Assembly (NCBI GenBank): GCA_963829055.1
Contig: CAWHHI010000009.1
Location: 32,001-96,000 of the forward strand
Reading direction: 5' to 3'
Length of the DNA stretch: 64,000 nt
From: an uncultured Gemmatimonadaceae bacterium
GTDB lineage: Bacteria; Gemmatimonadota; Gemmatimonadetes; Gemmatimonadales; Gemmatimonadaceae
A program made the position numbers and the translations under genes. Positions 1 to 64,000 of the stretch are shown here, one piece after another. Position 1 is the stretch's first letter, and each line of letters begins with the position of its first letter. Below the pieces are notes generated by a model, which was given only the letters and a program-made list of their open reading frames with translations, did no database searches and was not told the DNA's origin.

Positions 1-502
1 TGAGCGCGGCCGCAATGTCGATGAAGTCCCCATACCGTTCCGTGCGCGCCCCCAGAACCGAGTTGGCGAAGACGATGGCGTTCGACTCCGCCCAGGCAAT
101 CTGCTCGCCTAACGACGGACGGTTGGGGAGCTGATACGGAGCACAGGTCCACGTGGGGCGGCACCCTAACGCCGAGTAGAGCCGCATCAGCTCGCGGCCG
201 GCCGTGCGCCGCTTCGGATCGCCGCGGTTGAGCTCCGGATGCAGCAGGTCGACGGCCCCAACGTTGAGCGTCGTCTCGACCCGTACGGATCCGCCACCAG
301 CAACCAGACGCTCGGCGAAGTCGATGCTGACCGGACCGTGATACAGGCATCCGTCCACGTGCGCGCTGGCGATGGGAACCAGGCGCTCGGCTCCCATCAA
401 CTCTGCCATGCGTACGAGAAGACGAGCGGCGAGTTGGGTGGCGACACCTCCGTCGCCCCCCAGCATCGCCCGCTCGTCGCTCGTTAGGTCGATCGTCGGC
501 AC
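1..502 (-). CDS. Aconitase X (AcnX/DUF521) catalytic subunit, N-terminal part; continues off the left edge
   Basis: Manual minus-strand translation gives SAHVDGCLYHG...TTLNVG...CRPTWTCAPYQ...GEQIAWAESNAIVFANSVLGARTERYGDFIDIAAAL, typical of AcnX; GTG start at 502. Confidence 0.85.
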   Translation of the reverse strand, partial: MPTIDLTSDERAMLGGDGGVATQLAARLLVRMAELMGAERLVPIASAHVDGCLYHGPVSIDFAERLVAGGGSVRVETTLNVGAVDLLHPELNRGDPKRRTAGRELMRLYSALGCRPTWTCAPYQLPNRPSLGEQIAWAESNAIVFANSVLGARTERYGDFIDIAAAL

Positions 503-547
503 GCGAGGCCCCGAAGAGACGGGTGCGTGTCGAGCGACGCGCCCCGC

Positions 548-1951
548 TTACGGATTACGGTCCGTGCACCCTGACCAATTCGCGTTGTTCCGCTCGGCAA
601 ACGACGGCGTGATGTTCTGATCGGTGCCGTAGGTACCGCCCTTGAAGTACGCCCCCGTGGGCCACACCGACGTCGCCGGACGCGTGTACTGCCGTACGAG
701 CCGGCGCAGGTCGCCCACGCGGTGGGTGGTCAGGTACAACCAGAACGCCCGCTCGCGAAAGAGCAGATCGATGCGCGCGGCATCGGTGCCCGGATCGACG
801 AGTGGGGGCAGTGGATCCGCGCCCGACGTGGCAATGGCCCACGCCGTTCGTGCACCGGCGTCGGCACGCGCCGTGTTGAGCGCCGTCATCATGCCCGCGG
901 CGTTACCGGCTTTCAACGCGGCCTCGGCTTCGATGAGGCGCGCCTCGACACCAGTGGCCAAACGCGTCGGGGCGGAACCGTTCGGATACCCCAGAATGGT
1001 GTTGACGCGCGTTGAACCATCCTGTCCCAACCGAATCGTGGGGCTGATCGGCACGCGCGGATCGTTCGCGGAGATGAAGTTGAGACCGTTGCCGCCCTCG
1101 CGCTCGGACGGACCGAAGTTCGCGGTGCCCACCATCCAGTCGTAGATCGTGTTCACGAGCGTCGTGGCGGAGTATTCGGCATTCACCACGAAGCTGGTCG
1201 CGACAGCCGCCGAGCCCGCGCCGTCACCGCCGGCGCCGACAGCGGCCGCCGCGTCGGCGAACCGCGCCAGGTCGACCAGCGCGCGCGCCTTCGCGATGCG
1301 TGCAAGGTTTCGGAGTGGAAGGTCGGCGGCTGTCGTGGACAGCGTGGCGAGCGCGCTATCGGCCTGCGCCACCGCACGCGTGAACATCTCCGCGTTCGAC
1401 ACGATCGTGTATTCCGGAGCCGTGTCGTCCGCGTTGGACAGCGGAACCCCATTGCAGAACAGCTCCCCGGCGATGCTCAGCGAGAGACTGGACATCGCGT
1501 GCAGCTGGCCAATCTGGGTCGACCGCGTTGCGCCTGCGGGCGAGTACTGCGCCAGCGACTTGCGCGCTCGAATGAGTTGCGTATAGGCCTGGCCGAAGTT
1601 GTTCCACGCCACGTTCGGAAAGGTGTTCTCGTTGAAGGCGCGTTGGTCGATGTGATCCGCGCCAGGGCGCGCATTGATCAACTCGTCCGAGATGAGCCCA
1701 CCATACAGGTTGGCGCCGACGTTGATGGTGCCGCTGTAGAAGTTGTGGAAGTTGCCGATCGCCGCTGCCCTCAACGCCTGAGCACCGGCGGGATTGGCCG
1801 CATCACCCGGCGAAATCTGGTCCGGCGTCTCCACTTCCAGCAGCGTTTCCCTGCTGCACGCGGCAACCACGGCCAGCGCGAGTGCGGTGGCCGAACGGCG
1901 CAGCATCCCCTGGGTGCGTCCCACATATGTATCGATCATGATCGTCCTCAT
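548..1951 (-). CDS. RagB/SusD-family outer-membrane lipoprotein
   Basis: Lipobox-like VVAAC, EARLIEAEA and LFRERAFWLYLTTHRVGDLRR motifs; start overlaps the stop of the SusC-like gene (TGATG). Confidence 0.85.
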   Translation of the reverse strand: MRTIMIDTYVGRTQGMLRRSATALALAVVAACSRETLLEVETPDQISPGDAANPAGAQALRAAAIGNFHNFYSGTINVGANLYGGLISDELINARPGADHIDQRAFNENTFPNVAWNNFGQAYTQLIRARKSLAQYSPAGATRSTQIGQLHAMSSLSLSIAGELFCNGVPLSNADDTAPEYTIVSNAEMFTRAVAQADSALATLSTTAADLPLRNLARIAKARALVDLARFADAAAAVGAGGDGAGSAAVATSFVVNAEYSATTLVNTIYDWMVGTANFGPSEREGGNGLNFISANDPRVPISPTIRLGQDGSTRVNTILGYPNGSAPTRLATGVEARLIEAEAALKAGNAAGMMTALNTARADAGARTAWAIATSGADPLPPLVDPGTDAARIDLLFRERAFWLYLTTHRVGDLRRLVRQYTRPATSVWPTGAYFKGGTYGTDQNITPSFAERNNANWSGCTDRNP

Positions 1952-4900
1952 CACAGGCCGAAGTTGAAACGGAGAAGCCAGTAGCGAACTGGTGGCGCCG
2001 CGAAAAAGTCGTTGTTCCCGCCACCGGTGTTGGCCACCGATGAGTTGATCTCCGGATCGAGGCCGGGATACTTGGTCCAGAGGACTCCGATGTTGCGCCC
2101 ACTCAGCGTGAGGCTCGCGTTGTGCCCGTGGGCGAACGACACGTACTTGTCGGGAACGCCCACCGTGAAGCTCAACTCGCGGAAGCGAATGAAGTCGTTC
2201 TCCACGAAGTAGCCCCATACCGAGTTGCCTAACAACGCGCTCGTCGTCGTGACCGCCGCCGCCTGGTCGGCCAGCGGGGCCTTGGGGTCGCTCACCGCTC
2301 GGCAGTTGCCCGAGACGCAGCGCTGGTTCTCGAAGCCCCATTGGTTGTAGAAGCCGCCGCGATAGTCGAACAGGGTGGTGATCTGCAGCTTGTCGCCGAA
2401 GAAGCCGAAGGTGTTCGTCAGGCCCCCCTCACGAGTGGGAAGGGTCGAGCCCTTGAAGGCGGGGTCCTTACCGACGACGACCTCACTTTCGGTGAGGAGG
2501 CCGTCGCCGTTCGCGTCGTTGAAGCTCGTGATCGGTCGCGCCCAGAGTCCGAACAACGGATACCCGACGACGTTGCGTGCACCCTGCGTTACCGCGAGCT
2601 GCGCCGTGCCTGCATCGACCAGTTCATTCTTGAGGAATGAGCCGTTCACATGCAGCGACCACTTGACCGGATCTGTGTCGATCACCTTCCCCTGCACCGC
2701 CAGCTCGACACCACGGTTGCGAACCTTGGCGAGGTTCTGCCACTGCGATGGCGCACCGGTCTGACTACTTCCGATCGACGGCGGAAGCGGGTTCAGAAAG
2801 AGCGCGTCGCGGCTTTCCTTGTTGAAGAACGTGGCTTCGAGCGTCACACGGTTGTTCCAGAAGCCGACGTCGGCACCGAGCTCGATCTCGGCCGTGACTT
2901 CGGGCTTGAGGTCCGCATTGCCCTGTGATTGCAGGCGAAGCGCAGCGGTTTCCGCGCCGCCTACGGGGACCGAGAAGGCACTCAGATACTGCAACGATGC
3001 CGTCGTGACCGTCGGGAATTGCCCCGCCTGACCGTACGCGCCGCGAAGTCGCAGATCGCTCATCCAGCCGAACTTCGGGAACCAGTCTTCCTCCAGGAGG
3101 CTCCACGAGAGCGCGGCGCGAGGATACACGGCATTGCCAGCGTTCGAGCCGAAGGCGCTGTTCTGGTCGGTGCGCACGCCCAGCGTCAGGAAACGCTTCT
3201 CGCTCCACCCGAGGACTTCCTCGAGGAAGGCGCCATAGGTGGCGTTCTCGTTGGTCGTCTCGGATGAGAGCTGCAACTGAGCGCCGTTAGGCGTCTGCGC
3301 GCCCGGCGGGAGCGAATAGCCGCGGGCGTCTGTCTGGTACTGCGTGTCCTTGAACCACTGCAGACCGACTGATGTCCGCGTCGACAACGCCGGCAACGCC
3401 TGCCACGTGGCGGTCGCGCCAGCGTCCGCCGAGTAGCGCGAGAAGGTGTTGCGCGTGGCGTCACGCCCGCCGGTCTGCCCCGGTGGGCCCCAGCCCGTGA
3501 CCGTCCCTTCGCCAAAACGCGCGAACCGGTAGCCGTAGCCCGTGTTCTGATCCAGACCGACGGTGGCGCGGCCGGTCAGCCACGATTTGGGCTGCCAGTT
3601 GAACGAACTGCTCCCCGTCAGCCGCTGGTCGCGCAGCTTCTGCGTGACGGAGAAGATATCGCCAATGTACTGAGCCGACGTGCCGTTGGTTGGCGTGCGG
3701 AAGCCAGGGGCGAAATACGTCTGGAACCACAGGCCGGCAAAGAAACCGCCCTCGAATGGTGTGTAGAGCGTTCGGTCCGAGTACCCGGACGAGAAGCTGA
3801 GCTGGGCGTTGGAACCGATCGGCACGCCGAAGTTGGCGCGCAGGCTCGTCTGCCCCAGGCTATTGGGCTCGACCTGCTCGTCGCGAGGGCTCGCACCGCG
3901 CGCTGTCGTTAGGCGGGCGATCTCCGCATCCGGCATGCGATACGGCCCGGTTTCGTCCTCGTGCTCGGCGGACAGGAAGAACGTGAACGCGGAGTTGCCG
4001 CCCGATGCCTGCGCACCCAGGAGATAGCGCGGTTGCGTCTTGAACGGCGTCGTCTCCGAGTTCATGAGCGGGTTGAACGTCGTGACCGAGTCAGCCACGC
4101 ACCGCTTGAGGGATTGGTCCGACAGACGGCAGGTGACTGGAGCGGGCTGCGCGACGCCGCCGACCAGATTGCGCCCCCAGGAGCGATAGTTGTCGGCGAA
4201 GGTGGCGGGCTGGCTCACCTGTCCGGCTTCGCCGTAGAGGTTCCAGCGCGTCTTGCCGGATGCGCCGCGCTTCGTCTTGATGACGAGCACGCCGTTGGCC
4301 GCGGCGGTGCCATACAGCGCGGCCGCCGATGGCCCCTTGATGATATCGATGGACTCGATGTCGTCCGCATTGAAGGCGCCGAAACGGTTAACTCGTGTGG
4401 TGGTGACGGACCCGCCAATGGCGCCAGGCGCCGCCGAGTTGTCGACGCGTACCCCATCCACGATGATGAGCGGCTCGTTGCTGAGCGAGAGCGAGCTCGT
4501 GCCGCGGATACGAATGGACGGCGACGCTCCCGTTAGGCCCGATCCCTGAATGATCTGCACGCCGGGCGTCCGGGCTTGCAGGACCTCGGTGATGTTCGTG
4601 ACCGGCGCGCGACCAGCGAGCGAGTCGACCGCCACCGAGGCGATCACGTTTCCGATTTCCTTTCGCGATTGATCGCCGGTGGCCGTGGTGACGACGGCCT
4701 CGAGCTGTGTGGCGACCTTGGCGAGCGAGAAGTCCGCGGTCACCTCTCCGGTCGACGGAACATCGACGCGGATCGAATCCGGTGCGTAGCCGATGCGGAT
4801 CGCACGCACGACTACCTGGCCCGCCGGTACCGAGTGGATGACATAGTTGCCGTTGTTGCCCGTCAGTTCGCCTAACCGACCGGAGCCGACGACGATGACG

Positions 4901-5037
4901 ACTGTGGCACCCACGATGGGTTGCGACGTCCCCTTCTCCAGGACGCGTCCCTTCACGGATCCCGTGGCCTGCGCCGCGAGCGGTGAAGAGACGAGCCCCA
5001 CGACAAGGGCTGTGGTCAGAACACGCACGATTCTCAT
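1951..5037 (-). CDS. SusC/RagA-family TonB-dependent outer-membrane receptor
   Basis: Signal peptide, carboxypeptidase-like N-domain, plug motif IRIRGTSSLS...DIESIDIIKGPSAAALYGTAAANGVLVIKTK; AAGGAGGAG RBS upstream of ATG 5037. Confidence 0.92.
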   Translation of the reverse strand: MRIVRVLTTALVVGLVSSPLAAQATGSVKGRVLEKGTSQPIVGATVVIVVGSGRLGELTGNNGNYVIHSVPAGQVVVRAIRIGYAPDSIRVDVPSTGEVTADFSLAKVATQLEAVVTTATGDQSRKEIGNVIASVAVDSLAGRAPVTNITEVLQARTPGVQIIQGSGLTGASPSIRIRGTSSLSLSNEPLIIVDGVRVDNSAAPGAIGGSVTTTRVNRFGAFNADDIESIDIIKGPSAAALYGTAAANGVLVIKTKRGASGKTRWNLYGEAGQVSQPATFADNYRSWGRNLVGGVAQPAPVTCRLSDQSLKRCVADSVTTFNPLMNSETTPFKTQPRYLLGAQASGGNSAFTFFLSAEHEDETGPYRMPDAEIARLTTARGASPRDEQVEPNSLGQTSLRANFGVPIGSNAQLSFSSGYSDRTLYTPFEGGFFAGLWFQTYFAPGFRTPTNGTSAQYIGDIFSVTQKLRDQRLTGSSSFNWQPKSWLTGRATVGLDQNTGYGYRFARFGEGTVTGWGPPGQTGGRDATRNTFSRYSADAGATATWQALPALSTRTSVGLQWFKDTQYQTDARGYSLPPGAQTPNGAQLQLSSETTNENATYGAFLEEVLGWSEKRFLTLGVRTDQNSAFGSNAGNAVYPRAALSWSLLEEDWFPKFGWMSDLRLRGAYGQAGQFPTVTTASLQYLSAFSVPVGGAETAALRLQSQGNADLKPEVTAEIELGADVGFWNNRVTLEATFFNKESRDALFLNPLPPSIGSSQTGAPSQWQNLAKVRNRGVELAVQGKVIDTDPVKWSLHVNGSFLKNELVDAGTAQLAVTQGARNVVGYPLFGLWARPITSFNDANGDGLLTESEVVVGKDPAFKGSTLPTREGGLTNTFGFFGDKLQITTLFDYRGGFYNQWGFENQRCVSGNCRAVSDPKAPLADQAAAVTTTSALLGNSVWGYFVENDFIRFRELSFTVGVPDKYVSFAHGHNASLTLSGRNIGVLWTKYPGLDPEINSSVANTGGGNNDFFAAPPVRYWLLRFNFGL

Positions 5038-5125
5038 CTGCTCCTCCTTTCGAGTCGGCCTGCGTAATACCACTGCGGTTGCGGTGTACTGCCTCTGCTC
5101 ATCCTCTCGGATGGTTGTCGACTCC

Positions 5126-7629
5126 CTAGGGCGGGAGCATGCGATAGTCCGCCGGCGGCTCGGCGCCGAGCAGATTGCGGACGAAGTAATCCCACGAGCG
5201 CTTGATCGTGTAGGTCGACCGCTGGTGGCCTGCGTCCGGCACGACCAGCATGTCGAAGTCCTTGCCCGCCTTCATGAGCGCGTCCACGACGCGCAGCGTC
5301 TCCGCCGGCGGATTGTTGCAGTCCATGTCGCCCGTCATCAGCAACAACTTGCCCTTGAGGTTCGCGGCGTATTTGTAGTTCGCCTCGGCCTCGTAGTTGT
5401 CGGAGTTGCCAATCTTCTGATACAAGCCCTGGTACTTCTCGCCCCAGTACCAGCCGTAGACGCGAAAGTCGTGATTGCCCGACCCACTGACCCCAACCTT
5501 GAAGAAGTCCGGGTAGTGCAGCATGGCGGCGGCGGCAGAATACCCTCCGCCGGAGTGCCCCACGATGCCGACACGCGTCGTGTCGATCCAAGGGTACCTA
5601 ATGGCCAACTGGCGGATCGCGGCGACGTGGTCCGGAAGTCCGTTGTCGCGCACGTGTCCATAGAAGAAATCCTCGAACGCCTTGGATCGCTGGGGCGACG
5701 AGCCCATCGCGTCGAGCTGGATCACGATGAAGCCCAGCTCGGCAAGCGAGCGCCGCATGCCTTCCTCCCCCATGTTGCGCGTCGCCGTCATGCGATCCTC
5801 TCGCGTCTCGACGAGTGTGCCGAGCGCCCAATCCGGCCCCTTGAACACCCAGTCGCCGACGCTGCCGCGCTGCGGCCCGGGATAGATGTAGGTCACGATC
5901 GGGTAGTGCCTGGTCGGATCGAAGGTACTCGGCTTGTGCAGAATGCCCCAGAGATCCGTCACGCCATCGCGCGCCTTGACCGTGAACACCTCCGCGGGCG
6001 TCCAGCCGATCGCCCGCAACGGCGTGTCATTCCCACGCGCGAGCTCCATCACGACTTTGCCATCGACATCGCGCAGCACGGTTACCGGTGGCGTCGCGAT
6101 CTGCGAGTACGTGTCGATGAAAAACGGCGCGCCTGGAACCGGGCGAATCGTGTGGTTGCCGGGTTCGGGCGACAGCGACGTCATGGCACTGCCGTCGAAG
6201 CTCACGCGATACAGGTGGGCGTAGTGCGGTACGCCGGCTTCCTTGCCCCAGGCCGTGAAAAAAACGTGTCTTCGCGTACTGTCGACACGCACGATGTCGG
6301 CGACCTTGTACGATCCGCGCTCGACCTGGTTCTTGAGGGTGCCATCGCTGCCGTAGCGATAGATGTGACCCCAGCCGTCGCGTTCGGAGACCCAGAAAAT
6401 GTCCTCGCCGCCCTTCGCGACCGCCCAGTCGCCACCATTGAGGTCGACGAAGGTCGCCGCCGAGTCACGGGCGATCGTGCGGGACTTCCCGGATCGAAGA
6501 TCGAGCGCGGCCAGCTGCACCACTTTTTGGCCGCGCGTCGCGGTGACCACGTACAACTCGTTCGAGCTCTTTCCCCATCGCGCTTCGCCCGGACTCCCGA
6601 GCGCACCGATCGGCTCGCCCTCGACTTTCGTCGCCGAGCGGTTCGCGACGTCGAGCGTGTAGAAGTTGTACCGCATCACGGCGGTATCGCCGGGTGCGGC
6701 GTAGAAATAACTATGGTCCACCGGCTGATTGCTGCTGGATGAGTACAGCGGATAGATCCGCACGCCGCGAAGGTCGTCGCGTTGAACGAGCAGCTTCTTC
6801 GAGTCCGGGGACCAGCGCACGCCGCCCGGTCGTTAGGGTGAAGCGGTCGAGCTCGACGCGCGCGACCTCGAGGCCGAATCGATAGAGGCCGAATCCCCAC
6901 GACGTCGTGCCGTCGGTCGTGAGCGCGATCGAGCCCGCCGGTAGTGAAACGGAATCGCGAGGCGGAAGCGGACCCACCATCGTCGGAGCGTCGCATCCGT
7001 TTCGAACAGGGGCACGCGGCCGGGCACGCCACGCGTCCGGGTCGGCATCGGTGGCGCGAGCGGGTCGCACGTAGACGTTGTAGTTCCAGACGAATGCATC
7101 CCACTGCCCGTCGGGCGAGCGACTCGCCCACGTCGGTCCATCCGCCTTGGCCTGCGCGATGATCTGCGCCGAGTCCGCGAGCACGCATCGCTCGGAGTCG
7201 AGCGGACACCAGTACGACTTGCCGCGAACGTCGAACTGCATCGCACGCTCGCCGTTCACCAACTTCCTGGCCGGCAACGTGTGCGAGTCGATCGATGTGT
7301 CGGCGATGGCGGAGAGCGACGCGGCGATACGGACATTGTCGAACAGCGGGCGCCTGGTCCGTGCCCGTGGGTCGACGAGGTAGAGCGTTCCGCGATCGGC
7401 ACCGGCACCGGTCATCTCGTAGTAGAACCGCACGCTGTCGCTGAGCCAGACCGGGTAGACGCGACCGCCGACCAGCAGCGGGTCGAAGGTGCGGAATGCG
7501 ATCCGCCTTGGCGTAATCGACGACCTGCGCCGGAAGGCCGGCGGCCGACGCGCCACCAGCGAGTGCCGCGATGACCAATCGGCGGTGGCGCATCAACCGA
7601 GTGATCGCAGCAGTGGCAACGATCGTCAT
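5126..7629 (-). CDS. S9-family dipeptidyl-peptidase IV-like serine peptidase (frameshifted)
   Basis: GHSGGG nucleophile motif, YPGPQ, GDMDCN and DAGH catalytic motifs in ORF 5126-6820; N-terminal propeller and signal peptide lie in shifted frames up to 7629. Confidence 0.85.
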
Positions 7630-7687
7630 GGCTGGCCCGTAGCCTTGCCGAGGGGGCGGGTTTGCCGTAGCATTGGCCGTCAGCTTC

Positions 7688-7723
7688 GATGTATACAACG
7701 TTGTGTACTTTGGTGGATACATC
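7688..7723. promoter_or_regulatory. Putative GntR/FadR operator cluster (TGTATACA plus two degenerate boxes)
   Basis: GATGTATACAACGTTGTGTACTTTGGTGGATACATC: AT-rich palindromes between the divergent peptidase operon and the gntR gene. Confidence 0.65.
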
Positions 7724-7771
7724 ATGCCGATCGATCGAGGCAGGCGCAATAGGCAATCGCGCGGTCAGCCC

Positions 7772-8554
7772 GTGGCCGACTCGAGCGATGACCCGCAGCT
7801 GGACGACACGATCGAGCCGAAGAAGTCATCCAGCCCCGATCCGTCCGGCCTGTCGGCAAAGGACGCCGAGCGGGGCGAGCGCCCGCTCGTCGTCTACAAG
7901 CAGCTGCGCAATCTGATCGTGCGCGGGACGATCGCCCCGGGAACCCCGTTGATCGAGACCGAGCTCGCCGATCGACTGAGCGTCAGTCGCACGCCGATTC
8001 GAGGTGCCCTGCAACGACTGCGGCAAGAGGGGCTCATAACGGACGCGAGTGGCCGCCGTGTGTTCAAGTTCGTGGTGGCGCCGCTCACGCGGGATGATGC
8101 ACGGTCGCTCTTCCACATCATGGGCGAGCTCGAGGGTCTCGCCGCTCACGGCGCCGGGATGCTGCCGAACGCCGAGCGCACGGTACTCACCGAGGCGCTG
8201 ACGCGCGTCAACCGTGAGCTACTCGCGCTCGCGCATACGACGGAACCGCACTCCGAGCAGTTCTTCGAGCTGGATCGACAGTTTCATCGCTTGACGACGG
8301 GCGCGGGCTCGAATCCGCGGCTGACCGCCTTGCGCGAAACGATCGAGCCCCAGGTCGAGCGGTACTGGCGCGCGTATGCGGTGATGCGCGCCGACGCCGT
8401 CGGTAGCTCCGCGGGCGAGCACGATGCCATCATCAAAGCCCTCGCTCGAGGCGACGCCGATGCCGCCCAGTACGCGGTCCGCATGAACTGGCGCAACTCG
8501 GCCGATCGCCTGACGCCCGCGTTCGTTCGGCAGGGCGAGCGCGGCCGGTGGTAA
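7772..8554 (+). CDS. GntR-family transcriptional regulator (FCD domain)
   Basis: VYKQLRNLIVRG...ETELADRLSVSRTPIRGALQRLRQEGL HTH; FFELDRQFH and EHDAII FCD motifs; start uncertain. Confidence 0.9.
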   Translation: MADSSDDPQLDDTIEPKKSSSPDPSGLSAKDAERGERPLVVYKQLRNLIVRGTIAPGTPLIETELADRLSVSRTPIRGALQRLRQEGLITDASGRRVFKFVVAPLTRDDARSLFHIMGELEGLAAHGAGMLPNAERTVLTEALTRVNRELLALAHTTEPHSEQFFELDRQFHRLTTGAGSNPRLTALRETIEPQVERYWRAYAVMRADAVGSSAGEHDAIIKALARGDADAAQYAVRMNWRNSADRLTPAFVRQGERGRW

Positions 8555-8636
8555 TGTCCATTGGCGTTAGGCACGTGTACGACGACATCGAGCGGGTGAC
8601 GCAGGCGTAGACGATGCGGTTGATCCCGGTCGAGTG

Positions 8637-9053
8637 TCAGTCGCCGGTCGGAATGATGCTCGCGGTCTCGACCATCAGAATCACGGCGCGCTCGGGTGCC
8701 CGAGTGCGATGGCGAACGCCTCTGGGCACCACGAACCCTTCTCGCGGCTCGAGCGTGACCACTCGGCCCGGCGTGATGCCGTCGGCCTGCGGCTCCAGAT
8801 CAATGAGGAAGCGGCCGTCGAGGACGAAGAAGAACTCGTCGTCCTCGGTGTGCTCGTGCCAGTGATACTCCCCGTGCATGACGCCGAGCCTAACGACTGA
8901 TTCGTTGACGCGGGCCAGCGTCTGATTGTACCACGCATCGCGAACCGCGGCGACGAGCGGATCGAGCGCCACCTTCTCCAGGGGCCCGAAGAGGACGTTC
9001 AGATGCGTGGCGTACGGAAATTCGGCAGGCGAAGGCGTATCTGGCGTGGACAT
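8637..9053 (-). CDS. Cupin-domain protein
   Basis: GEYHWHEHTEDDEFFFVLDG and FVVPRGVRHRTRA motifs; ATG overlaps the upstream TAA. Confidence 0.85.
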   Translation of the reverse strand: MSTPDTPSPAEFPYATHLNVLFGPLEKVALDPLVAAVRDAWYNQTLARVNESVVRLGVMHGEYHWHEHTEDDEFFFVLDGRFLIDLEPQADGITPGRVVTLEPREGFVVPRGVRHRTRAPERAVILMVETASIIPTGD

Positions 9054-9870
9054 TATCGAATCTTCCTCCCGGGTCTGTCGCGGCCGAACTGGTGGAGGAC
9101 CAGCCCCGTCACCGCGCCGCTCGCGTCGCGCACGAAGCTGACCTGCGCGTCCGCCTCGGTGACGAAGAAGTCGCTGCGTGCTCTCCGGCCAGACGCGCAG
9201 CGCGTCGCCGCCGACGTTCGATTTGATGTAGAGTGCTGCGTCGCGCAGCGTCACCTCGAGCTGGAGGCCGGGCGCGATCTCGTAGAGGCCCACGTACGGC
9301 GACAACGCGGTCACGGGGAGATCGATGGCCGTCCGCTTCTTCGGCGGGAGCGCTGACGGTGGCACCATGCCTAACAACCGCATGTAGACCGCGAGCTGGC
9401 TGTAGTGCTCCGCCAGATCGGTCTCGAATCCGATCAGTGTGCTGGCGAGTGCCGCCGAGTTGAGTTGCGGGACCGCCTCCATCGCTGCGTCGCAGAAGCG
9501 GAGTGAAGCCCTGAGTCGCGCGACGAGCGTGTCCTTCGGCCACCGCGCCTTGACCGTGTCGGCCAGCGAGTCCTTGGCGGTCCGCGGACGCTCGAGGCTC
9601 CCGAGGCGCTCGCACAGACCGTAGTTCGCGTTCTCGAGATGCTGCGCGATGTACCCAATGGACTGCTGGGTGGGCATCGGGCGGTAGTCGTAGCGCGCCG
9701 CGGGAATGGAGTCGAAGGCGGCGACGAGTCGGGCGCCGAAGGCGTCGGCGATCCGAACGAAGCTGGCCATCACGCCGTCCGGCGCCGGGCGAGTGGCTGG
9801 TGTCTGCGCGGGGAGCGCCGGTGGGAAGGCGACAGACGAGTGCGATGATGAGCGCGGTGCGACGACGCAT
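9053..9870 (-). CDS. Secreted DinB-family protein with a C-terminal DUF3471-like domain (frameshifted)
   Basis: YDYRPMPTQQSIGYIAQHL and EHYSQLAVYMRLLGMVPPS DinB motifs; signal peptide MRRRTALIIALV in a shifted frame. Confidence 0.7.
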
Positions 9871-10065
9871 GCGGCCTCAGGACGTCCGGGTGAGGGAGGT
9901 TGGACACCGATTGTACTCCGCACGACGCCGTGCGTTCGAACCTCGGTTGCGCGTTTCTCACTCCGGGGTTCGCGCCGTGTTGAGCCACCTATCAGAAAGT
10001 CGCAAAGGTCCGTACCATTGTCACCGTTACCTGGATCGAACGCCCACTACCCGGAGGCTCGCCTC

Positions 10066-10392
10066 ATGCTGGACCGGCTCGCCCGGTTGGTCGGCGTCTC
10101 GCCCACGGTCGCCGCGCTCATGCTCGTACTCCTCGTCGTGCAGCTGGCGACGCAGGCGTACGCGCTGGTAGACCTCGCGCGACGCGACGCGGTGCGAGGC
10201 GGCAACAAGTGGGTGTGGGCGCTCGTCATAGCGTTAGGCAATCTCCCGGGCGCGATCGCCTACCTCGCCGCGGGCCGACCGATGATGGAGGCGGACGTCG
10301 CGGGCGCTGGCTCTGGCGCGAATGCATCGGCGGGCGTCGATGCGGCCCGGCACGCCGTGGATGCGCTGTACGGTCCGCGCGACCGACGATGA
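10066..10392 (+). CDS. PLDc_N (phospholipase D nuclease N-terminal) small membrane protein
   Basis: ALVDLARR...NKWVWALVIALGNLPGAIAYL pattern; GGAGG RBS. Confidence 0.8.
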   Translation: MLDRLARLVGVSPTVAALMLVLLVVQLATQAYALVDLARRDAVRGGNKWVWALVIALGNLPGAIAYLAAGRPMMEADVAGAGSGANASAGVDAARHAVDALYGPRDRR

Positions 10393-11427
10393 GCGCGGGC
10401 CGTCTGCCTGACGTCCTGGGTGTCACGTGAGCGGCGCGCTCTCCGTGCGCGACGCGACCTACCCGGCCGCCCCCGCGACGGCGCCGATGCGAGCGGCCCC
10501 GCTGCGATCGAGCTCCGCGGTCTGACCAAACGGTTCGGCGACACGCTCGCTCTCGACGGTGTCGACCTCGTCGTCCGCCCGGGCGTGGTATTCGGCTTCC
10601 TCGGCCGCAATGGCGCAGGAAAGACCACGGCGCTGCGCATCCTGTCCGGGCTCGCCCGACCCACCGCGGGCACCGCCCACGTCCTCGGCCACGATGTCAC
10701 GCAAGCGAGCGACGTGGTTCGTGCGCAGATCGGCTTCCTCCCCGACGTCCCGGGGTTCTATCCGTGGATGACCGCGCGGGAGTACCTCGAGTTCGCGGGA
10801 CAACTCTTCGGGATCGATCCCGCGACGCTCGACGCGCGCGCCACGCGCGCTGCTGGAGATGGCAGGCCTCGCGTCGGTCACCACGCGAGTCGGCGGCTTC
10901 TCTCGCGGGATGAAGCAGCGGCTCGGCATCGCGCAGGCGCTGATCAACGCACCGAGCCTGCTCATGCTCGACGAGCCGACGAGCGCGCTCGACCCCATCG
11001 GCCGGCACGAGGTGCTCGAGATGGTCGCGTCGCTGCGTGGGCGCACGACGGTGTTCTTCTCGACGCACATTCTCGCCGACGTCGAGCGCGTGTGCGACGC
11101 CGTGGCGATTCTCGAGCAGGGCCGCGTCGTGGCGAGCGCCAGCGTCGATGAGCTCACCGCGCGCGCGACGGCCAACCGCCTGATCGTGGAAGTGGAGGGC
11201 GATGACGGCCGCCGCGGTCGCGGGCGCTTCTGACGGGGCGAGCGTGGCTCACGTCTCTGGAGACCACCGAGCAAACGTTGCGCATGACCGTCTCCGACCT
11301 GCCGGCGGCTCAGCGGGAGATTCCGGCGGCGATCGCGGCCGCCGGCGTCGCGCTCCGGCGGTTCGAGATCGAGGAGGCGAGTCTGGAGGACGTGTTTGTG
11401 GAGCTCGTCGGGGGCGCGGCGCGATGA
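10389..11427 (+). CDS. ABC transporter ATP-binding protein (frameshifted)
   Basis: Walker A GRNGAGKTT, signature FSRGMKQRLGIA, Walker B LMLDEPT, H-loop STH, split across frames. Confidence 0.88.
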
Positions 11428-12190
11428 CCGGGCTTCGGCGCCTTCCTGCGAAAGGAGCTCATCGAGATTCGCCGGACGTGGCGGCTCTGGGTGATCCCCG
11501 GGATGCTGGTGTTCTTCGGCGTGACGAGCCCGATCATCGCGGCGCTCACGCCGGCACTGGTGCGGTCGATGGCCGCGTCGCAGCCGGGAGTCGTGATCCG
11601 GCTGCCGCCACCGACCGCGCTCGACGCCTACGCGCAGTTCATCAAGAACCTCAACCAGTTCGTGCTCATCGCGGTGGTGATCACCGGCGCGGGGGTCGTC
11701 TCGGGCGAGCGCGTCCTCGGGAACGGCGATCCTCGCGCTGACGAAGCCGCTCTCGCGCGGCGCGTTCGTGGTGGCGAAGATCCTGTCGCAGCTCGCGCTC
11801 CTCGTGGCGGCCACCGCGTTAGGCACGACAGCCTGCCTGGTGATGACGGCGGTGGTGTTCGGCGGCGCCGACGCCACTCGGCTCGTGACCGCGGTGGCGC
11901 TGTGGCTCGTCTACGCCACGCTGCTCGTCGTGGTGATGACGCTCTTCTCGGCGGCGTTTCGCTCGCGCGGCGCGGCCGCGGGTGCGGGGCTCGGTTTCTT
12001 CTTCCTCACGCTCCTGTTCTCGAGCTGGGGACCGGCGGCGCGGTACAGCTTCCTCGGGCTGCTGCCGGCCATGCGCAACGCGCTGGTCGGACAGCCGATG
12101 TCGTTAGGCTGGCCGGTCGTGACGGCGGTAGCGGCGATCGCGGTCGGAGCGGTGGCGGCGGTGCGGATCTTCGAGCGGCAAGAACTATAA
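11424..12190 (+). CDS. ABC-2 type transporter permease (frameshifted)
   Basis: FLRKELIEIRRT start, multiple hydrophobic helices, C-terminal FERQEL. Confidence 0.8.
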
Positions 12191-12209
12191 GAAGACGCAA
12201 CTGCAAGTC

Positions 12210-12696
12210 CGAAACGGCGCACGGCCCGAACGGCGCCAAATCCCAGACTGCGCGGAATCCCGAACGGCGCGGAATCCCAGACGGCGCGAAATCCCGAACG
12301 GCGCGAAATCCCGAACGACGACAAAAGGCGAGACGGCGCTAACGGCGGAAGCCGCGGCGCTGGCCGCGCGCAGATGATTATCGGGCGTCAGATGGGTTGC
12401 GCATCGCGGCCGTGCAGGCGCCACCGTGGGGCCGTGCTCGACGCGGCCGAGCAGGCCGCCCAGATGGTCAACGACCTGATCGACGGCGCCGGTTCACAAC
12501 CTGTTGGTGGTGATCGTGAAGATGCTGAACTCGTTGCTAAATCGTTGACTGCGCTGTTCCGCTGTTAGGTCGTCCCGCTTTTTGTCGCCGTTCGGGATTT
12601 CGCGCCGTCTGGGATTTCGCGCCGTCTGGGATTTCGCGCCGTCTGGGATTCCGCGCCGTTCGGCATTTGGCGCCGTTCGGGCCGTGCGCCGTTTCG
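12210..12696. repeat. Foldback element: two inverted ~140-bp arms, each built from degenerate 17-bp tandem units (GACGGCGCGAAATCCCA)
   Basis: Arm A 12210-12350 and arm B 12557-12696 are near reverse complements, both starting CGAAACGGCGCACGGCCCGAACGGCGCCAAAT. Confidence 0.85.
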
Positions 12697-13858
12697 AGGC
12701 GGACTACGTCTCCTTCGACCGGGAGCGCGGCACGGTGCGGGCCGAGTGCGGTGAGCGGCGCGTGCTGCGCCACGCGCTCCGGGTCGTGGGCGACGACCGT
12801 GAACGCCTCGAGCACGAACGGAACGCCCTCGCTCCGAAGCGGCGCCGCCGCGGGGTCAGCAGCCTCGGTCACATGAAAGTGGAGGTGCGGCCCGTCCGAG
12901 TTCCCCGAGTTGCCGATCGCACCGAGGATCTGTCCCCGGTGAACCACGTCCCCTACCCGTACACGCAGGCTGCCGGGCTTGAGGTGCCCGTAGAGTGCGT
13001 ACCGGTGCGCCTCACCCTGTCCGATCCGAGGTCCAGGAGCACGTAATTCCCGAGGACGGTCGCCACCCGCATCGGCACCGCGCGGGAGCCCTCGCCTGGC
13101 GTGTTGTCCGGGATGCTGTCCATGACCGCGGCCACGCGCGCGTCCGCGACCGCGAGCACCGGCTCTTCGTAGCCGTACCAATCCGTGTTCCGCCGCCCGC
13201 GGTGGTCGCGCGCGTACTCGCCGCGGGCGTCCATCTTCACCCAATCGATCGCGAAGCGCTGGGCGAGGTGCGGCACGGTGTCTTCGCCGACGCGGATCAC
13301 GGCGCGTCGGTGCTCGGACACGTTCGACGGCCCGAGGCCGATCCACCAGTCGCCGGCGCCCACAGGCGGCGCGAGGACAAGGTCCGCTCGCGGACGCACG
13401 AGTACCGATACGCCATCGGCCACACTCCCGTCCGCGAACGCAACGTGGTGCGTGAGCGCCCTCGGCAACGTTGCCGAGGAGTCGAAGGTGAGCCAGAGAT
13501 AGACGACCGCGCGCACACCAGGAGTCAGCCCCTTTGGCGGTGGGGCGCCGCGGGGCGCGATCAGCTTCGCGTCACGCTCGATCTCCGCCCTTCCGTACGT
13601 GGCGACCGGAGCCGCGTCCGCACGGTCGGCGTCGCGCACTTCCAGCCGATCGAGACGGAGCGGCCGGGTGCCGACGTTCGCGATGTGCAGCTCGTACACG
13701 AGGACCACGCGTCCAGCGGCGGCGACCGGCACGGGCGCGGCGGGGACACTGAGCAGCACGGGAGCACCTTGCCTCGCCACGGCCGGCGAGTACTCGCGTG
13801 CGGCAACGCTACTGACCGCGACGATGGCGAGCGTCCGTATACCAGCGAAATGCCTCAC
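12537..13858 (-). CDS. M23-family metallopeptidase (frameshifted; 3' end reads into repeat arm B)
   Basis: AQRFAIDW, GNYVLLDLG, YALYGHLKPGS and GNSGNSDGPHLHFH motifs. Confidence 0.82.
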
Positions 13859-13864
13859 GTGACC

Positions 13865-14479
13865 TCAGCGTCGATGCCCGCCTAACGCCTGACGGTCAGC
13901 TGCGTCAGCCGCCGGCGCGGACGAGTCGTCGGGTGGCAGCCGCACACTGGCGCCCGCACCACGTTGAGATGCCGACCGCCTGTGCACCCACGCCCACCCG
14001 ACCAGCGTGGCGGCCAGGAATGGATACCCGTAGAATGGCAGCGGCTCGGAGAGGGGCGTCAGGCCCGCGCCGCCAAAGATCCTCGCCGCCGTGACGGCGA
14101 ACAATATCGCCGCGATCGCCCCGGTCACCCTGACAAGTCCTGGCATGATTGGGGACGCGCTGACGAGGGCTAACGCCGCCGACCAGAGCCCCGCTCCAGC
14201 CGCGAACGACGGGGCGCTCGCCGCGAGGTCCATGGCGGAGCCGGAGACGATCAACGTCTCGCCCGCAAGGAATACCAGGAACCCAGCCGCAAGTTGCGCA
14301 TCTCCGCGGCGCACGTGATGGACGCAGAGCAACGCGCTGCCGACCACGAGCGCGACGCCGTCAGCTCCCCAGGCGAGACCGCGGAGCGCGGCGTTAGGCG
14401 CGAATGAGCCAACCATGCCCAGCAGGGCCCCGATCACGAGCCCTGCGGCCGCAACATTGTGTAGTCGTTCGTCGCTCAT
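13865..14479 (-). CDS. Hypothetical membrane protein; C-terminus reads through a degenerate attC-like site
   Basis: Several hydrophobic segments; the last ~35 codons coincide with the attC-like sequence. Confidence 0.6.
   Translation of the reverse strand: MSDERLHNVAAAGLVIGALLGMVGSFAPNAALRGLAWGADGVALVVGSALLCVHHVRRGDAQLAAGFLVFLAGETLIVSGSAMDLAASAPSFAAGAGLWSAALALVSASPIMPGLVRVTGAIAAILFAVTAARIFGGAGLTPLSEPLPFYGYPFLAATLVGWAWVHRRSASQRGAGASVRLPPDDSSAPAADAADRQALGGHRR
13880..13955 (-). other. Degenerate attC-like site (R' and L boxes intact, R'' lost)
   Basis: Minus strand GTGCGGCTGC...GCAGCTGACCGTCAGGCGTTAGGC; the 3' end resembles the complete attC at 61485; the M23 gene starts about 20 nt downstream. 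Confidence 0.5.
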
Positions 14480-14551
14480 ACCGCATCCCCCTCGATGGAA
14501 GGCCGGCGGCCGGAGTGGTCCTCCGTCCGCCCGTCAAGGTCGCGAACGATT

Positions 14552-17500
14552 CTATGGGCGCGCTGACGCCGCACCGCGAGCGATCGAATCGACCGCGCCG
14601 GTGCGACCCTGCGCGAGTCGACGGAAGTCCGCCTCGTCCGAGGAGCGGTTCAACGCCGCGTAGTGCTCCGCAAGCGCCGTGTACGCAGCGTGAAATGCTG
14701 ACCCAGATCGCGGGCCAGCGGCTGGAGGATCGACGCCGCGCGGTCGAACAGCGCTCCCGATTCCATGGTCTCTGCCCCGACGGGCCAGGAGATCGGCAAG
14801 CAGCGCGCGCCACCACGCCGCTCGCCAGCGGGTCGGCGGCCCATTCGTCTCCATGATGGCGAGCGCTCGTCGAAGATCGGCTTCCGCCTCCACTCGACGT
14901 CCGGCCGCCGAGCGCACACGAGCGATGTCGAGTAGCGCGCGCGCGACGCGGTCATGTCGCGGGCCCACCGTTCGTTCGAGCGTCGCGATGGCGTCGCGAA
15001 GGATCGCCTCGGCTTCGGCAAGACGGCCCTGCGCCGCCAGTTGGCCCGCGACCGCGCTCATGGCGTCGGTGACCATGGGATGGTCGACACCGAACGTCCG
15101 GCGTTGCGCGTCCAGCATCTCCCGCGCGAGTGCCTCGGCTCGCACGTGGTCGCCGCGGTCGGAGACGATCCCGGTGAGGCCAGAAAGAGCACCAGCGAGA
15201 TTGGGAAGCCATCGCGGTGGTTGCTTGCGGAGGATCTCGACCGCGCGGGTGTAGAGCGACTCGGCCTCGGCAGGGCGGTTGAGGTGCCCGTCGAGCAGGT
15301 CTGCCAGGTGGATCATGCTCGTTGCGGTGATGGGGTGCTCCGGCCCCAGGCGGCGTGAGCGGATCTCCATGCTCTCGCGGAAAGGCAACGGCTCGCAGGT
15401 GGTCGCCACGCGCGTGGGCAAGGTGCTCGAGCCCCGGCAACGCACCGGCGAGGCGCACGGTCGGTGTAGGCGACCTTGCCGCAGACATCGATCGCGCGAT
15501 AGTACAGCGACTCTGCTGCGACTGGCTGGCCGCGGTGGAGCCGAAGCAGGGACTCCGCCAGGTAGGATCATGCTGAGCGTCGCGCTGCTCTGGTCGGTCC
15601 CGTTAGGCGCTCGCGGATGCGCAGGCTCTCGCGGAGCATGTCTTCGGCCGCGTCATAGTTCGATCGCGCGATCAGGACATCGGCGAGGTCGTCGTCGGTG
15701 GTAGCGACTGCTGCGGCCTCCGGTCCGACGGTGGCGCGCTGGATGTCACGCGCCGCACGATAGAGCGACTCTGCCGCGGCGACGTCACTGGTCCGCGTCG
15801 CTATCTTCGCCAGCGCCAGCGCGACATCGGGGTGCTTCGGTCCGAGCACGCGTCGCTGAATGGCCAGCGCCTCGCGTGACAGCTGGAGCGCCTCCTCACG
15901 CCGGTCCGTCTGGAAAAGGACGTTGGCCAGGTTGGTGAGTGTGGTGGCGACATCGCGCGTGATTGTCACCAAGGTGGGAACGACGCAGCTCGAGCGCCCG
16001 ACGCAGCATCCGCTCGGCATCGGCGAACCGCCCGAGCTGATCGTTCACTCGCCCGAGCGCGTCGAGCATCTGCGCCTGCACGACCGGCTGTCCGGCCAGT
16101 TGTTCGACGCGCGCCGTGCCGGTCACGAGCATGTCCCTCGCCATCACCTGCTCACGCGTCGCGCCGGGCGGCGCCGGCGTCCGGAACAGCCTAACGAGAA
16201 AGTCCGTGACCGCGTTCGACTGTCCCAGGGCCTGCTCGGCGCGGTCCCGCTCGCGCCGGGCGTCCGCCGCTTGCCGGACGGCGACCGTCGTCGCCGTCAC
16301 CAGCGAAACCCCCACGACGGCCGCGGCCGCCACCTTCATCCGGTGCCGGCCGAGAAACTTCCGCGCGCGATACCAGCGCGTGGCGTGGTGGGCGAGCACC
16401 GGCAGCCCGTCGAGATGCCGCTGGACGTCCTCCCACATGATGTCCGCGGACCCGTAGCGGCGCGCAGACTCCTTCCGCAGCGCCATCATCACGATGGCGT
16501 CCAGGTCGCCCTCGAGGCGTCGCCTCAGCCGCTCGACGGAAAGACCGCGTTCCGCGGCGACCACTTCCGGAGTCGGGTCGGTGGTGGCGGGCTCCGCCGA
16601 GCGACCCGACTCGGGGCGACTCACGGCGACGCTGGGGAGCCGCGGGTCACGGGCCAGATGATGACCTCCGCCAGCTCGTGGGCGGAGCCACTCGTTATGC
16701 GGTGGGGCCGCCGGCCGCTCAGCAGCTCGTAGAGCAGCACGCCGAGGGCGTAGACGTCACTCGCCGTCGTCAGCGAGTCGCCGCGTATCTGTTCGGGGCT
16801 CGCATACTCCGGCGTCATCACGCGCCACTCCGTCCGCGTCAGCGGCTGGTCGGCCGGTCCGAGCACCGGGTTCACGAGCTTCGCGATGCCGAAGTCCAGC
16901 AGCTTCACCCGCCGGTCTTCGGTGACGAGGATGTTGGTCGGCTTGATGTCGCGATGAATGACGAGATTCTGGTGGGCGTGGTGCACCGCGGCGCAGACGT
17001 CGTGGAAGAGACGCAGCCGCTCCTCGACGCCGAGCCGTTGCCGGTCGCAGTACGTGGTGATCGGGACGCCATCGACGTACTCCATGACGAGGAAGGGCAG
17101 GCGTCCCTCGGTGACACCGCCGTCGAGGAGCTGCGCGATGTTCGGATGGTTCAGCGACGCGAGGATCTGACGCTCGGCGAGAAAGCGGCGCTGGAGGTCG
17201 TCGGCGTCGGGACTGGCCCGCAGCACCTTGATGGCGACGCGCCGTCGATACTGGCCGTCGGAGCGTTCGGCGAGGTAGACGATGCCCATTCCGCCGCGCC
17301 CGAGCTCGCGGAGGACGCGGTAGGGCCCGATCTGTTCGATGCGGAGTGTGGCGATCAGGTCGCCGGCCAACTCGGCGGCGTTGCGGTCGAGCAGCCCATC
17401 GCTGCTTTCGGCTGCGGCGAGCAGCGTCTCGACTTCCGCACAGATGGAAGGATCGTCGGTTTGCCCGCGCAGCCATGCGGCACGCTGGTCCGGCGGCTGG

Positions 17501-17592
17501 TCGAGGGCGCCATCGAACAGGTCGTCAACGGTGCGCCGCCGCTCGTCCACGTCTCCCACGGTGTTCCTCTGTTCCTGGATCATCGGCGGCAC
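14552..17592 (-). CDS. Serine/threonine protein kinase with C-terminal TPR repeats (several frameshifts)
   Basis: LGRGGMGIVY, VAIK, HRDIKPTN, DFG and MTPEYASPE motifs; TM helix, then TPR repeats (LGPEHP, LGPKHPDVA). Confidence 0.88.
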
Positions 17593-17758
17593 CCGTTCCC
17601 GAGCTCCGAGCGCCCTATTCTAGCTCGACGGCAGCGAATCTCGCCAGATCGATGGCCCCCAGCCACTGACTGTCACGATGCGCACGCTTCAGCGGCTCAC
17701 AGCTGTCTTCACCTAACGCGCGACGACGCGGCACCTCCACGCCCTCCTCTACGCGGGG

Positions 17759-18166
17759 CTATCTACTGAACCCCGCAGCCCGCGCCATCACCTGGGGTCC
17801 GAGCGTTTTCAGGGCGCCGCGCACTCGGTCGTCGGGCGTGCCATAGAGCGTGATGCGCTCTGGCGCTAGGACGTCGAAGAACCGCTTCATGTAGCGGTCG
17901 CCGAACGTGCCGAGGTGTGTCATCGCTGCATTCGAGTCGGCGTAGCGCTCGAACAGGTGAAGCCGCCGGCCATCGTCGCTCACGCACCACTCGTAGTCGA
18001 GCGTGCCGGGCTCGGTACGCTCCGTTGCATCAGCCATTTCGGCCATGAGTGCTCGGAAGTCGGACTCCTTACCTTCGTTCACGGCCAGCTCGAACATCCA
18101 AGCGACGTAGCGGCTGCTGGTTGCGGCCGCAGCAGCAGCAGCGGCGGTGCTGGTGTTGCTGGACAT
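17759..18166 (-). CDS. Antibiotic biosynthesis monooxygenase (ABM)-family protein
   Basis: EPGTLDYEW...FERYADSNAAMTHLGTF pattern. Confidence 0.78.
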   Translation of the reverse strand: MSSNTSTAAAAAAAATSSRYVAWMFELAVNEGKESDFRALMAEMADATERTEPGTLDYEWCVSDDGRRLHLFERYADSNAAMTHLGTFGDRYMKRFFDVLAPERITLYGTPDDRVRGALKTLGPQVMARAAGFSR

Positions 18167-18440
18167 CTCTATCTCCGGCGTCATGAGGTTTGGTAGTGGC
18201 CGCGAGGTGTCGCGGCGGATCGGCACAACAAGATATACCGTGTTGGGCGCCGGGGTGCCCGCCGAGACGCTGGCATCTCGGCTCCGTCCCCAGCGGAACC
18301 GAGCGCTGCCTAACGCTCTGGCCAAGCCGCGAGCGAAGTGAGCGTGGACAGGCAAGCGCCGTCGCCCGTCCCGCCACGGGGATCAATTCCGCGCGGCGGC
18401 CCTCGCTCGGCGATTCACCCGTGAGCACATTCCAGCCGCC

Positions 18441-21400
18441 ATGACAAGCCGGAGGACCGCGTTGTTCGTTTCCCATGTGCTCCCACATCACGCGCGGCGG
18501 TGCGCGATCGCCGCGTTCCTGATCGCCGCAATCGGCGCATCCGGTGCGGCCCAGTCGCCGGCACGGCGCGAACCGAGCACCGCGACCCCGTTCGCCGACA
18601 CCGCGCTCTTCGCCCCGTACACGTGGCGCAATATCGGCCCGAACCGCGGCGGACGCTCGATCACCGCCGCCGGCTCGCCAGGCCGACCTAACGAGTACTA
18701 CTTCGGCGCGACGGGCGGCGGGTTGTGGAAGACGACCGACGGCGGCACGAGCTGGGCGCCCGTCACCGACGGGCAGATCGCGTCGTCGTCGGTCGGCGCG
18801 GTCGCCGTCTCGGCGTCGACCCCCGACGTCGTCTACATCGGGATGGGTGAGACGGAGCTGCGCGGCAACGTCATGCAGGGCGACGGCGTGTATCGCTCCA
18901 ACGACGGCGGACGCACGTGGGTCCACCGCGGCCTTGGCGCCACGCAGGCTGTTTCCCGCATCCGCATCGATCCCACCGATCCCAACCTGGTGTACGTCGC
19001 GGCGCTCGGGTCTCCGTTCGCGCCTAACGACGAGCGCGGCGTGTTTCGCTCGCGCGATGGCGGCGCGACGTGGAGCCGAGTGCTGTTCAAGGGCCCGCGT
19101 GCGGGCGCGGTCGATCTGGTCATCGATCCCTCCAACCCGCGCGTGCTGTACGCGACACTCTGGGAAGTGTACCGCCGGCCGTGGCAGCTCTGGAGTGGTG
19201 GCGCCGGCTCGGGGCTGTACAGGTCAACCGACGGTGGCGACACCTGGACCGAGCTCACGCACAATCCGGGGTTGCCGACCGGCGTGTTAGGCAAGATGAC
19301 GGTCGCGGTGTCGCCGGCGGACCCGAATCGCGTCTGGGCGAACATCGAAGCGACGGAAGGCGGACTGTATCGGTCCGACGACGGCGGCGCGACGTGGACC
19401 CACATCAACGCGGACCGCGACCTCTGGCAGCGCGCGTTCTACTTCCTGCGCATCGTCGCCGACCCGAAGGATCGCGAGACGGTGTACGTCCTGAGCTTCC
19501 AGCTCGAGAAGTCCACGGACGGCGGGAAGGCGTTCGCTACCGTCGCGACGCCGCACGCCGACCATCACGACCTGTGGATCGACCCTGACGATCCGCGCCG
19601 CATGGTGGAGGCGAACGACGGCGGGGCGATCGTCTCCGTGAACGGCGGGCGAACGTGGACGAATCAACGCTACCCCACGGCGCAGATCTACCGCGTCGCG
19701 ACGACGGACGAGTTTCCATACCACGTCTGCGGCGCGCAGCAGGATAATACCACGGTGTGTGTGCCGAGCAGCGACAGCCATCTCGCGGAGCCTGATGCTC
19801 GTTCGGGTGACTGGTACTATGCGGTGGGCGGCGGCGAGTCTGCCGACATCGCGCCCAAGCCGGGCGCTCCGGACATCTTCTTCGCCGGCGCCACCAACAC
19901 GCTCACGCGTTATGACCGTCGCACCGGCGTGTCGCGCGACGTGCAGCCGTACCCGCGCATCGTGATGGGCGAGCCGGCGTCGGCGATGCCGGAACGCTGG
20001 AACTGGACCTATCCGATCGCGGTCTCGCGCGTCGATCCGCGCATCCTGCTCGTGGGTTCGCAGCACCTCTGGAAGTCTGTGGACGACGGCCGCACCTGGC
20101 GGAAGATCAGCCCGGACCTGACGCGCGCCGACTCGTCGACGATGGGAAACAGCGGCGGTCCGATCGTCTTCGACCAGGACGGGCCGGAGATCTACGCCAC
20201 GATCTTCACGATCGCTCCATCTCGCCGCGACACGTCCACGATCTGGACCGGTTCGGACGACGGTCTCGTGCACGTCACGCGCGACGGCGGCAAGACGTGG
20301 CGCAACGTCACGCCGCCTAACGTCCCGCCGAACACGCGCATCAGCCGCATCGACGCATCGTGGCACAACGCCGGCGCCGCGTACGTGGCGGCCGAGCGGC
20401 ATCGAGATGAACGACAGGGCGCCGTACATCTGGCGAACGCGTGACTACGGCGCCACGTGGACGAAGATCACGGACGGCATCGCGGACGGCGACTTCGTTC
20501 GCGTCGTGCGTGAGGATCGCGAGCGCGCCGGACTGCTCTTCGCGGGAACGGAACACGGCGTCCGCGTCTCGTTCGACGATGGCGCGCACTGGCGATCGCT
20601 GTCGCGCAACCTGCCGGACGTGCAGGTCTCGGATCTCGCTGTCGAGAAGCGTGACCTGGTGATCGCCACGCATGGGCGGTCGTTCTGGATCCTCGACGAT
20701 CTCTCGTCGCTGCGTCAGATGACGCCGGCGATGCTGGCGGGAGGACCGTCTGCGGGAATGGCTCTGGCAAAGCTGATGCGCCCGGCCGATGCCATCGGTC
20801 GCGTCGGTCGCGCGAACCTCGACTACTATCTGCCTACCGCAGCGGACAGCGTCGTGCTCGAGATTCTCGATGCGAGCGGTGACCGCGTTCGCACGTTAGG
20901 CATTGCGGCAGGGCCTGCCGCGCGTGGGGCCGGGTTGCATCGCGTTCAGTGGGACCTCCGCTACCCGGGCGCCACCTCGTTCCCGGGTATCGTCCTCGAA
21001 GGCGGCGATCCTCGTCGCGGCGTGTGGGCCCCGCCGGGTCGCTACCGCGCTCGGCTCACCGTCCGCACGGGCACGTCGGTCGTCGTGGATTCGCAGCCGT
21101 TGAACCTGACGCGGGATCCGCGCGTCACCACGGTGACCGATGCGGACCTGCGCAGCCAGTTCGACCTGGCGCGTCGGATTCGCGACAAGGAGAGCGATGC
21201 GAACGGCGCGATCGTCGGCATTCGTGCGCTGCGTGCGCAGCTTCGTGAGCGGGAGGCCGCTGCTGGGCGACAATCACCGAGTGACGCCGCGCGTCGCGTG
21301 GCGGCCGACATCGCACGGCTCGACAGCGCGATCTCGCAGGTCGAGTCCACGCTCTATCAGGTGAGGAACAAGAGCCCGAAGGACAAGATCGCGTTCCCGA

Positions 21401-21618
21401 TCCGGGTCAACGACCGCCTAACGGGGCTCCGGTCGCAGGTGGACGATGGCTACGCGCGACCAACGGATGCACAGCGGGCAGTGTTCCGGGAGTTGGCGGC
21501 GGAGGTGGATCGGTCGCTCACGACGCTGTCGAGCGTGTACGCTCAGCAGCTCACGCGCGTGAACGAGTCGCTGCGTCTGGCGAAACTCCCGGAGGTCGGG
21601 ATGACGTTCGTGCGGTGA
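18441..21618 (+). CDS. Secreted VPS10/sortilin-like BNR (Asp-box) repeat glycosyl hydrolase-like protein (one frameshift near 20410)
   Basis: WRNIGPNRGGRS start, repeated SxDGGxTW Asp-boxes, HADHHDLWIDP, GGGES, ATHGRSFWILDD. Confidence 0.88.
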
Positions 21619-21627
21619 TGAGCGGAG

Positions 21628-21756
21628 GTGTCATTCCGAGCGGAGGCCCGAAGGGCCGCAGTCGAGGAATCGAGCGCTGTCCCGGTAGAGGGCCCTCTAC
21701 CCGTACAATCGCGATTCCTCGACTCCGCGCCTTCGGCGCTCCGCTCGGAATGACAC
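21628..21756. repeat. REP-like palindrome, GTCATTCCGAGCG...CGCTCGGAATGAC family
   Basis: Terminal inverted repeats GTGTCATTCCGAGCGGAG/CTCCGCTCGGAATGACAC with inner GTCGAGGAATCG/CGATTCCTCGAC, between convergent genes. Confidence 0.85.
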
Positions 21757-21760
21757 ACGG

Positions 21761-22852
21761 TCATTTCGCCGTCAGTGTGCCGAGCAGACCGTGCGTCTCA
21801 CCGCTCGGGCCCGCGCTGTAATACAGCGTCGTCGCCGGGGCCGAGCCAACGCCCCACTTCAGATCCCAGAGTCCAAGGATCGAGATGGGTACGTTGGTCG
21901 CGTCGTGGAGGAAACCGCGGAAGACACCCGTCGTCGCATCGTAGGCGCCGATTTGCCCGTCGCCGAAGTTGCCGATCAGGATGTTGCCGCCGGCGCTGCC
22001 GAAGGCGGCCGGAGCCAGCGCGACCGCCCACGGCGAGTTGAGCCTGCCGTTGGAAGCGAAGCGCTTCACCAGCGTCCCGTCGGGGTTGAAGATGTCGACG
22101 TACCCGTTGCCGACCCCGGGTCTGTCATCTTCGTTGTCCGGCGCGAGCTGCTTGGCGAATGTGACGTAGAGCTGCCCGTTGATGTTGTGGATGCCGAACG
22201 GCGCATAGCCCGCGGGAACTGTCGCATCAGTGAAGGATGATACGAGCTTGAACGTCCGGTCGAACACGTCCACCTTGTTCGCCTTGAAGTTGGTCGCGTA
22301 CAGGAAGTTCGCGCCGCCGTTGGACGCCAGGGCAAGCCCCTTGTACACCGCGCTCGTGGACGACTGGTTCGCGACGATCTGGGCGGTCGCGCCGCTGCCG
22401 CTGTTCCACGCAGTGATCGTCCCGTCCTCACTCGAGAAGATGAACGACGCCTTGTTGCCGTTTGCGAGCACGAAGTCGGTGGCCGGATTGGTGGCCGGAT
22501 TGAACACGATCCCCGTCGGCGCTCCAGCTGTTGCACCGGCGCTTCCGGGAATCGTGACGACCAGTGAGGACCTGACCCCAGTGCCGCTGTAGAGCGTCGA
22601 CGTGTGAGTGCGGTTGTTGCTCGTCCAGATCGTGCCACCCGCGCTGAAGGCGAGCCCCCAGGGGTTCACCAGGGCGGGATCGACGACCGTTGCCCCGAGT
22701 CCCGACACATCGGCCACGAGCTTCACGTCCTCGTACGCTGTCGGCAGGACTGGCGTGGTTACTTCATCGTCGGAGGAGCACGCGACGAGCCCGGCCGTCA
22801 GTCCAGCGGCTAGGGCAATCGACCGGCCAATCAAACCCGAAAAATGTTGCAT
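21761..22852 (-). CDS. TIGR03118-family lipoprotein
   Basis: LVNPWGLA, PTGIVFN, VYKGLA, YAPFGI, LNSPWAV, GNFGDG and HGLLGTL motifs; LVAC lipobox. Confidence 0.85.
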   Translation of the reverse strand: MQHFSGLIGRSIALAAGLTAGLVACSSDDEVTTPVLPTAYEDVKLVADVSGLGATVVDPALVNPWGLAFSAGGTIWTSNNRTHTSTLYSGTGVRSSLVVTIPGSAGATAGAPTGIVFNPATNPATDFVLANGNKASFIFSSEDGTITAWNSGSGATAQIVANQSSTSAVYKGLALASNGGANFLYATNFKANKVDVFDRTFKLVSSFTDATVPAGYAPFGIHNINGQLYVTFAKQLAPDNEDDRPGVGNGYVDIFNPDGTLVKRFASNGRLNSPWAVALAPAAFGSAGGNILIGNFGDGQIGAYDATTGVFRGFLHDATNVPISILGLWDLKWGVGSAPATTLYYSAGPSGETHGLLGTLTAK

Positions 22853-23025
22853 AAGACGCCTCCCAGTGTGTGTCCGCCCCAGGCCCACCCGCGCGAACGC
22901 GATCGGTGGGGCTCGGTGGCACCGGTACACATACCTTGGAGAGCTCGATCGTGCGTAACGTCGCGCGGTGAAAGGCGCCGCTGATACGGCCAAGTGCGTC
23001 GTCGCGGAGTAAACGCGGGAGCCGG

Positions 23026-23337
23026 TCAGTGAGACGGCGGCGGCTTCCACCCGCGAAACGCGTAGTACCGCTCTTTCGGCTCACCCGTCCACCCATTGAT
23101 CCCGTTACGCGGCAGCCACCATCCGTGGATGATCAGAACGAACACGATCGGAAGGGCGATGAAGACGAAGGACCATGGGCGACCGAACTGCACGGACACG
23201 GCTCGCGTTACGGCGAGGAAGAGGATCACCTTGAGGACCCGGCGCCACTTCGGGGTTCTCTCCTCGAAGTGACCGAACAGGATATTGCCGATCGCGAAGA
23301 TGGCCGCGACGAGAGCGACTTCAAACCAGGAATCCAT
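23026..23337 (-). CDS. Small hypothetical membrane protein
   Basis: GNILFGHFEERTPKWRR...HGWWLPRNGINGWTGEPKERYY; three hydrophobic segments. Confidence 0.7.
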   Translation of the reverse strand: MDSWFEVALVAAIFAIGNILFGHFEERTPKWRRVLKVILFLAVTRAVSVQFGRPWSFVFIALPIVFVLIIHGWWLPRNGINGWTGEPKERYYAFRGWKPPPSH

Positions 23338-23615
23338 GTCAGTTCGCCGCGACCCTACCGCGTCCAGAGAACGATGCGTCATCCGCCCGCGATCTCGTGG
23401 TGTGACAGTGCCGCGGCTGCAGCAACGGTACGCGGGCCGGAAGTACACGGTCAAGCACGTCGTCCGAGGGCATTATAGCCTGGTCTGGCGCCGGGTCGCA
23501 CGGGCGGCCTGAATCCCCGACACTCAGCAGCTACACCGTCGAATCGTCACGGACATGGCAATTCCCCCAGGCAAACGAATCCGCAAACCCCAAACAATCG
23601 CTACACTCTGTTGAC

Positions 23616-23663
23616 GCCTAACGCCAAGCTGAGCTGACGGTCAGCTTCAACGATTTGTTAGAC
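23616..23663 (-). other. Solitary, very short (48 bp) attC-like site
   Basis: Minus strand GTCTAAC-AAATCG-TTGAAGCTGAC-C-GTCAGCTCAG-CTTGGC-GTTAGGC with R''/L''/L'/R' boxes and an extra base in L''. Confidence 0.72.
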
Positions 23664-23672
23664 GCGGCCGGT

Positions 23673-23895
23673 CTACTCAGCGAGCGGGATGAGTATCGAG
23701 ATGCGATCCTGAGTTCCGACGCCCCGGGATATGTGCCCTTTACCGGTCAGATCCTCCAGGAGGAGGATGCGTCCAGGGTAAAGTCAAATCTTCTTGCCGT
23801 CGGAAAGTTCAATCTCTCCTCGACCGCCCAGCGTGATGACGTACTGCCTCCGCGGAGCAGTATGCCAATCCTCGAAGTAGTTCGGAGTGCATCCC
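23673..23895 (-). pseudogene. 3' fragment of a cupin-family gene
   Basis: Manual translation NYFEDWHTAPRRQYVITLGGRGEIELSDGKKI*LYPGRILLLEDLTGKGHISR; no 5' end and one in-frame stop. Confidence 0.7.
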
Positions 23896-23899
23896 GCGG

Positions 23900-24792
23900 A
23901 TCGCATCGCGGGCCGCGCGTACAGCATCATGCAATCGCGCCTGACCGCGGCACCGAAGGGTTACTTCGGCACCTACGACATCCCGATCGTACGCGGGCGC
24001 GATTTCGAGACGGGCGAATACTCGCATGCATCCGACGATCCCTCGCGCCCGTTGGCAGTCGATCGAGCGATCATCGGAAGCGACCTCGCGCGCCGACTGT
24101 GGGGTGACGCCAATCCATTGGGCCGGCGTCTCACGATGGCATTCTCGGAGCCATCCAACTCTCCCGCGCTGGTCGTGGTCGGTGTGGTGAACGACGCGAG
24201 CGCGACCGCGAGTCTTGGCGATCAGGTCCATGTATACGTGCCGTATTCGCCGATCAACACGGGAGTCATTGCGCGCACCGCGGGACCCGCGTTGCCCATG
24301 CTCAATGCGATGCGAAGCGTCGTGACGGCCGAAGCGCCGCAGCTGCCCATCCGCAGAGCGCAGACCATGGAGCAACGCGAAGCCGAGTCTCGTCGCAGTA
24401 TCCTGCGGACCAGCGGAGCGGTCGCGGGGGGCGGACTGCTGGCGCTGCTGTTGTCCGCGATCGGACTCTACGCGGTCGTGTCGTTGGCGGTCGGGCAGCG
24501 CACGCGAGAGATCGGGATTCGGACGGCGCTCGGTGCGCGGCGCAGTCAGGTTGTTCGGCTGTTCTTCGCGCAGGGCCTCGCTTTGAGCGCGTTAGGCATC
24601 ATGCTCGGGTTGCCGCTCAGCATGATCGTCACCCGGGTCATCGTGACGACGCTCGCCTGGCCGCTCACCAGCTCACCACTACTCGGCATTGCGATCGGGG
24701 CGCTGGTGCTCGTCGTCGCGTCGGTCGCGGCGTGGATTCCGGCGCGGCGCGCCAGCACGATCGATCCGCTTCTGGCGTTGCGGATCGAGTAA
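23900..24792 (+). pseudogene. C-terminal fragment of a MacB/FtsX-type ABC permease
   Basis: GYFGTYDIPIVRGRDF, LSAIGLYAVVS...RTREIGIRTALGA and WIPARRASTIDPLLALRIE; N-terminal part absent. Confidence 0.78.
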
Positions 24793-24860
24793 GGGCAACG
24801 GCTTCGAGGTTCGCGCGCGCGGTCTCGCGCGCCAGCCATCGCGGCCGCATGTTCGTGCGC

Positions 24861-26630
24861 ATGACAACTCGCCTTTCCTCTGCCGCCACTGTCGCGACCA
24901 TCGCGGCGCTCGCCAGTGTCCTCGGCTGTCAGAACACGCCCGACGCTGCAACGCCCGCCGCGGCCGCAGCGCCCGCTCCCGCGATCGACCGTGATCTCAT
25001 GGACGTGACGGTTCCACGGCTTCAGCAGCTCTACGCGGACAAGAAGTACACCGTCAAGCAGGTCATCCAATGGCACCTCGACCGCATCGATCGCTACAAC
25101 GGCGTCTACGGCGCGATCGAGACCGTCCTCCGCGACGAGGCACTGGCAGCGGCCGCGCGTGAAGACGCAGCGGGGGCCGGCACACACGGTCCACTGTGGG
25201 GCGTGCCGATCGTCATCAAGGCGAATACGAGCGTCAAAGGGCAGGTGACCACTGCCGGTTGGGAGGGCTTCACGCGCGCGGGTCACGAGCTCGTTGCCCC
25301 CAAAGACGCCACGATCGTCGCGAAGCTCGAGGCGGCGGGCGCGATCATCGTCGGGCTCGCGAACATGCCGGACCTCGCGAACAGCGACACGAACCGCAGC
25401 ACGTCGTTCGGCCGCACGGGCAACGCGTACGACGTGCGCTTCTCGCCCGGTGGTTCGTCTGGCGGCGTCGTGACGGCCGTGGCCACGAACATGGCGGTGT
25501 TAGGCAACGGTACCGACACGGGCAACTCCATCCGCATGCCCGCGGCGACGAGCGCGCTGGTCGGCGTGTTCCCCACGCGCGGCCTCGTCAGCACCGCGGG
25601 CATCGCGCCACTCGATTGGCTGCTGGACAACACGGGGCCGATCGCGCGCACCGCGACGGACGCCGCCATCGCGCTCGCCGTGATGGCCGGTGAGGACCCG
25701 CTCGACTCCGCCACGTTAGGTGCGCCGCCGACCGCTCAGCGCGCGCCTTACGAGTCGTACCTCCAGGCGGGTTCCCTCAAGGGCAAGCGATTCGGCGTCC
25801 CGGCGTTCGTCCTCGCGGGTGACGGTGTTCCGTTTCACGGCATTCCGGCGGCCGTGCCCGATGCGACGGCGGAGAAGATTCGTCTGGCCGCGAACATGGC
25901 GCTGCGCCCCGACACGCGCGCGATGTTCATGAAGGCGGTGAACGCACTCGAGGCCGCAGGTGCCGAGGTGATCTTCGGCGACAGCGTGCTCCCGACGAGC
26001 TTCGCGCGGGCCGCGAGCCGAGTGGCGACGTACGCGTACATGAAGGACGGTACTGATCGCTTCCTCGCGACGTTCGGTCCGCCGGAGTATCACTCAGCCG
26101 CGGACTATCTCAAGGCCGTCGGGGCGCCGCTGTTCACGTCGTCCATTGGTACCGAGGATGGCTTCCGGAACATGGGCAGCGTCCACATCGACCAGCGCCT
26201 GCTCAGCGCGGATCCGGATGCCGAGCGAAACTATCGCGCCCCGCGGCGCGCGGTGCTCGGCGAGTACGTCGCGACGCTCGATCGCCTCAAGCTCGATGGC
26301 TTCGTCTACCCGGCGATCCAGATGCCGCCGCCTGACGAGACAATGCCGCAGGACGGTGGCCTGAGCGGAGGACCGCACTCGGCCACGAGTTGGGTGAACA
26401 TGATCGGCGTTCCGGCGGTCGTCGTGCCGGCTGGCTTCTACGCGAGCGGTCTCCCGTTCGGGCTGGAGTTCTCGGCACGTCCGTGGCACGACGGCGACTT
26501 GTTAGGCATCGCCCGCGCGTGGGAGCAGGCCGGGAGCTGGCGGAAGACACCAACGCTCGTCGAGCAGGGCATGCTCGCGGTGACCCCGGCGCGCCCGTCG
26601 AGAGGCAGCAGGTCGGCGGCACGAGACTGA
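24861..26630 (+). CDS. Amidase signature-family lipoprotein
   Basis: GVPIVIK, PGGSSGG and GTDTGNSIRMPA motifs; VLGC lipobox. Confidence 0.88.
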   Translation: MTTRLSSAATVATIAALASVLGCQNTPDAATPAAAAAPAPAIDRDLMDVTVPRLQQLYADKKYTVKQVIQWHLDRIDRYNGVYGAIETVLRDEALAAAAREDAAGAGTHGPLWGVPIVIKANTSVKGQVTTAGWEGFTRAGHELVAPKDATIVAKLEAAGAIIVGLANMPDLANSDTNRSTSFGRTGNAYDVRFSPGGSSGGVVTAVATNMAVLGNGTDTGNSIRMPAATSALVGVFPTRGLVSTAGIAPLDWLLDNTGPIARTATDAAIALAVMAGEDPLDSATLGAPPTAQRAPYESYLQAGSLKGKRFGVPAFVLAGDGVPFHGIPAAVPDATAEKIRLAANMALRPDTRAMFMKAVNALEAAGAEVIFGDSVLPTSFARAASRVATYAYMKDGTDRFLATFGPPEYHSAADYLKAVGAPLFTSSIGTEDGFRNMGSVHIDQRLLSADPDAERNYRAPRRAVLGEYVATLDRLKLDGFVYPAIQMPPPDETMPQDGGLSGGPHSATSWVNMIGVPAVVVPAGFYASGLPFGLEFSARPWHDGDLLGIARAWEQAGSWRKTPTLVEQGMLAVTPARPSRGSRSAARD

Positions 26631-26646
26631 CCTGGCCGCGCTCGCG

Positions 26647-27156
26647 TCAACGGCGAGCGGGCAGTTGCAGGGAGTGCCCGATGCCTATGCCGTGTCGGGC
26701 GAAGAAGCCGGCGTTCACCTCGAGCGCATACTGATACGGCACGTCCGGTGTGTAGGTGGGACAACCCTCGGCGATCGTGGTCGGGCAGGGCGTCATGGTG
26801 CGGATTGCGCGGACGACGCCGGCGGAATCGAGGAACGCGATGTCGAGCGGGATCCGCGTCCGGTACATCCAGAAGCCGGCGGTGGGCGGTTGTGTGCTGT
26901 CGTAGACGAAGAGCATCCCCGCAGCGTCAGCGAGGCGGCGGCGCTCCATGAGACCCATGGACTTCTGCTCGCCGCTGATCGCGAGCTGGAGGGTCAAGGG
27001 GAGCGTGTCTCGCGGACCTGCAAGGCGCACGGTCGCGGTGTCGAACGCCATGACGTGCTCGTACGCGTCGTCATCCTTCGAAGGCTCGGCGGTGCAGCCG
27101 ACGATGGCGGCGACGACCAGCATCCAGCGCAATACGCAGGATGCGATCTTAGGCAT
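26647..27156 (-). CDS. DUF192-family protein
   Basis: GLMERR...GMLFVY...FWMYRTRIPLDIAFLD...YALEVNAGFF. Confidence 0.88.
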   Translation of the reverse strand: MPKIASCVLRWMLVVAAIVGCTAEPSKDDDAYEHVMAFDTATVRLAGPRDTLPLTLQLAISGEQKSMGLMERRRLADAAGMLFVYDSTQPPTAGFWMYRTRIPLDIAFLDSAGVVRAIRTMTPCPTTIAEGCPTYTPDVPYQYALEVNAGFFARHGIGIGHSLQLPARR

Positions 27157-27221
27157 TGCAGCCTCGGTGCATCGCTCGGTCGATCGCCGGTTGGCCTGCC
27201 TCGCGACGGGGATTGCGATCC

Positions 27222-28220
27222 TCACCGAATCACGCGATCGGCCTGGGTGAGAAGCGCCTTCGGGAGCGAGAGTCCAAGACCACGGGCCGCACGTCGGTTG
27301 ACCGTGAGGAAATACCTCGCAGGATATCGAATCGGCAGGTCGCCTGGCTTCGCGCCTTTCAGGATCTTGTCCACGTACTCCGCCGCGATTCGGTACTGTT
27401 CTTCGAGATCGGGCGCCCAGGTCATCAGCCCACCGGCCTCGGCGAACAACGTCGCCTGATAGACCGCGGGAAGGCGGTGCGTGGCCGCGAAGTCCACGAT
27501 GACCTGCCGGCTGGCGAGCGAGAGTCCGCCCTGGAAGTTCGCCAGCCCGTTCATGCCGTCGGCGACCATGGACGCGAGCGCGGGTTGCAGCTCACTCGGC
27601 GACGTCACGCGATACACTTTCACACTCACGCCCAGTGTGGATGCCGTCTGCTCGGCGTCGGCGAGCTGTACTTCGTGCCCGCCAACTCCGGGCGTCGTCG
27701 AGAGCAGCGCGATACGGGACACGGCAGGCGCGGCCGCCTTCAGCAGCGTTAGGCGTTTCGCGGTGACGCCCGGCGGCAGCTCGTCGATGCCCGTGGCGTT
27801 GCCGCCGGGATGCTCCAGCGTGCGAGCGAAGCCGTTGCTGACCATCCCCGGGCACGTCACGATCACCATGGGCATCACGGGATTGGCCTTCCGGATCTCG
27901 AGTGCGTACGGTAGCGCTCCCGCGACGATGAAGTCGAGATCCGACCGCGCGAGCGCCGCCGCGGCTTCCGGCAGCGCCGCGGTATTCGACGCGCCCCGCT
28001 CGATGAGGCGGGTCTCGACTATCAGATTCTCTCCTGGGACGTAGCCGAGGGCGCGGAGCGCGTCGTTGAACGCGGCGACGAGTGATGGCTCGTTGCCGGT
28101 GATGAAGCCGATCCGCCGTGGCGCTCGCAGCCTAACGTGACGCGTGATCGACGTCAGCGGCAGCGCCACCCCAAGCACCGCGAGGCGGCTCACGAAAGCG
28201 CGTCGACTGTGGGTACTCAT
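27222..28220 (-). CDS. Orphan ABC transporter substrate-binding protein (ABC_sub_bind type)
   Basis: RRAF leader, [15 protein letters not shown] and [15 protein letters not shown] motifs. Confidence 0.82.
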
Positions 28221-28233
28221 GGCCGCCTCACTG

Positions 28234-31200
28234 CTACAGGGGAACTATCCCGAGCCTGATCTCCGTTCCGTCGCCCACCTTGCCCGCGATGCCATTCGGC
28301 ACGGCGGAGTAGGTGACCTCCAGCGCGAGCGTCTCGCTCCGGATCAGCGCCTCGTGCGTGCGCGCCGCCGACGCGACGTTGCTCCGGCGCATCGATGGTT
28401 AGGCGCGATCCGATCCGACACCGACGAGCCCCATGTCGCGCCGCGCCTGCTGGATCGCTCGCACGAGGTCGCGCGCGAGCCCCTCCGCCTCGAGCTCCGG
28501 CGTGACCGCCGTGTCGAGCACGACGATGCCCGAGCTCGCCCGGCAGCTCGGCCGCCGCGCCCGCGTCGCGTCGACACGAGGCGTCGCTCGTATTCGCCTT
28601 CGCGCAGCTCGATGCCGTCCGCGACCACGCGCGCCCGACGGCGACGTCGTCCAGTGGCCCGCCTTCACCGCCTTGATCACGTGCTGCACGTCCTTGCCGA
28701 GTCGCGGACCAGCGGCGCGCGCGTTGACCGTGATCTCGAACGCGCCGTGCGCGGCGACGTCGGTCGTCAGCTCGACGTCCTTCACGTTCACCTCGTCGCG
28801 GATGAGATCGACGAACTCCCGCAGCCGCTCCGCATCCGCCGCCGCGACGCGCAGCTTCGCCAGCGGCAGCCGCACGCGCAGCTTGTTCGACGTCCGCAGC
28901 GCGAGCGCCGTCGAGCACACCTGACGCACGCGGTCGATCGCGCTCGACGAGGGCCGAGTCGTTAGGCAGCGAGTCGACGAGGGGCCAGTCGGTGAGGTGC
29001 ACGGATCGCCCGCCCGTCAGCCCGCGCCAGATCGTCTCCGACGTCAGCGGCAGCGAGCGGCGCGACGACGCGGCACGTCACCTCGAGCACCGTGTGCAGC
29101 GTGTCGATCGCGTCGCGGTCGCCCGCCCAGAACCGATCGCGCGACCGGCGGACGTACCAGTTCGTCAGCGCCTCGAGGAACTCGCGCACCGTCGCGCACG
29201 CGCCCGCGAGATCGTACCGGTCCATCTGCGACTCGACGTCCGTCACCAGCTCGTTCGTCTTCGCGAGGATGTACCGATCCAGGATGTGCCGCGAGTCCGT
29301 CCGGACCGTGCCTTCCATGTTCTCCGCGTTCGCGTAGAGCGCGAGGAAGTAGTACGTGTTCCAGAGCGGCAGGAGCGCCTCGCGCACGGCATCGCGGATG
29401 CCCGTCTCGGTCACGATCAGATCGCCGCCGCGAAGGATCGGGCTCGCCATGAGGAACCACCGCATCGCGTCCGAGCCGTCGCGGTCGAACACCTCGCGCA
29501 CGTCGGGATAGTTCTTGCGCGACTTGGACATCTTCTGCCCGTCGTTGCCTAACACGATGCCGTGCGCCAGACACGTGCGGAACGCCGGCCGGTCGAAGAG
29601 CGCGGTCGCCAGCACGTGCAGCGTGTAGAACCAGCCGCGCGTCTGGCCGTTGTACTCGACGATGAAGTCGCCGGGGTAGTGGTGCTCGAACCACTCCGCG
29701 TGCTCGAACGGGAAGTGCACCTGCGCGAACGTCATCGACCCCGACTCGAACCAGCAGTCGAGCACCTCCGGCACGCGGCGCATCGTCGACTTGCCCGATC
29801 GGATCGTCCGGGTTCGGGCGCGTGAGCTCGTCGATGCCTGGACGGTGCAGGTCCGTCAGGCCTCACGCCGAAGTCGCGCTCGAGCTCGGCCAGCGAGCCG
29901 TACACGTCGACGCGCGGGATACTTCGGGTCGTCCGAGACCCACACCGGAATCGGCGAGCCCCAGTATCGGTTGCGCGAGATCGACCAGTCGCGCGCGTTC
30001 TCCAGCCACTTGCCGAACTGCCCGTCGCGGATGTGCTCGGGCACCCAGCGGATCTGCTGGTTGAGCTGCACCATGCGGTCGCGGAACTTCGTGACCGCGA
30101 CGAACCACGAGCTCACGGCGCGCTGGATGAGCGGATTGTCGCAGCGCCAGCAGTGCGGGTACGAGTGCTGATACGTGTCGTGGCGGAGCAGGGCGCCCGA
30201 CGCCCTGAGATCGCGGATGATCGTCTTGTTCGCCTCGAACACGTGCATGCCCTGGTACGGCGGGACCTGCGCGTCGAACTCGCCGCGCGAGTTCACGGGC
30301 GTGACCGGCTCGATGCCGGCGGCGTCGGTGACGACCTTGTCCTCCTCGCCGTACGCCGGCGCGATGTGCACCATCCCGGTGCCGTCCTCGGTCGTCACGT
30401 AGTCGGCCGAGCAGGATCTGGTGCGCGTTAGGCTGCTTGCCGGCGAAGAAGTCGAACGGCGGCGTGTACCGCGTGCCGACGAGCTGCTGTCCCGGTGAAT
30501 CGCGCGAGCACCGGCGGGTGCCTCGCCGAGCTCGCGCGCGTACGCGGCGACACGCGCCTCGCGCGAGCAGGTAGCGCTCGCCGTTCGGCGCCTGCACGAC
30601 GACGTACTCGACGTCCGGATGCACCGCCGCCGCGAGGTTCGACGGCAGCGTCCACGGCGTCGTCGTCCAGACGAGCGCCTCGACGCCCTGCGAGCTCGGG
30701 CTTCGGTGACGTTAGGCGCAAGCCGACCGTCACCGCCGGATCCTGACGGTCGCGGTAGACGTCGTCCATCTTCGTTTCCGTGTTGACAGCGGCGTCTCGC
30801 AGCGCCAGCAGTACCACAGCACGCGGAAGCCCTCGTAGATGAGCCCCTTGTCCCAGAGCGTCTTGAACGCCCACATGACGCTCTCCATGTAGGAGAGGTC
30901 GAGCGTCTTGTAGTCGTGGTCGAAGTCCACCCACCGTGCCTGACGAGTGACGTAGCTCTGCCAGTCGTCGGTGTAGCGCAGCACGGACGCGCGGCAGGCG
31001 TCGTTGAACTTCGCGACGCCCATCGCCTCGATCTCGTTCTTGTGCGCAGATGCCTAGCTGCTTCTCGGCTTCGAACTCCGCGGGCAGGCCGTGGCAGTCC
31101 CAGCCGAAGCGACGCTCGACGCGTCTGCCCTCGCATCGTCTGGTAGCGCGGGACGACGTCCTTGACGTAGCCGGTCAGCAGGTGGCCGTAGTGCGGGAGG

Positions 31201-31402
31201 CCGTTGGCGAACGGCGGGCCGTCGTAGAAGACGAACTCGTTCGCGCCGTGCACGCCGGCGTCGCGCGCCTCGACGCTCGCCTCGAAGGTCTCGTCGCGCT
31301 GCCAGTACGCGAGGACGTCCGCTTCGAGCGCTGGGAAGGATGGTCGCGATGGAACGGCGTCGTTGTCGTGCGCTCGCCGACGCGAGCCTTCGGGTATGGC
31401 AC
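28234..31402 (-). CDS. ileS: Isoleucyl-tRNA synthetase, actinobacterial/IleRS2 type (many frameshifts)
   Basis: [16 protein letters not shown] (HIGH), [44 protein letters not shown] and KMSKS motifs; GAGGAG SD with GTG start (MPYPK). Confidence 0.93.
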
Positions 31403-31404
31403 CG

Positions 31405-31642
31405 GCCATCTCCTCGTTATGCGCTTTCGTCGCTCGGCGAACCGTTACGCTCGAGGCTCGCATACGGGGACGACGCGTGCGGCTCGATCGCACGCTCCGC
31501 GGTACCACCCCGCTTGCCCGCGTCCCATGACAGGACGCGCGAGCCACTCACGCGCGGCTATGCGGGCCGCACCCGACCGGGTCTACTAGGGTTCGACAGC
31601 ACCCGTTCTTCCGGTTGGCTCCCCGGTGATGGCCGGATCAAC
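31405..31642 (-). ncRNA. Translational (class II) T-box riboswitch, Ile specifier
   Basis: Minus strand GATCCGGCCATCACCGGGGAGC (ultrashort stem I, ATC specifier at 31630-31628), GAAGAAC/AGTAGA stem II, T-box AAGCGGGGTGGTACCGCG (31515-31498); CGTCCCCGTATGCG can pair with CGCATAACGAGGAGATG over the SD. Confidence 0.9.
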
Positions 31643-32105
31643 ACTTGGCTCAAGATAGCCGCGACTATTTTACTTAGGCAACAGCCGTCGAGTCCGTCGT
31701 TTGTCGAAATCTCGGCGTAGGCACAACGCGTGCGGGCGACACGCGCGCGGCGATGGTCGGAACCGCACCTAACGACAGTCATAAACAGACCTATCGGTCC
31801 AGCACAATTGCCCTGACGTCGCGCTGGCACTACGTGACGCCGCTAGCTACGGTTGGGTTACAGCGTGCACATTGCTCTTTGACGTTCACTGAGAAGCACC
31901 GCAGGAAGCCCTTTACGCCTTCTGTGGTGCTCACTAGCGTGTCTAGACCCGAGATGGACTGATATCGGTGCCAGCATCTCCCGCCAAGTCCCGCCGTCGT
32001 ACTCATCCACTGTCTAGCAGAAGTGCAGAGGCACATCTGACGCGTCCGCTGCCGGACGTCGTCAGCGCAACCGAGCCGGACAAGCCGCACCCGACGAGTC
32101 GAGCA

Positions 32106-33524
32106 ATGCAGAACCTCCGCCGTCATGCCTGGCGGGCCGGTCGGCGCATTGTCGCACTGATCGGCGTCGACGCTGTCTGTTTCCTGCTTGCCCGCGCGAT
32201 CACACGACAGTTGGCGGAGACGCCATTCGGAAACGCTGCGGCGGTCGCGGGTATCCTCCCATCGAACGTTGGGTCGAGTGAGCTCGCACTCGCCGTCGCC
32301 ATGTTCGTCGGCACCGCGATCTCCGGGACGTATGGTCCCGGGGACGCACGGCGGCATGTCGGGAGGTTGTTCCTCGCAGCAGCGCTGGCGAGCGCCTTAC
32401 CGCTCTGGAGCAGTCTCTGGACTCAGCAGTCAGCCGGTGCGTTGCACACGTGGTTCGTCGTGTTCGCGCCGCTGTTCATCATGCTGGTCGCATTGCGAAC
32501 CGTGTTCGATGTGCTCGTCCAACGCTGGTCGAATCGTGCGGGCACTACGCGCGCACGAACCGTACTGATTGGCACGGCGAGCGATTGCCTCGCGCGCCGC
32601 GAGTGTGATGTCCTCACGCGCCGGTCAGGGTTCGAAATGCTCGGCTTCATAGACGTCTCAGCACGCCAACATACGGCTGCCCTTGGCGTCGTGACCGACA
32701 TCGAGCGCCTCCTCGTCGAGCACGACGTCGACACCGTGGTCTTCTGCGGCTTCCCCAACTCGGCCACCACGAGTCGCGTGCTCCGCGCCGCGGCGGTCTC
32801 GGAGTGCACGGTTCTGGCTTCCGCGCCGCAGTTCGAGCTGCCATCGGTTCGGCCCAACGTCATAAAGCGAGGAGGCCAACCACTGCTCGAGCTCCGTCCG
32901 GTCGCGCTTCGCGCGGAACAGCTGATCGTGAAGCGCGCGATGGACCTCATTGGGTCGACTGTCATCCTGGTCTTGCTCGCGCCTGTGCTCGCTATCGTAG
33001 CGGTGATGGTGGCGCTCGACACACCGGGGCCGGTCATCTTCGTCCAGCGCCGCTTGGGGCGATATGGTCGTCCCATCCGCTGCTACAAATTCCGCTCGAT
33101 GCATCGCGATGCGGAAGCGCAGCTGCTGAACGACCCGGTGCTATACCGCCGATACGTCGAGCATGACTACAAGCTGCCGGAGTCCATCGACACGCGTATA
33201 ACGCGAATCGGGCGCTTTCTGCGGCGTACCAGCCTCGACGAGCTGCCGCAGCTCTGGAACGTGTTCAAAGGCGAGATGTCGCTCGTCGGTCCGCGCCCGA
33301 TCGTGCCAGACGAGATCCATCACTACAACGGTGAGGGCCCGCTCCTTCTGACCCTCAAGCCTGGACTGACTGGAGCGTGGCAAGTGGGTGGGCGCTCGTG
33401 CGTCGGTTACCCCAAGCGCGCCGCGGTCGAGCTCGAGTACGTCGAAGGTTGGAGCCTCTGGGGGGACATCGGGATCCTGCTCCGCACCTTTCCCGCGGTG
33501 CTGGCCACGCGTGGCGCACACTAA
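32106..33524 (+). CDS. Priming polyprenyl-phosphate sugar transferase (WcaJ/WbaP-like)
   Basis: [48 protein letters not shown] and [10 protein letters not shown]; may start as early as 31968. Confidence 0.92.
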
Positions 33525-33579
33525 CGACACCAGTGCCGAGCCCATCAGTAATGAGCTCCAGGAGTTGTACCGCGCCCCC

Positions 33580-34503
33580 ATGGGCGAACCACGCATTTCC
33601 ATTGTCATAGTCTCGTATAGCCGCGCCGACGAGATCGAACACTGCCTCGCTGACCTGGCCGCGCAGCGCACCACGGTGAAGTTCGAGGTGTTGCTGCTGC
33701 TTCAGGCGTATCCTCGAGACGCTACCGACCGGTTGGTCAAGACGTTCTCTCACGCCTTTCCGCTGCACGTATTTCACGCGACGCAGGGGCTGGGCGTGCA
33801 CGTCGCGAGAAACGCGGCGCTCGCGCGGACATCCGCCGACATCATCGCGTTCCTCGATGACGACGTCCGTGTGCCGACGGACTGGGTCGAGTCGCTCGCA
33901 CCGTACTACGAGGACTCCTCGGTCGGCGGGGTCGGCGGCTTCGTGAGACATCCGGGCAGTCAGCGCGTCATCACGCGGGTGTTGCGCCCGGTACTCGGCC
34001 TTTCTTCACGACGCTACCGGATCGACTGGGGTGGCTTTCACGCGATCCCGTGGTCGTCGCATCCGTCACGCGACCAGGAGGCGGACTGGCTCTCGGGATG
34101 CAACATGTCGTTTCGCCGAGTGGCGCTCGAGCAGGTTGGCGGCTTCGATGAGGGGTATGGACGCTACGGATACAATGACGTCGACGTCAGTCTCCGCGTG
34201 CGTCAGGCGGGGTGGCGTCTCGTCTCCACGCGTCGGCTCGCCGTCAATCACTACCCGAGCGCCATCAACCGCGCCGCGCTTCCCGATCTCATCCGTGAGG
34301 AGGAGGCGCGGCGGGTGCGACTCGTCAGGCGCGCGATCGGCAACCGGCCCGCGTGGCGCGCTCGATATCTCGCGCGGTTCGCCTACCATTTGATAGCGCT
34401 GTCTCTGCAAGGGATCGCTCGCGGTTGTCCATCGCTTCCGCTTCGCGCGATGGATGGTGCTCGTCGTGGGCTGGCGCTATACGGACGAAACGGGGCGGCG
34501 TGA
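33580..34503 (+). CDS. Glycosyltransferase family 2
   Basis: ISIVIVSY, ARN, IAFLDDD and GCNMSFRR...GGFDE motifs. Confidence 0.88.
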   Translation: MGEPRISIVIVSYSRADEIEHCLADLAAQRTTVKFEVLLLLQAYPRDATDRLVKTFSHAFPLHVFHATQGLGVHVARNAALARTSADIIAFLDDDVRVPTDWVESLAPYYEDSSVGGVGGFVRHPGSQRVITRVLRPVLGLSSRRYRIDWGGFHAIPWSSHPSRDQEADWLSGCNMSFRRVALEQVGGFDEGYGRYGYNDVDVSLRVRQAGWRLVSTRRLAVNHYPSAINRAALPDLIREEEARRVRLVRRAIGNRPAWRARYLARFAYHLIALSLQGIARGCPSLPLRAMDGARRGLALYGRNGAA

Positions 34504-35795
34504 GTGACGAGCGCCGGAGCCTGGCGGACTGGTGGGCCGCACCCGCGGCTCCCTACATCGCCGCCGTCGCGGTGCGGACCGCGGCCCGCGCGGCATGGGG
34601 GCTGGCGCTGCCGACGCTGCTCACGGTTGCTGCCTACGGCAGCTATCAGGTAGTTGCGACGACGGCGGCAATGGCCGCCCAGCTCGCCTTGTTAGGCGCA
34701 CCGCAGACGATTGTTCGCTACGCTGGCCGTCGGCTTCCGATGCGCTTCCTCGTGCTGCATTCGGTTGCGCTCGCTGCGATCGCGATCGGCGCCGCGGCGG
34801 CATTCATACCTCGAACGCGCACACCGGCAATGCTCGGAGCGCTGGCGGCGGTGTCCCTGGCTACGCTCGGTGCGACATTGTTCGGCGCGCGAGCGAAGGC
34901 CCGCTTCGCGTTCGGCACGTCACTCCGCGCCGAGTTGGGCGGAGCGGTGGTATTGGTGGTCGCGGCAATCGTCGCTGTCGCGGGCATCGCGCGCACGGTG
35001 ATCACGCCCGGTGTCGCGCTGATGGTGGAATCGATTGCCCTTGGCGCGACCGCGGTGGTTCTCCTCCGAGCGCGCGACAGTCGAGCAACGACGACATCGA
35101 CGTCCAATGCGGCGCAGCCATCACCGCCTGTTCGACGCATGCTCGCCGACATCTACTCGGTCGGCGCCCTCGTACTGCTCGACGTCGTGCTGTTCCGGCG
35201 TCTCGAGGTGTACTTCCTCGAGCGCTCGCCCGACGGCCTCGTCGGCGTCGCCGTGCTCGGCTTGTCGCTGCAGATCGTGTCGATCGCGCTGCTCGTGCCG
35301 ACCGCGTTGCTCGAGACGTGGCAGCCGAGGCTCGCGCTTGCCCAGCACAGTGGCGGTGACGCCGGATTCGAGCGCGAGTTCGCGCGCCGGGGGAAGTGGT
35401 TCGCGCGCCTCATGGTCGGCGTTGTGCTGCTTGGCACCGCCGTTCCCCTCGTTGCGGTGCCACTGGTGTTTCCGCGGTACAGCCCGTGGTTAGGCTACAT
35501 CGTCGCGTTCGTATTCATCCGGCTCGCGTGTGCTGGCGCAGGCTTCTACTCGTCCGCGCTCTACGCAGCGGGCCGTCATCGCGCGCTCTATGCGCCAGCC
35601 GTCGTCGCTGTGGTGATCGCGATCGCGGGGAACGTGGTGTTCACCCGTCAGCTGGGGCTGCGCGGTGCGCTGGTCGCATACGGGGCGACGCAAGTGACGG
35701 TGGCGGTGCTCACGGTCGCCGCGTTCTACCGCGCGTCGACTCGAGTTGGCGCGGGGACGACACCGGAGCCCGCCGAGGCTCGGATAGTTGCCTAA
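34500..35795 (+). CDS. Polysaccharide flippase (Wzx/MATE-like)
   Basis: About 12 hydrophobic helices, within an EPS cluster; LGLRGALVA C-terminal pattern. Confidence 0.65.
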   Translation: MSDERRSLADWWAAPAAPYIAAVAVRTAARAAWGLALPTLLTVAAYGSYQVVATTAAMAAQLALLGAPQTIVRYAGRRLPMRFLVLHSVALAAIAIGAAAAFIPRTRTPAMLGALAAVSLATLGATLFGARAKARFAFGTSLRAELGGAVVLVVAAIVAVAGIARTVITPGVALMVESIALGATAVVLLRARDSRATTTSTSNAAQPSPPVRRMLADIYSVGALVLLDVVLFRRLEVYFLERSPDGLVGVAVLGLSLQIVSIALLVPTALLETWQPRLALAQHSGGDAGFEREFARRGKWFARLMVGVVLLGTAVPLVAVPLVFPRYSPWLGYIVAFVFIRLACAGAGFYSSALYAAGRHRALYAPAVVAVVIAIAGNVVFTRQLGLRGALVAYGATQVTVAVLTVAAFYRASTRVGAGTTPEPAEARIVA

Positions 35796-35852
35796 CGGCT
35801 CGGGTTGGCTATAGGCGTCATTCTCACGGGAACGTAGATCGCGGCTGGGCGC

Positions 35853-36266
35853 AACAGCAGTTCACCGCGGAGGACGCAGAGAACTGCTTCAGCCAACCAT
35901 CTCAGACGACTGGGCGAACGGATGCGTCGGATCAGCCGGATTGATTCCCGTGACGGGACGGAGGCTACGGCAACGTGTTGTTGATGAGGGGAACGGCCTC
36001 GCGACACCATGGTGTCACGAGGCCGTGTGTCATCCCGAGCATCCGCGAGGGATCTTCTCGACGGTCATTGTGGCCAGAGCGGCCACGATACCAAGACAGA
36101 AGATCCCTCGCTGGCGCTCGGGATGACATCGCTGCCGTTCCATCACGGCCGTTACGCCGACTCGCCTTCCATGGAGTCAATCCGGCTGATCCGGCGCATC
36201 CGTTCGCCCCTTCGTCCTAGAAGCCTGCTGAAGCAGTTCTCTGCGTCCCGGCAATGAACTGCCGTT
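35853..36266. repeat. Nested multi-arm palindrome enclosing a GTCATCCCGAGC REP (36028-36128)
   Basis: Concentric inverted pairs GGACGCAGAGAACTGCTTCAGC/GCTGAAGCAGTTCTCTGCGTCC, GGGCGAACGGATGCGTCGGATCAGCCGGATTGA/TCAATCCGGCTGATCCGGCGCATCCGTTCGCCC and TGTCATCCCGAGC/GCTCGGGATGACA. Confidence 0.88.
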
Positions 36267-36269
36267 CAG

Positions 36270-37313
36270 TCAACGATTGGTTCCCGCCAGTGATGGCGCA
36301 TCGCGATGGCTCGGCTCCGGTAGCCCGTTCGCCTCGCCGTTTCCGCTCGCGCCCTCGGGCAGCCGCCGCGTGAAGTCACCTTTCGCGAACAGCACCAGCG
36401 TCGCGACGAGCAGGCCAAGCGCGGTACCCAGCACGAGCTTGAGTGGAAGCCGGAGCGGGTCCGGCAAGAGGCGCGACGGAACGGAGTCGACCACCACCAC
36501 CGCGGGCGTCTCTTCCAGTTCGCGCGCCCTTGCCGTTTCGTAGTCGGTGCGGGCCTGGCTGTATACGGTCTGTGCGTCTTGCACTTCACGCTCCACCTGC
36601 TGACGCGACATCGCGGCGGTCGAGAATTGCGTGTACGCGCGGTTCGCGGAGAGAAATGACACGACGCGCTCCTCGGCCCGTCGCAACTGTCGCTCAGCGC
36701 TGTCCACCCGCTCGGCCTGAGCAACGCGCTGACTCGTCGCCTGCGCGCGGCTCACTCGCACGAACGTGTTACTCGCCGCTTCGACCAGGTGGTTGGCCAC
36801 CTGACGGACGACGGCGCTATCTGTGTGCGACGCACGGAGGGAGATCAAGCCCGTCTGCTTGTCGACTTCGGCGGCCAGGATGTCGCGCATCCCCGGTTCG
36901 ACTTGCGTGGGGCGGATCTTCGCCGCCGGACTCTCGAGGACCCGCTCGATCACGGTGCCGCCGCGCGCATCGGCGACGCGCTCCGACGCTACCTGCATGA
37001 TCACACTGCGCAGCAGGAGGAGCTTCGCGATGAAGTACGGCGTGGACTGGACGCCGCCGAGCTGAGCTTGCCCCAGGATCGCCGTGATCCCGCCCGAGAG
37101 CGAGGCTTGCCGCGCGTTAGGCACCGCCGCGAGCACGACCGACGCAGTGTACCGGCGCGCCGGGATGAGTGCGACCGCGAGCGCGAGCCCCCATGCGGCC
37201 ACGCAGATCGTGAGCACGAGGCGCCAGCGGCGGCGGTACGGCCGCACCAGTGCACCGAGCGGCAGCTCGGGATCGGTCTGCGGTACGAGGGCAAGCGAGG
37301 TATCACGCGGCAT
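36270..37313 (-). CDS. Wzz-like polysaccharide chain-length determinant
   Basis: N- and C-terminal TM helices flanking a coiled coil; YTASVVL and VVVVD motifs; EPS context. Confidence 0.72.
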   Translation of the reverse strand: MPRDTSLALVPQTDPELPLGALVRPYRRRWRLVLTICVAAWGLALAVALIPARRYTASVVLAAVPNARQASLSGGITAILGQAQLGGVQSTPYFIAKLLLLRSVIMQVASERVADARGGTVIERVLESPAAKIRPTQVEPGMRDILAAEVDKQTGLISLRASHTDSAVVRQVANHLVEAASNTFVRVSRAQATSQRVAQAERVDSAERQLRRAEERVVSFLSANRAYTQFSTAAMSRQQVEREVQDAQTVYSQARTDYETARARELEETPAVVVVDSVPSRLLPDPLRLPLKLVLGTALGLLVATLVLFAKGDFTRRLPEGASGNGEANGLPEPSHRDAPSLAGTNR

Positions 37314-38469
37314 AACGACAGTCGGACCGGTAGAGAGTGACGAGGCGATCGACCATGCGACCGATCTCGAAATGGCGAGCCTGCACGCGAGAAACGATGC
37401 GAGCGGCGCGAAGCGATTCGGGACGTTCGATGAACGCGCGTGCGGCCCCAGCGAGCGCTTCGGGCGTAGCGGCGGAGACGATCTCGCCGTTGCGTCCGCT
37501 GACGACACAGTCGCTCGCGCCGCCCACGGACGTGGTTACGATCGCACACCCCGCGTCCAGCGCTTCGAGCATCACGTACGAGAATCCCTCGTAGCCGCTC
37601 GTGACGAGCAGGATGTCGACTGCCGGAAGCACGTCGCGCCCGATCGCGCCGCGAAGCCAGCGCACGTGCGCGCTCAGCCCGGCTTTGTCGAGCGCCGCGG
37701 ACACGGCCGGCGCCTCGGGACCGTCTCCAGCGAGTACGAACCGGAGCGACGGGTAGGCGAGATGCAGGCGACGAAACGTCTCGACCGCGAGCAGCGGCGC
37801 CTTCTGCGGCACGAGTCGTCCCATGAAGCCGACGGTGATCTCGGCGTCGGTGATGCCTAACGACGAGCGCGCGAGCGCGCGCGCCAGATCGAGCGCCTCA
37901 TCGGAGCGCACGTCGATGCCATTCTCGATCACCGTCAGCTTGTGGTCCGGAATTCCGAGCGACCGGGCCAACAGTCGCTCCTCTCGCGACGTCGCGATCA
38001 CGCGATCGGTCGCGAGGGCCAGCCCATACTCGGCCAGGCCGTACAGCCGTCGCGCGACGGCCGACAGCGCTGGCGCCTGCGCGTAGAATGCATGCGGCGT
38101 GTAGAACACGCGCCGCGCACAACCCCAACGGGCGAGCCGGGCGAGCGCGCCGCCTTTTGCGCTGTGGCCGTGCAGCACGTCCGCGCCGCCGAATGCGCGG
38201 ACGGCACGCCGCAGCTGCAACGTGCCCACGACATCGTGCGGGCGCGGCGCGCGATGGACATCCACCCGCGCGAGCTCGTAGCCGTGGTCCGCGTGACGCG
38301 ACAGCCGTTCAGCGAAATCCGGTTCCGCGCGGCGGGTGGAGTGCACCACGAGCACCTCGAACCCGAGCTGCGGCAGTCGCTCCGCGACGTCGAGCACGTG
38401 CTTCCCGACGCCGCCGCCGGCAGCCTCGCACACGAGCACCACGCGCATCAGATCGCTCGAGGTGGTCAT
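37303..38469 (-). CDS. Glycosyltransferase family 4
   Basis: GGVGKH, HGHSAKGG, GRLVPQK and SGYEGFSYVMLEA motifs. Confidence 0.9.
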   Translation of the reverse strand: MTTSSDLMRVVLVCEAAGGGVGKHVLDVAERLPQLGFEVLVVHSTRRAEPDFAERLSRHADHGYELARVDVHRAPRPHDVVGTLQLRRAVRAFGGADVLHGHSAKGGALARLARWGCARRVFYTPHAFYAQAPALSAVARRLYGLAEYGLALATDRVIATSREERLLARSLGIPDHKLTVIENGIDVRSDEALDLARALARSSLGITDAEITVGFMGRLVPQKAPLLAVETFRRLHLAYPSLRFVLAGDGPEAPAVSAALDKAGLSAHVRWLRGAIGRDVLPAVDILLVTSGYEGFSYVMLEALDAGCAIVTTSVGGASDCVVSGRNGEIVSAATPEALAGAARAFIERPESLRAARIVSRVQARHFEIGRMVDRLVTLYRSDCRYAA

Positions 38470-39299
38470 GCGGTCACCAGATCGGAGCGGCGGCTGCGCA
38501 TGGCCTTGATAGCGACGATCCACGAATACGGGATCGCGAACCTGCCTAACGTTTTGGCGACGCCGAACCAGCTCTCCCACGTCCCGGGCCGGAAGTACGC
38601 GAGCTGGATGCGCAGCGTGCTGCGAAGCTGTTGCCGACGACGTCGCATCGAGAGCCCCTGAGGATCGAAGCGAGTCACCAGGAGCGTCTCGGCCAGGTTC
38701 GCCACTCGATGCCGTCGAGCGATCCGCCAGAACAGCTCGTAGTCCTCGGCCGCCGGATACGCCGTGGAGTACACGCCGACGGTATCGATCACACTCGTGC
38801 GAAACATCACCGCCGGATGGATCAGTGCCGTGGTGTGGTGCATCGTGCGCACGATGTCGTCATGCGCGGTGGGTAGCTCGCGCACGAATCGCACGCGTCC
38901 GTCGTCATCGCGCCACTCTACGGCCGAGCCGACGAGGTGGACGTCGCGATGCGCGTCGAGATAGTCGCGCTGACTCGCGAGGCGCCCGGGAGCACATCGG
39001 TCACCGTTGTCGAGCCGCGCGATGTACGCGATGCCGCGGCGGCGGATGTAGTCGAGTCCCGTGTTCAGCGCCCGCTCGATGCCGCGGTTCGCATCGTGAC
39101 GCAGGATGACGATCTCGACCCCAGCCGAGTCCGCATCGCAGGCGAGCGGCGGCGTGCTTCCGTCGTCGACGACGACAGCCACGATGGGAACGCCCTGATC
39201 GCGCAGCGACCGAAGCGTGCTCGTTAGGAGGCCGCTGTCGTTGAACACCGGAATCAGCACGGCGACCGTCTCTGGCGCGTCCGTCATCTGCCCGGTCAC
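38466..39299 (-). CDS. Glycosyltransferase family 2
   Basis: LIPVFN, VVDDGS, IARLDNGD, HPAVMFR and AEDYEL motifs. Confidence 0.9.
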   Translation of the reverse strand: MTGQMTDAPETVAVLIPVFNDSGLLTSTLRSLRDQGVPIVAVVVDDGSTPPLACDADSAGVEIVILRHDANRGIERALNTGLDYIRRRGIAYIARLDNGDRCAPGRLASQRDYLDAHRDVHLVGSAVEWRDDDGRVRFVRELPTAHDDIVRTMHHTTALIHPAVMFRTSVIDTVGVYSTAYPAAEDYELFWRIARRHRVANLAETLLVTRFDPQGLSMRRRRQQLRSTLRIQLAYFRPGTWESWFGVAKTLGRFAIPYSWIVAIKAMRSRRSDLVTA

Positions 39300-40606
39300 G
39301 GTGTTGCGCCACTGTGTTCACCGCTGCTCACGCCGGACTGCAGCCCGTACACGAGCCACAGCAGCGCGTCGACACCGGTGAACTGGATCGCGCCCGCCAC
39401 GAAGTACCCGGCGACGAACAGCAGCAGATGATCGCGGAAGCGGGTGGCGAAGACGCGGCGCGCCACGGACACAGCGAGCACCAATAGCGCGAGTAATCCC
39501 GGGATGCCCGTCTCCACCGCGTGCTGCAGGTAGATGTTGTGCAGGTTGTCCTCGGGGACGTCGACACCGAGGACGCGTCGCAACGTCGGCACTGCATTGC
39601 CGACGCCGACGCCCAGCGGGTATTCCGCGAACACGCGGAGCCCGCCGCGCCAGAGCATCATGCGGCCCAGCGAACCCGGCTCCTCGCCGATGGTCGAGAA
39701 GCGTTCGGCAACGTACGACGTGTCGCCGTACTGGCGCACTCTCGCCATCGCCCCCGCCATGACGACTACCGCTGCCGCTCCGACCGCGACGCCGAACAGG
39801 CGAGACCAGCGACGCCTAACGAAAGCGCGCGGCGACAGGTCGACGCGTCCAGCGCGCCGGCCGCCCCAGGCAAAGGCGATCGCAGCGCAGGCGGCCAGGC
39901 CGGCGATCACGAGACCGGCGCGGCTCGCGTACAGTGCGCTCGTGGCCGCGGCCGTCAGCACGAACGGAACGAACCACGCGGAACCTATGAGGAACACGGA
40001 CGACAGGGCGAGCCACGTCGCCTCCAGATTGAGCCCACCGCCGGACAGCGTGGGCACCTCCGGGTGCCCGAGCGGGCTGGCCAGATACGCGATGAAGGCC
40101 GGGATATGTTGCGTGTTCTTTGCAGTGACGAGCAGCAGGAACGCGACGCTCGCGACGCGGCACGCGCGGATGACGACCGTCGCACCCGCCGCGCGGCCGA
40201 CGCCGCCGGCAACGAGCGCGATGTAGAGCGAGATGAGCAGCTTGACGCCCGCGACGCGCGGCTCGTTGACGCTGTACGCGAGCAGTGTGGCCGCGGTCAT
40301 CACGGCGAAGTAGAGTAGTAACTCGGTCCGCGGACGTGCGATCCGTCCGCGGAAGACGATGACCGCGCCAGCAAGGAGCAGGGCGGCGTGGTAGAGTTTG
40401 GGTGTCGCGCCCGCATCGTCCGCTACGAGGGCGCCGGAGATGGTCACGGCGCTTGCGAACGCGGACACGACGAGCGTGGACAGCAGGGCCGTCGCCGTCC
40501 AGGGACGGAATCGTGCTGGATTCGTCATCCGCGCAGGCGTGACGTTCGGCGGGACCCCGAGGTTCATCTTTCCAAGCTCCTTAGTCGCTCCGAGCGACTC
40601 GGACAC
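39296..40606 (-). CDS. O-antigen ligase/polymerase (Wzy_C) family membrane protein
   Basis: ASRAG, GR..LW, PLGVGVGN and LHNIYLQHAVETGIPG motifs; true start may be further downstream. Confidence 0.82.
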   Translation of the reverse strand: MSESLGATKELGKMNLGVPPNVTPARMTNPARFRPWTATALLSTLVVSAFASAVTISGALVADDAGATPKLYHAALLLAGAVIVFRGRIARPRTELLLYFAVMTAATLLAYSVNEPRVAGVKLLISLYIALVAGGVGRAAGATVVIRACRVASVAFLLLVTAKNTQHIPAFIAYLASPLGHPEVPTLSGGGLNLEATWLALSSVFLIGSAWFVPFVLTAAATSALYASRAGLVIAGLAACAAIAFAWGGRRAGRVDLSPRAFVRRRWSRLFGVAVGAAAVVVMAGAMARVRQYGDTSYVAERFSTIGEEPGSLGRMMLWRGGLRVFAEYPLGVGVGNAVPTLRRVLGVDVPEDNLHNIYLQHAVETGIPGLLALLVLAVSVARRVFATRFRDHLLLFVAGYFVAGAIQFTGVDALLWLVYGLQSGVSSGEHSGATP

Positions 40607-40609
40607 ATA

Positions 40610-42218
40610 TTGCCTTTGTCGCCTTTGTCACTCGTGCAGAACTTCTCCGCCCGCTGGTGGGTCACCGGCTTCGTCGTCGCCGCACTGCTTGGCGCGCAAG
40701 CGCAGGCCCAGACACAGTCGGCGCCGCGCTTCGCATCTCCCATACTACCAGCGGATCACTGGGCGGTCGATGCCGCGCGTCGCGCGGTCGTGGTTGGCCT
40801 TGCGCCGGCCGGGTTCGCCTGGGGCGAAGGAACGTTGACGCAAGGCGTTGCGGGGTGGGCGCTCTACGAGGCCAGCGAGCGAGCCACGCAGACAGCGTCA
40901 CCACTAGCGAATATAGCGGCCGGCGAGTGGCGTCGATTCGTGCGTGAGTTCCCGGCCGTCGCCGCGAGACTCGTCACCGAGCTGGACCGCGGAAAGCGCA
41001 GCAGTACGGCCGGCACGACCATGCCATTCAGCGCCAGCATGGATGGGCGATTCGTCACCGAGACCGGGCGATTGCTTCCGGTGCGTTCGCTGGACCGGAC
41101 GAGGGAGAACGTGTCGCCGCCCGTCCCGCTAGCGGACCTCGACGACGGCGAGCTCGAGCTCAGGGTCGGCACGATCGCCGGCCAGTACGTCGCCGGCGAG
41201 GTCGCAGGTGGACGGAACGATGAGCGGTGGCAGATCCACGACTGGCATGTCATGGCGCAGGCAAAGTCGATTGAAGCGTGGGTCGGCGAGCGGGCTCCCG
41301 ACTTGGGTCCGGGAGTCGGCGGTGGGCTAGTGATCGATGGCCGCGCGGTATTCGGCGGTGGAGGCTTCGGGTTCGCGAACCCGGTCCGCGCGCCGTGGAT
41401 CTTTCGCCACCTGGGCTACATCGACGGCGAAGCCTTTCTCTCGCGTATCGATAGCAGCGCAGCCACGCAGTCACCCGTGGGTCTTCGCGTCGCACCTGTC
41501 GTTCTCGCCGCACCGGCGACTCCTGCTCGGCGCAACGCAGGCCTTCATGTTCAGCGGCGATGGGGTGGCGCCGTTCACGTTTCGCAACTTCAAGGAAATG
41601 TTCCTGACGCACGGCATCAAAACGGCCGGCACGGAGTTCGAGAACGGCATCGCCTCCGTGGAGGCGCGATGGCGTCCGCCGGTGCCGGTCGTTCCGGTGG
41701 TGCTCTACGCGGAGTGGGCGTCGGACGACAATCACGGGGCGTGGTTCAAGTTTCCGGCGATCGTCGCTGGCGCGTCGGTACCGTCCATTCCCGGAATTCC
41801 GGGCCTGGCGATCGGTCTCGAGCACGCATCGTTCGCGAAGCCGTGTAGTAGCTGCAATGGATGCGCGTGCAACTTCTACGCGACCTGGTATCGCCACTAC
41901 GTGTTCATGGATGGCTGGACGCTCGACCGGAGACCGATAGGCCACCCACTCGGCGGCGACGGGACGGAGTGGCTGGCCTATGGCCGCTACGACGACGCAC
42001 CGCGTCGCATTCGTCTGGACGCGCGCGTGTTCGCCCGTGACCGCGGCCGATACAACATCTTCGCTCCTACGTTGGAGGGACGAAGTGTCGGTGGTGCGCT
42101 TGCCGCGGACTATCGACTGACGGATGCGGTCGAGCTCCGTCTGGCCGGGGACCTCGAGCATGGGCGCGCCGACTGGTCATCGTCGTCGTTTCGTGCGGGC
42201 GTGCGCTGGGTGCCGTGA
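40610..42218 (+). CDS. Capsule assembly Wzi-family outer-membrane protein (frameshift near 41470)
   Basis: Signal peptide, DHWA, LYAEWASDD, WYRHYVFMDGWT...IGHPLGGDG; beta-barrel-like C-terminus. Confidence 0.7.
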
Positions 42219-42238
42219 CGTTTCGATGCTCTCTTCCG

Positions 42239-42293
42239 AATTGGGGTCAGACTCGAGTCTGACTCGAATTGGTCAGACTCATGACCCAATTTC
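42239..42293. repeat. REP-like palindromes GGGGTCAGACTCGAGTCTGAC
   Basis: Perfect 18-bp palindrome GTCAGACTCGAGTCTGAC plus a second GGTCAGACTC copy, between convergent genes. Confidence 0.7.
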
Positions 42294-42380
42294 ATCCAGC
42301 TTCAACGGCTTTCTTATCTGCGAGATCTGAGTCCTCAGAGCGCTCTGCGTTGCGTCGTTCCGGGCCGCGCACGCAGGCCT

Positions 42381-44975
42381 TTACCTCACAAGTACCGCCG
42401 CCAGCGTTACGAGGCTCGCGATGATAGACGCCACCACCGGGAGATTTTTCGCCCAGGACCCGTCGCTCGGCGGCTTTTCGGGCACCACGACGTGGCTCCC
42501 CGGGCCAGGTCTCGGCACGTCATCAGGGCCGAACGTTCGGCGTCGCACCGTCTCGACGTGCCCGCTCGCGTTCGTCACGTACGCGCGCGACGCGTCGCCC
42601 GCGCGATTCGGGCCACCGGCCGCCCTCATGTAGTAGTCGATGTTCGCGCCGGGTAGGTAGGCCACCGCCATCGGGGCGTTCACGGCCCCGGTGACCGTCA
42701 CGACTCCACTGTATCGCGAGATGTGGATCGAGTCGCCATCCTGGAGCACCAGGTTGTCCACCGCGCGTGCGTCGCGCAGCGCGCGCGGCAGGTCAATGCC
42801 AACTCGGCTGACGCCATCGCGATGGCGCTGGAACACGATGCCTGACGAGTCCGCGTTTGCGGTGAGGCCACCCGCGCGACGCACGAGCGACCCCAGCCTC
42901 TCGTCACGCTCCTTGAGCGCGTAGCGCCCCGGGAAGCGGACCTCGCCGCTCAGCACGACGGTTCGCGGCGGCAGCCAGTCCGGCTGTCGCAGAATGAGCA
43001 CGTGATCGTCCGGCCGGAGCACGACCTCACCACCAGCGGCAGGCGCGCCGCCCGCGGCCGAGCCGGGGCGAGCGAAGCGATACGTGGAGTCGAGACTGAC
43101 CCGCATCGTCTGCGCGCTCGCCCCGGCGGGGCGGTTCTCGGGAAAGCGCGCGATCTCGGCTTCGCCGAGGTAGGCCGTCTCGTCGAGACCGCCGGCGAGA
43201 AGGACGAGGTCGCGGAGCGTCATCCCGTCGCGGTATGCGACTCGGCCGCTCTGCTTCACTGCTCCCGTGATGGCCACGTACCGCTGCGGCCGAAACTCTG
43301 TGACGGAGAAGATGCGAATGTCATCATCGGGCGCGAGCGTCACCTCCTCGGCCGCGGTGCCGTCGGGGCGGAGCGCCGTCCGCAACTGTATGTGACTCGA
43401 GTCCGGGAGCGTGCGCGTAATGAGGACCTGGCCGAGATAGGCGTCGGGACGCAGTCCGCCGGCGTGCGCGATGGCATCGGACAGATTGAGGCCCGCCGTG
43501 AAGCCCTGCGATCCCGGCTGCCACACGTTGCCGGCGACGTTGATGCGGTTGCTGACGCGATCGGGAATCGCGAAGACGCGCACGACATCTCCATCCTCGA
43601 GCGCGACCTGCACCGTGTCAGACGGGCCAGCGCCGTCGCCCGGCGCGCGGCGCGTCCCGTACGCACTGACGTCGAGCACCACGCGCGCCGCACCCCCGTC
43701 CCGGCGCTGCGGCGCGGGCAGGATGCGTTCGACCTGCACGCGATTGATCACCGCCGTCGGACGATAGCCTCCGGCGGCACGAACGAGATCCGAGAGCGAT
43801 TCACCCGGACGGAGCTCGTACGTGGCTGGCCGGTTGATCTCACCGACGACGCGCACGCTGGGGCCGCGGATCGGCACGAAGACGACGTCGCCGGACTCGA
43901 GTCGCGGGTCGTGCGACGCGTCGCCGCGCAGCAGGTAGTCATACAGGTCGAGCACATCGACGACCTTCCCCGACCGGCGGATCTCGACCCGTCGCAGGCT
44001 CCCGTTAGGCGTCGGGCCGCTGGCCGCGTAGAGGGCCGTGAGCGCCGTGCCAGCACCGGACACGCGATAGCTGCCCGGCCGCACCACGTCTCCGGCGACG
44101 AACACCTGGTACGAACGCAGGCGCGCGACGTTGACCGAGAAGCGTGTCGTCGCGTTAGCTCCACGCCGCACGCCGGGGTACACGCGACCGAGCGTACCGT
44201 AGAGCAGGTTCTCGAGCTGCTGCACCGTGAGGTTCGCGACGTGCAGCTGGCCGACCTGGGGGATGAACACGAACCCTTCGCGCGTGACGTCGAGTCGATG
44301 CGCGAGCTCGACCTCGCCTGTCAGCAGGAGCACCAACTGGTCGCCGGGGCCGAGTTTGTACGAGCCGTCCACCGGGCCGGCAGCGTTCGGGTCGAACTGC
44401 GAGGTGGAACCTGCGAACAGGTCGAGCCCGAAGATCGTGCGGCCGCTGTCGGGCGGCGCGATCGGCCGCCCGTCCGACGTGCATTTGACCTCCGTTGGCT
44501 GGGAGCGCACGCGGCGTTGATCGAGCAGCACCGAATCCGCATTGCGGTCCGCCGCGGGCGCCGCGACCGTGTCGCACTGGACGACGGGGCGAGGCGGGCG
44601 CTCAACCGGTCGCTCGGCGCGGCGACCTGTGACACTCGCCGCCACCGAATCGGCTTCCGGGTCAACGGAGAGGGCACGAAGAGCGGAGACGACAGCGCTC
44701 GACGGAACCGAATCGGTCGCGCCGGCGGTCGTCGGCTGCATGTACGAATCCAGCAGCGTTTCCGGGTACCCCTCGGCGCGCAGACGCGCGCGCACCTGCT
44801 CCGGCGTTAGGCCGCTGTCGCGAAGGCGCTCGCGCACCTGTGCCGCGAGGTCGGGCCGCGCTTGAAGCAACGCCGCGGCGTCCTGCGGGCTTGGGCGCTG
44901 CGCGTGGGCAGTTGGGACAATGCACGCCAGGGCGATGCAGAGCACCGCCCAGCGGATGGTATATGGGATCATCAT
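42381..44975 (-). CDS. Polysaccharide export protein with multiple SLBB domains (Wza/KpsD-like)
   Basis: YKLGPGDQL, GFVFIPQVG, and repeated GEV..PG.Y...AGG SLBB units. Confidence 0.88.
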   Translation of the reverse strand: MMIPYTIRWAVLCIALACIVPTAHAQRPSPQDAAALLQARPDLAAQVRERLRDSGLTPEQVRARLRAEGYPETLLDSYMQPTTAGATDSVPSSAVVSALRALSVDPEADSVAASVTGRRAERPVERPPRPVVQCDTVAAPAADRNADSVLLDQRRVRSQPTEVKCTSDGRPIAPPDSGRTIFGLDLFAGSTSQFDPNAAGPVDGSYKLGPGDQLVLLLTGEVELAHRLDVTREGFVFIPQVGQLHVANLTVQQLENLLYGTLGRVYPGVRRGANATTRFSVNVARLRSYQVFVAGDVVRPGSYRVSGAGTALTALYAASGPTPNGSLRRVEIRRSGKVVDVLDLYDYLLRGDASHDPRLESGDVVFVPIRGPSVRVVGEINRPATYELRPGESLSDLVRAAGGYRPTAVINRVQVERILPAPQRRDGGAARVVLDVSAYGTRRAPGDGAGPSDTVQVALEDGDVVRVFAIPDRVSNRINVAGNVWQPGSQGFTAGLNLSDAIAHAGGLRPDAYLGQVLITRTLPDSSHIQLRTALRPDGTAAEEVTLAPDDDIRIFSVTEFRPQRYVAITGAVKQSGRVAYRDGMTLRDLVLLAGGLDETAYLGEAEIARFPENRPAGASAQTMRVSLDSTYRFARPGSAAGGAPAAGGEVVLRPDDHVLILRQPDWLPPRTVVLSGEVRFPGRYALKERDERLGSLVRRAGGLTANADSSGIVFQRHRDGVSRVGIDLPRALRDARAVDNLVLQDGDSIHISRYSGVVTVTGAVNAPMAVAYLPGANIDYYMRAAGGPNRAGDASRAYVTNASGHVETVRRRTFGPDDVPRPGPGSHVVVPEKPPSDGSWAKNLPVVASIIASLVTLAAVLVR

Positions 44976-45223
44976 TGGGTGCGGCAGATGTTTGTGCTTC
45001 AACCCGCCATCGGATCAAGGCGTCACCTGGTGCGACGCCGTCCGTCGACCGCATTGACGGACTGCACACGCTTTAATCAGATAGGTGCGCAAATTTTGTC
45101 AACTCACCCGGGCAGGCCCAACGTGAGCCAGCACGATGCCCTGCTCTCCGATTCGGTCCCAAGTACCGATCGGTCAGCGCATCCCTTCGCTCTTCCTCGT
45201 CCCGACAACCGAGCGCGACAGTT

Positions 45224-45767
45224 TCAGCGCGACAGATGTTGGCGTGCGCTGGGTTGAACACCGCTCTCGAACGAGTACACGCGCCACGGATGCGCGTCGC
45301 CGGCGCGCTCCGACTCCACTCCGGTGCCCCCGGTGAACTCCGTGATCACGTCCCTCCAGAACTCCACGGCGCCAATCTTCCCCGAGGAAACGCGAACGAG
45401 CCACTTGCCCGGCAGACGCGTCCACAACAGTGCAGCCGCTCGACGACCCACGCTGCGAGCGGCGGTAGCTCCGAAGCACGAAGAACTCGGCCAGATCGAG
45501 CACGCTCGGATCGTCCGTGATGGGGGAGCCGCGGGTGACCAGCGCGAATCCCGCGAGGCGTGCATCACATCGGATGAGAAACGCGAACCGGTTTTCGGGC
45601 TCCGCCCAGTAGAGCGGAAGCCGGCGGTATCCAAAGCGCCCATCCGCACCGATCACGAGATGCGGGAATGCGTCACTCATCTCGTGGATGTACAACTCGA
45701 GCAGATTGGCCAACACTCCGGCATCGACGGATGTCGCTACGTCGAGGACGACATTGTGGGAGTGCAC
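45224..45767 (-). CDS. GNAT-family acetyltransferase (frameshifted)
   Basis: LLELYIHEMSD, LAGFALV, LAEFFVLRSYRR then VGRRAA...PGKWLVRV...AVEFWR in the next frame. Confidence 0.78.
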
Positions 45768-46008
45768 TCGTATCGCATCCGGTCAGGGTACACCAGCTCG
45801 CCGTGGTCAAGTATCGATGGCCTGCGTGATTCGCCCCGAGTCCGTCCTCATCGCACCGTCAACTGCGACGAACGAATTTCCGTGTGCTGGACGCCGAACG
45901 GAAGCCCACTCACCGCAAAGTCACGACTGTCTGTCGGAGCGAGACGTCCTGAGCTAATGTCTGCGCGTCCGCATGATCGCCGGTCTCCCATCTACCCTCC
46001 GCCTCGCC

Positions 46009-47073
46009 ATGAGCTCGCCCGTCAAGCCTTCCGCTCCGCTCTCGAAAGCCGATTTCACCGCAATGGCGACGATCGCGAGGGCACGCAAGGAAAACCTGCA
46101 GACAATGTTCGGTGGTGCGACGATCGTGTACGGCAAGGTATCGGCGGCTGGCACGGCCAAGACCCTGCTATCGACTGGTAAGGGTATTTACAAGAACGTC
46201 AGGACCCTCGCCTCGGCGGGTGGGACCGCGGCGAGTGCCGCGTCGTCCAGCGGACTGCGTGCCCAGGCGCAGAAGCTGATTGTCGAGGCGGTCGGTGTGG
46301 ACAGTCTCCAGGACCTCATCGAAGTCATCACGAACGGCGTGGTGGAAGAGCTGGTGAAGGAGATGCTGCCCTACGTCGGCATCATCACCTCGAGCTACAA
46401 GGCGGCCAACGCCTGGAAGGCGGTCGTCGATCAGGCGCGCAAGGAGCTGGACTGGGACGCCTACACTGATTTCGTTCTTCCGGGCGACCCGCTCGCGGCG
46501 TGCGCCGCTGTCCGCACCATCCTGAGGCGCAACATCGCTCGCGACACCGTACAGGCGACCATTCAGACGGCCGCCGTCGCGTCGAAGATCGCAGGACTCG
46601 CCGGAGACTTCGGGTCAGGCGCGACCACGACGGTCATCGGGCTTGCGTCGGGTCTCGCCTCGCTCGCCGTCGAGCTCACGCAGCTCGGCATCGACATCCG
46701 TGAGATGCGCGCCGGCAACAAGCGACTCGCGAAGCCGGACACGCTGGACAAATCGATCTTCCGCGAGTGCCCGCTCGTCGGCTCCTACCTCCTCGCGTAT
46801 TCGCCGACATCCATGGTGCTCAACTTCTTCGTCGCCGACATCGGATTGCCTGGCTGGATGGATCGCATCGAGCAATTCAAGAAGCAGGGGTTGGACCCGG
46901 TCGTCGAAACGGCGGAGGCGCAGATTACGCGATCCCGCATCACCATCACGGGTTTCAACACCGGCAAGGGCGTGGTCGCCAGCAAGTCGATCAGCGACAA
47001 GCTCGCGTCGATCAATTACAAGAACGTCAAGTTTCAGTTCAACCGCGTCGTCCGCTCGAAGTTGCCGTTCTGA
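46009..47073 (+). CDS. Hypothetical predominantly helical protein
   Basis: Uninterrupted ~354-codon ORF with GC3-rich codons; no family recognised. Confidence 0.75.
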   Translation: MSSPVKPSAPLSKADFTAMATIARARKENLQTMFGGATIVYGKVSAAGTAKTLLSTGKGIYKNVRTLASAGGTAASAASSSGLRAQAQKLIVEAVGVDSLQDLIEVITNGVVEELVKEMLPYVGIITSSYKAANAWKAVVDQARKELDWDAYTDFVLPGDPLAACAAVRTILRRNIARDTVQATIQTAAVASKIAGLAGDFGSGATTTVIGLASGLASLAVELTQLGIDIREMRAGNKRLAKPDTLDKSIFRECPLVGSYLLAYSPTSMVLNFFVADIGLPGWMDRIEQFKKQGLDPVVETAEAQITRSRITITGFNTGKGVVASKSISDKLASINYKNVKFQFNRVVRSKLPF

Positions 47074-47278
47074 CGACGCGCCAGGCACACGCGGCTGTGC
47101 CGCTCGCCTATTCGTTAGGCGGGGAAGTGGGGCGCTCTGAACCGTCGTCTCATCCGTAGTGACTGTCCGCAGGGGAGCCAAGAGGGTGTCTGGAGGCTGT
47201 AGCAATGCGAATCACGCTGGACGCCCTGCTTGTGCTCCTCGCGAAACGAAACCGCGCCCAGCGGAGCTCGGGACTGGC

Positions 47279-48644
47279 TCAGATGAATTTGAGGGTCCAT
47301 AACGCGTAGATCACCGCCATGGACACGACACCGTTCACGATCATCACGCCGCCGAACGAGATGAGCGCCGAGCGGAGCGGCATGCGCGTCAGCGACGTGC
47401 ACACCCAGAAGTAGCTCGAGTTCACGTACTTCGTGATGATGCCGCCGGCCGACGCGGCGAGCATCGTCGCCTCGGGACTCAGGCCGAGCGTCGCCATCAT
47501 TGGCGCGACGATCGACGCCGCCGTGATCACACCGACCGTCGTCGATCCGGTGATCATGTTGCCGACGACGCCTAACACGAACGGCAGGAAGATCGCCGGC
47601 AGTCCCGGTCGACTCCATCGCCTTTGGCGATCGCGTCGACCGCCGGCGTCTGGCGCAGGATCTGACTCAGCGCGCCGCCGAGTCCCACGACCATGATGAT
47701 CATGGCCGAGGTGCGGAGCGCGTTCTCGATCCACTCGCTCGTACGCGCGCTGCGCCTGATCGCGCTTCGTGTTGCGGTACGCGATGCAGCACGCCGATGC
47801 TCAGCGCGACGACGGGCCATCCGAGGTAGAGCATCGCCGCGATTCGACGATGTGTCCCTTGGGCAGCAGCATCGTCGCCGTGCTCTGCGCCGCGATCAGC
47901 AGCAGCGGAATGAGGATCGGCGCGAACGCCCAGAACGTCGTGGGCAGCTCGGCTTCGCGTCCGCGCTCGACGAACGACTGACCGATGAACTCGGGCGACG
48001 GCGGCGACGCGAGACGTGGCCCGACGGCCAGCGCGTACAGCCAGCCGAAGAAGCTCGCGATGATCGAGACGAAGCAGCCCCAGACGATCACGCGTCCCAT
48101 GTCGGCGTGCAGGATCGCGACGGCGGCGAGCGGGCCGGGCGTCGGCGGAACCATCGCGTGCGTCAACTGCATCGCGCCGATGAGTCCGGTGCTCATGACG
48201 CTCATGTTGAGCCCACTGCGGATGGCGGCGGAGTGGACGAGCGGGTTCAGGATGACGTAGCCGACGTCCGAGAAGATCGGAATGCCGATCACCCATCCGC
48301 TCAGCGTGAGCGCGAGCGGCATGCGCTTCTCGCCGACCCAGCGGATCATCGAAATCGTGATGCGCTCGATGCCGCCCGGTGTGCTTCAGCCCTTCGGCGA
48401 GGATGGTGCCGACGACGATCACGACGGCGATGCTCTGCACGGTCTTCCCGAATCCGATCTCGAACGCGCGCGATGAACACGGCGCGATCGATGCCGGGGA
48501 GGAGCGCGAACAGGAGGATGGGCACGAGCAGCGCGATGAAGACGTGCCATCGGAACTTCGTGATCAGCGAGGAACAGCAGCGCGACGACGCCGATCAGTC
48601 CGCCGAGGGCGATGAGCGTGCTGTCGGTGATCCTTGGGATCCAT
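47279..48644 (-). CDS. GntP-family permease (heavily frameshifted)
   Basis: GIPIFSDVGYVIL, THAMVPPTPGP, GSTTVGVITAA and VNSSYFW motifs. Confidence 0.82.
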
Positions 48645-48819
48645 TCGTCAGGTGGTCAGGTGGTGGGTGCATTCGCGAACGCGGTGCAGTCCGGCGATCG
48701 CCGACGTAGATTCGCGACGCCGAGTCACGCAGATGCCACTAGACGACCGGTCGCAGGTCTGACGACAGACCATCGTGAATCTTCGAGTACGTGACCTGAT
48801 TCGCAGGACTCTACCGCGA

Positions 48820-48903
48820 CGATCGCGATTCCTCATGCGCCCAGAGGCACCCGCGCCGCTTCGCGGCTCCGCTCGGAATGACACCCGCTCGCTCGGAATG
48901 ACG
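48820..48903. repeat. Right half of the GTCATTCCGAGC REP with a duplicated CGCTCGGAATGAC end
   Basis: ATCGCGATTCCTC and CTCCGCTCGGAATGACAC are shared with the 21628-21756 copy. Confidence 0.65.
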
Positions 48904-51834
48904 ACACATTCCCGGACCAGCGTCACTGGATGCACTGCACGACGCGACGTGCCCTGCGCGATCTGCTGACGACACGACACGCCCGTCGCCGCGACGATCG
49001 CATCGGCGCGGCGCCTTCACCGCCGGAAAGAGCCGCATGCCGCCGATCTGCGAGCGACAGGTCGTAGTGCTCACGCTCGAAGCCGAACGAGCCCGCCATG
49101 CCGCAGCAGCCCGCGTCCAGCACATCCACCGTCGCGCCTGGAATGCGACGCAGCAGCGCAATGCTTCCCGCCGTCGCATTCGATGCCTTCTGGTGGCAGT
49201 GACCGTGAAAGAGGATCGGTCGTCCCGCCGACGGCCGCGTTAGGGTCCAGCGTCAAGACCGCCGTCGTCGATCGCCTCGCGCGAGCAGGTCGTCGACCAT
49301 GCGTGCCTGACGCGCAATCGCCGCGCGCGCTCGAATCGCCCGCGTGCGAGAGTCCGGCAGCTCGTCCTTGAGCGTGAACACGCATGACGGCTCGCAGCCG
49401 ACGATCGGAACGTCCCTCGCAGCGCCGCCGGCGCGAGCTGCGCGATCAGGTCGCGTGGCGCTGACGCGCGCTTCGTCGAGCAGTCCCTTCGAGATCAACG
49501 CGCGACCGCAGCAGACGTCGCCCGCGAGCTGCACATCCCAGCCCGCCATCTCGAGCAACTCGATCGCCGCGCGACCGATCTCCGGCTCCGTGTAGCTCGT
49601 GAACGAATCGGCGAGGAAGACCACCGGCCCGCGACGCACACCGTTCGTCGGGCGCCAGCGGTGCTCGCCGCGCGAACCAGCGCTGCAGCGTCTCTCGCTC
49701 GAACTGCGGCAGCGCACGGCGGCGATCGATGCCGCCGAAACGCTCGACCAGCGCACGCACCGGCCGCGACCCGGCGACCCAGTTCGACAGTGGCGCCAGC
49801 GCCGACGCCGACGCGATTGAGCGTTCGCACGTGACCGAACACGCGCGCGCGGAGCGGCACGCCGTGCTGCTGCGTGGTAGTGCGACAGGAACTCCGACTT
49901 GAGCGCCGCCATGTCCACCGACAGCGGACACTCCGTCTTGCACGCCTTGCACTCGAGGCAGAGGTCGAGCATCGTCGTGGAGGCCCTCGTCGCCTAACGC
50001 CGCATGCGGATCCGGCGACGACAGCGCGTGCACGAGCGCGTTCGCGCGACCGCGCGTCGAGTGCTGCTCGTCGCGCGTGGCCATGAACGACGGGCACATC
50101 GTGCGTGCCCGCCAGCTCCGACTTCCGGCACGCGCCGATTCGCGCGCAGCGGTTCGCGGCGCCGCGCATGCCGCCATCGGCCGTCGAACGAGAAACTGCG
50201 TCGCGACCGGCAGCGCCCTCGGCAGCGCCGGCTCGCGCAGATGCTCCGTCATGCGCGGCGCGTTCACCTTCTTGCCCGGGTTGAATCGGCCGTGCGGGTC
50301 GAAGATCTGCTTGAGCGAGCGCATCGCACCATACAGCTCGTCGCCGAAGATCCTGCGCGTTGAACTCACTGCGCACGAGACCGTCGCCGTGCTCGCTGCT
50401 GTTCGTTGCCGCCGAACTCCGTGACGAGCGCGCACACCTCGTCGGCGACTGCGCGCAGCGTCGTCGACCGCACCGGGCTTCGTCAGATCCATGAACGGCC
50501 GGATGTGCAGACACCCGGCCGACGCATGACCGTAGAAGCCCGCCCTCGAGCCCATGTCGCTCGAGCAGCTCGGCGAAGCGATGCGTGTATTCGCCGAGTC
50601 GCGTCGGATCGACCGCGGTGTCCTCGACGAACGCAACGGATCGCTCGCCACGCTCACCGGCCGCACTGAGCAGGCCGAGTCCCGCCTTCCGCAGCTCGCG
50701 AAAGCGCGTCAGGTCACCGCTGGTTTCGCGCGCGCAGCACGGCGTAGCCATGACCGTTCGCGCGCCACAGCGCCTCGAGTCGCTCCGCGGACGCCCGCGC
50801 TTCCGCCGGCGTGTCGCCGTAGAACTCGAGCCACAGCAGCGCGCCCGGATCACCGTCGAGCACGGACACGAGCTTGCCGTGCGCGGCCGAGCGACGCGCC
50901 AGATCGAGAATGAAGCGGTCCACCAGCTCGATGCACGGCGGCGTCGCACTCGCGCGCGTCGTCGGCGGCGGCGATCGCCTGCGGCGACCGTCTCGAAGTG
51001 GCCGGCGACGCCCACGACCGCCTTCGGCTGCGGAACGAGCCTAACGCTGGCCTCGACCACGACGGCCAGCGTGCCCTCTGAACCGACGACGAGGTTCGCG
51101 AGATTGAACGGGCCGCGCTCGGACAGCATGCGCTCGAGGCGATAGCCGCCGGACTTTCGCCAGAACGGCGGGAAGTCGCGACGGATCGCCGTCTCATGCT
51201 GCGCGACGAGACGCGGCACGTCGCGATGCAGACGCGCATCGAGCGAGTCGCCCTGCGCCGCGACGCGCGACCTCGCGCCGCGTCGAGCGGACCGAATCGC
51301 GCTCGGCTACCGTCCGACAGCACGACATCGAGCGACTCGACGTGATCGATCGTCATGCCGTAACGCGCCGAGCGCGCGCCGCACGAGTTGTTGCCGATCA
51401 TGCCGCCGAGCGTGGCGCGGTTCGACGTGGACGTATCGGGCGCGAACATGCAAGCGGTGCGCGCCGGCCGCCTTGTTCAGATCATCCTGGATGAGCCCCG
51501 GCTGCACGCGCGCGGTCATGGCGTCGGCGTCGAGGCTGATCGAGACGATGCATGTGCCGCGACATGTCGAGCACGACGGCGCGCCCGACCGTCTGGCCGG
51601 CGAGACTCGTCCCGGCACCGCGCGGCAGCACCGGCACGTCGAACTTGCCGGCGACCTCGACTGCCGCCGCGACGTCGTCCGCATCGCGCGGGAACGCGAC
51701 GCCTAACGGCTCGATGGCGTACAGGCTCGCATCGGTCGAGTACGAGATGGCGCGTGTATCGAATCGAACCGGATCTCGCCGCGCGAGCGCGGCGCGCAGC
51801 GCGCGCTTCGAGCTCTGCGTCAGCGACTCCGCAT
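48900..51834 (-). CDS. FAD-linked oxidase fused to an Fe-S/CCG domain (GlcD/GlcF-like; heavily frameshifted)
   Basis: PRGAGTSLAGQ, ATLGGMIGNNSCG, GSEGTL, EHGDG, CLECKACKTECP, CCG and GCCGMAGSFG motifs. Confidence 0.85.
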
Positions 51835-52651
51835 CAACGACCTTCCCACCGTGGCGTGCGCTTCTCGATGAAGGCGGCCACGCCTTCGCGAAAGTCGCGG
51901 CTGCCGTACGCGCGGCGCACGAGATCGTCGTCGATACTCCGGCCGTCATTGGCGAACGATCGGCTCACGATCCGGCGAACGGCTTCCCGCGTCACCTGCA
52001 GCGTGATCGGCGCGTTCGCCGCGACGCGCGTGCAGAGCGCGTCGAGCTCGCGAGTCGAACGCGTCGGGCTCGATGACGTCGAGCACGAAGCCGAACGCGC
52101 GCGCCTCCTCCGCAGACATCAAGTCGGCCGTGAGCAGCATGGCCTTCGTGCGCGACAGCTCCGAGCGCCGCGACGAGGCGCGCGTAGTTCGCCATCGAGA
52201 GGCAGTTGCCGAGCGTCTTCGCGATCGGAACGCCGAAGCGCGCGTCAGGCGTCGCAGACGCGCAGGTCGCACGCGGTGGCGAGCACCAGTCCACTACCGA
52301 CGGCGTAGCCCTCCACGGCCGCAATGGTGACGACGTGGCAGCGACTCCAGTTTCGCGATGACGGGCTCGAGCCGCCGCTCGTACGCGACGCCATCGTCCC
52401 CCGACGTGAACGACGACGAACTGCGCGATGTCCGTTCCGGCAACGAAGTGTCCGCCTGCGCCGCGCAACACGGCGACACGCAGATCCGGCTCCGAAGCGA
52501 CGCGATCCAGCGCCTGGTCGAGCTGCTCGTACATCGACCACGTCATCGCGTTGCGCGCGCTCGGTCGTTCGAACGTGATGACGGCGGTCGTCCCGCGCCG
52601 CTCGAAGCGGACGATGCCGCCGTCGGAGGCGCGCGGTGGGGTGTTGCTCAT
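51834..52651 (-). CDS. Enoyl-CoA hydratase/isomerase family protein (frameshifted)
   Basis: RNAMT, FVAGTDI, IAAVEGYAVGSG, ACDLR and FGVPIAKTLGNCLS motifs; ends EKRTPRWEGR. Confidence 0.85.
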
Positions 52652-52656
52652 CTCCG

Positions 52657-54864
52657 TCAGTCGTGGGGACGCGCGAGCGCGCGGTCGAAGAAAGCCGCCG
52701 TCGCCGAATCGACGCGCGCCCAGTTCGAGCGGCGCATCATGTGGTGCGTGTCATCCACGATCACCATTTCCTCGAACGGCACGCGCGCCGCCTCGAGTCG
52801 CCGCACGAGATCGACCGTTCCAGCGAAGCGCACGTTGCGGTCGTCGTCGCCGTGGATCAGCAGCACGGGTGAGCGCCACGTCGACACCGAGGCGACCGGC
52901 GACGACGTCCACGCCGTCTTCCGCGCGCGCTCGAGGTCCGGCGCCTCCTCGAAGCGTCCGCTCCCTGCCGAGGCGGCGAACGCCCGGCCTGCTCCGGAGT
53001 TGGGCGTCGTGAAGTCGTGCACGCCGTGGACGTCCACGCCGGCGGCAAACACGTCGGAGTTGCGGCCGAGCGCGAGCGCGACGAGGAAGCCGCCGTACGA
53101 GCCGCCGAAGATGCCGACGCGGCGCGCGTCGACGTCCGGCCGCGCCTGCAGCCACCGCGCTCCCGCGAGCACATCCTGGTACTCGGCCGCGCCCTGCGCG
53201 CCGGCGTTAGGCGGGTGGTGAAACTCGTTCCCGTAGCCGATGCCCAGCCGATAGTTCACCGAGAGCACGACGTATCCCTTGGCGGCGAGGTACTGGTTGG
53301 ACGCGTACGAGTTCGCGTAGTAGTCCATGTAGTGCCAGCCGAGCAGCATCTGGCGCTGCGGGCCGCCGTGGACGAAGACGAGCGCGGGACGCTTGCCGGT
53401 CACGTCGGTGCGGGCGAAGAGCTGCGCGTGCACCTCGGTCCCGTCCGGCGCCTTGTAGACGACCTGCCTCGGCGTCACGAGCTTGCGCGGCCGGGAAATC
53501 GGCGGGGATGCGGTCCTCACCGAGGAGCCGCGTCGAGCCACCTTCCGACTGCATGACCGCGGGCAGCGCTGGACGCTGCGCGGTGGCACTGAAAAACGCG
53601 ACCGCGCTTCCGTCGCCCGTCACCACCGGCGACGACTCGATCCCCGTTCCAGGCGTGAGCACCTCGGGCGCGGCGCGATCGACGGGCACTCGCGTTAGGT
53701 GGCGACGGTCGATGTCCTCGCGCGCGGGGCCGGTGTTCGCGGCGAACACGAGAAAGCGGCCGTCGGCGCTGAGCCTGACGTTCTCCGCCATGTACCGGCC
53801 TGGCGTCAGGAGCAGTGGCGTCCCGCCCGTGTCCGGCATCGAGTAGAGGTGTGGCCATCCATCGATGGTGGAGAGGAACGTGATGCGGCCGCCGGCCGCC
53901 CACTGCAGGTTCGCACCGCCGTCCGAGGTCGGCAGCGAGCCGCGCACCGTCGCCGGCGCCTGCCACAGCCGCCGTCCTTCGCCGGTGGCCACGTCGGCGG
54001 TCCAGACACCCCAGCGCACTCGACGCTGCGCGAGCAAGCGAGTCGGGTGCACCCCCAGTGCCGGGCGTGCGGACGAACGCGATGCGTCGTCCGTCCGGAG
54101 ACCAGCGCGGTGTCCTGTCACGCGAGGTCGACGGCGCGAGCCAGCGGATCGGCGTCGAGTCGTTCGTGTAGATCCCGATGAATGCGTGGTCGCCGCGGTT
54201 GGAGACGAACGCCAGGCTCGACCCGTTAGGCGCCCACTGCGGCTCTTCGGCGTCACCGTTCGCGGCGAAGAGGCGGCGGGCTGGCGCCGAGCCATCCACG
54301 GGCACCGTCCAGATCGCGTGGTCGCGGATGAATGCCACGGCGTCGCCCGCGGGGGACACGGTCGGCTCGTCGCCGTCCCCCAGGAGCTTCGGCTGGGCCG
54401 CCAGCGAATGGCACTGACCAGACCTGAATCTTCGGCGCGACCGGTAGTGAAAGCGGGTTGGGAGACGCGCCGCTCCAATTCCCTCCGTGATCGCCGCCGC
54501 GCACGTACACGACGTATCGGCCGTCGCGCGTCAGCTGGACGCTCGTGAGCTCCTGGCCGTCATCGCGGTCGTACGCCGTGATCTGTCGCGGGCGAAAATC
54601 CGGACCCTCCGCGACCCACAGATTGCGTCGCCCGGCTTCGTCGAGGGCCCACGCGATGCGGCTGCCGGTGGGTGCCGCGGTGAGCTCGGAGGGGAACGGG
54701 TAACCCGCGATCTGCGCGAGCGTGAACGGCGCTGCTGCCGGGCCCGACGGCGGCGCTGACTGGGCGGCGAGGGGAACGGCCACCAGCAGCGCCACGACCG
54801 GGACGCAGGAGCCGAGGTGGAACGAAGTACGGTCGTCAGCGCGACGGCGAAACGGACGCAACAT
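52657..54864 (-). CDS. S9-family peptidase with PD40/TolB-like repeats (frameshifted)
   Basis: VHGGP, GGSYGG, HGDDD and DDTH motifs; PRWSPDG repeats; signal peptide. Confidence 0.85.
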
Positions 54865-55106
54865 TGGGAGGTGGCGCGGCTGGGGACGCCGGTGATCGCC
54901 CGCGTGGCGAACCGGCGTGCGAACGTATCGCGCGAACCCGGACCACGCTACCACTGTGCTACACCATGTGCCACGCGATGCCGGGCGCTGGCGGTCAGGG
55001 CGGTGCGCCTAACGCGAATAAAGCCGCCGACCCGTACAGCGCCGGCCAGAAGGGGCCTCTGGCATCGGCCGTGCGCCTGATGCGGCGCGATCCGCTTCCC
55101 AAAGGC

Positions 55107-55166
55107 CGCGGACGAACTATCCGGGGATCGCAATTATCGCGGACGAATTATCGCGGACGAATTATC
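55107..55166. repeat. 14-bp direct repeats CGCGGACGAATTAT upstream of the araC-family gene
   Basis: Two exact tandem copies (55138-55165), one variant (55107-55120) and one partial copy. Confidence 0.7.
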
Positions 55167-55214
55167 AAGTGCCGGCCCGCCAGCGCTGTTACGATGAGAG
55201 TATCGGAGACGAAA

Positions 55215-56048
55215 ATGTCGCTTCCAGACAAGGCACTGTGGATCATAGAGCGCAACTCTACCCAACCCCTCACGCTCGACGGCATCGCCGCGGCGTGCGG
55301 TGTCTCACGGTCTCATCTGGCCCATGCCTTCGGCACCGCGACGGGCCTGTCAGTCATGCAATACGTGCGCGCGCGTCGCCTGTCGGCAACAGCGCAGGCA
55401 CTCGCGGCCGGCGCGCGTAACATCCTCTCGCTCGCACTGGAGGCGGGCTACGGTTCGCACGAAGCCTTTACACGCGCGTTCCGCGAGCGCTTCCAGCAAA
55501 CCCCCGAGAGCGTGCGCGAGCGGCGCAGTGTCGCCGGACTCGAGCTCGTTGGCCCACTCGAGCTGCGGCCTCACGCCAATGTCCGCCTCGATCCGCCTCG
55601 CATCGTCGACGAACACGTCATACGCGTTGTCGGCCTCGCCGAGCGTTGCTCGTTCGACACGACCATCACGATTCCCGCGCAGTGGCAGCGGTTCATGGAG
55701 CTCTACCCTGCCATTCCCCATAAGCGCGACCGCATTCCCGTCGGCGTGAACTACGGCGCGGACGACGACGGGCAGTTCCAGTACATGTGCGGCGCCGATG
55801 TGCATCGCTTCGGGGAGCGCATGCGAGGGCTGCTGCACCTCGAGATCCCGCCTCGACAGTATGCGGTGTTCGAGCACTGCGGACACGTGTCCACGATCTA
55901 CGAGACCTACCGCAGCATCTGGAGCGACGCGATGCCTAACACTGGCCGCTCTGTGGCTGATGCTCCGGTCATCGAGCGGCACAATCCGACGTTCGACCCA
56001 CGCACGGGAGAGGGCGGGCTGACGTTGTGGATACCCCTGACCTCGTGA
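55215..56048 (+). CDS. AraC-family regulator with a GyrI-like effector domain
   Basis: HTH with LALEAGYGSHEAFTRAF; C-terminal IPAQWQRF and YAVFEH motifs. Confidence 0.9.
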   Translation: MSLPDKALWIIERNSTQPLTLDGIAAACGVSRSHLAHAFGTATGLSVMQYVRARRLSATAQALAAGARNILSLALEAGYGSHEAFTRAFRERFQQTPESVRERRSVAGLELVGPLELRPHANVRLDPPRIVDEHVIRVVGLAERCSFDTTITIPAQWQRFMELYPAIPHKRDRIPVGVNYGADDDGQFQYMCGADVHRFGERMRGLLHLEIPPRQYAVFEHCGHVSTIYETYRSIWSDAMPNTGRSVADAPVIERHNPTFDPRTGEGGLTLWIPLTS

Positions 56049-56097
56049 TCGATCGTGTGATGGATCGTGGTCCTGTCAACGATGAGGATGACCGGAA

Positions 56098-57319
56098 ATG
56101 CACTACGACAGCATTGGCGCACTGAGCAGACGTATCCAGGAACAGACCGTATCACCCGTCGACGTCGTCGACGCGTGCTTGAAACGCATCGCGACGTTGA
56201 ATCCCGTCCTGAACGCGTTCATCACCGTCATGGCCGACGATGCACGAGACCAGGCAAGGGAAGTCGAGGCGGAGATCAGGAGCGGAGGGTGGCGAGGCCC
56301 GCTGCACGGGGTGCCAGTCGCGGTGAAGGATTTCTATGACACGGCCGGCGTGGCGACAACAGCCGGGTCGGAGCAGTTCAAGGACCGCGTGCCGGATACG
56401 GACGCCGAAGCCGTCGGGAAATTGAGACGAGCCGGCGCGATCGTCATCGGCAAGACCAACATGGACGCACTCGGCATGGCGACCACGGGGTTGACCGGCT
56501 ACTTCGGACCGGTGCGCAACCCATGGAACGGCGACTACGTGACTGGTGGCTCGTCGGCTGGCTCGGCGGCGGCGGTGGCCGCTGGGCTGTGCTTCGCGAC
56601 GCTCGACACCGATGCGGTTGGTTCGGTGCGTCTCCCGGCGGCGTGTTGCGGCGTGGTGGGATTCAAGGGCAGCTCGGACTTGATCAGCATCAGGGGCATT
56701 CTGGGCGATCAGCCGGTGGATGACTTTGTCCGCTGGATGGCCCACGCCGCGGTGACGACACGCAGTGCCGCGGATACGGCGCTCGTGCTGAATGCGGTCG
56801 CTTCACGCGACGAGGATTTTGCCGCCGGAGTCGTTAGGGCCGACACAACGGTTCGAATCGGCGCGGGCAACAACTTTACCGCGGACGCCGAAGTCAAGCG
56901 GGCATTCGACAAGGCCGTGGCCGCGCTTCAGAGATGCTGGATACGACATCCGTGAGACCGCCGTGCCGTTCGGCGACCCCAGCCAGGGCAGCATGGCCAA
57001 CATCGAGGCTGACCGTCGCGGCATTGTCAGTGAAGCCTTCACGGATGTCGACGTCATGCTGCTCCCGACATTGGACTCGACTGTTCCAACCGTGGCCGAG
57101 GCGACGAAGAATCCCGAGCAGGGGGTTTCAGCGGAGTCCACTGCGTTTGCCAACTACTACAGCCTGCCGGTCGCGAGTGTGCCCTGCGGGTTCGATAGCC
57201 ACCACATGCCCATCGGCCTGCAGATCGTTGGCAAACCCGGTGGCGAACGCACCGTTCTGAACGTTGCGCACCAGTACGAGCTCGCCGCGAAGCTCGGGTC
57301 GATGCATCCGATCGCGTAG
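56098..57319 (+). CDS. Amidase signature-family protein (GatA-like; frameshift near 56930)
   Basis: GPLHGVPVAVKD, GKTN, GGSSAGS, DTDAVGSVRLPA and PIGLQIVG motifs. Confidence 0.88.
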
Positions 57320-57364
57320 GCACGCCCGCCGTCTACATCACACGCAACTGCAACCCGCGCACAC

Positions 57365-58364
57365 ATGAGGATCGAGGCATACGCGATCCACGAGCCGGGC
57401 GGCGCAGCAGAGCCGTTCGCCTATGAGACGTCACTCGGCAGCGCAGACGTTCTCGTGAGGATCACGCATCGAAGCCTGGCGAGGGGCGACATCCAGTTCA
57501 TCGACAATGCCTGGGGTGATGCTCGGTTCCCACTGGTCCCGGGCCACGAAATCATTGGCATCGTCGAAGCGGCAGGCTCCGACGTCGCCGACCTGCATCC
57601 GGGTGATCGTGTCGGTATCGGGTACCAGCAGCAGGCGTGTTTCGAATGTGCCTTCTGCAGGCGGGGCAGAGAGCAACTGTGCGTTAGGCAGAAAGTCATC
57701 GCCGTCGACTGCTACGGCGGCCTGGCGGAACACATCGTCGTCGATGGTCGGTTCGCATTCCGGCTCCCGCCGCAGATTCGACTCGGCCACATCGACGCCG
57801 TTGCTCTCGTCAGGCCTGACCGTATACGCGGGGATCCTTCGCGCAGGATTGCCTGCCGGCTCCCGAGCGGCGGTGCTCGGCGCGGGAGGACTCGGTCATC
57901 TGGCAATCCAGTTCCTTCACCGGATGGGGCACAGCGTGACCGCGTTCTCGCACTCGCCTAACAAGCGGGGGCTGATCGAGCGCCTGGGAGGGACGTTCGC
58001 GGACAGCTCCGACACGGGGCACCTGACGGAGCACAACGGCGCATTCGACTTCATCCTCTCGACGCTGAATGTCCCGTTCGACCTCGACGCATTCGTCAGA
58101 ATGCTGACGCCAGAGGGGCAGCTCTGCCTGGTCGCGTCGCCGCTGGAGCCGTTATCGCTGAGCGGCGGTCTGTTGAACAACTCTCGGCGATCGATCTATG
58201 GCAACTACATCGGGAGTCGGTCCGAGACCGTGGAGATGCTCGACTTCGCGGCGACGCATGGCATCCGGGCCGTCGTCGATGTGATGCCGTTCGCTCGAGT
58301 GAACGACGCCATCGAGCGGATCCGTCGAAGGGATGTCGCGACGAGTGTCGTGCTGGAGAGTTAG
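57365..58364 (+). CDS. Zinc-type NAD(P)-dependent alcohol dehydrogenase (CAD/Ahr-like; frameshift near 57775)
   Basis: PGHEIIG, CFECAFC...C structural zinc lobe, GAGGLGHLA. Confidence 0.88.
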
Positions 58365-58382
58365 CAGACAGCGGCTGCTATT

Positions 58383-58410
58383 GCCTAACGCCCCAGTCGA
58401 GCTGCGGGGC
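58383..58410 (-). other. 3' half of an attC site
   Basis: Minus strand CCCCGCAGCTCGACTGGGGCGTTAGGC, similar to the 3' end of the attC at 61485. Confidence 0.55.
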
Positions 58411-58824
58411 GTCTACTCGGGCGGGGGCGCAGCATTCTTGCGCGGGTGCGCCACCGAGTGGAGGTACAGCGACTCCACCTTGGCGCGCGCCCACGGCGTC
58501 CTTACGCAAGAACTCGAGCCAGCGGATCCATCGCCGCGCCGGAGCGCGATGGAGGAGGCGTGCCATCCAGGCGGTGAGCGCCGCAAGCAGAATAATGTCG
58601 CCGATCACTGCCGCGGCAGGATAGGAAACGCTGCCCGGCTGGGCCACGAGCCCCGGATTGCGCCCACGTTCCAGCACCAGCCAGGTGAAGCCGGCCCAGT
58701 GTAGAACCAACCAAGAGCGAGTCAGGCGGTGGGGCATTGCCATGCGTTGCGACAAGGTCGCGTGCGGCCTAATGCTGCCGGTAACTCGCGAGCGAGTCGA
58801 AGAAAATCGCGAGTGCAGCGACGC

Positions 58825-59541
58825 CTATCTGAATGGGGGCCTCGGCGTATTCCGCGACATGGGCCACCCAGGATCCAACGTTCCTGTTGCTTCGACGAGC
58901 ATGACGCGACGGTCTCGCCGGTCGCACCGTTCGATCAACCGATCGATCACGCCGACGGGTTGCGTGAGGCCCCTGAGAATTGACTTGGCCTCGGTGAACC
59001 TGCCGAGCTGACGATGTAGCTCGGCCTCGAGGAGGCGCTGGTCAGGCTCATCGCCCAACAACGTGAGGAGAATCTCCATGTTCCGACTGCCTTCCCCGGT
59101 CGGCGGTTCGTCCGGGGAAGCCGGCGGCTCGACGTGCTCACTCGCACCTGAATCTCGTGGCACGGTGCGCGCCTCGACGGACGCCCGGCGGTCGGCATCA
59201 TTGCGGCGCCACCACGCGCGGAGCCGCGCGTCGCGTTGAACGCTGGGAGCGGAGGAAAAATCTCCGCGAGCGAGCGCCGCGTGATACGCCTGCTCGCTCG
59301 GCTCCGCTATCCACGGCATGTCTCGCGACGGCGTTGGGGCTGGTGGTGCATCGGCCTGGTAGAAGCATCGATGGCACCTGGCGCATTCCACGACTGTTGG
59401 CCCGAGATCGGGGAGTGACTCGCGGAAGCCGTCACTCCACGTACGCGATCCCATGAAGGCGATCGAACCGTAGGTCGGCACCTGTGCTCGGGCCGAGCAG
59501 TTCGGGCATGCCAGTGCCGTCAGTGGTCCTGGTGTCGACAT
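58825..59541 (-). CDS. Hypothetical zinc-ribbon protein (cassette-like)
   Basis: CPNC...TWSDG...CARC, C-terminal TPR-like LEAELHRQLGRF. Confidence 0.65.
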   Translation of the reverse strand: MSTPGPLTALACPNCSARAQVPTYGSIAFMGSRTWSDGFRESLPDLGPTVVECARCHRCFYQADAPPAPTPSRDMPWIAEPSEQAYHAALARGDFSSAPSVQRDARLRAWWRRNDADRRASVEARTVPRDSGASEHVEPPASPDEPPTGEGSRNMEILLTLLGDEPDQRLLEAELHRQLGRFTEAKSILRGLTQPVGVIDRLIERCDRRDRRVMLVEATGTLDPGWPMSRNTPRPPFR

Positions 59542-59655
59542 CGGCGAGTCCGTGTGTCCGTCGTGAGGCGTAACGCATTAGGGAATGCGTCGAATCACAT
59601 GCATCCATGCAAGACCGCTGTGGTTCAAGCTAACGATTGGCTTAACGCCTGGCTG

Positions 59656-60063
59656 TCAGGGCCCTTTCGGCAGGGCGGTCGGCGGCCGATCTCGCTCGAG
59701 CAACTGCTCTACGAAGGCGAGCTTCTCCTCGAGCTCTCCCAGCCGGATCTGAGACTCGGCCAGCGCCTCACGCGTGCGATCGAGCTCCTCCATCGCGGAG
59801 ACGGTCGGGCTGGAGTCGGCCTGTAAATAGGCCGTGTACAGCGCGCGGGGTGCATCCACGTAGAGTTCCGTATACCCGCAGGCGCAGCACACTCGCGCGG
59901 TGAGATCGACGCGCTCGGGGCGCTTGAAGAGCATGGCATTCGGCCGACGCTGTACCTCGACCTGGAGGTCATAGCGCATGTTGTCATCGCCTCGCTCGGC
60001 GACGCGCGCTCGCGGGATCACTTCGTTGGAGCTACACCGGGGGCAGAGCAAAGGGTCAGGCAT
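59656..60063 (-). CDS. Hypothetical zinc-ribbon plus coiled-coil protein (gene cassette)
   Basis: CPRC...CCACGYTELY then LGELEEKLAFVEQLL; AGGAG RBS; follows the attC R' at 60167. Confidence 0.7.
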   Translation of the reverse strand: MPDPLLCPRCSSNEVIPRARVAERGDDNMRYDLQVEVQRRPNAMLFKRPERVDLTARVCCACGYTELYVDAPRALYTAYLQADSSPTVSAMEELDRTREALAESQIRLGELEEKLAFVEQLLERDRPPTALPKGP

Positions 60064-60166
60064 ACCCGCTCCTGTCTGAGGGGGACGAGGGGCAGTGCAC
60101 CAGGGCCGAACCGCACAACGCCCAACGCCGCCAACCACAATCGGACGAACACACAGCCCTGTTGCG

Positions 60167-60266
60167 CTCTAACGCCTTAGCTCAGCTCAAGGGAGTCACG
60201 TAAGAGCGCCGAGCGGAGCTCGGCGCAACTCCTGAAATCCCTTGTCAGCTTCAGCGTTCGTTAGGC
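60167..60266 (-). other. Integron attC site
   Basis: Minus strand GCCTAAC-GAACG-CTGAAGCT...AGCTGAG-CTAAGGC-GTTAGAG; the upstream gene's TAA stop lies inside R''. Confidence 0.88.
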
Positions 60267-60860
60267 AACTGCAATGAGAACTGAATCGATAACGTGCTTC
60301 CACTGCGCATTGACAACGCTGATGCGGTCGGCGTAGAACTCGGTTTCTGAATGCTGCGGCGCCAAGAAGAAGACCACATGAGCAGTGCGAAACGCAAGAA
60401 CTTCGGTCGCCCCGGTAGCGTCAGCAATTCGCTGTGACATGTGGTCAATGTACTGCTGGCGATTGCGTCGCGGAAAATGTTGATAGACGAGCACCGAGTG
60501 GCCAGCCAGATAGGTATCCGTCAACTCGCGCCAAAGAAGGTATTTTGGGCTGTTCCGAGTTCCGGCCCGACAGCTGTCAACCTCAAGGCCGTTGTCCGGA
60601 TCGAAGAAAACAAGCTCATGGCCCGTCGCCTGGCGCAACATCTCCTCGAAATGCTGCCGCCTCGCATGTTTATCTTGGGGAACCACTTCTGAGTAAAACC
60701 GAGCTCCAGGCAAAATGTCCGCGGCCGCGACTTGATCGACTGATCGCCGGCCAGCGCGAACCAGCTCAACGAGCGCATCAAACAACTCTGGATCGCGCGG
60801 TCGCCATGCCAATGGGTGCGTCCAGATAGGAGGCGAGCCGCGGACTCGAACTGGCGGTTC
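60261..60860 (-). pseudogene. Probably 5'-truncated hypothetical cassette gene
   Basis: DPELFDAL, LVFFDPDNGLEV and SVLVYQHFPR motifs; no convincing start; abuts the preceding gene with no attC between them. Confidence 0.6.
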
Positions 60861-60872
60861 AGAGTACAGCTG

Positions 60873-61439
60873 TCAGCTCATCAAGCCCGCGAGAACTCCG
60901 TCCGACGTGACTTTGAGAAGTAGGACCTTTGCCTCAGAAGGCGGAGTAGTCATGGGCTCACCCCGCTTTCGGTCTGCGAAATTGACGTGGAGTTCTCGAG
61001 CCTCACTGCGGATCTCCATGGACTGCGGGGCTATTCTGTCGCCAATACGGAATGCGTTGGTTGCCGTGTATCCCCCGGCACTTTTCAGCGCGACAACCAC
61101 GTAGTAGAACGTGCCGCTCCCGCCCGACTCTTGGGTTACCCAGAACGCCAGATCCTCCAGGCCATCGCCATTGAGATCTCCTTCGGCCTCACTGCCAAGG
61201 TAGCGAGTAGTCGTGCTAGCAGAAGAGTTCTCCACTGGCGCGCTCGACACGCCGTTGACCAGCGTGACCAGCGTCCCGTTTACGGTAAAGGACGCATTCC
61301 TGCCAAACGTTGTCGCCTCCACGGGCGGCTGGGATAAGCGTTCGGTGTGCTCCGCGTCTTGCTCTGTAGAGCGACATCCTCCGATTCCTAGAACGCCAAG
61401 AATCATTAGACCGATCGCTTCTCGTTTTATCATGGTCAT
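60873..61439 (-). CDS. Hypothetical lipoprotein (gene cassette)
   Basis: IGGC lipobox, GDLNGDGLED and GGSGTFYYV motifs; starts about 45 nt after the attC R'. Confidence 0.78.
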   Translation of the reverse strand: MTMIKREAIGLMILGVLGIGGCRSTEQDAEHTERLSQPPVEATTFGRNASFTVNGTLVTLVNGVSSAPVENSSASTTTRYLGSEAEGDLNGDGLEDLAFWVTQESGGSGTFYYVVVALKSAGGYTATNAFRIGDRIAPQSMEIRSEARELHVNFADRKRGEPMTTPPSEAKVLLLKVTSDGVLAGLMS

Positions 61440-61484
61440 AGCAGTAGTCGGTGGGACAGCTGGGGTGGTCGTGAACTCTCAGAC

Positions 61485-61582
61485 GTCTAACGCCTGAAGT
61501 TGAGCTGCGAGGGCACCCATAGGATGCGGCGACGCAGCCGCCGCCACCAAATCGCCCTCGACAGCTCCAACGGACGTTAGGC
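61485..61582 (-). other. Integron attC site
   Basis: Minus strand GCCTAAC-GTCCG-TTGGAGCT-GTCGAGGGC...GCCCTCGC-AGCTCAA-CTTCAGGC-GTTAGAC with two unpaired bases on the L'' arm. Confidence 0.9.
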
Positions 61583-62052
61583 TGCAGCCACACGGAACCG
61601 CGGGCTAGATACTCTGGTTCGGCCGTGAGCGCTCGGGCCGAAAGCGAGTGTCGAAAGGTATCGGCGTCGGCGCGGTGCGCGCGTGGAGTTTCGATGCGAC
61701 CTCCCGCCCGTCGACGCGACACCCGAGGCAGTCAGCGTCACGACTTCCGTGAGCGTCCAGCGGACGGCTTGGCCGAAGGTGTTCAGTTTGGCCGTCCGGT
61801 GCAAGCTGACGTCAGACCGATCACATCTCCGCGCCGAGTCTACGGGACGCGTCATCCATGTTCTGCGTCGGCTCGCATTGGAGCCGGCGGCGAGGCCAGG
61901 TCTTGTGGAATCGCTCGCAGCACGGACTCTGCCCCGCGACGGGTTATTTAGCCTGGGTGCAGCGGCGGGCCAGCCTACGTTCCTTAGCTACCCTTTTCGC
62001 GTCGTGCGTGTCCAAGACCCGTTCCCAGGCTACCAAACTCGGAGACTCACCC

Positions 62053-63072
62053 ATGCTGCGACGGGCGGAAATCGGTTTCGCGATGCTCTTGGTTCCTCTC
62101 GTCGGAACCTTGGTAAGTCACCGTTCCACCCAGCCGCCCGGGACCAAGGTCCTGAGTGCCGAGGTCCTGAGGCCGACAGGAGAGTTGCCCAGGGTCGAGG
62201 TCGCAGCTCCGGGACCACGGCTTTGGCTGGCCACGAGCGGCGACGCGAAGGTCTACGTGTTCGGCTTCGGCGAAGCGAAGGATACGTCATGGCTCACGCC
62301 CTCCATTCGGCGCGCCTTCGAGCAAAGCTCCGAGCTCTGGTTGGAGACTGCGGGGCCCAGTGAGCCGACCAACCAAAGTCCAGCCGAGCGACGCGCGGCG
62401 GCGGAGCGAATGAAGCGCCTCGGTTACGAGCCCGGTCGGACTTTGTTCGAATGCGTTGGAGCCGTCGGTCCGGGAACGAACGCTCGCGTACATCGAGGAA
62501 CTCGGAATCAATCGGGACTCGATTCGACCAATGCGTCCCTGGAGGGCATACTACTCAATCGTCCGGGCATTCTGGTCCAAACGACCGGCGACCCACAACC
62601 AAGTCGACGTGGATGCTGTGCTCGGCTCGATGGCGCGGGCTGCCGACAAACGTGTCGACTATGAGTTTCCGAACAGCGAGCCGTTCACGACGCTCCTGGC
62701 TCTGATGCCGGACGCGGCGCAAAGCCAATACATCGAGTGGCTCCTGGATTTTCTGGATGATTACAAGAAAGGGCGCAATGACTCGACCGAATCGTTTCAG
62801 CTGGATCGACGGGGATCCGGGCGATGGTCCGACACGATCGCTCGATCGTATGCGGACCAAGAATGCCTGATCTGTATCAGGTGATGCAGCGGCAGCGGAA
62901 CGGGTGGTGGGCCCGAAAAGTCTTCGAATTGCTGGGGACTAAGGGGACGAGGATCGTCGCGATCGGGCAGCTGCACGTACTCGGGGCCGGATGGGTTACC
63001 TCGGCAACTCGAGCGCCTTGGGGTTACGCTCGAGTTGGTGCAATGACACACCGTCAACTTTGGTGTTGGTGA
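62053..63072 (+). CDS. TraB/GumN-family protein (frameshifted), opposite to the array orientation
   Basis: LWLA...VYVFG, AFEQSSELWLE, MRPW, RNGWW and VAIGQLHVLG motifs. Confidence 0.7.
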
Positions 63073-63127
63073 TGCCCAGCCCATGCGTATCCATGACTTG
63101 ATGGAGTGGTGGTTGTCGCGGTCCAAT

Positions 63128-63249
63128 GCATAACGTCAACCCGCGAGCGCCCGACCGGATGGAGCCAGCGATGGTGAGCTTAGGGTACCGGAATACTGGG
63201 CACGATACCGAATGCTTCTAGCGCTCGTCACCTTCTATGGACGTTAGGC
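63128..63249 (-). other. Degenerate attC site
   Basis: Minus strand GCCTAACGTC...CGAGCGC...GCGCTCG...GACGTTATGC; the stop codon of 63244-63573 lies in R''. Confidence 0.65.
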
Positions 63250-63573
63250 TGGAGGCGGCCCCGACTCGCCGGCCTGAGCGTGCGCCTCAACGAGCGCGAT
63301 GGCGAGCCCGACGAACTCCTCCGGAGGCGGGATGTACGAGCTGGAAGGCGCGGCCCATGCTTGGAGCTCGCGCATAACGGTTTCCACGTCGGCGTTTCCG
63401 TCGAGCACCGCAACCAGCCACTGGGCGGCCTCTCCGAGCGGCTCACCCAAGCCGGGTACGAACTTCGCTCGGGCAAGGACATCTTCGAGCGGCTGTTCAC
63501 GTTTGCGTATGAGAAGGAACAGGGGATCGTCCGGCGGGCGCTCCCAGAACGCGTTTACCATGTCGTCGGACAA
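63244..63573 (-). CDS. Hypothetical protein (gene cassette)
   Basis: Starts about 25 nt after GTTAGGC (63605-63599) with a GGGAG RBS and ends in the GCCTAAC of the next attC. Confidence 0.68.
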   Translation of the reverse strand: MSDDMVNAFWERPPDDPLFLLIRKREQPLEDVLARAKFVPGLGEPLGEAAQWLVAVLDGNADVETVMRELQAWAAPSSSYIPPPEEFVGLAIALVEAHAQAGESGPPPA

Positions 63574-63598
63574 CGTAGGCTCCCTAATGTGTACGTCA

Positions 63599-63711
63599 GC
63601 CTAACGCCAAATGGGTTGTCACGTTATCTCGCGAAGCCGACCCAAATGCTGTGGGGCTTCGCAAGATATGCCGTTGGTGTCCGGAAGAGCAAACGCTAAG
63701 CCGCTTGGCGG
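63599..63711 (-). other. Degenerate attC site (R' intact, R'' decayed)
   Basis: GGCGTTAGGC R'; internal stem TATCTCGCGAAGCC/GGCTTCGCAAGATA. Confidence 0.45.
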
Positions 63712-64000
63712 CATGAGGTTGTGCGCCCAGGAAGCGGCGGTAGGCGGTTTCGTCTTGCGAGGGCTCGCAGGATATCGGCGCCAGGCGACCACGGGATTCA
63801 TAGCATCCCATACGGCACCCATAGAGTCCGCTCGTTGCCCGATCACGAAACTTGCCAGCCCCGCCACACTTCGCGCCCGCGCCGCCGCTGAGATCTGGTT
63901 CCTTGCTGTCGTCGAAGCAACGTGCCGCGCCGCTCGAGCCACGCTGGCGGAGTCGGTTTGCCGGCGCGCTCTTCGTCCGACCAACATGGTTGCGCCGGCA

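What the first reader, a model, noticed from the sequence alone, without database searches (positions are those of the whole stretch)
107..63605. Over-represented non-palindromic heptamer GTTAGGC/GCCTAAC written into coding sequence: candidate undescribed DNA signal (DUS- or HIP1-like) identical to the integron crossover core
Seen: by eye about 55-60 exact copies plus about 12 GTTAGG[A/G/T] variants, roughly one per kb (e.g. 107, 2227, 3286, 3908, 4532, 4870, 10233, 19022, 19286, 20315, 24591, 26501, 34691, 44004, 51701, 57683). A rough mononucleotide estimate assuming ~68% GC gives about 7 expected. Copies occur on both strands in similar numbers. They sit inside conserved genes in all four stop-free frames: TTA-GGC (Leu-Gly), CCT-AAC (Pro-Asn), CTA-ACN (Leu-Thr) and GTT-AGG (Val-Arg), forcing codons that are otherwise rare here. 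Established: frame-independent embedding like this is the signature of Neisseria/Pasteurellaceae uptake sequences and cyanobacterial HIP1; Chi and KOPS are strand-polarised; GTTRRRY is the integron recombination core. Inference: a lineage-specific protein (uptake receptor, nucleoid or repair factor, methyltransferase-coupled process, or an IntI-like recombinase using secondary sites) maintains the motif genome-wide. I know of no description of it, but cannot search.
Basis: partly seen in the sequence, partly recalled or inferred. Interest (0 to 1): 0.9.

Follow-up and report, generated by a model that had tools for sequence, protein, structure and literature searches.

The report
Hyper-abundant DNA octamer in Gemmatimonadaceae
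This soil bacterium's genome carries about 5,000 copies of the eight-letter word CGTTAGGC, written into genes and spacers on both strands, which looks like the self-DNA tags (uptake sequences) of Neisseria and Haemophilus and appears not to have been described in this bacterial group.

Summary
The window holds 58 GTTAGGC copies against 2.7 expected. The real unit is the octamer CGTTAGGC/GCCTAACG, with no conserved flanks. The 7.8-Mb genome, a Gemmatimonadaceae MAG, holds 5,004 copies. That is 19-38 times Markov expectation and 21 times a codon-shuffled, protein-preserving null. Copies lie equally on both strands without replichore polarity. They use all four stop-free frames, stop codons and spacers. 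They are more evenly spaced than chance and are conserved at orthologous sites 2-3 times more often than ordinary 8-mers. They arise by substitution, not insertion. Probable foreign DNA in the same assembly has none.

The motif is not lineage-private. Of 197 family genomes, 64 are strongly enriched and 119 are depleted. Enriched genomes occur in 28 of 75 genera.

The same octamer ends the attC sites of integron cassette arrays in relatives. However, integron integrase, two DNA methyltransferases, RecC and PilM do not track enrichment, and Vsr was not found in any of the seven genomes of this genus.

Best reading (about 0.4): an uptake-signal-like self-DNA tag, spread by biased DNA uptake plus homologous recombination. 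The reader protein is unknown. I found no description of the motif in the papers searched.

The parts
107..113 (-). CGTTAGGC copy, Leu-Gly frame (xCG-TTA-GGC)
2227..2233 (-). TGTTAGGC variant, Leu-Gly frame
3286..3292 (+). CGTTAGGC copy, Pro-Asn frame (xxG-CCT-AAC-G), in TonB-dependent receptor gene
3908..3914 (+). CGTTAGGC copy, Leu-Thr frame (xGC-CTA-ACG), TonB-dependent receptor gene
4532..4538 (+). CGTTAGGC copy, Leu-Thr frame, TonB-dependent receptor gene
4870..4876 (-). GGTTAGGC variant, Leu-Gly frame
8566..8572 (+). CGTTAGGC copy, no gene called there
8888..8894 (-). CGTTAGGC copy, Val-Arg frame (xxC-GTT-AGG-C)
9369..9375 (-). TGTTAGGC variant, Leu-Gly frame
10233..10239 (+). CGTTAGGC copy, Leu-Gly frame; orthologous site in G005 reads CCTTCGGC
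11818..11824 (+). CGTTAGGC copy, Leu-Gly frame; kept in 4 of 4 aligned relatives
12103..12109 (+). CGTTAGGC copy, Leu-Gly frame; kept in 2 of 4 aligned relatives
13880..13886 (-). CGTTAGGC copy, Leu-Gly frame
14393..14399 (+). CGTTAGGC copy, Pro-Asn frame
15602..15608 (+). CGTTAGGC copy, no gene called there
16189..16195 (-). CGTTAGGC copy, Val-Arg frame
18308..18314 (-). CGTTAGGC copy, no gene called there
19022..19028 (-). CGTTAGGC copy, Pro-Asn frame, BNR/sortilin-repeat gene
19286..19292 (+). TGTTAGGC variant, Leu-Gly frame
20315..20321 (-). CGTTAGGC copy, Pro-Asn frame
20895..20901 (+). CGTTAGGC copy, Leu-Gly frame
21416..21422 (-). CGTTAGGC copy, Leu-Thr frame
23616..23622 (-). CGTTAGGC copy, no gene called there
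24591..24597 (+). CGTTAGGC copy, Leu-Gly frame, FtsX/MacB permease gene
25499..25505 (+). TGTTAGGC variant, Leu-Gly frame, amidase gene
26501..26507 (+). TGTTAGGC variant, Leu-Gly frame, amidase gene
27748..27754 (+). CGTTAGGC copy, Leu-Thr frame
28130..28136 (-). CGTTAGGC copy, Val-Arg frame
28398..28404 (+). GGTTAGGC variant at a gene edge
28961..28967 (+). CGTTAGGC copy at a gene edge
29547..29553 (-). TGTTAGGC variant, Leu-Gly frame, class I tRNA synthetase gene
30427..30433 (+). CGTTAGGC copy, no gene called by my caller (inside the 563-aa synthetase ORF 29856-31547)
30711..30717 (+). CGTTAGGC copy, no gene called by my caller (same ORF)
34691..34697 (+). TGTTAGGC variant, Leu-Gly frame
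35489..35495 (+). GGTTAGGC variant, Leu-Gly frame
35790..35796 (-). CGTTAGGC copy at a gene edge
37116..37122 (+). CGTTAGGC copy, Pro-Asn frame
37855..37861 (-). CGTTAGGC copy, Leu-Gly frame, glycosyltransferase gene
38544..38550 (-). CGTTAGGC copy, no gene called there
39814..39820 (-). CGTTAGGC copy, Val-Arg frame, Wzy/O-antigen ligase-like gene
44004..44010 (+). CGTTAGGC copy, Pro-Asn frame, polysaccharide export (SLBB) gene
44806..44812 (+). CGTTAGGC copy, Leu-Thr frame, polysaccharide export gene
47114..47120 (+). CGTTAGGC copy, no gene called there
47570..47576 (-). TGTTAGGC variant, Leu-Gly frame
49992..49998 (-). CGTTAGGC copy, no gene called there
51039..51045 (-). CGTTAGGC copy, no gene called there
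51701..51707 (-). CGTTAGGC copy, no gene called there
53206..53212 (+). CGTTAGGC copy, Pro-Asn frame, S9 peptidase gene
54225..54231 (+). CGTTAGGC copy, no gene called there
55007..55013 (-). CGTTAGGC copy, Pro-Asn frame, AraC/GyrI-like regulator gene
55934..55940 (-). TGTTAGGC variant, Pro-Asn frame
57683..57689 (+). CGTTAGGC copy, no gene called there
57956..57962 (-). TGTTAGGC variant, Pro-Asn frame
58383..58389 (-). CGTTAGGC copy, no gene called there
60260..60266 (+). CGTTAGGC copy, no gene called there
61576..61582 (+). CGTTAGGC copy, no gene called there
63243..63249 (+). CGTTAGGC copy, no gene called there
63599..63605 (-). CGTTAGGC copy, Leu-Thr frame

Best explanation
CGTTAGGC is a signal read on double-stranded DNA, not on RNA or protein. 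It marks this organism's own DNA at about one copy per 1.5 kb.

Shown here: the word is kept and created by point substitutions in every permissive frame and in spacers, on both strands equally. The inner six letters (GTTAGG) are strict and the outer two are graded (C > T).

Inferred: the most likely process is the one known for Neisseria DUS and Pasteurellaceae USS. A component of the DNA-uptake machinery prefers fragments that carry the word. The candidate machinery is type IV pilus, ComEA, ComEC and DprA, all of which are encoded here. Homologous recombination of such fragments then replaces word-less alleles. The word therefore spreads and is held by molecular drive, possibly helped by selection for taking up kin DNA.

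The reader protein is unidentified. On this reading, its presence or activity would differ between the enriched and the depleted genera of the family.
For: Enrichment is at DNA level.
- 5,004 copies against 131-257 expected.
- 3,174 copies in CDS against about 150 under protein-preserving codon shuffles.
- No flank conservation.
- 22% of [STPA]-Leu-Gly, 58% of Pro-Asn-[VADEG], 20% of [SRCG]-Leu-Thr and 11% of Val-Arg-[LPHQR] contexts carry the word. The Pro-Asn dipeptide is 1.39 times its expected frequency.

Strand neutrality.
- 2,547 against 2,457 copies genome-wide.
- 1,033 against 993 copies relative to the G-rich strand, where control 8-mers reach 57-73%.
- Both strands are used in six other genera, checked from fetched sequence.

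Even spacing.
- Pair density is 0.21 of expectation below 100 bp, 0.45 at 100-200 bp, and about 1 beyond 500 bp.
- Variance/mean is 0.56-0.99 in 1-5 kb bins.

Maintenance at orthologous sites.
- At 79-80% nucleotide identity, 103 of 194 G000 sites are perfect at the orthologous place in G001, G004 or G005. Any 8-mer is identical in only 21-23% of cases.
- Gaps occur at only 11 sites.
- The commonest alternates include CGCTCGGC, the preferred Leu codon CTC.

Recognition profile. Only end-position variants are enriched: CGTTAGGT 827, TGTTAGGC 435, CGTTAGGG 428. Inner-position variants sit at the background of other TTAG words, O/E 0.2-0.4 against 0.21. This resembles the strict core with tolerant outer positions of DUS (PMC3630211, passages).

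Absence from probable foreign DNA. There are 0 copies in 128 kb of contig-end stretches. One stretch carries second, 47-54% identical copies of FtsK, aroC and DAHP synthase.

Other distribution facts.
- Density rises from 0.36 to 0.82 per kb across GC3 deciles.
- All four contigs of G053 carry the word at 0.5-0.86 per kb.

Uptake machinery is present. pilM-N-O-Q, pilB/T/C, two PilA, minor pilins, a ComEA-like HhH, ComEC and DprA are all found.

Weak lead. Homologues of a 119-aa minor pilin next to pilA were found in 55 of 64 enriched and 68 of 133 other genomes.

Parallels in print.
- Uptake sequences change peptide frequencies (PMC2817400, abstract).
Against: - No uptake or transformation has been shown for any member of this group. 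My searches found no paper linking Gemmatimonad names with uptake sequences.
- The pilus and Com genes do not discriminate. ComEC is in 21 of 21 relatives. PilM is in 58 of 64 enriched and 109 of 119 depleted genomes.
- No ComP_DUS domain was found, although that search also rang in none of the 14 control genomes.
- The pilin association is not corrected for kinship. The query comes from an enriched genome, and many depleted genera also have homologues.
- The zone of mutual exclusion is only about 200-300 bp. That is shorter than the kilobase scale expected if one copy per taken-up fragment suffices.
- There are no inverted pairs of the kind Neisseria uses as terminators.
- The word forces rare codons (TTA, CTA, AGG, CCT). 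USS frames, by contrast, correlate with preferred codons (PMC2817400, abstract).
- The exact identity with the integron attC core is unexplained by this reading.
Confidence: 0.4

Rival explanations
1. The word is a binding site for an abundant cytoplasmic DNA-binding protein and is kept by selection. Candidates are a nucleoid-organising factor, or a non-polar self marker read by a nuclease, helicase or defence system.
For: - Sites are conserved beyond background.
- Spacing is even, with a 200-300 bp exclusion zone that would fit a protein footprint or wrapped complex.
- All replicons are covered.
- The rich/depleted split across genera is bimodal, as expected for presence or absence of one factor.
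- HIP1 has been argued to act in nucleoid structure (PMC5861425, abstract).
Against: - No candidate protein was found.
- There is no long-range periodicity: 7 contigs tested, p 0.06-0.89.
- Copy density varies several-fold within genera. That fits a drive-mutation balance better than a fixed structural need.
- RecC was not found in this genus: none in G000 or in the 4 other genomes of the genus sampled.
Confidence: 0.2
2. Biased repair or modification-linked drive, as proposed for HIP1 and for very-short-patch repair. A sequence-specific methyltransferase or mismatch endonuclease would convert near-matches into the word.
For: - Hyper-abundance of an octamer with orthologous conservation resembles HIP1, which is 15-300-fold over-represented (PMC5861425, abstract) and tied to methyltransferases (PMC4390886 and PMC13756078, abstracts).
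- Inner one-off variants are not above background.
Against: - Vsr was found in 0 of 7 genomes of the genus.
- G000 (86% complete) has no hit to PF01555, PF02384 or PF00145.
- Its two detectable DNA methyltransferases do not track enrichment. The D12 class is in 18 of 64 enriched against 59 of 119 depleted genomes. The Eco57I/MmeI-like-SNF2 fusion is in 58 of 64 against 110 of 119.
- The C-to-T variants at the ends are strongly enriched rather than depleted.
- The word is not palindromic.
- Independent site-by-site repair would not give the short-range exclusion.
Confidence: 0.12
3. Integron-linked: the copies are half-sites for the integron integrase or a paralogue. They would act as secondary recombination sites, decoys or footprints of cassette traffic.
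For: - The octamer is letter-for-letter the R' end of attC sites in cassette arrays of relatives. In G015:C95, 26 of 27 copies in 30 kb are on one strand. G015:C80, G015:C43 and G013:C3 show the same, with canonical hairpins.
- G000 has an intI over the curated cut-off (265.7 against 265 bits) with same-strand copies at ORF boundaries beside it.
- In depleted genomes, many of the few copies lie in such arrays.
- The last position prefers Y, as in GTTRRRY (the consensus itself is recalled).
Against: - IntI is in 43 of 64 enriched against 68 of 119 depleted genomes. It is in only 1 of 5 genomes of genus g14, one of the densest genera (about 1.2-1.3 copies per kb, like G201 of g67).
- Sites differ between species by substitutions; gaps occur at 11 sites only.
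- There is a deficit, not an excess, of nearby partners that could form attC hairpins.
- Other GTTRRRY words such as CGTTAGAC and CGTTAAGC are at background.
Confidence: 0.1
4. A strand-polarised chromosome signal of the Chi or KOPS type.
For: It is an over-represented octamer at a density like that of Chi (density recalled).
Against: - 51% of copies lie on the G-rich strand, where control words reach 57-73%.
- There is no bias in windows of either skew sign.
- Both strands are used in six other genera.
- RecC was not found in this genus, and is in 5 of 64 enriched against 18 of 119 depleted genomes.
Confidence: 0.02
5. Not a signal at all: a sequencing or assembly artefact, the core of a mobile repeat, or a by-product of amino-acid or codon usage.
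For: The G000 assembly has indel-type frameshifts.
Against: - The same enrichment is seen in all 7 genomes of the genus and in 64 of 197 family genomes of very different contig numbers.
- It is absent from foreign stretches of the same assembly.
- There are no conserved flanks.
- It is 21 times over the codon-shuffled null, in four frames and in spacers.
Confidence: 0.01

Closest known systems
DNA uptake sequence (DUS) of Neisseriaceae, read by the minor pilin ComP
   Same: - Thousands of copies per genome on both strands, in genes and spacers.
- Conserved at orthologous sites.
- Lacking in recently acquired DNA.
- A strictly required inner core with tolerant outer positions.
- A stop codon in some frames.
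- Clade-limited distribution.
(PMC2397512, abstract and passages; PMC3630211, passages; here.)
   Different: - 8 nt with no extension, against 10-12 nt.
- No inverted pairs acting as terminators.
- No ComP_DUS domain found (that control was silent everywhere).
- One and the same word in all enriched genera rather than dialects, and no alternative word in a depleted genome.
- A different phylum.
- Uptake bias is untested.
Uptake signal sequence (USS) of Pasteurellaceae
   Same: - Embedded in coding sequence in several frames.
- Raises the frequency of the peptides it encodes.
- Genes without homologues in relatives lack it.
(PMC2817400, abstract; here Pro-Asn is 1.39 times expected.)
   Different: - USS has a 9-nt core plus AT-rich flanks (recalled). 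Here there are no flanks.
- USS frames go with preferred codons (PMC2817400, abstract). Here the word forces the rarest codons.
HIP1 (GCGATCGC) of cyanobacteria
   Same: - An octamer, 15-300-fold over-represented and conserved between genomes, with exceptional lineages that lack it.
- Now proposed as an uptake recognition sequence.
(PMC5861425, PMC4390886 and PMC13756078, abstracts.)
   Different: - HIP1 is a palindrome recognised by the methyltransferases DmtA and DmtC, and is periodic at 10-90 kb.
- Here the word is asymmetric, no methyltransferase tracks it, and no periodicity was found.
Integron attC/attI crossover core GTTRRRY
   Same: The letters are identical. The octamer ends the attC hairpins of cassette arrays in relatives, and probably in this genome.
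   Different: - The bulk of the 5,004 copies have no hairpin partner and lie inside conserved genes on both strands.
- They do not go with IntI presence.
Chi and KOPS/SRS polar octamers
   Same: Short over-represented chromosomal words read by DNA-processing machines (recalled).
   Different: Those are co-oriented with replication. This word is not. RecC was not found in this genus.

Membership tests
Uptake signal sequences (DUS/USS kind) | Hyper-abundance of one short word far above composition and codon expectation | tested here: met
   5,004 copies against 131-257 expected. 3,174 in CDS against about 150 codon-shuffled.
Uptake signal sequences (DUS/USS kind) | Both strands used equally, with no replication polarity | tested here: met
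   2,547 against 2,457 copies. 51% on the G-rich strand against 57-73% for control words.
Uptake signal sequences (DUS/USS kind) | Sites conserved at orthologous positions; lacking in foreign or recent DNA | tested here: met
   103 of 194 sites are perfect in relatives, against 21-23% for any 8-mer. 0 copies in 128 kb of probable foreign DNA. Density is lowest in low-GC3 genes.
Uptake signal sequences (DUS/USS kind) | Complete DNA-uptake machinery encoded | tested here: met
   pilMNOQ, pilB/T/C, pilins, ComEA-like HhH, ComEC and DprA are present. They are equally present in depleted relatives.
Uptake signal sequences (DUS/USS kind) | Cells preferentially bind or take up DNA that carries the word | not testable with these tools
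   Needs uptake or transformation assays.
Uptake signal sequences (DUS/USS kind) | A known receptor (ComP with its DUS-binding domain) | tested here: inconclusive
   PF16732 gave no match in G000, but it also rang in none of the 14 control genomes.
HIP1-type iterated palindromes | Palindromic word | tested here: not met
   CGTTAGGC is not its own reverse complement (sequence itself).
HIP1-type iterated palindromes | Cognate orphan methyltransferases co-distributed with the word | tested here: not met
   G000 has no PF01555, PF02384 or PF00145 hit. Its D12 and Eco57I-like enzymes do not track enrichment. Unknown enzymes are not excluded.
HIP1-type iterated palindromes | Periodic distribution at 10-90 kb | tested here: not met
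   Periodograms of 7 contigs gave p 0.06-0.89 against permuted bins.
Chi / KOPS polar motifs | Co-orientation with replication | tested here: not met
Chi / KOPS polar motifs | RecBCD present as reader (for Chi of the E. coli type) | tested here: not met
   RecC (PF04257) was not found in G000 or in the 4 other genomes of the genus sampled; 24 of 201 in the family have it. AddAB and AdnAB were not tested.
Integron recombination sites (attC/attI) | GTTRRRY core | tested here: met
   The word fits the consensus and is the R' end of attC sites in relatives.
Integron recombination sites (attC/attI) | Inverse core partner 50-150 nt away forming an imperfect hairpin | tested here: not met
   Met in the arrays of G015. 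For the genome-wide copies there is a deficit of neighbours below 200 bp, and opposite-strand pairs are not favoured.
Integron recombination sites (attC/attI) | Association with an integron integrase | tested here: not met
   IntI is in 43 of 64 enriched against 68 of 119 depleted genomes.

The most novel reading that the evidence does not exclude
The family has a DNA-uptake (or recombination-entry) receptor whose specificity is the integron attC crossover core itself. Every gene cassette released by relatives would then carry a ready-made uptake tag. Natural transformation and integron cassette capture would be mechanically coupled. The genome-wide spread of the word would be the by-product of that specificity through molecular drive.
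Probability: 0.1. Interest if true: 0.9.

Novelty: new variant of a known kind. Interest (0 to 1): 0.8.

Why it matters
If the word is an uptake or self-recognition signal, it would be an example of the DUS/USS phenomenon outside Neisseriaceae and Pasteurellaceae (HIP1 being the proposed cyanobacterial case). It would sit in a widespread, little-studied soil phylum.

It comes with a natural experiment. Of 197 family genomes, 64 are enriched and 119 depleted, with few in between. One genus contains both states. That should allow the reader protein to be found by comparative genomics.

Some enriched genomes are near-closed assemblies, so assays may be feasible if these come from cultured strains, which I did not check.

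The word is a practical marker for binning and for spotting foreign DNA in these genomes. It exposed about 128 kb of probable contaminant sequence here.

The exact match with the integron crossover core raises a testable link between transformation and cassette capture.

The word also shows how far a DNA-level drive can bend a proteome and codon usage. It accounts for 46% of all TTA codons and 58% of the eligible Pro-Asn contexts.

Tried and rejected
1. Maximal-order Markov ranking did not flag the word, because its own sub-words are dominated by it. Lower-order models and the codon shuffle were used instead.

2. I briefly read one search's listing as one-strand runs in genera g53 and g78, suggesting Chi/KOPS-like polarity. 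Fetched sequence showed both strands, so this was a listing artefact and was withdrawn. G010:C1's 22+/6- was not repeated on its other contigs.

3. Insertion footprints of cassette traffic: rejected, because sites align without gaps.

4. Dialects: a depleted near-closed genome (G064, 200 kb sampled) has 0 copies and no other hyper-abundant 8-mer. The G120 sample was biased towards its integron contigs.

5. Gene families tested for co-distribution and found not to track enrichment: IntI, PilM, D12 methyltransferase, Eco57I-like-SNF2 fusion, RecC. ComEC is universal. Vsr was found in only 2 of 21 relatives, neither enriched.

6. Stop codons: 199 of 795 TAA and 171 of 1,638 TAG stops lie in the word. 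That equals the share of all TAA/TAG trinucleotides that lie in the word, so there is no special link to termination.

7. Long-range periodicity: none.

8. Minor pilin follow-up. A PDB sequence search gave only chance antibody hits. The single-sequence AlphaFold model had mean pLDDT 58, too poor for a fold search, so none was run. A second pilin-like gene (C16:947619) looks frameshifted in this assembly.

No base-modification or within-species data could be obtained. All listed runs are kept as contigs.

10. Earlier notes of this scan: three look-ups returned nothing.

11. Literature. Searches for the word and its complement returned only primers and unrelated sequences in the 25 of 4,851 listed papers I saw. 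Searches combining Gemmatimonad names with uptake sequence or transformation, over-represented octamers, and integron/attC found no description of this motif.

12. Rfam: no family match in the window.

Full report
**What is there**

Dinucleotide-preserving shuffles give 2.71 +/- 1.61, and none of 100 shuffles comes near 58.

Aligning all 5,630 genome-wide heptamers shows C at the preceding base in 89%. Nothing else is conserved within 12 bases on either side, apart from the three-base rhythm of coding sequence. The unit is therefore the octamer CGTTAGGC/GCCTAACG.

It occurs 5,004 times in 7.78 Mb. Expectation is 131 (order-1 Markov) or 257 (order-3). It has the top z-score of all 8-mers under both models. 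It is the 32nd most frequent of 65,147 observed 8-mers, although it contains TTA in a 67% G+C genome. It accounts for 24% of all TTA trinucleotides.

Other 8-mers containing TTAG stand at 0.21 of their order-1 expectation. Relative to its own sequence class, the word is therefore enriched roughly 180-fold (my division of 38.1 by 0.21).

**It is a DNA-level signal**

I called genes with a crude codon-likelihood caller (6,366 genes covering 73% of the genome). Copies lie in the four stop-free frames:

| Context | Copies |
|---|---|
| xCG-TTA-GGC | 1,276 |
| xxG-CCT-AAC-G | 878 |
| xGC-CTA-ACG | 590 |
| xxC-GTT-AGG-C | 417 |
| Outside called genes | 1,485 |
| At gene edges | 356 |

Shuffling synonymous codons within each gene keeps the proteins and each gene's codon counts, including the rare codons that the word itself contributes. 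It gives about 150 copies in CDS against 3,174 observed (20 shuffles; strand maxima 69 and 125).

TTA encodes 11.5% of Leu before Gly but 0.55% of Leu elsewhere. 1,279 of 2,784 TTA codons sit in xCG-TTA-GGC.

Saturation of eligible contexts is striking:
- 22% of [STPA]-Leu-Gly
- 58% of Pro-Asn-[VADEG]
- 20% of [SRCG]-Leu-Thr
- 11% of Val-Arg-[LPHQR]

The Pro-Asn dipeptide itself is 1.39 times its expected frequency, so the word has also shaped the proteome.

The two remaining frames are used at gene ends: 199 of 795 TAA stops and 171 of 1,638 TAG stops lie in the word. This only mirrors the share of all TAA/TAG trinucleotides that lie in the word.

**Strand, polarity and spacing**

Genome totals are 2,547 and 2,457. 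Windows of positive and negative GC skew show no bias (976/919 and 1,385/1,382).

I then oriented 10-kb bins by smoothed skew. In that test the most skewed control 8-mers reach 57-73% on the G-rich strand, while the word shows 1,033 against 993, or 51%. Orientation relative to genes is also nearly even (1,696 same strand, 1,478 opposite).

Spacing is more even than chance:
- 213 neighbour distances are under 200 bp, against 611 expected.
- Pair density is 0.21 of expectation below 100 bp, 0.45 at 100-200 bp and 0.76 at 200-300 bp. It is near 1 beyond 500 bp, for same-strand and opposite-strand pairs alike.
- Variance/mean is 0.56-0.99 in 1-5 kb bins.

There is no periodicity between 3 and 100 kb (7 contigs, p 0.06-0.89). 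There is no excess of inverted close pairs.

**Recognition profile**

Among the 24 one-letter variants, only those at the two ends are enriched: CGTTAGGT 827, TGTTAGGC 435, CGTTAGGG 428, with smaller excesses for the other end variants. TGTTAGGT, with T at both ends, occurs only 14 times.

Variants at inner positions 2, 6 and 7 number 9-58 each. Their O/E of 0.2-0.4 is the background of TTAG words.

The asymmetry TGTTAGGC 435 against CATTAGGC 13 argues against simple CpG deamination decay. It points to a reader with a strict GTTAGG core and graded ends. CGTTATGC (583 copies, O/E 4.4) is a minor unexplained second word. It is also seen in G061.

**Evolution of the sites**

I fetched about 770 kb from three congeners and aligned it to G000 with blastn. 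I kept 167 of 327 HSPs. The 160 I dropped overlapped a better HSP on the query, were under 72% identical, or were under 400 columns long. The kept set covers 352 kb at 79-80% identity.

| Comparison | G001 | G004 | G005 |
|---|---|---|---|
| Any gap-free 8-mer identical | 21% | 21% | 23% |
| G000 copies perfect in the relative | 45 of 77 | 32 of 73 | 26 of 44 |
| Relative's copies perfect in G000 | 45 of 69 | 32 of 49 | 26 of 42 |

Binomial p against the background is 1e-12, 2e-5 and 2e-7. These tests are not independent, since the same G000 sites recur across relatives.

Only 11 sites face a gap, so copies arise by substitution, not insertion. The commonest alternates are CGTTAGGT (22), CGCTCGGC (9; the preferred Leu codon CTC), CGTTCGGC (8) and CGTCAGGC (6).

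Density differs between congeners, from 2,501 to 5,112 copies in 5.7-7.8 Mb.

**Where the word is missing**

Three stretches at contig ends have no copy: C6:5440-55037, C11:1-46789 and C6:591808-623330. Together they span 128 kb, where about 84 copies are expected.

They encode housekeeping genes, not mobile ones. The first stretch carries second copies of FtsK, chorismate synthase and DAHP synthase that are only 47-54% identical to the copies elsewhere in the genome. They are most simply foreign DNA in this bin (stated contamination 3.95%). They serve as an internal negative control against artefact.

Within native genes, density rises steadily from 0.36 per kb in the lowest GC3 decile to 0.82 in the highest. 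This is expected if low-GC3 genes are recent arrivals. It would also be expected if both GC3 and the word are pushed by recombination; that second link is my inference.

In G053, contigs of 5.31 Mb, 1.11 Mb, 1.04 Mb and 21 kb all carry the word at 0.5-0.86 per kb.

**Taxonomic distribution**

The closest named relatives of a tRNA-synthetase gene in the window are Gemmatimonadaceae/Gemmatimonadales MAGs.

All 7 genomes of the genus are enriched. In a sample of 201 genomes of the family, I set aside 4 that are flagged unpublished. Of the remaining 197:
- 64 have more than twice the count of the reversed control word.
- 119 have less than half.
- 14 lie between.
- 28 of 75 genera contain an enriched genome.
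- Only genus g54 has both states: G120 has 66 copies, while G062, G162 and G194 have 3,479-4,141.

The highest densities are about 1.2-1.3 per kb, in genus g14 and in G201 (6,360 copies in 5.1 Mb in G022; 7,821 in 6.1 Mb in G201).

In fetched sequence from six further enriched genera (G+C 62-74%), the same octamer is the top word (tested in four of the six, plus congener G004) and lies on both strands without flank consensus. A depleted near-closed genome (G064) has 0 copies in 200 kb and no other hyper-abundant 8-mer.

In a phylum-wide sample of 201 genomes, only one genus of a neighbouring family (g109) is modestly enriched outside the family, for example 1,061 against 271. All other families have fewer copies than the control. 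That statement does not depend on the 4 unpublished genomes in the sample.

Near-identical DNA (half or more of the sampled 31-mers of window 1-10000) is held by 17 public soil, rhizosphere and sediment runs from many studies.

**The integron connection**

In relatives without genome-wide enrichment, the few copies cluster on one strand at 400-1,300 bp intervals:
- G015:C95 has 26 of 27 copies on one strand in 30 kb.
- G015:C80 has 7, G015:C43 has 6 and G013:C3 has 8.

Each copy is the 3' end of a conserved element of about 85 nt that folds into an imperfect hairpin. The hairpin has CTAAC at its 5' end and GTTAG at its 3' end, which is a canonical attC site. intI fragments lie at the end of G015:C80.

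G000 has an intI just over the curated cut-off (C20:208041-208958; 265.7 against 265 bits). On its 3' side are seven same-strand copies at ORF boundaries. At least two have a CTAACG about 85 nt upstream. My reading of these as attC sites is tentative.

But the integrase does not explain the genome-wide copies:
- IntI (E <= 1e-60) is in 43 of 64 enriched and 68 of 119 depleted genomes.
- It is in only 1 of 5 genomes of g14, one of the densest genera.
- Sites are substitutional.
- Hairpin partners are lacking.
- Other GTTRRRY words are at background.

G000 encodes a full uptake set:
- pilM-N-O-Q followed by aroK and aroC
- pilB/pilT/pilC with a ComEA-like HhH protein
- two PilA genes and minor pilins
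- ComEC and DprA

These genes are near-universal in the family. ComEC is in 21 of 21 relatives, and PilM is in 58 of 64 enriched and 109 of 119 depleted genomes.

Other candidates:

| Candidate | Result |
|---|---|
| Vsr | 0 of 7 genomes of the genus |
| PF01555, PF02384, PF00145 | No hit in G000 |
| D12-class methyltransferase | 18 of 64 enriched, 59 of 119 depleted |
| Eco57I/MmeI-like methyltransferase fused to SNF2 helicase | 58 of 64 enriched, 110 of 119 depleted |
| RecC | 5 of 64 enriched, 18 of 119 depleted; none in this genus |
| ComP_DUS (PF16732) | No match; control also silent everywhere |

The one positive hint is a 119-aa basic minor pilin beside pilA (C12:401408-401764). Homologues at E <= 1e-6 occur in 55 of 64 enriched against 68 of 133 other genomes (Fisher p 1.6e-6). 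The test ignores kinship, the query comes from an enriched genome, and many depleted genera have homologues. I treat it only as a lead. Its structure could not be modelled usefully.

**Interpretation**

What is shown: there is a double-strand, orientation-free, frame-free word. It is created by substitution, held at orthologous sites, spaced evenly, absent from foreign DNA and present on all replicons. Its distribution across a family is discrete, either rich or depleted.

What is inferred: the kind of process. The pattern matches DUS and USS point by point:
- Abundance, conservation, core-genome bias and lack in acquired genes (PMC2397512, abstract and passages).
- A strict core with tolerant outer positions and a stop codon in some frames (PMC3630211, passages).
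- An effect on peptide frequencies (PMC2817400, abstract).

I therefore commit to an uptake-signal-like self-DNA tag, spread by biased uptake plus homologous recombination, at about 0.4.

The main reservations are:
- No uptake data exist.
- The machinery is not discriminating.
- The exclusion zone is short.
- The word relies on rare codons.
- The match with the attC core is unexplained.

The rivals are:
- A cytoplasmic binding site under selection (0.2).
- A modification- or repair-linked drive (0.12).
- An integrase-linked role (0.1).
- Polar Chi/KOPS (0.02).
- Artefact or repeat (0.01).

The rest is left for mechanisms I have not thought of.

**Novelty**

Full-text searches for the word, and for over-represented motifs, uptake sequences or integron sites in this phylum, found no description. 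One search listed only 25 of 4,851 papers that hold the strings, all of them primers or unrelated sequences. The library lacks most subscription journals, so absence from print is not proven.

I class it as a new variant of a known kind (hyper-abundant genomic words). It is asymmetric, flankless and identical to the integron crossover core, in a new phylum, and comes with an unusually clean presence/absence contrast for finding its reader.

Noticed in passing
G000:C6:5440-55037, G000:C11:1-46789, G000:C6:591808-623330 and probably G000:C2:33099-43593 (all outside the window): Contig-end stretches without a single copy of the word. The first holds second, 47-54% identical copies of FtsK, aroC and DAHP synthase, and a 64-aa FtsK fragment on C2 is 98% identical to that foreign copy. 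These are probably DNA of another organism joined into this bin.
   Followed up: partly
L081/L082 (G015:C95:1-30000), L084 (G015:C80), L085 (G015:C43), L083 (G013:C3); G000:C20:200700-208960: Large chromosomal integron cassette arrays in relatives, with highly uniform attC sites of about 85 nt. There is a small array with an intI (just over the curated cut-off) in this genome. Integron integrase was found in 121 of 201 sampled genomes of the family (60 of 77 genera).
   Followed up: partly
G000:C8:73551-78317 (L213:5551-10317): A gene of about 1,070 aa fusing an Eco57I/MmeI-like N6-adenine methyltransferase domain to an SNF2/ResIII helicase. It is single-copy and conserved (50-73% identity) in 184 of 201 family genomes, which is unusually conserved for a restriction-modification-like gene. 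In G000 it is split by frameshifts.
   Followed up: partly
window 28962-31547; also G000:C12:492-494 kb (pilB) and G000:C8:134570-135701: Several long genes (a class I tRNA synthetase in the window, pilB, and both methyltransferases) are broken into adjacent ORFs in different frames. This pattern is typical of indel errors in the assembly, so gene-level statements for this genome need care.
   Followed up: no
window 12225-12320 and 12586-12681: Two inverted copies of an element of about 96 bases, also found at 77-91% identity on several contigs of relatives G001 and G002. Possibly a small dispersed repeat or MITE.
   Followed up: no
whole genome G000: Other over-represented words point to one or more dispersed repeat families unrelated to the octamer. 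Examples are TCGGAATGA, TGTCATCC(C), AGTCGAGGAA and the palindrome-like TCCGAGCGGA, with 300-900 copies each.
   Followed up: no
whole genome G000 and L173-L176 (G061): CGTTATGC, a one-letter inner variant of the word, is itself enriched: 583 copies (O/E 4.4) in G000, and 12 against 1.4 expected in 80 kb of G061. The other inner variants are not.
   Followed up: no
window 32106-45002: A polysaccharide biosynthesis and export cluster: sugar transferase, several glycosyltransferases, a Wzy-like polymerase, and an 873-aa export protein with five SLBB domains.
   Followed up: no
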